Shown here: positions 1-14,338 of the stretch, piece by piece
Numbering within the stretch: position 1 is the stretch's first letter
How the letters are laid out: each line of letters starts with the position of its first letter
IMG/VR virus record: IMGVR_UViG_3300028103_000015
Strand: one strand, 5' to 3'
DNA from: a virus
Lineage: Duplodnaviria; Heunggongvirae; Uroviricota; Caudoviricetes
DNA length: 14,338 bases
Notes under the pieces: model-generated
Seen by the model: the letters and a program-made list of their open reading frames with translations, nothing else
What the model was told of the DNA's origin: nothing
The model's database searches: none
Position numbers and translations under genes: made by a program

Positions 1-6
1 AAAAAT

Positions 7-37
7 TTTGTTATTCAAAATAGTTGGTTTACCTTTG
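7..37 (+). promoter_or_regulatory. Bacteroidota primary sigma factor promoter (TTTG-N19-TACCTTTG)
   Basis: TTTG at 7-10 and TACCTTTG at 30-37 match the -33 TTTG / -7 TAnnTTTG consensus with a 19-nt spacer, 19 nt upstream of the ATG at 57. Confidence 0.75.
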
Positions 38-56
38 GAGGTAAAATCAACCATAC

Positions 57-923
57 ATGAATATAATATTCCAAATTAATGGCGGTATTGGCAAGGTGAT
101 TGCTGGTACCGCCATTTGTGCTTCTATCAAGGCTAAGTATCCTGATAGTAAACTTATTGTTGTCTCTGGTTATCCAGATGTATTCTTAGGTAATAAGAAT
201 GTTGACAGAGCATACGCTTTTGGACAACAGGCTTATTTCTATAAGGAATACATTGAGAATCAAGAGATTATGGTATTTGCACACGATCCATACTTGGAAG
301 CAAAGCACATTAAACAAGATGAACACCTTATTGAAACATGGTGTAATTTGTACGGTTTACCAGTAACAAAGACTGTTGGAGAGCTATTTCTTACACAGAG
401 AGAAATAGATTTCTTTAGCAAAAAATTTGTTTCTGATAAGCCTATTTTTTTGATGCAAACTAATGGTGGTGCTGAGACAGAACAGAAATACTCTTGGGCT
501 AGAGATATTCCTAGCTATATAGTAGAGAATGTTATACATGAGTTTAGAGAGAAGTATAACATTGTTCATATAAAGAGAGAAGATCAGATAGGTTATGAAG
601 GAACATTTGCTGTGTCTGATACCTTCAGAGCATTGATTGTTCTTATAAGCCTTAGTGAAAAGAGATTGTTAATGGATAGCTTTGGACAACATGCAGCTGC
701 AGCTTTGAATAAACCTTCTACAGTGTTGTGGGTTGCTAACAGTCCTAAGGTGTTTGGATATGACTTACATACAAACATTGTAGCTAACCCAGGAACAATT
801 AGTCCAGAATTAAGAAATGCCTATCTAAGTAAGTATAATATTGGAGGTGACCCTATTGAGTTTCCTTACAACAAAGAGTCTGAAATATTTAATGTAGATG
901 CTGTAATTAACTCCTTAAAATAA
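57..923 (+). CDS. GT9 (heptosyltransferase-like, GT-B fold) glycosyltransferase, 288 aa
   Basis: N-terminal IFQINGGIGKVIA followed by IKAKYPDSKLIVV. C-terminal LLMDSFGQHAAAALNKPSTVLW matches the GT9 DSG.xH.AAA..kP.v.l.g pattern. The usual catalytic Asp of GGIGD is Lys here. Confidence 0.7.
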   Translation: MNIIFQINGGIGKVIAGTAICASIKAKYPDSKLIVVSGYPDVFLGNKNVDRAYAFGQQAYFYKEYIENQEIMVFAHDPYLEAKHIKQDEHLIETWCNLYGLPVTKTVGELFLTQREIDFFSKKFVSDKPIFLMQTNGGAETEQKYSWARDIPSYIVENVIHEFREKYNIVHIKREDQIGYEGTFAVSDTFRALIVLISLSEKRLLMDSFGQHAAAALNKPSTVLWVANSPKVFGYDLHTNIVANPGTISPELRNAYLSKYNIGGDPIEFPYNKESEIFNVDAVINSLK

Positions 924-929
924 ACCAAC

Positions 930-1751
930 ATGGAAAAGATATTCTATCAAAGCTCATTGCCTAGAGCAGGAAGTACATTATTACAAAACATACTAGCTCA
1001 AAATCCTGATATATACGCTACACCTACAAGTGGTGTGTTAGAACTTATATTTGGTGCACGTGCTAACTATACAAACTCAGCAGAGTTTAAAGCTCAAGAT
1101 CCTGAGTTAATGAAAACAGGATGGCAAGCATTTGCTAAAGCTGGAATGGATGCATTCTACAATGCTGTTACAGATAAAAAATATGTGATAGATAAGTCTC
1201 GTGGATGGGGTATTCACTATGATTTCTTACAGTTTGTACAAGGTGGTGAACCTAAAATCATTTGCATGGTTAGAGACCTACGTGATGTATTTGCTTCTAT
1301 GGAGAACAACTTCAGAAAGCATCCTGAGAAGCAATCAGACATTTTGGATTGGTCTAAAGGTCAAGGTACTACTGTACCAAAGCGTATTGATATCTGGTCA
1401 CAGAATCCTCCTGTAGGACTAGCTATTGAAAGACTAGCTGAGATATTTAGACTAGGTATTAATACTAAAATATTATTCATTAAATTTGAAGACCTATGTC
1501 TCTATCCAGAAACAGAGATGACAAGGATATATCAATACCTTGGTATACCACACTACCACCATGATTTTGATAACATTGAGCAAATTACTAAGGAGGATGA
1601 TGAAGTGTATGGAGCATTTGGTGATCATGTCATTAGAACAAAGCTAGAGCCTGTTCCTTCTAGAGCAAAAGCATTGTTAGGGAAAGATGTAGTTGATTGG
1701 ATATACAACAACTACAAATGGTTTTATGACTATTTTAGATATTCAAAATGA
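930..1751 (+). CDS. PAPS-dependent sulfotransferase, 273 aa
   Basis: 5'-PSB loop SSLPRAGSTLL, DKSRGW, 3'-phosphate-binding VRDLRDVFAS, then KFEDL...TRIYQYLGI. Confidence 0.88.
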   Translation: MEKIFYQSSLPRAGSTLLQNILAQNPDIYATPTSGVLELIFGARANYTNSAEFKAQDPELMKTGWQAFAKAGMDAFYNAVTDKKYVIDKSRGWGIHYDFLQFVQGGEPKIICMVRDLRDVFASMENNFRKHPEKQSDILDWSKGQGTTVPKRIDIWSQNPPVGLAIERLAEIFRLGINTKILFIKFEDLCLYPETEMTRIYQYLGIPHYHHDFDNIEQITKEDDEVYGAFGDHVIRTKLEPVPSRAKALLGKDVVDWIYNNYKWFYDYFRYSK

Positions 1752-2191
1752 TTATAGTGTTATTTGGACAGCCTAATTGTGGAAAGTCCACATTGGCTGA
1801 TGCGCTTATAAAGGAAAGGTTTACTATTGTAAACATTGATGGAGACAAGCTCAGAGAGATATTTGTGAACAAAGATTACAGCAGAGAGGGGAGAATCAAG
1901 AATCTGAACAGGGCTAGTGATATTGCTACGTTCATGAGCACTATTGGGGATGACATCATCCTATCTCTCGTATATCCATATAAGGAAGCTAGAGACTACC
2001 TCAACAGCTTGTGTGACTCTGTCTATTGGGTTTATTTGACATATGATGAGCCTAGAGGCAGGGAATCATTTCATGTAAAGGATTTTGAAGAGCCTGGAGA
2101 TGATGAACGTGTTCTTCGTCTGAACACTTCTACAACATCCATAGAGGACTGTATAACTAAAATAATGACACATGCAAAACTTCTTGGCTAG
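1748..2191 (+). CDS. cysC: Adenylylsulfate (APS) kinase-like P-loop kinase, compact form, 147 aa
   Basis: P-loop GQPNCGKST, IDGDKLRE, DYSREGRIKNLNRA (cf. LDGDxxR...FSxxDRxENIRR). ATGA overlap with the sulfotransferase stop. Confidence 0.78.
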   Translation: MIIVLFGQPNCGKSTLADALIKERFTIVNIDGDKLREIFVNKDYSREGRIKNLNRASDIATFMSTIGDDIILSLVYPYKEARDYLNSLCDSVYWVYLTYDEPRGRESFHVKDFEEPGDDERVLRLNTSTTSIEDCITKIMTHAKLLG

Positions 2192-2570
2192 ATCAGCAGG
2201 ACCCACTTCTTCCAATGACAAGAAATATTCTATGTTTATAGGAAGATGGCAACCCTGGCACGCTGGACACAGATGGTTAATTGACCAGAGACTCAATGAA
2301 GGAAAGAATGTCCTCCTCTGTATAAGAGATGTAGAACCAGATGAGAAGAATCCTTGGACCGCACATCAAGTGATGTTAAACTTATTCGATGAACTTAAAG
2401 ACTTGGTTGAATCAGGAAGAGTTAGGGTTATTACTATACCTGATATTGAATCTATTAATATTGGTAGGGGTGTTGGTTATGATGTCATAGAACACGTACC
2501 CCCTCAGGAGATACATGACATATCTGCTACAAAAATCCGTGAGCAAATGAAAGTAGAAGGTAAGCTATGA
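2172..2570 (+). CDS. Small HxGH-superfamily (cytidyltransferase-like) nucleotidyltransferase, 132 aa; candidate sulfate adenylyltransferase or NMN adenylyltransferase-like
   Basis: FIGRWQPWHAGH and C-terminal ISATKIRE motifs. Overlaps cysC by 20 nt. An alternative start at MFIGRW is possible. Confidence 0.75.
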   Translation: MQNFLARSAGPTSSNDKKYSMFIGRWQPWHAGHRWLIDQRLNEGKNVLLCIRDVEPDEKNPWTAHQVMLNLFDELKDLVESGRVRVITIPDIESINIGRGVGYDVIEHVPPQEIHDISATKIREQMKVEGKL

Positions 2571-2779
2571 CTGTAAGCAAGAAAAGACATATAGCCAAAA
2601 CAATCAGCTACAGGATTGTCAGCACACTCATTGGGTTTGGTATTATGTGGCTAGTGACAGGAAGTGTGAAAATAGGAGCTGCATTTGGTGTAGCTGAGCT
2701 AGTGTACAAGCCTATACAATATTACCTACATGAGCGTATTTGGTATAAATGGATTAGATATGGACTGAAGAAAGACTAA
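2567..2779 (+). CDS. DUF2061-family small membrane protein, 70 aa
   Basis: KRHIAKTISYRIVST...TGS..IG..E...K...YYLHERIW pattern. ATGA overlap with the upstream gene. Confidence 0.75.
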   Translation: MTVSKKRHIAKTISYRIVSTLIGFGIMWLVTGSVKIGAAFGVAELVYKPIQYYLHERIWYKWIRYGLKKD

Positions 2780-3569
2780 GCATTGCTTTGTATTCTTCTA
2801 GCCCTTTCTCCAAATTGTATTTAGCTTCCCAACCAGGCATAAACAAATCAGCCTTGGTAAACATCTGATAGTTGTCAGGCATTTCAAACTTGAACTTGTA
2901 TTTGAATGGTATATCCATTATCTCTAGAACATTCTCAAACGTTCTGGGCTCTCCTGTTCCTACATCAAACCATCCTCCTTTGAATTCATTGTAATGCTGC
3001 CAGGCATACAAATTTGCATCTACAACATCCTTTATATACACAAAGTCTCTCACAGGTTGTCCTGGAAAGAGCATCACTTCTTCTCCAAGCTGATGTTTCT
3101 TATAAGATTGATGAGCAATAGAAGCCATGTTTCCTTTGTGCATTTCTCCTGGTCCATACACATTGAAATAACGTAGGGCCACTCCCTTGCTCTTTATTAC
3201 AAACTCCTCTCCCAGAAACTTACTCCATGCATAGAGTGTTTCAGGACTTCCCTTTGTTCCATATATAGCAGCTGATGAACTATATATAATGGGAATGCCT
3301 CTGTGCTGACACCAGCTAGCAATGATGTTAGTGGAATGTACATTGAGCATAAGCATCTCATTGATGTCCTTGTTCTGTGTATCTGAACAAGCACCTACAT
3401 GAAACACCACTTCTGGGTTCATGTCTACAAGATATTCTATAAGTCTATCCTGCCATCTGGCTCTATCAAATATCCATTTCTCAAGACCCTTTACAGTGTG
3501 CCCCTGTCTTTCAAGTTCTGTCTGTAAAGCTTTGCCAATAAATCCGTTGTTACCTGTTACGCAGACCAT
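2754..3569 (-). CDS. hldD: ADP-L-glycero-D-manno-heptose 6-epimerase (extended SDR), 271 aa
   Basis: VTGNNGFIG, FHVGACSDT, YSSSAAIYG, YAWSK, LRYFNVYGPGEMHKGNMAS, RDFVYIKDV and YQMFTKADL together are the HldD/RfaD signature set. Start moved to the ATG at 3569 (MVCVTG). Confidence 0.85.
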   Translation of the reverse strand: MVCVTGNNGFIGKALQTELERQGHTVKGLEKWIFDRARWQDRLIEYLVDMNPEVVFHVGACSDTQNKDINEMLMLNVHSTNIIASWCQHRGIPIIYSSSAAIYGTKGSPETLYAWSKFLGEEFVIKSKGVALRYFNVYGPGEMHKGNMASIAHQSYKKHQLGEEVMLFPGQPVRDFVYIKDVVDANLYAWQHYNEFKGGWFDVGTGEPRTFENVLEIMDIPFKYKFKFEMPDNYQMFTKADLFMPGWEAKYNLEKGLEEYKAMLSLSSVHI

Positions 3570-4210
3570 ATGTGTATTATTATTTCTGTATAATATGCTA
3601 GGAATTCTTCTGACCAAACTCCTGCTGTGATGTCCACACCATCCAAGGAATACACCTTGAAATTTACATCATGTAAATATTCATCTCTAAACTTCTTGAA
3701 TTTTTGTTTCAGAAGAAGATTGCTCAAATGCCATTCTCCAGCTATCTTCTTCATATTGCTCAGTATCCATGGTTTGTTTTCTAGGGTGAATATGTCATAC
3801 TCCCCACCCTCACAATCCATCTTAAGGAAGTCTATCCTACCAATATTGTAATCTTCAATCACCTGCTTAAAGGTGGTGCAATACGTAGATTCCCCCTGAT
3901 CATCAAAGACAAACTCACCATCAAACTTACCTACATGTCCTGATATAGCTTTGTTGATACATGTAACAGGAGCGTGTCTTGTATTATACACCAGTGTCTT
4001 AAACTCTGAATAACTAGGCTCAAAACAGAACACGTGCTTTGGATGCTTATCTAGGATGGAATAGGTGAATATACCTATACTTGCTCCAATATCAAACACC
4101 ACATCACCCTCTTCTACGGTGAAGCATTTCTCATATATCCTATCTACAAATGTTTCTCTCTTTACTGTCTCTATAAATATGGCGTCTGATGTTCCCCAAT
4201 TAAATTCCAT
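3557..4210 (-). CDS. FkbM-family SAM-dependent methyltransferase, 217 aa
   Basis: VVFDIGASIGIFT, VFCFEPS, IDFLKMDCEGGEYDIF. Confidence 0.85.
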   Translation of the reverse strand: MEFNWGTSDAIFIETVKRETFVDRIYEKCFTVEEGDVVFDIGASIGIFTYSILDKHPKHVFCFEPSYSEFKTLVYNTRHAPVTCINKAISGHVGKFDGEFVFDDQGESTYCTTFKQVIEDYNIGRIDFLKMDCEGGEYDIFTLENKPWILSNMKKIAGEWHLSNLLLKQKFKKFRDEYLHDVNFKVYSLDGVDITAGVWSEEFLAYYTEIIIHIWSA

Positions 4211-7200
4211 GATTGTATTTTTTTAATTACGTCTTCAGATTTAATAGATGTCTGACATTCCCATTGTCTGTCTGTTCCTTTATGCACAGGACACCAGTTC
4301 CAATCTCCTGCATCAAATCTGTATTCAGCTTTGTTCCAGCATCCATGACATACATTCTCATTAGTAATTCTAATACAGCTAAACTCATGGTCAGCAGCTG
4401 TAAAGTTACTAATCATTACCACTTGTTTATTCAGAGCCCAAGCTAACCAGCTTAGCCCACTGGATAGTCCTATAAAGAACTCACTGTGATGGATAACATT
4501 CATGGTGTTCTCCATAGATGTATCTTCAAGCTGTTCACAATTGTCAAAAGGATTCTTCTCCTTGGACACATTAACTATCTTATATCCATTCTCATGTAAG
4601 AAGTTGATGGTGAGCTGCCAGTCTTCCTTCTGCCAAAACTTACATCCAGCCGTTGAATTAGTGGCTATTGTAACATATCTACCATATGAATTGTTACCAG
4701 GTGTAAAGGCTAAACGTGGTCTAATCTCTTGAAAATCAAGACCTAAGATGTTGGTTGCTGTCTGTTGGAGGGGAATAGTATTACACAAAGCTGGCTCCTT
4801 ATTACCATCATAGAACCAACCCACACTGTACATACCAAGGATGTTACCTACACCTGTTCCTGGTTCTACAAACTCAAGCTCTGGATAGACACTCTCAAAT
4901 AGGAAGTTCTTAAATGTGCTCACTGTTACATGGCAATTGTGCTTCCTCTTGAACTCAAGTACATATGGCATCCATGCAATTGTGTCTCCTAGTGATTTGC
5001 TATCCATAGCTATATAGACACGCTGGCCCTCATAATTGAGTGTATACTCATAGTATATACTTTCATCCTTCCACACCTTGATGGTCCATTTGGTAAACCA
5101 TCTCCTGTTGAGCTTCACCCAGTGATTCACCTTTATCTTGTTCTCATAGTGACACACACCCTGCTCATCATAAAATCTGACAGTGAAGGTGCTTTTGGAA
5201 TTACCTGTTATCTCTAGGAATGGCTCGTGTATAAATGTGTGGGTGATATTAATCAGTTCTTTGTCAGGCTGTATGGGTCTATTCATCACCTCCTGATACA
5301 GATCAATATGCTTCTGTGCGAAATCAAGCTTCTGTCCTTCAGGAATATCGTAGCTCACATCTGTATCTAACAGCTGGGTGAGCTGTTCTTTCATCTTTTC
5401 AGGCTTCAGATCTGTAATATACTGAGTGAACATGTCTCCATACTGAGGAAGATTTCTTGCCAGGATTGGCAGTCCATATCCTATAGCTTCTCTAATCACC
5501 AGTGGATTGCATTCAAATGTACTGTTAAACAGGAACACATCTGCAGCTGCCATAAACCTACCCACATCATCACGCTCTCCCCATACATGTACATTAGGTG
5601 GTATGTCCTTCATAATGGGTTCCCAGTAGTGCTGGAAGTTACCAGCCTGATTACCTACAAAGTGGAATTGTACATCTGGCATTTGTCTAGCCAGCTCTAC
5701 AGCTTCTCCTTGGTTCTTACCAGCAGTCCATAGTCCTACATTAAGCACATGTTTACCAGGTCCTAGATCTATGGGCTCAGATTCTTTCTTCACGATAGGA
5801 AACTCAATCACCTCCTTTCTAGAAGGCATATTAGCAAACGTCTTTAGATGGTGTGGTGTACAGAACGCATATGCATCTGGATGATAGCGCTTCTCTAAGT
5901 CTGGCTTGAACACAATGTTGTGACATGTTTCAATCATCCTCCAGGTTCTATTTGGACTGTACAGCGCTTGTCTCACCTCTTCTGGCCAGTTGTTCCAGCC
6001 ATCTTCCACCATCTCATCCACATGCACTATATCTACAGCATGTCTTTTGATGATATCAATCACCTCCATCTTATTCTCTCCCAAGGTGTAGAAGTGGTGG
6101 GCTATTTCCTTTATCTGATTCTTCTGGACAACAAAGTGATCACTGTGGTTGGAATACTCCACAACAATAATCTTAGATTTGGAATAGGCCAACAGATCTG
6201 CTATTCTCTCTAAAAGGAAGGCAGGCATTCCACCTGTCGATAGATGTGGTGCCAGGAATAATATCTTAAGCTGATTCTTCTGGCGCTCTAACATTCTGTA
6301 CATAGTGACAGCATCCTTTTCTCCGTGATAGAATAGTAACTGGTCTACATCTGCAGGCACAGCTACAAAATGTGCTAGGTGCTGCTTCTTAGTTCTGAAT
6401 GTGACATTATTCACTGTGTTCAAGGATCCATTCATGTATATGTATGGTAGTCCATCTAATGCCTTGTACTTCCACAGAAGCACGTTAGCTATAGTTTCCT
6501 CATGATAGGGAGCATAGTATTGTGGATTCTGTAACACCTTGGGATGGTTACACATCCACCACCAACTGTCAAGGAATTCTTGACAGTATTCACCAGCTAC
6601 AAAATATCCTGTTTGTCTGTATTTATCTCTGATGTATTGATCTACACCAAACAGCTCACAAGCTGGATGTTCAAGAGTAGTGGATAGGTCATCTCTACTA
6701 TCAGCCCCACCTCTTCCATTGCTGATCATCCATTCATATATTCCCTCTGTAAAATACGGATAGGCACTCTTCACTGGGAAATAGTCAAATATTCTGTCTA
6801 CATACTTGGTAGCCACACTATCACTATCCACATAGGCCACTGTTTTAGCATGCTTTAACGCTTCTTTAACAATTAGTGGGCGCTGGATGAGGATGTTGTA
6901 AATGTCTGGATTAGCTCTGTCTATATACTTCTGCTGAGGAAGATCCTTGGTTTTACAATCCCAACGGAATGTAGCAGCTCCCTTTATATCCACATCTGAG
7001 TTGAGCATATAAACCATAACAGGTAGACTGCTAAAGGTTCTAAGAGAATCTACGCACGCCTGCACAGTGTCCTTATAGCTCTCTGTAGCATATAAGACAT
7101 ATGCTTTTTCCCATCTAATGTCCTGATTTACATAGTATCCATACCACTGGTTGTCATATAGCTTCTCCAGTCCTGGGTAACGCTCTAGCATCACCTCTGG

Positions 7201-7623
7201 TGTTAGATCTGCCTGGTGGTGGGTTTCATACTCATTTCCATACTCTGCTCCATCCTGAGCCATCATATAGGGCACAGCTACAAGAAACCTCTTGTCCATC
7301 AGGTCAAAGTCTGTAAGCAGGTTTTTAGCTGTGCCTGAGGGTAGGTGTTCTAGAATATCCCCTAAGATGATAAAGTCATAGGGTCTAACATCAAAGGTGA
7401 CAATATCCCCTACATAAACATTATCATATTTAGCTCTCAGATTGAACTGATCTACATATGGAGCCCATATCTCTACAGCATCCATCCTATATCCTAAATT
7501 CCTTAGCAAATCAGAATATGTTCCCTGTCCAGGACCTACATCTAGAATGCGTGTTGATAGGGGAATATTGTCTATAAACCACTGCTTTATTTCAGGCTTG
7601 AAGTAGGTGTAACTGTTTGGCAT
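4171..7623 (-). CDS. Multidomain protein, 1150 aa: class I SAM methyltransferase + GT-A glycosyltransferase + GT4 glycosyltransferase + Aah/TibC-type (BAHT) heptosyltransferase
   Basis: ILDVGPGQGTY / ILGDILEHL (MTase); VAYVDSDSV and EETIANVLLW (GT-A); ILFLAPHLSTGGM, KNQ, ADVFLFNSTFECNPLVIREAIGYGLPI (GT4); SLGDTIAWMPY, FFIGLSSGLSWLAWA, VCHGCWN, DWNWCPVHKGTDRQWEC (BAHT with four iron-finger Cys). Start set at the ATG at 7623, downstream of a minus-strand promoter. Confidence 0.85.
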   Translation of the reverse strand: MPNSYTYFKPEIKQWFIDNIPLSTRILDVGPGQGTYSDLLRNLGYRMDAVEIWAPYVDQFNLRAKYDNVYVGDIVTFDVRPYDFIILGDILEHLPSGTAKNLLTDFDLMDKRFLVAVPYMMAQDGAEYGNEYETHHQADLTPEVMLERYPGLEKLYDNQWYGYYVNQDIRWEKAYVLYATESYKDTVQACVDSLRTFSSLPVMVYMLNSDVDIKGAATFRWDCKTKDLPQQKYIDRANPDIYNILIQRPLIVKEALKHAKTVAYVDSDSVATKYVDRIFDYFPVKSAYPYFTEGIYEWMISNGRGGADSRDDLSTTLEHPACELFGVDQYIRDKYRQTGYFVAGEYCQEFLDSWWWMCNHPKVLQNPQYYAPYHEETIANVLLWKYKALDGLPYIYMNGSLNTVNNVTFRTKKQHLAHFVAVPADVDQLLFYHGEKDAVTMYRMLERQKNQLKILFLAPHLSTGGMPAFLLERIADLLAYSKSKIIVVEYSNHSDHFVVQKNQIKEIAHHFYTLGENKMEVIDIIKRHAVDIVHVDEMVEDGWNNWPEEVRQALYSPNRTWRMIETCHNIVFKPDLEKRYHPDAYAFCTPHHLKTFANMPSRKEVIEFPIVKKESEPIDLGPGKHVLNVGLWTAGKNQGEAVELARQMPDVQFHFVGNQAGNFQHYWEPIMKDIPPNVHVWGERDDVGRFMAAADVFLFNSTFECNPLVIREAIGYGLPILARNLPQYGDMFTQYITDLKPEKMKEQLTQLLDTDVSYDIPEGQKLDFAQKHIDLYQEVMNRPIQPDKELINITHTFIHEPFLEITGNSKSTFTVRFYDEQGVCHYENKIKVNHWVKLNRRWFTKWTIKVWKDESIYYEYTLNYEGQRVYIAMDSKSLGDTIAWMPYVLEFKRKHNCHVTVSTFKNFLFESVYPELEFVEPGTGVGNILGMYSVGWFYDGNKEPALCNTIPLQQTATNILGLDFQEIRPRLAFTPGNNSYGRYVTIATNSTAGCKFWQKEDWQLTINFLHENGYKIVNVSKEKNPFDNCEQLEDTSMENTMNVIHHSEFFIGLSSGLSWLAWALNKQVVMISNFTAADHEFSCIRITNENVCHGCWNKAEYRFDAGDWNWCPVHKGTDRQWECQTSIKSEDVIKKIQSWNLIGEHQTPYL

Positions 7624-7643
7624 AACTGATTGGCTTTCTGTTA

Positions 7644-7675
7644 CAAAGATAGAAAAAAGATTTGGTAGTTTCAAA
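7644..7675 (-). promoter_or_regulatory. Bacteroidota sigma70-type promoter driving the fusion GT-FkbM-hldD operon
   Basis: The minus strand reads TTTG (7675-7672), N20, TATCTTTG (7651-7644), ending 20 nt before the ATG at 7623. Confidence 0.78.
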
Positions 7676-7692
7676 TAAATTACATAGATTTG
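7661..7692 (+). promoter_or_regulatory. Bacteroidota sigma70-type promoter driving the cupin-rfaE2-rfaE1 operon
   Basis: TTTG 7661-7664, N20, TAGATTTG 7685-7692. Overlaps the divergent promoter back to back. Confidence 0.75.
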
Positions 7693-7698
7693 CCCCAC

Positions 7699-7717
7699 AA
7701 GTGGAGTGTATCCACTT
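7699..7717. repeat. Inverted repeat / 5' leader hairpin
   Basis: AAGTGGA (7699-7705) GTGTA TCCACTT (7711-7717): a perfect 7-bp stem with a 5-nt loop at the predicted start site of the + promoter. Confidence 0.6.
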
Positions 7718-7728
7718 TATGCTATATT

Positions 7729-8076
7729 ATGCACGAACTACATAAAGTTGAGAAGGGTTGGGGTCACGAACTCTGGATCCATAACTCCCCAGAATACTGC
7801 GGAAAACTGCTGGTTTTCAAGGCTGGCAAGAAGTTCTCAATGCACTTCCACAAGATAAAGCAGGAGAGCTGGTATGTAAGCAAAGGGTCCTTCCAATATA
7901 CATGGGTGGACATGTCTACAGGCACCCTCTATACAGACTATCTGAAGGAAGGAGATGCTCTAACCATTATGCCCTACCACCCTCACCAGCTGGAAGCTCT
8001 AGAAGATGGCATCATATTTGAGGTGAGTACACAACACTTTGATGAAGATAGCTACAGACTATGGAAGGGGGACTAA
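7729..8076 (+). CDS. Cupin-fold protein (sugar isomerase-like), 115 aa
   Basis: KGWGHELWI...YCGKLL, metal motif 1 SMHFHKIKQESWYV, motif 2 IMPYHPHQL, then EVST. Start moved from the TTG at 7690 to the ATG at 7729. Confidence 0.75.
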   Translation: MHELHKVEKGWGHELWIHNSPEYCGKLLVFKAGKKFSMHFHKIKQESWYVSKGSFQYTWVDMSTGTLYTDYLKEGDALTIMPYHPHQLEALEDGIIFEVSTQHFDEDSYRLWKGD

Positions 8077-8471
8077 GGGTATGGGTGAATGGAGCATTTG
8101 ATGTCCTGCATATAGGGCATATTCAACTCCTTAAAAGAGCTAAAGAGTTTGGTAGTGTGAGAGTGGGTGTTGATAGTGACGCACGTGTTGCAGAATTAAA
8201 AGGTGATAGTAGACCATTTAACAAGCTGTCTGACAGAATAGATTTCCTGAAGAGCATTAGGTATGTGGATGAGATAGTATCATATGATTCTGAGGAAGAG
8301 CTCACCAACCAAATCAAACTTTATGAACCAGACATCATGGTGATAGGATCTGACTACATGGGAAAAAGAATAGTGGGGGCTGAATATATAACACAGATAG
8401 TATTCTTTGACAGAATAGAACATAAATCAACTACATCAATATTAGGGTATGAAGCTGGTGGTAATAGGTGA
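8061..8471 (+). CDS. rfaE2: D-glycero-beta-D-manno-heptose 1-phosphate nucleotidyltransferase-like (HldE/RfaE domain II), 136 aa
   Basis: NGAFDVLHIGH, VGVDSDARV..LKGDSRP, PDIMVIGSDY, KSTTSI. Adjacent to a RfaE domain I gene. Confidence 0.8.
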   Translation: MEGGLRVWVNGAFDVLHIGHIQLLKRAKEFGSVRVGVDSDARVAELKGDSRPFNKLSDRIDFLKSIRYVDEIVSYDSEEELTNQIKLYEPDIMVIGSDYMGKRIVGAEYITQIVFFDRIEHKSTTSILGYEAGGNR

Positions 8472-9189
8472 TGTCTGCAAGGATGTCTTCATCTATGGAG
8501 ACTGTAAACGCTTAAGTCCAGAAGCACCTGTACCTGTATTTAATCCAGTGGAAACAATAGAGAACTCAGGAATGGCTGGTAACGTGGTAGCCAATCTAAG
8601 TGCTATCAACCCCAACCTGCAGATAAATTTCCATCACAACTTTGAGAACATTACCAAAACCAGGTATGTAGATAAGAAGACCAATCACCTTTTCCTAAGA
8701 GTGGACGATGAGCCAAAGGTGAATAGAATATTCCTCACAGCTCAGCTTATTGAGGATGTAGAAACTGCAGATGCTGTGATTGTGAGTGACTATGACAAGG
8801 GATATCTAACAGAAGATGACCTGCAATATATAGCTGTTAAAGCTAAGTGGTCCATCTTAGACAGCAAGAAGCATTTAAAACCACACACCATATCAAACTA
8901 TTCATTCATCAAACTGAATGAATCTGAATACAATAAAAACAAACAGTCTCTAATTTACATGAGAGACAAAGTGATAGTGACACTTAGTTCCAAAGGAGCA
9001 ATGCATAAAGATGTTACATACAGCTCCCCAAGTCCAAAAGAAACTATAGATGTAAGTGGTGCAGGAGATACGTTCGTTGCAGCATTTACAATTAAATACT
9101 TGGAAACCAAAGACATATCTACGTCTATTGAATATGCCAATCTTATGTCATCTATTGTGGTGGGTAAGAGAGGTGTTGTAACCCCATAA
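8449..9189 (+). CDS. rfaE1: D-glycero-D-manno-heptose 7-phosphate kinase-like PfkB kinase (HldE/RfaE domain I), 246 aa
   Basis: VIGDVCKD..YG..RLSPEAPVPV, GMAGNVVAN, TKTRY, SDYDKGYL, DVSGAGDTFVAA, AN...IVVGKRG. Confidence 0.87.
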   Translation: MKLVVIGDVCKDVFIYGDCKRLSPEAPVPVFNPVETIENSGMAGNVVANLSAINPNLQINFHHNFENITKTRYVDKKTNHLFLRVDDEPKVNRIFLTAQLIEDVETADAVIVSDYDKGYLTEDDLQYIAVKAKWSILDSKKHLKPHTISNYSFIKLNESEYNKNKQSLIYMRDKVIVTLSSKGAMHKDVTYSSPSPKETIDVSGAGDTFVAAFTIKYLETKDISTSIEYANLMSSIVVGKRGVVTP

Positions 9190-9204
9190 ATAATTTCTAA
9201 CTAC

Positions 9205-9246
9205 ATAGCACACTATTCCTGTTCGGAGGGAAGGGTGTGCTATTTT
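9205..9246 (+). terminator. Probable intrinsic terminator ending the heptose operon
   Basis: ATAGCACAC (9205-9213) pairs with GTGTGCTAT (9235-9243). An inner TTCCT/AGGGA stem surrounds a GTTCGG loop, and a short T run follows. It lies 15 nt after the rfaE1 stop. Confidence 0.65.
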
Positions 9247-9261
9247 CCATTATGTAATGAA

Positions 9262-9549
9262 ATGAAAGAGAACGAGTCTGTAACAGCAATCAAATCTTGG
9301 GTGTTCCCAGGTCTCATCACAGTGCTAGCAGCCATTATTTGGAGTGATGTACAAGAGATCAAGTCTGATGTAAAGGCCCTAATGGCCCAGTCAAACATTG
9401 ATAAAACTAGGATTGATAACCTAGAACGAATAATATACCAACAAAACGATCCCATAAAAACCTTCTATCCAGGTTCAGAAAGAACCTTGGCAATATTGCC
9501 AAACAACAATTTTGAATTTAAAAAGAAGGAAAATGAAAAAGTTCTTTAG
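9262..9549 (+). CDS. Single-TM protein with coiled coil (holin/antiholin-like), 95 aa
   Basis: WVFPGLITVLAAIIW TM segment then EIKSDVKALMAQ..RIDNLE heptads. Start moved to the ATG at 9262 because 9235 lies inside the terminator. Confidence 0.55.
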   Translation: MKENESVTAIKSWVFPGLITVLAAIIWSDVQEIKSDVKALMAQSNIDKTRIDNLERIIYQQNDPIKTFYPGSERTLAILPNNNFEFKKKENEKVL

Positions 9550-9787
9550 TGACTTATTCAATGATGACAACAAGATTAATGAAAAAAGCTTCATTGGTTT
9601 TCTTGCATTTGTAATGATGACAGTGTTTGCTGTGTCAGACATCGTTACAGGATCTCTTGGTAAGGATCTGGTTATTAATGACTTCATTTTTAACGCGTTC
9701 CTCTACCTCACTCTTGGATGTTTTGGTATAGCATCCATAGACAAATACATTAACAAAAAAGGTGATAGTGATGAACAAGCTTCTTAG
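9533..9787 (+). CDS. Two-TM holin candidate, 84 aa
   Basis: Two hydrophobic helices (FIGFLAFVMMTVFAVS; FIFNAFLYLTLGCFGIAS) and a charged C-terminus, in the lysis cassette. Start at the ATG at 9533. Confidence 0.6.
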   Translation: MKKFFSDLFNDDNKINEKSFIGFLAFVMMTVFAVSDIVTGSLGKDLVINDFIFNAFLYLTLGCFGIASIDKYINKKGDSDEQAS

Positions 9788-10364
9788 TGTAATTATCGTA
9801 GTGCTTATAGGCTTTTTAGTATTCAAAGGAAATGGATGTGGAGGGGATGTCCCCAAAGCTGACACAGTGGTGGTGCATGACACATCATGGCAAGTGCATG
9901 ATAGCCTCATCATTAAGAAGATGAAGGTGAAAGAAGTGATTCATGACACACTGCCTCCTGAGTATATAGCTGATACAAACTACCCAAAGCTGAAGGCACA
10001 ATACGAAGAATTGGCTAAAGCTTTCCTGGCTAAGAAGATATACGCTGATACACTAAAACTTGACACTCTAGGATATATAGCTGTAGCTGACACTGTACAG
10101 AAGAATGAACTTCAGAATAGATCGTATGACTACAAATATAAAATCCCAACAATCACCAACACTGTCACCATAACAAAACAAGACCCACCTAAAGGTGCTT
10201 TATATGTAGGAGGCGGTGTGTCTGGAGAGAAAACCAATGGAATAAATTCTGTAAGAGGAGGGTTGCTTTACAAAACCAAGAAGAACACCATGTTTGGTGT
10301 ACATACTGGCTTTGCAAACAACCAGCTGGTTTATGGAATAGACGCTTATTGGAAACTTAAATAA
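9771..10364 (+). CDS. N-anchored envelope protein with four C-terminal amphipathic beta strands (spanin candidate), 197 aa
   Basis: N-terminal TM/signal LLSVIIVVLIGFLVF with a possible weak lipobox GNGC, a DT-rich periplasmic part, and Gly/aromatic-rich strands ending YGIDAYWKLK. Confidence 0.55.
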   Translation: MNKLLSVIIVVLIGFLVFKGNGCGGDVPKADTVVVHDTSWQVHDSLIIKKMKVKEVIHDTLPPEYIADTNYPKLKAQYEELAKAFLAKKIYADTLKLDTLGYIAVADTVQKNELQNRSYDYKYKIPTITNTVTITKQDPPKGALYVGGGVSGEKTNGINSVRGGLLYKTKKNTMFGVHTGFANNQLVYGIDAYWKLK

Positions 10365-10371
10365 ACTATAA

Positions 10372-10500
10372 ATGGAAAAATTGATTGAGCTCTTAAAGAG
10401 TCTGTTCAGCAAGGGTGGCCTTGTTGAGAAGGTTAAAACCATCAAACAATTAGACAAAGAAGTTAAGAAAATAATCCCTGCTAAAAAAAAGAAGAAATGA
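10372..10500 (+). CDS. 42-aa cationic amphipathic peptide (not in the ORF track)
   Basis: MEKLIELLKSLFSKGGLVEKVKTIKQLDKEVKKIIPAKKKKK. It fills the gap after the upstream gene, and its TGA overlaps the endolysin ATG (ATGA at 10497-10500). Confidence 0.65.
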   Translation: MEKLIELLKSLFSKGGLVEKVKTIKQLDKEVKKIIPAKKKKK

Positions 10501-11096
10501 ACCTAGAGAAACTGAAAGGACATATACCAGATGATGTGATTGCACAAATCCCTGAGGTGGGAGAGAAGTTTCAAATCAATTCTCCTCTCAGACTAGCCCA
10601 TTTCCTTGCACAGTGTGGACATGAGAGTGGTGGGTTTAAATTCAAATCAGAGAACCTCAACTACTCAGCTGAAATCCTCAGAAAGGTGTTCCCTAAATAC
10701 TTCCCAGACATTGTTGTAGCTAAGCAATACGAGCGTAAGCCAGAAGCTATTGCTAGCAGAGTGTACGGAGGGCGTATGGGTAATGGTCCTGAGGCTTCAA
10801 AAGAGGGGTTCAAGTACAAGGGTCGTGGCTTCATCCAACTCACAGGGAAGCAGAACTACACTGCATTTGATGCTACAGTGCCTGAAGATATACTAGCTAA
10901 TCCAGACTTGGTAGCCACTAAATACCCCCTACTTTCAGCAGCCTGGTTCTGGAATAGCAGGAAGCTGAACAGCATAGCTGATCAGGGAGCAACGGATGAA
11001 GTGGTTACCAAGATTACCAAGCTGGTAAACGGTGGCACCATAGGACTAGCAGATAGGATTAAACACTTCAAAGAATATCATAAACTGTTAGGATAA
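10497..11096 (+). CDS. Glycoside hydrolase family 19 endolysin, 199 aa
   Basis: RLAHFLAQCGHESGGF, ENLNYS, YGGRMGN, YKGRGFIQLTGKQNY, SAAWFW, TKLVNGGTIGLADR. Confidence 0.92.
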   Translation: MNLEKLKGHIPDDVIAQIPEVGEKFQINSPLRLAHFLAQCGHESGGFKFKSENLNYSAEILRKVFPKYFPDIVVAKQYERKPEAIASRVYGGRMGNGPEASKEGFKYKGRGFIQLTGKQNYTAFDATVPEDILANPDLVATKYPLLSAAWFWNSRKLNSIADQGATDEVVTKITKLVNGGTIGLADRIKHFKEYHKLLG

Positions 11097-11479
11097 TGGC
11101 AAACGCTCAACCTAAACCCAAACCTAAAAGATCTAGGAGATCTGGACTTAAGAAAGCCAAGCTTATTAAGAAAAACATTGATGTGATCTATAATTTATGG
11201 ACACAGATGAACGCTCAACAGCTTACAATCATCATCATTATTATAGGGTTGTTTATAAGCAGTTGTGCTAATGTTAAATATGTTTATGTTGACCCCAAAG
11301 ACTCAGTGGTGAGAAGACAGAGAGTAGTATATGACAACTATATAGCACCTAGTCCTTTTTATGATCCGTTCTTTAGGCCCTATTTCTGGGGACCTAGACA
11401 GATTATAATTGTACCTAGAAACCAGCCCCAAAGACCAGGATTTGGTCCATTGCCCCCAACACCTAAACCCCGTAGATAA
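11096..11479 (+). CDS. Proline-rich lipoprotein (o-spanin-like candidate) with a basic N-terminal extension; alternative start at 11207
   Basis: TAATG overlap with the endolysin stop. Hydrophobic IIIIIIGLF then lipobox ISSC (Cys codon 11264-11266), and a Pro/Arg-rich C-terminus. Confidence 0.6.
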   Translation: MANAQPKPKPKRSRRSGLKKAKLIKKNIDVIYNLWTQMNAQQLTIIIIIIGLFISSCANVKYVYVDPKDSVVRRQRVVYDNYIAPSPFYDPFFRPYFWGPRQIIIVPRNQPQRPGFGPLPPTPKPRR

Positions 11480-11480
11480 A

Positions 11481-11786
11481 ATGGCTACATCGAAAAAAGG
11501 AGTGAGCGTATCAGCCAATCCTCTTCCAATATCCTTTAAAGACTTTGCAAAGAATCCTGTAGTGGGCACCCTGTTTCTGGTGCTCATTGCTATTTCCTAC
11601 CTGTATATAGACATTCGTTCTACATTCCAAGATCAAGCTAGAAAGCAAGATGCTCGCATTGAGAAGGTGGAAGGAAGACTAGACCTTGTACAGGATGCCC
11701 TAAGAAGAAGTGACAGTGCTAAGGCTGTAACAAGTACACAGCTTAGGACCCTTCAAGAACTAGGAGCCATCAAAAAAGTTAACTGA
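11481..11786 (+). CDS. Single-TM coiled-coil protein (i-spanin-like candidate), 101 aa
   Basis: VVGTLFLVLIAISYLYI TM segment then QARKQDARIEKVEGRLDLVQDAL heptads. The ATG at 11481 immediately follows the upstream stop. Confidence 0.6.
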   Translation: MATSKKGVSVSANPLPISFKDFAKNPVVGTLFLVLIAISYLYIDIRSTFQDQARKQDARIEKVEGRLDLVQDALRRSDSAKAVTSTQLRTLQELGAIKKVN

Positions 11787-12118
11787 TGAAACAACTTTTA
11801 CCCATAATCCTTATAGTTTTCTATTCTTGCCAATCTGGTAATGCTCAAAAGGTAGACCCTACACTTGGTGAAGATAGAGAGTTTGAGGAGTTTATGAAAC
11901 AAGTGAATTATAATCAAGCAGTTGCAGCAAAAATACAAGCTGAAGCTGCCAAAAGCCAAACCAAACTAGTAGAACAAACAGTATCCAAAATTGTCACCCT
12001 CAAAACTGAGGTGACAACATTAAAAACAGAACTCAACGATGTTAAACAAAAGCTTGATAGCGTTACTGCTGACACTGGGAACACTTACAGGGTGGTCCCA
12101 ATCGACCACTTACCCTAA
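11786..12118 (+). CDS. Coiled-coil lipoprotein (o-spanin-like candidate), 110 aa
   Basis: MKQLLPIILIVFYSC lipoprotein signal, heptads IVTLKTEVTTLKTELNDVKQKL, TGATG overlap with the upstream gene. Confidence 0.65.
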   Translation: MKQLLPIILIVFYSCQSGNAQKVDPTLGEDREFEEFMKQVNYNQAVAAKIQAEAAKSQTKLVEQTVSKIVTLKTEVTTLKTELNDVKQKLDSVTADTGNTYRVVPIDHLP

Positions 12119-12440
12119 AACCAAAAGGATAGGACAGGACTCTGTCGTAATAATAACCATCAAGCAAGCTGACCAAATTAATGATACATTCCGTCTTTAC
12201 AAAGACAGCATAGCATTAACCATAGACAGCATAATAAAACAGAAAAAACTATTAGACAGCCTCAGGTTGGAACATTACAACCTAAAGAACGCTCCAAATG
12301 AATACAAATGGAAGTATGAGGCCAATAGGGAGATCTACTTCAAAAGAGAAGAGTCTATAAAGAGGGATGAGAAATACCATTTCCTTCAGAAGATAATGCT
12401 TGTAGGTCTTGTTGTATTCTTATTCTCTCAATTAAAATAA
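12039..12440 (+). CDS. Exported protein with N-terminal signal peptide and C-terminal TM anchor, 133 aa
   Basis: MLNKSLIALLLTLGTLTGWSQ signal, a central coiled-coil-like part, and a terminal IMLVGLVVFLF segment. Overlaps the upstream gene by 80 nt. Confidence 0.6.
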   Translation: MLNKSLIALLLTLGTLTGWSQSTTYPKTKRIGQDSVVIITIKQADQINDTFRLYKDSIALTIDSIIKQKKLLDSLRLEHYNLKNAPNEYKWKYEANREIYFKREESIKRDEKYHFLQKIMLVGLVVFLFSQLK

Positions 12441-12445
12441 ACCAC

Positions 12446-12577
12446 ATGGCAAAAGCAAAAACCAGCAAAGGAGAAGCTACAAAGATCTCCTTTGGCAAAA
12501 GAAAGAAGGGCAAAGCTCAGAAAACTCAGGGTCCTAAAGACAAACCAGTGAGCAAGTATAGGGGGCAAGGAAGATGA
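12446..12577 (+). CDS. 43-aa highly basic peptide ending KYRGQGR (not in the ORF track)
   Basis: MAKAKTSKGEATKISFGKRKKGKAQKTQGPKDKPVSKYRGQGR. Starts 5 nt after the upstream stop and overlaps the next gene by ATGA. Confidence 0.7.
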   Translation: MAKAKTSKGEATKISFGKRKKGKAQKTQGPKDKPVSKYRGQGR

Positions 12578-12717
12578 AAAAGATCCTATCCCTAATAGTG
12601 TTAGGTTGGGTAACCGTGGCATTATTCATACAGCTTACATTCGTAACACTGTCTTTCACAAACCCTGATAAGGCTACACAGCTGGCTAGAAGAATGATGA
12701 ACACCATCTCTAACTAA
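12574..12717 (+). CDS. 47-aa single-TM membrane peptide (not in the ORF track)
   Basis: MKKILSLIVLGWVTVALFIQLTFVTLSFTNPDKATQLARRMMNTISN, with an ATGA overlap at 12574-12577. Confidence 0.6.
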   Translation: MKKILSLIVLGWVTVALFIQLTFVTLSFTNPDKATQLARRMMNTISN

Positions 12718-12728
12718 GTTAGTTAGAG
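12708..12728. repeat. Perfect 10-bp inverted repeat with 1-nt spacer (terminator or operator)
   Basis: CTCTAACTAA-G-TTAGTTAGAG, covering the stop of the last cassette gene and followed by TCGTTTT. Confidence 0.65.
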
Positions 12729-12769
12729 TCGTTTTAATCAATCTTGTTATTGTAATTTGTTGAGGCTCA

Positions 12770-12799
12770 TTGTTTTTTGTTATAAACACCATATTTTTG
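12770..12799 (+). promoter_or_regulatory. Probable Bacteroidota-type promoter for the Ser/Thr-rich protein genes
   Basis: TATTTTTG at 12792-12799 matches TAnnTTTG. TTG at 12770-12772 (3/4 match to -33) lies 19 nt upstream. The region is an AT-rich gap. Confidence 0.55.
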
Positions 12800-12806
12800 T
12801 ATACTT

Positions 12807-13454
12807 ATGGCCATACCATCCCGTCAGATAGGCTGGGGCACACAGGACAACCTGCTGTGGCAGATTGCAAAGCAACTGGAGGGAGCCTCTTGTCAGCTCT
12901 GTACGTTGAATGATAACATAGCCACTATTACAGGCACCTCTGGTACAAGTGGGACTAGTGGTGTTAGCGGATCTAATGGTACATCAGGTACCAGTGGGCT
13001 TTCTAGTTTTAAATACGGATCTTTCTATAGCACTGTGGATCAATCACTTGCAAAGGATGCTATAGGACCTTTTACATTTAACAACACAGACCTAAGTAAT
13101 GGTGTTAGTGTGGTTTCTAGTTCAAGAATTACACTGGCTAACGCTGGTAAATACAACATCCAGTTTAGTGCACAGTTTCATCACATAGGTGGTGGAGGAT
13201 CTGGGGAAACAGTGAACATATGGCTTGCTAAAAACGGCTCAGATATAGCTGACTCAAACACAAGACTCACTATCACCTCTAGTACTAAGTATAGTGTGGC
13301 AGCCTGGAACTTCTTTGTAGATGCTTCAGGAGGAGACTATTATGAAATCATCTGGTCTACAGATAATGCCAATATAAAAATAGAACATGAGGCTGCTGGT
13401 GTGCATCCTGCTATACCATCAATAATTTTAACAGTCAATCAAATAGGAATATAA
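12807..13454 (+). CDS. Collagen-like (Gly-Thr-Ser) fibre/decoration protein with a C-terminal beta-sandwich (BclA-CTD/C1q-like), 215 aa
   Basis: N-terminal module with CQLC, seven Gly-X-Y triplets, then YGSFYST...FTFNNTD.SNG...ITL.NAG.YNIQFSAQ...IWL.KNG.DI..SN...GDYYEI, the pattern seen in BclA/C1q-type trimeric heads. Confidence 0.62.
   Translation: MAIPSRQIGWGTQDNLLWQIAKQLEGASCQLCTLNDNIATITGTSGTSGTSGVSGSNGTSGTSGLSSFKYGSFYSTVDQSLAKDAIGPFTFNNTDLSNGVSVVSSSRITLANAGKYNIQFSAQFHHIGGGGSGETVNIWLAKNGSDIADSNTRLTITSSTKYSVAAWNFFVDASGGDYYEIIWSTDNANIKIEHEAAGVHPAIPSIILTVNQIGI
12933..12998 (+). repeat. Gly-Thr-Ser tripeptide repeat (GTSGTSGTSGVSGSNGTSGTSG)
   Basis: 22 codons with Gly every third residue. 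Synonymous codons vary between units (ggc acc tct / ggt aca agt / ggg act agt). Confidence 0.9.
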
Positions 13455-13455
13455 C

Positions 13456-13605
13456 ATGGCAATACCATCAAGGGGCATAGGTTGGGGTACAACGGAGAAC
13501 TTGTTGTGGCAAATTAGCAAACAGCTGGAAGGAATATCTTGCCAGCTTTGTGATTTGAATAACAATTTCACTACCACCACAACCACCACCACATCACCAG
13601 TGTAA
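13456..13605 (+). CDS. 49-aa paralog of the fibre protein N-terminal module with a poly-Thr tail (not in the ORF track)
   Basis: MAIPSRGIGWGTTENLLWQISKQLEGISCQLCDLNNNFTTTTTTTTSPV. 30 of the first 37 aa are identical to the 12807 protein. Confidence 0.85.
   Translation: MAIPSRGIGWGTTENLLWQISKQLEGISCQLCDLNNNFTTTTTTTTSPV
13570..13593 (+). repeat. Poly-threonine tract (8 Thr codons)
   Basis: act acc acc aca acc acc acc aca. Confidence 0.85.
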
Positions 13606-13608
13606 TAT

Positions 13609-13651
13609 TTTGCGCAAAGTACCTAAAACAGGTACCGTTCGCAAATTTTTT
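13609..13651 (+). terminator. Probable intrinsic terminator after the 49-aa gene
   Basis: Outer stem TTTGCG (13609-13614) / CGCAAA (13640-13645), inner stem GTACCT-AAAAC-AGGTAC (13619-13635), then TTTTTT (13646-13651). Confidence 0.65.
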
Positions 13652-13670
13652 ATAACCAACAAAACTACAT

Positions 13671-14338
13671 ATGAAGGATTTAAAGTATGTTTGTGTTCAG
13701 CCTGACGACACCTATTACACATGGCAGGTGCATTTATGGTTGGAGAGCCTTAGAAAAAGAAACGAATCTGACAAGGCTATTGTTCTTATATTCATTCCTA
13801 ATTACAGAGAAAAGAATCCAAAATGGCAACAGGTGATTGACCTGTATCCAGAAGCTGAGTTTCATTTCTACAAGGATGAACATGATGTGAGTCAATTGTT
13901 AGGAATCTACATTCCTGTATTAAGACCTTATACTCTCTGGAGACACTGGAAAGAGCATCCAGAACTAAGTGATAAGGCAATATTCTACTGTGACTCAGAC
14001 ATCCTCTTTACAGAGAAGTTTGATGTTCAAAAGTACATAGATGACGATGTTTGCTATCTCTCTGAAACTACAAGCTACATAAGCGCTGCATATTTTGACA
14101 GCAAGGTGAAGGATGTCCTTCCTGAGAAGCTGGAAGAATACAAGACAAGAGATATTCTTGCAGAAATTGGTAGTGTGATTGGCATAAGTAGGGAGGAAGC
14201 AGAAGCTAAGAACAATGACTCTGGTGGAGCTCAATACCTCCTTAAGAATGTAGACTCTAAGTTCTGGAACAAGGTGATGAATGACTGCATCCTCATTAGG
14301 AGTTATCTACAGAAAGTGAACAAAGAATATTTTGAGAA
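13671..14338 (+). CDS. GT-A fold glycosyltransferase, 5' part only (truncated by the window edge, not in the ORF track)
   Basis: Open frame from the ATG at 13671 to the window end: MKDLKYVCVQPDDTYYTWQVHLWLESLR...GIYIPVLRPYTLWRHWKEHPEL...IFYCDSDILF...SGGAQYLLK. It has a DxD motif after a hydrophobic strand. Confidence 0.78.
   Translation, partial: MKDLKYVCVQPDDTYYTWQVHLWLESLRKRNESDKAIVLIFIPNYREKNPKWQQVIDLYPEAEFHFYKDEHDVSQLLGIYIPVLRPYTLWRHWKEHPELSDKAIFYCDSDILFTEKFDVQKYIDDDVCYLSETTSYISAAYFDSKVKDVLPEKLEEYKTRDILAEIGSVIGISREEAEAKNNDSGGAQYLLKNVDSKFWNKVMNDCILIRSYLQKVNKEYFE

Follow-up and report, generated by a model that had tools for sequence, protein, structure and literature searches.

Among the described systems closest to the locus studied here, mycobacteriophage virions are reportedly glycosylated (Freeman et al. 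2023, Cell Host Microbe), as experiments are said to have shown, by glycosyltransferases encoded beside the structural genes; the acceptors are said to be Ser/Thr-rich tracts on virion proteins, in C-terminal extensions of the capsid and tail-tube proteins. To our knowledge, that system contains no donor-synthesis genes, no bacterial autotransporter heptosyltransferase (BAHT) and no sulfotransferase. Giant viruses encode both nucleotide-sugar synthesis and transferases for their own particle, as with the chlorovirus capsid and the mimivirus fibrils. BclA, from the Bacillus anthracis exosporium, is a collagen-like glycoprotein whose Gly-Pro-Thr repeats are O-glycosylated on Thr with rhamnose-anthrose oligosaccharides made by unrelated enzymes. 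The TibC/TibA and Aah/AIDA-I pairs are the BAHT systems (TIGR04414; PDB 4rap, 4rb4; PMC4358343), and their known acceptors are beta-helical autotransporters. Finally, the cyanomyoviruses P-SSM2, S-SM2 and S-SSM7 carry T4-GC 304/305/307/308, an unexplained 'LPS gene' cassette (PMC1079782, PMC3037559).

Here we analysed a stretch of 14,338 nucleotides (the window) in which a lytic, crAss-related phage from rivers probably encodes the core of its machinery for virion-fibre O-glycosylation. The source is a tailed phage of about 105 kb, abundant in rivers and uncultured, whose host probably belongs to the Bacteroidota. The contig is viral: genes for terminase, portal, major head and RIIA occur in a relative that is 90% identical and 99% complete, and the nearest neighbours of TerL are Leptolyngbya, Cellulophaga and crAss-like phages. 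Every gene class listed in the earlier note on this DNA was recovered where that note had placed it. As with the mycobacteriophages, transferase genes lie beside structural genes and Ser/Thr-rich tracts, although enzyme families, acceptors and hosts differ. As read here, the river phage, like the giant viruses, encodes donor-synthesis genes and transferases for its own particle; the giant viruses, however, infect eukaryotes and use different sugars and enzyme families, and the river-phage donor pathway is incomplete.

The gene at 4171..7623 (minus strand), whose start is likely 7623 (1150 aa), as in the source's gene caller, encodes an enzyme with four domains, recognised from Pfam and NCBIfam matches, a TibC alignment and, for the GT-A, the modelled fold: a class I methyltransferase, a glycogenin-like GT-A, a GT4 and a BAHT. 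The entire layout is kept in eight relatives. The Aah/TibC-type domain scores 259.6 bits with TIGR04414, against a curated cut-off of 200, and matches TibC (4rap) with an E of 1e-44. The GT4 domain is above the Pfam threshold, and the GT-A domain (residues ~195-480; model pLDDT 65), which carries a DSD motif, resembles glycogenin, UGGT and GT6. Like TibC and Aah, this enzyme is predicted to be soluble and cytoplasmic, and its gene lies near that of a repetitive extracellular fibre rich in Ser/Thr. Its BAHT domain retains the counterparts of the catalytic Asp110, of Thr226 and Lys230 at the beta-phosphate and of Trp305 at the heptose O4, as well as the four iron-finger Cys. The four counterparts are invariant in 44 distinct phage BAHT homologues, 40 of which also retain the four Cys. 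Unlike TibC and Aah, the enzyme is phage-encoded, its BAHT domain is fused behind the methyltransferase, GT-A and GT4 domains, and its activity is predicted. Arg286, which in TibC contacts adenine N1 and is required for activity (PMC4358343), is replaced by Thr in the window and by Thr, Val, Ile, Leu or Ala across all 44 homologues, so the nucleotide, and hence the sugar, may differ; the Pro300 counterpart is Ser or Gly. The second methyltransferase, of the FkbM family, lies at 3557..4210 (minus strand, 217 aa; Methyltransf_21 39.8 bits, TIGR01444 61.4 bits, both above cut-offs). In 17 of 59 viral loci BAHT is found together with an FkbM homologue, and in Microcystis phage Mel-JY01 the two are fused.

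Directly upstream of the window are two tail-fibre genes. One encodes a 905-aa proline-free collagen-like fibre of Gly-Thr-Ser repeats (Pfam Collagen, E 4.5e-63), the other a 990-aa beta-roll fibre with an S74 chaperone; this second fibre is an alternative candidate acceptor. Within the window, the GTS-repeat protein is a 215-aa mini-fibre (12807..13454, plus strand) with a 37-aa N-terminal handle, eight Gly-Thr/Ser-Ser triplets and a C1q/BclA-like head. It matches phrog_30509 (collagen-like minor tail), and its head is common to freshwater phage proteins annotated as C1q-like. It has the same N-terminal anchor, Gly-X-Thr/Ser stalk and C1q/TNF-like head as BclA (weak BclA_C match), but the sequence relationship is limited to the fold class. 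The poly-Thr protein that follows (13456..13605, plus strand, 49 aa), another candidate acceptor, joins a poly-Thr tail to 37 N-terminal residues closely resembling the mini-fibre handle, and is 65-95% conserved in seven relatives. Next comes a candidate GT-A protein glycosyltransferase of 338 aa, the 5' two thirds of whose gene fall in the window (13671..14336, plus strand; phrog_4417, E 1e-52). It has a DSD motif, and its protein-language-model neighbours are from the HPAT, GT6 or GT8 families; this ORF is the further GT-A that had been proposed beside the two repeat proteins, and the GT-A assignment serves as a lead only. Two further poly-Thr mini-proteins are encoded after it, outside the window. 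Gene neighbourhood suggests as best candidate acceptors the 905-aa and 215-aa fibres. The main candidates are thus collagen-like, and not simply the adjacent Ser/Thr-rich proteins proposed earlier; the 215-aa fibre is in the window and the 905-aa one is not. In this, the phage neighbours, with their collagen-like Gly-Thr/Ser-Ser stalks, differ from the acceptors of TibC and Aah.

In diverse phages, the BAHT family is statistically associated with collagen-like fibres of the Ser/Thr-only kind. Of the distinct BAHT loci, 27 have flanks of 10 kb or more; 15 of these contain a collagen-like ORF with 70-99% Ser/Thr in the X and Y positions, separated from the BAHT gene by 74 bp to 6.5 kb; about 44% of these well-flanked loci have no Ser/Thr collagen nearby. 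In the reverse direction, 72 viral records were chosen solely by having at least 10 Ser/Thr collagen-like triplets. BAHT was present in 27 of them (6 of the 8 that are at least 90% complete), compared with 2 of 86 controls, namely none of 38 records with proline-type collagen and 2 of 48 taken at random (Fisher p = 6e-9, with related phages not being independent samples). The two BAHT-positive controls had no run of eight Ser/Thr collagen-like triplets. The pair also occurs in a cultured phage, Mel-JY01, and we found no paper describing such a pairing.

On the other side of a predicted divergent promoter gap (7624..7728), which separates the transferase operon from the donor operon, lie the genes for both HldE halves. 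The HldE domain II-like heptose-1-phosphate nucleotidyltransferase (8061..8471, plus strand, 136 aa) has TIGR02199 as its best model (99 bits, E 2e-28), with phrog_7878 (E 2e-38) and PDB matches to ECT, HldC (5x9q) and TagD. The HldE domain I-like heptose-7-phosphate kinase (8449..9189, plus strand, 246 aa; TIGR02198, 125 bits, E 2.6e-36) has the heptose-7-P kinase HldA (4e84) as its sole PDB match, with the SPEAPVPV and GAGD motifs aligned. An HldD-like NDP-heptose 6-epimerase is encoded at 2754..3569 (minus strand, 271 aa; TIGR02197, 179 bits); its four best PDB matches are all ADP-L-glycero-D-manno-heptose 6-epimerases, and YSSSAAIYG, YxxSK and HKG align. All three score below the NCBIfam equivalog cut-offs (TIGR02198 345, TIGR02199 181.5, TIGR02197 274.6). 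The cassette also includes a metal-binding cupin (7690..8076, plus strand, 128 aa; phrog_7851, E 6.5e-37), a candidate sugar isomerase or epimerase with weak Pfam matches to Lyx_isomer, Cupin_2 and MannoseP_isomer and, by eye, a candidate HxH...E...H metal motif. The viral records G160, G007 and G033 have the cupin together with the kinase, and G001 has no cupin.

These genes resemble the clustered cyanophage cassette of nucleotidyltransferase, PfkB kinase, cupin ('cysteine dioxygenase') and SDR epimerase, at 30-47% identity; the kinase shares 35-42% identity with T4-GC 305 from 34 cyanophage records, the cupin corresponds to T4-GC 307 and the epimerase is homologous to T4-GC 308. Host and phage lineage differ, however, and T4-GC 306 ('phosphoheptose isomerase') has no homologue here. 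Those cyanophages have no BAHT, whereas here the gene for a protein O-heptosyltransferase adjoins the same promoter gap as the cassette, giving it a candidate consumer. The heptose cassette is dispensable within the lineage, a 99%-complete relative having kept BAHT and no cassette, and distances of 38-142 kb separate the genes for kinase, cupin and BAHT in G007 and G033, so that outside this lineage any link in function between BAHT and the cassette is conjectural. The heptose donor described earlier as the phage's own is borne out for kinase, nucleotidyltransferase and epimerase but not for GmhA and GmhB, which were not found in three complete relatives carrying the kinase.

The remaining sugar enzymes open the window. 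The GT9-like protein (57..923, plus strand, 288 aa), a second heptosyltransferase-like enzyme by fold, gave no Pfam match; its AlphaFold2 model (pLDDT 81) finds as best Foldseek hits the GT9 structures 3tov (E 2.5e-10, TM 0.69), WaaF (1psw) and WaaC, and then TibC. Its gene is paired with the sulfotransferase in five relatives, and P-SSM2 has a homologue 1.8 kb away from its heptose cassette. The sulfotransferase (930..1751, plus strand, 273 aa; Sulfotransfer_3 63 bits, Sulfotransfer_1 46 bits, both above Pfam threshold; phrog_27463, E 1e-42) shows weak NoeE likeness, and by eye its LPRAGSTLL and RDLRDVFAS resemble the 5'-PSB and 3'-PB PAPS-binding motifs. Next to it, an APS-kinase-like P-loop kinase (1748..2191, plus strand, 147 aa) scores 41.9 bits with APS_kinase, against a threshold of 21.1; the match covers only positions 4-98 of the 152 in the profile, and nothing aligns with the C-terminal third of known APS kinases. 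Fourteen of its best PDB matches are APS kinases; on 2yvu the P-loop, DGD and following motifs align and the tail does so weakly. It is followed by an NMNAT-like nucleotidyltransferase (2172..2570, plus strand, 132 aa; CTP_transf_like 22.7 bits; best PDB match an archaeal NMNAT, E 4.5e-5) and a small DUF2061 protein (2567..2779, plus strand, 64.8 bits) that accompanies the pair in four relatives. Kinase and nucleotidyltransferase together correspond to the fused phrog_10255 'kinase', which occurs in Xylella-type phages without any sulfotransferase. The claim that the phage makes its own PAPS depends on this pair of a lid-less APS-kinase-like protein and an NMNAT-like enzyme and is not supported as it stands, and no recognisable ATP sulfurylase was found. 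'Self-sufficient' is only partly right: the sugar-enzyme genes are real, but the donor and PAPS routes have these gaps and the cassette can be lost.

Such data could also mean that only the BAHT-containing enzyme glycosylates fibres, and that the cassette, the sulfotransferase and the kinase/nucleotidyltransferase pair were gathered in a hypervariable region as unconnected accessory genes of metabolism, such as salvage of nucleotide or NAD type. We consider this unlikely. Close relatives do vary in content (no cassette in G001, no sulfotransferase in L003 and L052) and in gene order, the nucleotidyltransferase matches NMN adenylyltransferases best, the fused form in Xylella phage Salvo is surrounded by genes of DNA metabolism, and the region is interrupted by a lysis cassette. 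Nevertheless, the adjacency of sulfotransferase and kinase is preserved in five relatives, the unrelated marine virus AG-345-O18 has a sulfotransferase homologue and four cassette genes within 4 kb, and a single divergent promoter gap serves donor and transferase operons. The lysis cassette itself (9262..12440, about 3.2 kb; membrane proteins, a GH19 endolysin and spanin-like genes) was rejected as part of the glycosylation system.

Rather doubtful, too, is remodelling of the host surface, in which LPS core, capsule or surface glycoproteins would be altered during infection, for instance to block superinfection or to keep progeny from adsorbing to debris, as proposed for the cyanophage 'LPS genes'. 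The cassette is homologous to those genes, long taken as LPS genes (PMC1079782, PMC3037559), and is present in cyanophages without BAHT; WaaC and WaaF, whose GT9 fold the 57..923 protein shares, act on LPS core without a membrane segment. Against this, the 32.5 kb examined contain no flippase, polymerase, exporter or lipid-carrier transferase (Wzx, Wzy, ABC exporter, polyprenyl-phosphate transferase), the BAHT family modifies proteins and is associated with fibre genes, and the region is located within the fibre module, the sugar-enzyme genes sitting between tail-fibre genes. No integrase was seen in the phage stretches examined, and an RIIA homologue and the lysis cassette are present. Membrane segments are predicted in none of the sugar enzymes, all of which are predicted to be soluble. 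That the cluster acts on phage DNA or a small molecule, and on neither protein nor host envelope, is very improbable: some phages are known to hypermodify DNA with glycosyltransferases, and the methyltransferases and kinase/nucleotidyltransferase are not acceptor-specific by sequence, but the region showed no gene of a hydroxymethyl-pyrimidine pathway, and we know of no DNA-modifying members of the BAHT, GT9 or sulfotransferase families.

Judged from sequence, then, the phage most likely sugar-coats its own fibres, because BAHT enzymes, a partial heptose pathway and Ser/Thr-only collagen-like fibre genes occur together. The earlier idea of phage O-glycans on virion or fibre proteins gains from the fibre-module location, the soluble enzymes and the BAHT-fibre association, while self-sufficiency and an own PAPS supply are not supported as proposed. 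In the infected cytoplasm, the BAHT domain would move heptose from NDP-heptose onto Ser/Thr hydroxyls of the two proline-free Gly-Thr-Ser fibres (the 905-aa one and the C1q-headed 215-aa one) and perhaps of the poly-Thr mini-proteins. The GT4 and GT-A domains of the same protein, together with the stand-alone GT9-fold enzyme, could then extend the glycan, and the methyltransferases and sulfotransferase decorate it; a product of sulfated, methylated heptose is purely our surmise. The kinase, nucleotidyltransferase, 6-epimerase and cupin may top up the donor as an accessory cassette. The two missing steps, isomerase and phosphatase, would have to be contributed by the host or by unrecognised enzymes, as would all of the donor in many relatives. 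For the phage, the glycan might stabilise the triple helix as a substitute for hydroxyproline, shield against proteases or aid adhesion.

The sequence TTTG-N-TAnnTTTG has two opposite-strand matches in the 7624..7728 gap, and 5 in the window against 0.37 expected. River metatranscriptome libraries contain this stretch, and contigs from four runs end or begin at 7596-7723, breaks that coincide with the predicted divergent promoters and lend weak support to transcription. The mini-fibre protein occurs with identical sequence in 100 indexed blocks of the assembly collection.

All the gene classes named in the earlier note are present in the window, two of them recognised by fold prediction. The first of these is a domain within a large protein (4171..7623, minus strand, probably 1150 aa), which we take to be a single chain of methyltransferase, GT-A, GT4 and BAHT domains, the last being of the TibC/Aah protein O-heptosyltransferase type. 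We read four domains here because the predicted structure of residues ~195-480 (a moderate model, pLDDT 65, good over its first 120 residues) matches the retaining GT-A enzymes glycogenin, UGGT and GT6 and contains a DSD motif. The full four-domain chain is kept in eight relatives, at 55-84% identity. The second is ORF 57-923, which has no Pfam match and is predicted (pLDDT 81) to have a GT-B fold, closest to GT9 by structure and not by sequence: its model matched GT9 structures first (3tov, WaaF, WaaC) and then TibC, and in Foldseek the best nine matches were all GT9 (3tov, 1psw, WaaC), with TibC next. PDB sequence searches with this ORF and with a profile of the GT-A mid-domain gave no match. 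A 338-aa protein that starts in the window and ends downstream of it is another candidate GT-A; aligned to the mid-domain with hhalign, it shared nothing beyond the DxD stretch.

The window proved to be viral, a point that the earlier note had left to annotation. Its relative G001 in IMG/VR (113,936 bp, 99% complete by CheckV), which is 90% identical to it and shares an exact 40-mer, encodes a large terminase, portal, major head protein, virion structural proteins and RIIA. The G001 terminase is nearest to that of Leptolyngbya phage Lbo-JY46 (41%), followed by Cellulophaga phages phi4:1 and phi17:2 (34%) and the crAss-like phages (26-29%), and the window has five matches to the Bacteroidota promoter consensus TTTG-N-TAnnTTTG where 0.37 would be expected, three of which precede operons. 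From the genes of G001, the kinship of its terminase and these promoter matches we conclude that the source is a tailed phage belonging to the crAss-related group in its wider sense, with a host probably belonging to the Bacteroidota. No GenBank phage matched the whole window in megablast. Metagenome contigs from ENA and JGI, 50-108 kb long, encode exact copies of the window's proteins, and one contig of 105,586 bp wraps around, both ends meeting within the gene for the big transferase, suggesting that the genome is complete and circularly permuted. At least 18 metagenome runs and 6 metatranscriptome runs, all from rivers, contain the stretch.

The BAHT domain (residues 835-1162) scored 259.6 bits with TIGR04414, whose curated cut-off is 200, and matched TibC (4rap) with an E value of 1.1e-44. 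In TibC, Asp110 is the catalytic base, Thr226 and Lys230 bind the beta-phosphate, Trp305 binds the heptose O4, and Arg286 touches adenine N1, which bears on ADP specificity, the R286A change impairing the enzyme (PMC4358343). D905, T1016, K1020 and W1084 (1175-aa numbering) align with Asp110, Thr226, Lys230 and Trp305, and their counterparts are invariant across 44 distinct phage homologues. The four cysteines of the iron finger (C1117, C1120, C1136 and C1148, aligned with Cys339/342/358/370) are all kept in 40 of the 44. Because the catalytic and donor residues are invariant and the iron finger is mostly kept, the domain looks catalytically competent from its sequence. The Arg286 counterpart is Thr1065 here and Thr, Val, Ile, Leu or Ala, never Arg, in the 44 homologues, so that the nucleotide preference of the phage enzymes cannot be read from TibC. 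At the stereoselectivity position, Pro300, the phage homologues have Ser, as in Aah, or Gly. The BAHT domains of four of the loci compared (L010, L053, L054 and L055) have lost all four iron-finger cysteines and retain the catalytic and donor-binding residues; these would probably not form a TibC-type dodecamer.

No autotransporter acceptor is present, and the neighbours of BAHT are collagen-like and beta-roll tail fibres. We collected 59 viral loci with a BAHT homologue, most of them 36-43% identical to the window's domain, and many carry giant collagen-like ORFs in which the triplets number up to 503, proline is absent and Ser/Thr fill 70-99% of the X and Y positions. After de-duplication, 27 loci had 10 kb or more of flank, and 15 of them carried a Ser/Thr collagen-like ORF, at 74 bp to 6.5 kb from BAHT (median ~1.2 kb). 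The association was also analysed in reverse, by choosing IMG/VR records solely for ten consecutive Gly-[Ser/Thr-type]-[Ser/Thr-type] triplets and searching each whole record with TIGR04414. BAHT was matched in 27 of 72 such records (26 above the curated cut-off) and in 6 of the 8 that were at least 90% complete, compared with 0 of 38 control records with a proline-type collagen pattern and 2 of 48 chosen with random 14-mers. These last two are related to each other, and their fragments contain no run of eight Ser/Thr triplets. Fisher's exact test against the pooled controls gave p = 6e-9, a value that overstates the case because related phages are not independent. The pairing persists in spite of large differences in gene order and in BAHT sequence, and recurs in a cultured phage, Microcystis phage Mel-JY01 (PP395634.1). 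There the plus strand at 2-3052 encodes a collagen-like fibre of at least 1016 aa with Gly-Thr/Ser-Ser repeats, and a 1226-aa FkbM-BAHT fusion follows 1.7 kb downstream; GenBank leaves the fibre unannotated and has instead two antisense 'hypothetical proteins' with PVPE repeats.

Around the window the same type of fibre recurs. The 10 kb upstream contain two tail-fibre genes, one of them for a 905-aa protein that consists almost entirely of Gly-Thr-Ser triplets (Pfam Collagen, E 4.5e-63). The other encodes a beta-roll fibre of 990 aa (5860-8832 of locus L064, corresponding to -3211 to -239 of the window), which has ~40 short Gly/Ser/Asn-rich beta-roll repeats and, at its end, an S74 intramolecular chaperone. 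By analogy, this fibre would be nearer than collagen to the known BAHT substrates, which are beta-helical repeats, and may be an alternative acceptor. Within the window, a 215-aa mini-fibre (12807..13454, plus strand) has an N-terminal segment of 37 residues followed by eight Gly-Thr/Ser-Ser triplets and a C1q-like head, and the 49-aa protein directly after it (13456..13605, plus strand) repeats the 37-residue segment and ends in a poly-Thr tail. The segment, which has two cysteines, spans 12807-12917 and 13456-13566 and occurs twice in G001 (74831-74941 and 75616-75696); since it is shared in this way, various glycan-bearing tails may use it as a common handle for docking. The 9 kb downstream contain the rest of the 338-aa candidate GT-A, two further poly-Thr mini-proteins, four GT2 genes and another methyltransferase.

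Taken with the enzyme, these fibres point to what we consider the probable function of the locus: the BAHT-containing enzyme would O-glycosylate fibres, its acceptors being the collagen-like Gly-Thr-Ser ones, and the phage would itself encode part of the heptose supply. The earlier interpretation is partly supported; the self-sufficiency that went with it is not, the supply being only partial. The flagged interval is also not one glycosylation system throughout, as 9262-12440 is a lysis cassette. Besides a 42-aa ORF, this has genes for three small membrane proteins, a GH19 endolysin and spanin-like proteins, two of the last being membrane-anchored and another having an apparent lipoprotein signal. 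Next to it, at 12446-12577, every source contig has a gene call for an ORF of 43 aa that is very rich in lysine. A looser reading, in which the locus is a mixed bag of genes, can point to the interruption by the lysis cassette; we think it rather unlikely. Remodelling of the host surface, the reading given to the homologous cassette of cyanophages (PMC1079782), is unlikely, with no predicted membrane segment in any of the sugar enzymes and no flippase, polymerase, exporter or lipid-carrier transferase found in 32.5 kb.

The cassette for the heptose donor comprises a cupin (7690..8076), a nucleotidyltransferase (8061..8471) and a kinase (8449..9189), all on the plus strand, and an HldD-like protein (2754..3569, minus strand). 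The kinase (246 aa against a model of 315 positions) scored best with TIGR02198, 125 bits against a cut-off of 345, and its sole PDB match was HldA. The nucleotidyltransferase scored best with TIGR02199 (99 bits, cut-off 181.5), glycerol-3-phosphate and ethanolamine-phosphate cytidylyltransferases following closely. The HldD-like protein reached 179 bits with TIGR02197 (cut-off 274.6); its four best PDB matches were all ADP-heptose 6-epimerase, and the catalytic residues align. The kinase, nucleotidyltransferase, cupin and epimerase are homologous to T4-GC 305, 304, 307 and 308 of cyanomyoviruses, respectively, which are described as co-occurring 'LPS genes' of unknown use (PMC3037559); no homologue of T4-GC 306 was found in 32.5 kb. 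In the marine virus AG-345-O18 (MH319759.1, unannotated), a sulfotransferase, both HldE halves, the cupin and the HldD-like gene lie within 4 kb (4484-8597). In P-SSM2, PSSM2_307 (2690-3802 of locus L078, annotated as hypothetical) is a homologue of ORF 57-923 (23% identity, E 1e-11) and lies 1.8 kb upstream of the heptose cassette of that phage. The tail fibre adjoining the P-SSM2 cassette was considered as a Gly-Thr-Ser fibre and rejected, not being a Gly-Thr-Ser protein.

The cassette is incomplete and dispensable, and to call the system self-sufficient is for that reason too strong. Neither GmhA (TIGR00441) nor GmhB (TIGR00213) was matched in G160 (95% complete), G007 and G033, complete relatives that carry the kinase. 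G001 keeps BAHT and the GT9-like, sulfotransferase and kinase/NTase genes and has none of the five cassette-side genes, and a homologue of the cassette kinase was present in 4 of the 29 BAHT-positive records tested. An accessory role, in which the cassette boosts the donor, fits better. One option is that the cupin is a sugar isomerase replacing GmhA, or else an NDP-heptose epimerase; its weak matches to manno-type aldose-ketose isomerases and its presence together with the kinase favour the GmhA role, and against it P-SSM2 has both the cupin and a gene annotated as phosphoheptose isomerase.

As for sulfation, the family assignment of the sulfotransferase (930..1751, plus strand) is sound by profile, with 63.2 and 46.3 bits for Pfam Sulfotransfer_3 and Sulfotransfer_1 (cut-offs 27 and 22). 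By eye, its N-terminal LPRAGSTLL and mid-protein RDLRDVFAS resemble what we take to be the 5'-PSB and 3'-PB PAPS-binding motifs. The adjacent APS-kinase-like protein (1748..2191, plus strand) matches APS kinases specifically and shares their N-terminal motifs; it is above the Pfam threshold over the N-terminal two thirds of the profile only, the C-terminal third aligning weakly, and is far below the cut-off of all NCBIfam models. This adjacency is kept in five relatives. Next to the APS-kinase-like gene lies that for a 132-aa NMNAT-like nucleotidyltransferase (2172..2570, plus strand), and no ATP sulfurylase (Sat or CysDN) was found in the window or its flanks. The logic of an adenylyltransferase and a 3'-kinase leading to PAPS is attractive. 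The idea that the 132-aa protein is a minimal ATP sulfurylase is weakened because the two proteins occur as one fused 'kinase' gene in Xylella, Xanthomonas, Stenotrophomonas and Clavibacter phages; in Xylella phage Salvo (gp32) and the Xylella, Xanthomonas and Stenotrophomonas siphophages the fusion lies between MazG(-like) and topoisomerase genes, without a sulfotransferase, a context that hints at a role unrelated to sulfation. The separate pair also occurs without a detectable sulfotransferase in two of the compared loci (L003 and L052). That the phage makes its own PAPS, as had been proposed, is thus no more than a possibility.

More tentatively, and with some doubt, we propose that phage BAHT is a widespread, undescribed class of protein O-glycosyltransferase that would heptosylate Ser/Thr of proline-free Gly-Ser/Thr-Ser collagen-like fibres, the glycan replacing stabilisation by hydroxyproline; that the 'LPS genes' of cyanomyoviruses and of this phage would supply donor for virion glycosylation and not for host LPS; and that the glycan here would also carry methyl and sulfate groups, the sulfate coming from PAPS that the phage makes with a minimal 132-aa ATP sulfurylase. 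The nearest known systems are TibC/Aah, the cyanophage cassette, mycobacteriophage virion glycosylation, BclA and giant-virus glycosylation. To our knowledge, glycosylation of phage virions has been demonstrated experimentally only for mycobacteriophages. Here a family other than that of the mycobacteriophage enzymes, the well-characterised BAHT, shows a strong genomic association with a distinctive kind of fibre common in aquatic phages. Among the literature searched, nothing relevant was found on TibC or heptosylation in phages, on glycosylated collagen-like phage fibres or on Mel-JY01. If true, the proposal would define a broad class of glycosylated phage fibres, with a bearing on adsorption, host range, stability and the stickiness of particles in water, would assign a definite function to the cyanophage 'LPS genes', which have lacked an explanation since 2005, and would provide new protein-glycosylating enzymes with simple repeat acceptors. 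It is directly testable, since the cultured Mel-JY01 has the enzyme-fibre pair.

In this phage, the BAHT gene also shares a promoter gap with the genes that make its likely donor. This gap, at 7624-7728, separates the transferase operon from the donor operon and contains two interdigitated matches to the Bacteroidota-type promoter, one on each strand. Metatranscriptome contigs from four river runs start or end at 7596-7723, in the region of this gap, and none of the contigs listed bridges it, 45 further pieces lying beyond these. The breaks fit, if weakly, transcription from divergent promoters.

What the first reader, a model, noticed from the sequence alone, without database searches (positions are those of the whole stretch)
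930..2779. Compact PAPS-synthesis and sulfation operon with a possible 132-aa minimal ATP sulfurylase
The sulfotransferase, APS kinase, HxGH nucleotidyltransferase and DUF2061 genes are chained by ATGA or short overlaps. An APS kinase needs APS, yet no Sat or CysDN gene is in the window. The gene in that slot (GRWQPWHAGH ... ISATKIR) belongs to the same nucleotidyltransferase superfamily as Sat, which is roughly three times longer. Its motif looks most like NMN adenylyltransferases. Inference: a new, very small sulfate adenylyltransferase family completing a phage PAPS pathway.
Basis: partly seen in the sequence, partly recalled or inferred. Interest (0 to 1): 0.75.

Follow-up and report, generated by a model that had tools for sequence, protein, structure and literature searches.

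The report
Phage PAPS module, candidate mini ATP sulfurylase
An uncultured freshwater phage carries four chained genes for making and using the sulfate donor PAPS, and the 132-residue enzyme among them belongs to an unnamed family that probably replaces both known sulfate-activating enzymes in many bacteria, archaea and phages, though nobody has assayed it.

Summary
Window 930-2779 encodes a sulfotransferase, a short APS kinase, a 132-aa HxGH nucleotidyltransferase (NT) and a DUF2061 membrane protein, joined by ATGA or a 20-nt overlap. The window has no Sat or CysDN.

The reading "minimal ATP sulfurylase" is well supported by comparative genomics but has not been assayed.
- NT is NadM-like (an archaeal NMN adenylyltransferase). 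It lacks the 26-residue segment that follows IPDIxx in NadM enzymes and scores far below the NadM cut-offs.
- Relatives are fused to canonical APS kinase in both domain orders, and to DUF2061.
- NT sits in the ATP-sulfurylase slot of two assimilatory operons: cobA, sulfite reductase, cysH, DUF2061, APS kinase, NT in small alphaproteobacteria, and sulfite reductase, cysH, NT in a Nitrospiraceae MAG.
- NT recurs next to sulfotransferase genes in a haloarchaeon, Marinimicrobia, an alphaproteobacterium, an unnamed metagenome contig and phages.
- In 120 genomes of one bacterial class, 78 have NT, 18 have Sat and 15 have CysD. None has two of these.
- Ten closed chromosomes of that class have sulfite reductase, CysH and CysC. 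Five were checked for NadD and all have it. ATP sulfurylase is the only step left without a gene.

Counter-examples exist: CysDN lies next to an NT-APSK fusion in one Acidobacteriota MAG, and a few genomes also carry Sat or CysD.

I found no paper or curated family. The scan reached the same idea earlier on other phage DNA (four follow-ups). Confidence is about 0.75.

The parts
57..923 (+). 288-aa protein that travels with the sulfotransferase. By eye it looks GT9-like (heptosyltransferase-like N-terminus). It is a probable maker of the glycan that gets sulfated and is an accessory, not part of PAPS synthesis.
   Evidence: It has no Pfam hit. A homologue lies next to the sulfotransferase in most loci that have one. 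The sequence was read; the GT9 likeness is my own reading and was not tested.
930..1751 (+). PAPS-dependent sulfotransferase (273 aa), the consumer of the pathway product.
   Evidence: PF13469 63.2 bits and PF00685 46.3 bits. phrog_27463 E 1e-42. Weak NoeE likeness. 5'-PSB-like LPRAGST and 3'-PB-like RDLRD..S motifs are seen in the sequence.
1748..2191 (+). Short APS kinase (147 aa). It has the P-loop, DGD..R and the (F/Y)S..(D/G)R..N..R APS-binding stretch, and a trimmed C-terminal lid. It makes PAPS from APS.
   Evidence: PF01583 41.9 bits against a cut-off of 21.1. NCBIfam adenylyl-sulfate kinase models are the top hits but score below their cut-offs. The best PDB matches are all APS kinases: 2yvu, 8a8h, 3uie and PAPSS. 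A similarly short form (168 aa) sits in alphaproteobacterial cys operons.
2172..2570 (+). 132-aa HxGH nucleotidyltransferase, NadM-derived. It is the candidate third type of ATP sulfurylase (ATP + sulfate -> APS + PPi).
   Evidence: See, set out in the full report.
2567..2779 (+). DUF2061 two-helix membrane protein (70 aa), linked to sulfate activation. Its molecular role is unknown.
   Evidence: PF09834 64.8 bits. It is adjacent to NT in 65 of 80 phage loci. It is fused to NT in P0232 and P0304. In Bacteroidota it is fused to APS kinase and sits in cysDN/cysQ/cysH operons. It lies between cysH and APSK-NT in alphaproteobacterial operons.

Best explanation
The four genes form a self-contained sulfation module. 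NT (2172-2570) is proposed to be a NadM-derived ATP sulfurylase. Its HxGH and ISATxIR motifs hold ATP as in other HIGH-superfamily enzymes. The pocket that holds NMN in NadM has been remodelled: the 26-residue segment after IPDIxx is deleted, IGS has become VRD, and a new invariant GRxVGY loop has appeared. Sulfate would then attack the alpha-phosphate, giving APS and PPi.

The reaction is very unfavourable. It is pulled by the translationally coupled, and in relatives fused, APS kinase (1748-2191), which makes PAPS. The sulfotransferase (930-1751) uses PAPS, most likely to sulfate the heptose-containing glycan that the neighbouring genes build. DUF2061 (2567-2779) is a membrane protein that accompanies sulfate-activating enzymes in cells as well; its role is not known.

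Shown here: gene identities, gene order, fusions, the phylogenetic pattern and the structural deletion. Inferred: the chemistry, the sulfate-binding residues and the sulfated target.
For: (1) Rosetta-stone fusions. Of 35 long relatives, 25 carry PF01583, with a best E-value of 9.5e-69. Both orders occur: NT-APSK (P0208, P0211, P0228, P0233, P0266, P0284, P0315) and APSK-NT (P0148, P0293, P0231 and others). There are two NT-DUF2061 fusions.

(2) Operon slot. Small alphaproteobacterial genomes carry TP_methylase, sulfite reductase, CysH, DUF2061, APSK, NT in that order. A Nitrospiraceae MAG carries sulfite reductase, CysH, NT.

(3) A sulfotransferase gene lies next to the APSK and NT genes or their fusion in Halocatena and a Marinimicrobia SAG, an alphaproteobacterium, contig L088 and phages.

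(4) Three-way exclusion in one class of 120 genomes: NT in 78, Sat in 18, CysD in 15, none with two, 9 with none.

(5) Pathway hole. Ten closed chromosomes have CysH, CysC and sulfite reductase but no Sat or CysD. True NadD is present in all 5 that were checked, so NT is not needed for NAD synthesis.

(6) The 22 NT-bearing phage records, 10 of them at least 90% complete, have no Sat, CysD or CysH.

(7) NT scores 37 bits against a 127-bit cut-off, and 31.5 against 181, on the NadM models. It lacks the 26-residue segment that NadM enzymes carry after IPDIxx.

(8) DUF2061 is independently tied to sulfate-activation operons in Bacteroidota.
Against: No enzyme assay exists for any member of the family.

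In one Acidobacteriota MAG the NT-APSK fusion lies directly beside cysD-cysN, so NT looks redundant there. That copy has His in place of the near-invariant Arg of GRxVGY.

Of 34 NT-bearing genomes checked for both, 2 also have Sat and 4 have CysD.

The closest sequences and structures are NMN adenylyltransferases, and Sat does not appear among the top fold matches.

The exclusion pattern within one class is probably clade-structured, so it represents few independent events.

Many genomes used are MAGs or SAGs, where absence is weak evidence. The ten closed chromosomes are the exception.

A phage could use host APS.
Confidence: 0.75

Rival explanations
1. NT adenylylates some other small anionic acceptor (for example a sugar phosphate, a phosphonate or another oxyanion), and the APS-kinase-like enzyme 3'-phosphorylates that product. 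The result would be a PAPS-like but different cofactor or activated donor.
For: The phage kinase is trimmed and scores below the NCBIfam APS-kinase cut-offs. Fused forms in Xylella, Xanthomonas and Stenotrophomonas phages have no annotated sulfotransferase nearby. The window is a glycan-building island with another kinase/nucleotidyltransferase pair.
Against: Many fusion partners are fully canonical CysC, with E-values down to 9.5e-69. NT sits with CysH and sulfite reductase in assimilatory operons. NT is mutually exclusive with Sat and CysD. The APS-contacting residues of the kinase are kept. A PAPS-type sulfotransferase is adjacent.
Confidence: 0.1
2. NT is not a sulfurylase. It is an accessory of APS kinase, for example a regulatory or nucleotide-binding partner, or an enzyme acting on APS, PAPS or PAP turnover. 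The phage would draw APS from the host CysDN.
For: CysDN lies next to an NT-APSK fusion in an Acidobacteriota MAG. Sat or CysD coexists with NT in 6 of 34 genomes. Hosts in Bacteroidota typically have CysDN (control list).
Against: This does not explain the closed chromosomes that have CysH, CysC and sulfite reductase but no known sulfurylase. It does not explain the three-way exclusion. The catalytic HxGH and ISxTxxR motifs are conserved across the family: both histidines, Ser and Arg are invariant in A5, and the second His is near-invariant in A2.
Confidence: 0.08
3. NT is an ordinary NMN/NaMN adenylyltransferase that boosts NAD supply during infection, and its place next to cysC is coincidental.
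For: The best sequence and fold matches are NadM enzymes: 1f9a at E 6e-13 and 1m8g at TM 0.65. Some metagenome sources name homologues NMN adenylyltransferase.
Against: Scores are far below the NadM cut-offs. The 26-residue segment after IPDIxx is deleted. Linkage and fusion to APS kinase are near-obligate. NT-bearing closed chromosomes already have NadD.
Confidence: 0.04

Closest known systems
NadM-type (archaeal) NMN adenylyltransferase, e.g. M. jannaschii MJ0541 (PDB 1f9a) and M. thermautotrophicus NMNAT (1ej2, 1m8g)
   Same: Same HIGH-superfamily Rossmann-like core. Both have the GR(F/W)QPxHxGH motif, the NPxT helix start, the IPD strand and the C-terminal ISxTxIR motif. They are the best sequence match (E 6e-13) and fold match (TM 0.5-0.65).
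   Different: NT lacks 26 residues after IPDIxx. From my own knowledge of the NadM structures, that segment holds the Trp that stacks on nicotinamide and the SGN/TNS motif. NT also has VRD where NadM has IGS, and an invariant GRxVGY loop. It scores 37 bits against a 127-bit cut-off. Its genomic partners are APS kinase, CysH and sulfotransferases, not NAD genes.
Sat-type ATP sulfurylase (PF01747) and bifunctional Sat-CysC / PAPS synthases (e.g. Aquifex 2gks, human PAPSS)
   Same: The proposed reaction is the same, the nucleotidyltransferase superfamily with an HxxH motif is the same, and so is the habit of fusing with APS kinase in either order and of sitting in cys operons.
   Different: NT has no PF01747 match, no PUA-like domain, no QxRN motif and no GRD(H/P)AG motif. 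It is about one third the length. Sat does not appear among the top 50 fold matches. NT is a separate lineage derived from NMNAT-like enzymes.
CysDN / NodPQ GTP-driven sulfate adenylyltransferase
   Same: It occupies the same operon position (DUF2061, APSK, CysD, CysN, CysQ in Bacteroidota). It is mutually exclusive with NT in one class.
   Different: The fold is unrelated (PP-loop ATP pyrophosphatase plus GTPase). NT has no GTPase partner, so the unfavourable equilibrium must be pulled by APS kinase and pyrophosphatase alone.
phrog_10255 'kinase' (e.g. Xylella phage Salvo gp32; annotated adenylylsulfate kinase in phage Bacata)
   Same: It is a fused form of the window's two genes. The kinase matches profile positions 2-85 and NT matches positions 134-229.
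   Different: It is a single polypeptide, annotated only as a kinase. No adjacent sulfotransferase or DUF2061 is annotated in Salvo.

Membership tests
Sat-type ATP sulfurylase (PF01747) | Match to the ATP-sulfurylase catalytic domain profile | tested here: not met
   The Pfam scan of NT gives only PF01467. One distant relative of 35 gave a weak PF01747 hit, E 1.6e-4.
Sat-type ATP sulfurylase (PF01747) | QxRNPxHxxH and GRD(H/P)AG motifs, plus the N-terminal PUA-like domain | tested here: not met
   NT has GRWQPWHAGH and GRGVGY instead, and is only 132 aa long. The Sat motifs themselves are from my own knowledge.
Sat-type ATP sulfurylase (PF01747) | Catalyses ATP + sulfate -> APS + PPi | not testable with these tools
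   Supported only indirectly, by fusions, operon slot and exclusion pattern.
NadM-type NMN adenylyltransferase (TIGR01527 / NF002243) | Score above the curated family cut-off | tested here: not met
   37.1 bits against 127 and 31.5 bits against 181.2.
NadM-type NMN adenylyltransferase (TIGR01527 / NF002243) | GRFQPxHxGH and ISxTxxR ATP-binding motifs | tested here: met
   GRWQPWHAGH and ISATKIR are present and conserved in the family.
NadM-type NMN adenylyltransferase (TIGR01527 / NF002243) | Segment after IPDIxx that binds NMN in NadM structures (Trp stacking wall, SGN/TNS) | tested here: not met
   There is a 26-column gap in all 10 NT-family rows against 9 NadM rows. The PDB profile alignment skips NadM residues 77-109. 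That this segment binds NMN is from my own knowledge.
HIGH nucleotidyltransferase superfamily (PF01467 CTP_transf_like) | Profile match above the gathering score, and a Rossmann-like fold | tested here: met
   22.7 bits against 21. The AF2 model has pLDDT 89 and its best matches are NMNAT and PPAT.
APS kinase (PF01583 / TIGR00455) for ORF 1748-2191 | P-loop, DGD..R, and the (F/Y)S..(D/G)R..N..R APS-binding stretch | tested here: met
   PF01583 41.9 bits against 21.1. The alignment to APS kinase 2yvu covers these motifs.
APS kinase (PF01583 / TIGR00455) for ORF 1748-2191 | Full-length domain with the C-terminal lid (equivalog cut-off) | tested here: not met
   Only profile positions 4-98 of 152 match. 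TIGR00455 scores 40.5 bits against 138.7.
PAPS-dependent sulfotransferase (PF13469 / PF00685) for ORF 930-1751 | Profile match above the cut-off, and PAPS-binding 5'-PSB and 3'-PB motifs | tested here: met
   63.2 bits against 27. The motifs were read in the sequence.
DUF2061 (PF09834) for ORF 2567-2779 | Profile match above the cut-off | tested here: met
   64.8 bits against 23.1, covering profile positions 1-51 of 52.

The most novel reading that the evidence does not exclude
The NT family is a third, evolutionarily independent class of ATP sulfurylase. It would be a roughly 115-130-residue NadM derivative working with APS kinase, and it would be the only sulfate-activating enzyme of most of a Thermodesulfobacteriota/Dadabacteria class, and of Marinimicrobia, small marine alphaproteobacteria, some haloarchaea and hundreds of phages. 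Genomes now scored as unable to activate sulfate would in fact be able to. DUF2061 would be a so far unrecognised membrane component of sulfate activation.
Probability: 0.7. Interest if true: 0.85.

Novelty: new variant of a known kind. Interest (0 to 1): 0.8.

Why it matters
Sulfate activation is the entry point of all sulfate assimilation, dissimilation and biological sulfation, and only two enzyme types (Sat and CysDN) are recognised. A third, tiny type would have four consequences.
- It would change sulfur-cycle annotation of abundant uncultured marine and freshwater lineages that currently appear to lack the step.
- It would show that phages can make PAPS on their own to sulfate glycans.
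- It would give a minimal scaffold for enzymatic PAPS production.
- It would give DUF2061 a functional context.

The claim can be tested directly with a purified 132-residue protein and with an E. coli cysDN complementation.

Tried and rejected
- Megablast of the whole window against cultured phages found nothing.
- The genome search 'own' failed because no genome is held for this window.
- Complex prediction for NT plus DUF2061 gave no verdict (score 0.00, the partner's fold was uncertain). It counts neither for nor against binding.
- Literature searches found no description of this family: DUF2061; ATP sulfurylase + APS kinase + cytidylyltransferase; phage + sulfotransferase + adenylylsulfate kinase; sulfate adenylyltransferase + NMNAT; Dadabacteria + assimilatory sulfate.
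- I considered and rejected that NT is the heptose-1-phosphate adenylyltransferase. A separate HldE-type transferase (8061-8471) with its PfkB kinase (8449-9189) is already in the window.
- I considered that kinase and NT are one frameshifted gene. Fused relatives exist (P0121), but the split form with this overlap is conserved in many contigs, so it is a real two-gene arrangement.
I found the operon in small alphaproteobacterial genomes but could not name them, because the handles carry no taxonomy.
- Genome G551 is unpublished. No claim here rests on it.
Full report
**Observation**

The + strand of window 930-2779 holds four ORFs: 930-1751, 1748-2191, 2172-2570 and 2567-2779. Reading the sequence, the first and third junctions are ATGA overlaps. 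The second junction is a 20-nt overlap, with NT in the +1 frame relative to the kinase.

Pfam gives:
- Sulfotransfer_3 and Sulfotransfer_1 for the first ORF.
- APS_kinase for the second (41.9 bits, covering profile positions 4-98 of 152).
- A marginal CTP_transf_like hit for the third (22.7 bits).
- DUF2061 for the fourth (64.8 bits).

The rest of the window is a phage glycan island with lysis and fibre genes. It contains an epimerase, an FkbM methyltransferase, a 1175-aa multi-transferase, an HldE-like transferase with a PfkB kinase, a GH19 endolysin and a collagen-like protein. No ORF matches Sat, CysD or CysN.

**What the small enzyme resembles**

NT scores only 37 and 31.5 bits on the NadM NMN-adenylyltransferase models, whose cut-offs are 127 and 181. 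No curated NCBIfam or Pfam family exists for it.

A profile of 37 relatives matches solved NadM enzymes (1f9a, 1ej2, 2qjt). The match covers only the first 83 positions plus the C-terminal ISxTxIR motif, and skips NadM residues 77-109. An AlphaFold model (pLDDT 89) finds the same NadM structures best (TM 0.5-0.65), then PPAT. Sat is not in the top 50.

I aligned ten family members with nine true NadM proteins from archaeal and CPR genomes. Every NT-family row lacks 26 residues directly after the IPDIxx strand. From my own knowledge of the NadM structures, this segment carries the Trp that stacks on nicotinamide and the SGN/TNS motif. NadM's IGS is replaced by VRD, and a GRxVGY loop is nearly invariant.

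The ATP-holding parts are therefore kept and the acceptor pocket is rebuilt. That fits a much smaller, anionic acceptor. That R52 and R99 bind sulfate is inference.

**Genomic company in phages**

The family is large. There are 7198 near-length hits, 1117 clusters at 50% identity and 567 IMG/VR loci. In the 80 best viral loci:
- An APS-kinase-like ORF is beside or near NT in 77. Two of the three exceptions are at contig ends.
- DUF2061 is present in 65.
- The sulfotransferase is present in 34.

In one 178.7-kb contig the kinase has moved away, but NT-DUF2061 stays a pair. phrog_10255 is the fused kinase-NT form found in Xylella, Xanthomonas and Stenotrophomonas phages. None of 22 NT-bearing phage records, ten of them at least 90% complete, has Sat, CysD or CysH.

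**Fusions**

Of 35 long relatives, 25 carry PF01583, with E-values down to 9.5e-69. Both domain orders occur. NT-APSK is seen in P0208, P0211, P0228, P0233, P0266, P0284 and P0315. APSK-NT is seen in P0148, P0293, P0231 and others. Several kinase halves are fully canonical CysC; P0148 is an example (sequence read). Two clusters fuse NT to DUF2061 (P0232, P0304). Opposite domain orders cannot come from one event, so the NT-APSK link arose repeatedly.

**Cellular genomes**

NT occurs in MAGs labelled Thermodesulfobacteriota or Candidatus Dadabacteria, and in Marinimicrobia, Bacteroidota, Omnitrophota, Planctomycetota, Acidobacteriota, Nitrospiraceae, CPR phyla, Methanosarcinales and the isolate Halocatena pleomorpha. 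APS kinase is adjacent or fused in 29 of 49 loci.

Informative contexts:
- Nitrospiraceae: sulfite reductase, CysH, NT.
- Two small alphaproteobacterial genomes: TP_methylase (siroheme), sulfite reductase, CysH, DUF2061, short APS kinase, NT. This is a full assimilatory operon in which ATP sulfurylase is the one unassigned step, and NT and DUF2061 are the genes without an assigned role.
- Halocatena: sulfotransferase, a 163-aa ORF, then an APSK-NT fusion.
- A Marinimicrobia SAG: sulfotransferase, APSK, NT.
- Another alphaproteobacterium: an APSK-NT fusion followed by a sulfotransferase.
- An unnamed 63-kb contig: glycosyltransferases, a sulfotransferase, an APSK-NT fusion.

**Phylogenetic profile**

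Of 34 NT-bearing genomes tested for both, 2 have Sat and 4 have CysD.

Ten closed chromosomes (1.5-2.7 Mb) each have one CysH-sized PAPS_reduct gene, one canonical CysC (E about 1e-69), a sulfite reductase and NT. None has Sat or CysD. Five of them were checked for NadD, and all have it above the curated cut-off, so NT is not their NAD enzyme.

Across 120 species genomes of that class, NT is in 78, Sat in 18 and CysD in 15. No genome has two of these, and 9 have none. This is the pattern expected of three interchangeable solutions to one step. It is probably clade-structured, so the number of independent replacements is small and was not counted.

**DUF2061**

DUF2061 occurs in 9 of 151 sampled Bacteroidota genomes, and 5 of its 10 loci lie in sulfate-activation operons:
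- A DUF2061-APS kinase fusion followed by cysD, cysN and cysQ.
- DUF2061, APSK, cysD, cysN, cysQ as separate genes.
- cysQ, a tandem DUF2061, APSK.
- Two loci next to cysH.

DUF2061 is therefore linked to sulfate activation whichever sulfurylase is used. In the phage, NT sits where cysDN sits in those operons. The closed NT-bearing chromosomes lack DUF2061, so NT does not need it. Its molecular role stays open. A complex prediction for NT plus DUF2061 gave no verdict.

**The other two enzymes**

All of the kinase's best PDB matches are APS kinases (2yvu, 8a8h, 3uie, PAPSS). It keeps the P-loop, DGD..R and the YS..GR..N..R stretch that corresponds to the APS-contacting residues of solved APS kinases (my knowledge of those structures). 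Its C-terminal lid is trimmed. A similarly short form sits in the alphaproteobacterial housekeeping operon, which argues that it is functional.

The sulfotransferase has the PAPS-binding motifs. It usually travels with the 288-aa ORF 57-923, which looks GT9-like to me (untested). This fits sulfation of the heptose glycan that the neighbouring genes make.

**Counter-evidence**

In an Acidobacteriota MAG the NT-APSK fusion is divergently adjacent to cysD-cysN, within a cluster of sulfotransferase-glycosyltransferase genes. NT seems redundant there. That copy has His for the near-invariant Arg of GRxVGY and may be altered.

A few genomes have NT together with Sat or CysD. Having two sulfurylases is known elsewhere (CysDN plus NodPQ in rhizobia, from my own knowledge), so this weakens the case but does not refute it. 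A phage could also rely on host APS. No member of the family has been assayed.

**Verdict**

The most likely mechanism is ATP + sulfate -> APS + PPi by NT, pulled by the coupled APS kinase to PAPS, which the sulfotransferase then uses. Confidence is about 0.75.

NT is not a member of the Sat, CysD or NadM families as they are defined. It is a distinct NadM-derived family that most likely works like an ATP sulfurylase.

I found no paper and no curated model for it. The scan itself had reached the same idea on other phage DNA (e1-5433117, e1-5391772, e1-5441688, e1-5437943). My tests were run independently, except for the alphaproteobacterial search, which followed a lead from e1-5437943. Genome G551 is unpublished and was not used.

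Noticed in passing
window 57-923: A 288-aa ORF with no Pfam hit has an N-terminus that looks GT9 (heptosyltransferase)-like. A homologue sits next to the sulfotransferase in most related phage loci, so the sulfated target may be a heptose glycan.
   Followed up: partly
window 2172-2191; P0121: The kinase and NT genes overlap by 20 nt in different frames. A relative whose NT part is 70% identical (P0121, 280 aa) is a single fused protein whose linker corresponds to the NT N-terminal extension, so the split or fusion is recent.
   Followed up: partly
L197:6362-7216; L199; L196; L194; L195: In Bacteroidota, DUF2061 is fused to a canonical APS kinase or lies inside cysD-cysN-cysQ or cysH operons. 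This uncharacterised membrane protein has a clear sulfate-activation context.
   Followed up: yes
L225:269-4645 and L224: Small alphaproteobacterial genomes carry a compact operon: siroheme methylase, sulfite reductase, CysH, DUF2061, short APS kinase, NT.
   Followed up: partly
L001 (Xylella phage Salvo) 381-1076 and 4578-5324: The fused kinase-NT gene gp32 of phage Salvo lies about 3.5 kb from a gene annotated cysteine dioxygenase and near a MazG gene. No sulfotransferase is annotated there, so its use of PAPS, if any, is unknown.
   Followed up: no
P0137, P0141: Some relatives carry NT at the end of 324-431-aa proteins whose N-terminal part looks like a homing-endonuclease or NUMOD-type module (PF07460). 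This may be a gene-call fusion or a mobile-element insertion next to NT.
   Followed up: no
window 8061-9189: The window has a second HxGH nucleotidyltransferase (136 aa, PF01467 at 54 bits) followed by a PfkB kinase fragment-like ORF (246 aa). This is a split HldE-type heptose pair in reversed order, separate from the sulfation module.
   Followed up: no
L087:7300-8259: The Acidobacteriota NT-APSK fusion next to cysD-cysN has His in place of the near-invariant Arg of the GRxVGY loop. It may be a diverged or altered NT domain.
   Followed up: no

What the first reader, a model, noticed from the sequence alone, without database searches (positions are those of the whole stretch)
4171..5260. Intact Aah/TibC-type iron-finger heptosyltransferase domain in a phage context
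The C-terminal ~360 aa show the BAHT layout: a beta-rich N-part, SLGDT with the catalytic Asp, FFIGLSSGLSWLAWA, and four Cys (CHGC at 4339-4350, WCP Cys at 4291-4293, WEC Cys at 4255-4257) matching the Fe-binding finger. Characterised BAHTs glycosylate bacterial autotransporter adhesins such as AIDA-I and TibA. No autotransporter is in this window, so the acceptor must be something else.
Basis: partly seen in the sequence, partly recalled or inferred. Interest (0 to 1): 0.8.

Follow-up and report, generated by a model that had tools for sequence, protein, structure and literature searches.

The report
Phage TibC-like heptose transferase domain
An uncultured river phage carries, as the last part of a four-enzyme protein, an intact relative of the E. 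coli adhesin-glycosylating enzymes TibC/Aah; it belongs to a separate, unstudied branch that sits beside proline-free collagen-like fibre genes, so the phage most likely coats its own tail fibres with heptose, though nobody has tested this.

Summary
The last ~350 residues of the gene at 4171-7623 (minus strand) match the Aah/TibC model TIGR04414 at 259.6 bits (cut-off 200). They match TibC in the PDB at E 1e-45, and the model superposes on TibC at TM 0.9.

The setting is a phage. Close relatives are 90-115 kb crAss-related genomes with capsid, portal and terminase genes and no autotransporter.

The domain differs from classical BAHTs:
- The beta-hairpin "thumb" that builds the TibC dodecamer is deleted.
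- Arg286 is Thr.
- Pro300 is Ser, as in Aah, which fits the HldD-like epimerase gene nearby.

In my tree, 88 phage and metagenome-assembled sequences separate from five autotransporter-linked BAHTs.

This branch is linked to (Gly-Ser/Thr-Ser/Thr)n collagen-like genes. These are phage tail fibres, or secreted proteins directly next to the enzyme gene in Methylobacter and other bacteria. Such fibres are the most likely acceptors, but this is inferred from gene linkage only.

I found no paper describing this. Earlier follow-ups in this scan reached the same reading on other DNA.

The parts
4171..7623 (-). Four-domain glycan-assembly gene. Domain order is SAM methyltransferase, GT-A, GT4, BAHT; 1150 aa counted from the ATG. 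The open frame extends to a GTG at 7698.
   Evidence: Homologues begin MPNSYTYF..., which corresponds to residue 26.
4171..5253 (-). TibC/Aah-type (BAHT) heptosyltransferase domain, residues 816-1175. It comprises an N-terminal beta-barrel (about 5029-5253), a GT-B-like catalytic core and an iron finger.
   Evidence: TIGR04414 259.6 bits; TibC E 1e-45; model pLDDT 93.3; TM 0.9 to 4rap/4rb4.
4984..4986 (-). Asp905 codon, the equivalent of TibC catalytic base Asp110 (motif SLGDT).
   Evidence: Alignment; invariant in 62/62 homologues. Role taken from PMC4358343.
4639..4653 (-). Thr1016 and Lys1020, the equivalents of the TibC beta-phosphate ligands Thr226 and Lys230.
   Evidence: invariant.
4522..4566 (-). 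Remnant of the beta-hairpin thumb (SKEKNPFDNCEQLED). It is about 10 residues shorter than in TibC/Aah, has no Phe265/Val266-type tip, and the model shows no strand here.
   Evidence: Gaps in the TibC alignment. This region is 18-20 residues here, 25 in an intermediate class and 29 in autotransporter-linked BAHTs. DSSP on the model shows no strand between domain residues 229 and 246.
4447..4506 (-). Donor-pocket positions. Thr1065 replaces TibC Arg286. Ser1079 replaces TibC Pro300 and matches Aah Ser294. Trp1084 is the equivalent of Trp305.
4255..4350 (-). Four-Cys iron-finger motif: Cys1117, Cys1120, Cys1136 and Cys1148.
   Evidence: These align with TibC Cys339/342/358/370 and are invariant in 62/62. 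The region is modelled at pLDDT 81-94.
5254..6228 (-). GT4-type (GT-B) glycosyltransferase domain.
   Evidence: PF13692 E 1e-10 and PF00534 E 5e-9. It lies directly in front of the BAHT domain in at least 43 of the 81 loci (window included).
6229..7113 (-). GT-A fold glycosyltransferase domain with an invariant DSD motif.
   Evidence: No Pfam match. Model pLDDT 89.6. Best PDB matches are retaining GT-A enzymes (GT6 ABO transferases, UGGT) at TM 0.45-0.53. Asp96/Asp98 of the domain are invariant.
7114..7623 (-). SAM-dependent methyltransferase domain.
   Evidence: PF13489 and PF08241.
2754..3617 (-). HldD-like ADP-glycero-manno-heptose 6-epimerase.
   Evidence: Best NCBIfam hit is TIGR02197 at 179 bits, below the 274.6 cut-off. 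PF01370.
8061..8471 (+). HldE domain II-like heptose-1-phosphate adenylyltransferase.
   Evidence: Best hit is TIGR02199 at 99 bits, below the 181.5 cut-off.
8449..9189 (+). HldE domain I-like heptose-7-phosphate kinase (PfkB family).
   Evidence: Best hit is TIGR02198 at 125 bits, below the 345 cut-off. PF00294.
3557..4210 (-). FkbM-type methyltransferase immediately downstream of the BAHT gene. In other phages this module is fused to the BAHT domain.
   Evidence: PF05050. BAHT-FkbM fusions occur in L035-L040, L064 and L077.
12807..13454 (+). Candidate acceptor in the window: a tail-fibre protein. It has a conserved N-terminal anchor, a (Gly-Thr/Ser-Ser)8 collagen-like stretch and a variable C-terminal domain.
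   Evidence: phrog_30509 'collagen like minor tail'. Alignment A2 shows the conserved anchor, the GTS repeat and the variable head. Repeat scan.

Best explanation
The last ~350 residues of the 1150-aa protein are a functional protein O-glycosyltransferase domain of the TibC/Aah (BAHT) lineage, carried by a crAss-related river phage.

Shown:
- It is homologous to TibC/Aah by sequence and by fold.
- The catalytic and iron-finger residues are intact.
- The setting is a phage.
- It lies on a separate branch from autotransporter-linked BAHTs.
- That branch is linked in genomes to collagen-like genes.

Inferred mechanism:
1. In the infected cell, the phage's HldE-like kinase, adenylyltransferase and HldD-like epimerase top up ADP-heptose. 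The steps normally done by GmhA and GmhB are left to the host or to the cupin gene.
2. The domain uses Asp905 as the base to transfer heptose onto Ser (or Thr) hydroxyls of proline-free (Gly-Ser/Thr-Ser/Thr)n collagen-like stretches of the phage's tail fibres, before or during their trimerisation.
3. The fused GT4 and GT-A domains extend the heptose.
4. The methyltransferases, and possibly the neighbouring sulfotransferase, decorate the glycan. The result is a glycan-coated fibre.

Because the thumb that links TibC dimers into a 12-mer ring is deleted, the domain probably works as a monomer or an iron-finger-mediated dimer within the multidomain protein, and not as a ring threading a beta-helix.
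For: Homology and intactness:
- TIGR04414 259.6 bits against a cut-off of 200.
- TibC E 1e-45.
- Model TM 0.9 to TibC.
- Asp110, Thr226, Lys230, Trp305 and the four Cys equivalents are invariant in 62 homologues.

Phage setting:
- GH19 endolysin and a collagen-like tail fibre lie in the window.
- The window aligns piecewise at 67-81% DNA identity with a 113.7-kb, 98%-complete IMG/VR genome that has capsid, portal, terminase and a 3086-aa fibre.
- That genome's terminase is nearest to those of Leptolyngbya, Cellulophaga and crAss-like phages.
- No autotransporter beta-domain is found in five related genomes.

Separate branch:
- Five autotransporter-linked BAHTs split from 88 phage and metagenome-assembled sequences with SH-aLRT support of 100.
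- The branch has a thumb deletion and Arg286 replaced by Thr/Val.

Acceptor linkage:
- 56 of 81 viral loci hold a Ser/Thr-rich Gly-X-Y stretch within the roughly 20-kb locus, and 27 hold one within 3 kb.
- Of 30 bacterial or MAG loci, 20 hold one and 8 hold one within 500 bp. These include the complete Methylobacter sp. chromosome (L337), where a signal-peptide-bearing GTS-collagen gene lies 41 bp upstream of the BAHT gene among housekeeping genes.
- None of the 5 autotransporter-linked loci has such a stretch.
- In the reverse test, 11 of 46 viral contigs chosen only for a (G-T-S/T)6 pattern carry a BAHT above the cut-off. Only 1 of 42 contigs chosen for (G-P-X)6 does so. Fisher p = 0.004.
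- Gene adjacency is also how classical BAHT partners are recognised. TibC modifies Ser in peptides such as NSGG (PMC4358343).

Donor:
- The best family hits of three neighbouring genes are HldE-I, HldE-II and HldD.
- Ser at the Pro300 position is the Aah state, which tolerates ADP-L,D-heptose.

Presence in RNA libraries (no DNA run was laid for comparison):
- Identical contigs occur in four riverine metatranscriptome runs. All four break at 7596-7714, the divergent intergenic region. This is a weak hint of real transcripts.
Against: - No biochemical data exist for any member of this branch.
- In this window the nearest GTS repeat is short (24 residues) and 5.2 kb from the gene. The giant fibre seen in relatives lies outside the window.
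- Both features sit in tail and late regions and are shared by related phages, so part of the co-occurrence is by descent. My counts are not corrected for phylogeny.
- Arg286 contacts adenine in TibC, and its mutation cripples the enzyme. It is absent here, so the nucleotide, and therefore the sugar, could differ.
- The heptose-pathway genes score below their curated cut-offs.
- GmhA and GmhB are missing from five related genomes, and a 100%-complete relative carrying the same four-domain enzyme has no HldE-like kinase.
- TibC modified Ser but not Thr, and folded collagen triple helices are poor substrates.
Confidence: 0.55

Rival explanations
1. The domain is a protein O-heptosyltransferase, but its acceptor is some other phage or host protein. 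Candidates are the capsid, poly-Thr or Ser/Thr-rich virion proteins, the non-collagen part of the giant fibre, or a host surface protein. The link to collagen-like genes would then only reflect a shared position in the tail-fibre region.
For: - In the window the gene is 5.2 kb from the only GTS repeat.
- The related genome has other Ser/Thr-rich structural ORFs with 31-41% Ser+Thr.
- 25 of 81 viral loci show no GTS-type repeat within the stretch held.
Against: - In free-living bacteria the pairing is immediate (8-130 bp), and no tail genes are present to explain it.
- The reverse test is specific to GTS repeats over GPX repeats.
- Many of the negative loci are short or cut contigs.
Confidence: 0.2
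2. The domain does not start a protein glycan. It adds heptose, or another sugar, to a carbohydrate or lipid acceptor. That could be a glycan begun by the GT4 or GT-A domain, or a host LPS or capsule intermediate, which would remodel the host surface.
For: - The fold is related to the LPS heptosyltransferases WaaC and WaaF (PF01075 hit; Foldseek ranks 22-30).
- It is fused to two further glycosyltransferases and a methyltransferase, so its place in the order of action is unknown.
- The thumb and Arg286, both needed for TibA heptosylation, are missing.
Against: - It scores 260 bits on the protein-acting Aah/TibC model, against 27 bits on the LPS heptosyltransferase I model.
- TM is 0.9 to TibC and about 0.5 to WaaC.
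- It keeps the N-terminal beta-barrel and the iron finger, which in TibC serve acceptor-protein handling.
- Stand-alone members of the branch sit directly beside collagen-like genes with no other transferase fused.
Confidence: 0.15
3. It is a classical BAHT captured from a bacterium, and it heptosylates a host autotransporter adhesin during infection or lysogeny.
For: It is named by the equivalog model TIGR04414. Many metagenome pipelines label the relatives 'autotransporter strand-loop-strand O-heptosyltransferase'.
Against: - It lies on a different branch from all five autotransporter-linked enzymes sampled.
- The thumb needed for the ring that encloses the beta-helix is missing.
- No autotransporter is found in five related phage genomes.
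- The nearest genome matches are small contigs binned with Bacteroidota MAGs (Sediminibacterium, Chitinophaga, Lutibacter), and the related genome's terminase is nearest to those of Leptolyngbya, Cellulophaga, Flavobacterium and crAss-like phages. From general knowledge, AIDA-type autotransporters are not typical of Bacteroidota.
Confidence: 0.03

Closest known systems
TibC (ETEC H10407; PDB 4RAP/4RB4) and Aah/AAH (DAEC 2787): bacterial autotransporter heptosyltransferases, BAHT family, TIGR04414
   Same: - Same fold from beta-barrel to iron finger (TM 0.9).
- About 28-33% identity.
- Keeps the Asp110 base, Thr226, Lys230, Trp305 and the four iron-finger Cys.
- Has the Aah-type Ser at the position that sets stereoselectivity.
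- Encoded near its presumed acceptor gene.
   Different: - It is a C-terminal domain of a 1150-aa four-enzyme protein and not a stand-alone enzyme of about 400 aa.
- The beta-hairpin thumb is deleted, so the dodecamer ring is unlikely.
- Arg286 is Thr.
- It is phage-encoded.
- There is no autotransporter. The linked repeat protein is a proline-free collagen-like fibre and not a beta-helix.
- It lies on a separate branch of my tree, split from the five autotransporter-linked enzymes sampled.
Mycobacteriophage virion glycosylation (Che8-type; Freeman et al. 2023, Cell Host Microbe, PMC10527164; seen here only as a citation)
   Same: Phage-encoded glycosyltransferases that are proposed or shown to O-glycosylate the phage's own structural proteins.
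   Different: From my recollection of that paper, those are GT-A/GT2-type enzymes acting on C-terminal tails of capsid and tail-tube proteins with hexoses. No BAHT, heptose, iron finger or collagen-like acceptor is involved.
Chlorovirus PBCV-1 A064R, a multidomain virus-encoded glycan-building enzyme (from general knowledge, not checked here)
   Same: One viral polypeptide combines several glycosyltransferase domains with a methyltransferase domain to build a glycan on a virion protein.
   Different: It is from a eukaryotic virus, builds an N-linked capsid glycan with rhamnosyltransferase domains, and is not homologous to the BAHT domain.
BclA of Bacillus anthracis, an O-glycosylated bacterial collagen-like (GXT)n protein (from general knowledge, not checked here)
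   Same: A prokaryotic collagen-like repeat with Thr in the triplet serves as a dense O-glycosylation scaffold on a surface fibre.
   Different: The sugars (rhamnose, anthrose) and the enzymes differ. The BclA repeats contain proline, and no BAHT is involved.
WaaC/WaaF LPS heptosyltransferases (GT9, PF01075)
   Same: GT-B-like fold and use of ADP-heptose. There is a weak Pfam/NCBIfam match over the C-lobe.
   Different: TM is only about 0.5. These enzymes have no beta-barrel, no iron finger and a lipid-linked sugar acceptor.

Membership tests
BAHT (Aah/TibC, TIGR04414) | Sequence match to the family model above its curated cut-off | tested here: met
   259.6 bits against a cut-off of 200, covering model positions 26-372 of 374. 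TibC is the only PDB sequence hit, E 1e-45.
BAHT (Aah/TibC, TIGR04414) | TibC protomer fold: N-terminal flattened beta-barrel plus a GT-B-like two-lobe catalytic domain | tested here: met
   AF2 model pLDDT 93.3. Foldseek TMq 0.89-0.91 and rmsd about 2 A to 4rap/4rb4 over about 367 columns.
BAHT (Aah/TibC, TIGR04414) | Catalytic base Asp110 and donor ligands Thr226, Lys230, Trp305 | tested here: met
   Asp905, Thr1016, Lys1020 and Trp1084 are aligned to them and are invariant in 62 homologues. Roles taken from PMC4358343.
BAHT (Aah/TibC, TIGR04414) | Arg286 contacting adenine N1 (ADP specificity) | tested here: not met
   Thr1065 sits at this position. In the phage branch the position is T/V/I in most sequences. 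Arg is kept in all five autotransporter-linked enzymes.
BAHT (Aah/TibC, TIGR04414) | Four-Cys iron-finger motif (Cys339/342/358/370) | tested here: met
   All four Cys are aligned and invariant. Only the sequence motif was tested.
BAHT (Aah/TibC, TIGR04414) | Iron actually bound | not testable with these tools
   Needs metal analysis of purified protein.
BAHT (Aah/TibC, TIGR04414) | [quoted passage not shown] | tested here: not met
   About 10 residues are deleted. The region is 19 residues here and 29 in the classical enzymes, which carry the G[FMV]VWNHIP motif. The model shows no hairpin strands there.
BAHT (Aah/TibC, TIGR04414) | Ring-shaped dodecamer | not testable with these tools
   Not modelled. 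Loss of the thumb and fusion to about 800 N-terminal residues argue against it, but this is inference only.
BAHT (Aah/TibC, TIGR04414) | Gene paired with an autotransporter (AIDA/TibA-type) acceptor | tested here: not met
   There is no autotransporter in the window. PF03797 is absent from five related phage genomes. Three of the five classical plasmid loci fetched for comparison are followed by an annotated AIDA-I or AIDA-repeat gene, and the other two by an 'outer membrane protein' and an ESPR-domain gene.
BAHT (Aah/TibC, TIGR04414) | Transfers heptose from ADP-heptose to Ser of a protein | not testable with these tools
   Only supported indirectly, by HldE-like and HldD-like neighbour genes and conserved donor ligands.
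Collagen-linked BAHT branch (proposed here; unnamed) | Groups with phage and metagenome-assembled sequences, apart from autotransporter-linked enzymes | tested here: met
   The split has SH-aLRT support of 100. The window sits in a starred 11-row all-phage set.
Collagen-linked BAHT branch (proposed here; unnamed) | A (Gly-Ser/Thr-Ser/Thr)n collagen-like gene nearby | tested here: met
   The fibre at 12807-13454 has a 24-residue GTS stretch 5.2 kb away. In the related 113.7-kb genome a 3086-aa Ser/Thr-rich fibre, with collagen-like tail-fibre PHROG matches, begins about 1 kb beyond the glycosylation gene cluster.

The most novel reading that the evidence does not exclude
This window represents a large, unstudied sister branch of the autotransporter heptosyltransferases. 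The branch is specialised for O-glycosylating proline-free (Gly-Ser/Thr-Ser/Thr)n collagen-like repeats. Many aquatic phages would use it to coat their tail fibres, and free-living bacteria such as methanotrophs would use it on secreted collagen-like proteins. Here it is built into a single four-enzyme assembly line with the phage's own ADP-L,D-heptose supply. If true, this would be the first heptose-based virion glycosylation and a new enzyme-substrate pair for prokaryotic collagens.
Probability: 0.5. Interest if true: 0.8.

Novelty: new variant of a known kind. Interest (0 to 1): 0.65.

Why it matters
BAHTs are known only as virulence-associated enzymes that heptosylate autotransporter adhesins in Proteobacteria. 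Four consequences would follow from a thumbless branch tied to collagen-like fibres in phages and environmental bacteria:
- It would widen the family's substrate range.
- It would give a testable case of phage virion glycosylation outside the mycobacteriophages.
- It would explain why many aquatic phage fibres are made of Ser/Thr-only collagen triplets.
- It would offer a compact enzyme for site-dense O-heptosylation of designed repeat proteins.

It also corrects current annotation. The homologue in the cultured Microcystis phage Mel-JY01 is labelled only 'methyltransferase FkbM'. Metagenome pipelines call the relatives 'autotransporter' enzymes where no autotransporter exists.

Tried and rejected
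- **GenBank phages by DNA:** megablast of the gene found no match. A protein-level search was needed. It found only three uncultured huge phages and Mel-JY01.
- **Whole genome:** none is held for the window, so the phage's other genes were read from a relative with about 67-81% DNA identity.
- **Enzyme-fibre complex:** Complex prediction of the BAHT domain with the window's fibre gave no verdict (score 0.00). This counts neither for nor against binding.
- **Autotransporter search:** PF03797 in five related phage genomes gave nothing.
- **GmhA and GmhB:** searches in the same five genomes gave nothing.
- **Literature:** searches for phage with O-heptosyltransferase, BAHT or ADP-heptose, and for collagen-like with heptosyltransferase, found no relevant paper.
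- **DNA-modifying glycosyltransferase:** I considered and rejected this role. The fold, the beta-barrel and the iron finger are those of the protein-acting TibC, and stand-alone bacterial members sit beside secreted collagen-like genes.
- **Decayed remnant:** I considered and rejected this. The frame is open and every catalytic residue is invariant.
- **RNA depth:** the depth of RNA contigs was not used to rank expression.
Full report
**Observation**

The window holds one long minus-strand frame, 4171-7698, of 1175 codons. Relatives begin at the Met of residue 26 (MPNSYTYF...), so the gene is most likely 4171-7623, or 1150 aa.

Pfam and NCBIfam split the protein into four parts:
- a SAM methyltransferase (about residues 26-195);
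- an unassigned stretch (196-490);
- a GT4 glycosyltransferase (about 491-815);
- a C-terminal part (835-1162) that matches TIGR04414, 'autotransporter strand-loop-strand O-heptosyltransferase', at 259.6 bits against a curated cut-off of 200.

The only solved structures matched by sequence are TibC 4rap/4rb4, at E 1.3e-45. CHGC lies at 4339-4350, and the other two Cys lie at 4291-4293 and 4255-4257.

**Structure**

An AlphaFold2 model of residues 816-1175 was built on 46 homologues. It is confident, with pLDDT 93.3 and pTM 0.90. It superposes on every TibC chain at TMq 0.85-0.91 (most 0.89-0.91), typically about 2 A rmsd, over about 367 columns, N-terminal beta-barrel included. The next folds are the LPS heptosyltransferases WaaC/WaaF, at TM of about 0.5.

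**Residue-by-residue comparison with TibC**

I used the roles given in Yao et al. 2014 (PMC4358343).

| TibC residue | Role in TibC | Here | In 62 distinct phage homologues |
|---|---|---|---|
| Asp110 | catalytic base | Asp905 | invariant |
| Thr226 | beta-phosphate ligand | Thr1016 | invariant |
| Lys230 | beta-phosphate ligand | Lys1020 | invariant |
| Trp305 | heptose O4 ligand | Trp1084 | invariant |
| Cys339/342/358/370 | iron finger | Cys1117/1120/1136/1148 | invariant |
| Arg286 | contacts adenine; R286A abolishes or largely diminishes activity | Thr1065 | Thr/Val/Ile in most |
| Pro300 | selectivity for ADP-D,D-heptose | Ser1079 | Ser in 54 of 62 |

There are three differences from TibC:
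1. Arg286 is replaced by Thr.
2. Pro300 is replaced by Ser. This is the Aah state, which also accepts ADP-L,D-heptose.
3. The beta-hairpin thumb is cut by about 10 residues. In TibC its Phe265/Val266 tip joins dimers into the dodecamer ring, and it is described as highly conserved in BAHTs. The region is 18-20 residues in the window's class, 25 in an intermediate 'GYMGN' class and 29 in five autotransporter-linked enzymes. The model has no strand there.

**Phage context**

- The window also encodes a GH19 endolysin and a collagen-like tail fibre.
- 151 IMG/VR contigs encode relatives of the domain at 41-83% identity.
- One of them, 113.7 kb and 98% complete, aligns with the window piecewise at about 67-81% DNA identity. 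It has a major head protein, portal, terminase, giant virion proteins and a 3086-aa Ser/Thr-rich fibre that begins about 1 kb beyond the glycosylation gene cluster.
- Its terminase is nearest to those of Leptolyngbya, Cellulophaga, Flavobacterium and crAss-like phages.
- The closest hits in bacterial genome bins are small contigs assigned to Sediminibacterium, Chitinophaga and Lutibacter. These are hints of a Bacteroidota host.
- No autotransporter beta-domain is found in five related genomes.
- The exact DNA occurs in many riverine metagenomes. It also occurs in riverine metatranscriptome libraries, where contigs from four runs all break at 7596-7714, the divergent intergenic region. This is a weak hint of transcription.

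**How the domain is deployed**

Across the viral loci the domain occurs in several arrangements:
- alone (350-400 aa);
- as GT4-BAHT;
- as GT-A-GT4-BAHT;
- as the four-domain form seen here;
- as BAHT-FkbM;
- behind other N-terminal modules.

The unassigned domain of this protein models as a GT-A fold with an invariant DSD motif. It is nearest to retaining GT6, GT8 and UGGT-type enzymes.

In the representative library of 1.84 billion proteins, 1432 clusters match at E up to 0.001 and 705 at E up to 1e-30. Most of the top hits are long fusion proteins.

Among deposited phage genomes, only three uncultured huge phages and the cultured Microcystis phage Mel-JY01 carry the domain. In Mel-JY01 the 1226-aa protein is annotated only as 'methyltransferase FkbM'.

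**Relation to classical BAHTs**

I built a maximum-likelihood tree of 93 domains. The five autotransporter-linked enzymes (E. coli, Salmonella, Paraburkholderia, Gluconobacter) stand on one side of a fully supported branch. All 88 phage and metagenome-assembled sequences stand on the other. The sample of classical enzymes is small, and the root was placed by assumption on that group.

**Acceptor**

I scanned the flanks of the viral loci before consulting earlier notes.
- 48 of the 81 loci (window included) hold an ORF with at least six Gly-X-Y triplets, mostly Ser/Thr-rich G-T-S or G-S-S repeats. Some of these ORFs lie only 13-67 bp from the BAHT gene.
- A stricter six-frame count finds Ser/Thr-rich stretches in 56 of 81 viral loci and in 20 of 30 bacterial or MAG loci. 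Eight of the bacterial ones lie within 500 bp. None of the five classical loci has one.
- In the complete Methylobacter sp. chromosome (L337), and in the Methylobacter luteus scaffold and MAG contigs of Methylomicrobium and Arenicellales, the BAHT gene sits directly beside small collagen-like genes (PF01391).
- In the Methylobacter sp. locus the collagen-like gene carries a signal peptide, and the surrounding genes are housekeeping genes.
- In the reverse test, 11 of 46 viral contigs chosen only for a (G-T-S/T)6 DNA pattern carry a BAHT above the cut-off. Only 1 of 42 chosen for (G-P-X)6 does so. Fisher p = 0.004.

Adjacency is the same criterion by which BAHT-autotransporter pairs were defined. 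TibC modifies Ser in short peptides such as ...NSGG....

In this window the candidate is the fibre at 12807-13454. It has a conserved N-terminal anchor, eight GTS-type triplets and a variable head.

**Caveats on the acceptor**

- The counts are not corrected for shared ancestry.
- Both features lie in tail regions.
- The window's own repeat is short and 5.2 kb away.
- A complex prediction gave no verdict.

**Donor**

- Three neighbouring genes have HldE kinase, HldE adenylyltransferase and HldD epimerase as their best family matches. All three score below the curated cut-offs.
- Only five of the 81 loci carry these genes nearby.
- GmhA and GmhB are absent from five related genomes, and a complete relative has no HldE-like kinase.
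- The phage therefore at most boosts a host pathway. The loss of Arg286 leaves the nucleotide open.
- The Ser at the Pro300 position fits use of the L,D-epimer made by an HldD-type enzyme.

**Verdict**

The domain is a true BAHT homologue, but it fails three family features: the thumb, Arg286 and the autotransporter partner. It belongs to a distinct branch that is genomically tied to proline-free collagen-like repeats.

The most likely function is O-heptosylation of the phage's fibres as the first or an early step of a glycan built by the same polypeptide. I put this at about 0.55.

I found no paper on this. Other follow-ups in this scan reached the same reading on other genomes. That is not independent evidence.

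Noticed in passing
window 930-2570: A sulfotransferase (PF13469), an APS-kinase-like P-loop protein and a small HxGH nucleotidyltransferase are chained next to the sugar genes. This suggests the glycan may be sulfated. The same trio recurs in many related loci.
   Followed up: partly
window 57-923: This 288-aa ORF beside the sulfation genes has no Pfam or NCBIfam match. Its only hit is the unknown-function family phrog_8954. It is conserved in relatives at 34-64% identity.
   Followed up: partly
window 7596-7714: Contigs from four riverine metatranscriptome runs all end or begin here, at the divergent intergenic region between the transferase gene and the cupin/HldE operon. Each contig is identical to the window. 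This is a weak hint of two divergent transcripts.
   Followed up: partly
window 7690-8076: A small cupin protein leads the HldE-like operon. GmhA and GmhB are absent from five related phage genomes, so the cupin may supply an isomerase step.
   Followed up: partly
L337 4956-7140 (Methylobacter sp. chromosome NZ_CP197401.1): A signal-peptide-bearing GTN/GTS collagen-like protein (281 aa) lies 41 bp upstream of a 432-aa stand-alone BAHT. The neighbours are Hsp70, a glycolate-oxidase-like gene and a MiaB-like gene. This is a bacterial, non-prophage version of the pair.
   Followed up: partly
L082 4750-8430 (Microcystis phage Mel-JY01, PP395634.1): A cultured cyanophage encodes a 1226-aa protein annotated 'methyltransferase FkbM'. 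Its last ~350 residues are a BAHT domain, 39% identical to the window's. It lies near a 'structural protein' gene and a 640-aa 'cytidylyltransferase like protein' gene.
   Followed up: partly
LR756501.1 580141-581190; LR756504.1 457181-458242: Uncultured huge phages of 636-735 kb also carry BAHT-type domains, at 33-41% identity.
   Followed up: no
G002 18490-27750 (L089 990-10250, minus strand): In the 113.7-kb relative, a 3086-aa tail-fibre protein with 31% Ser+Thr and collagen-like repeats begins about 1 kb beyond the gene cluster. The equivalent gene would lie just outside the left end of the window.
   Followed up: partly
window 9235-12440: Several small membrane, lipoprotein and coiled-coil ORFs with no family matches surround the GH19 endolysin (10497-11096). 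This is probably an extended lysis cassette.
   Followed up: no
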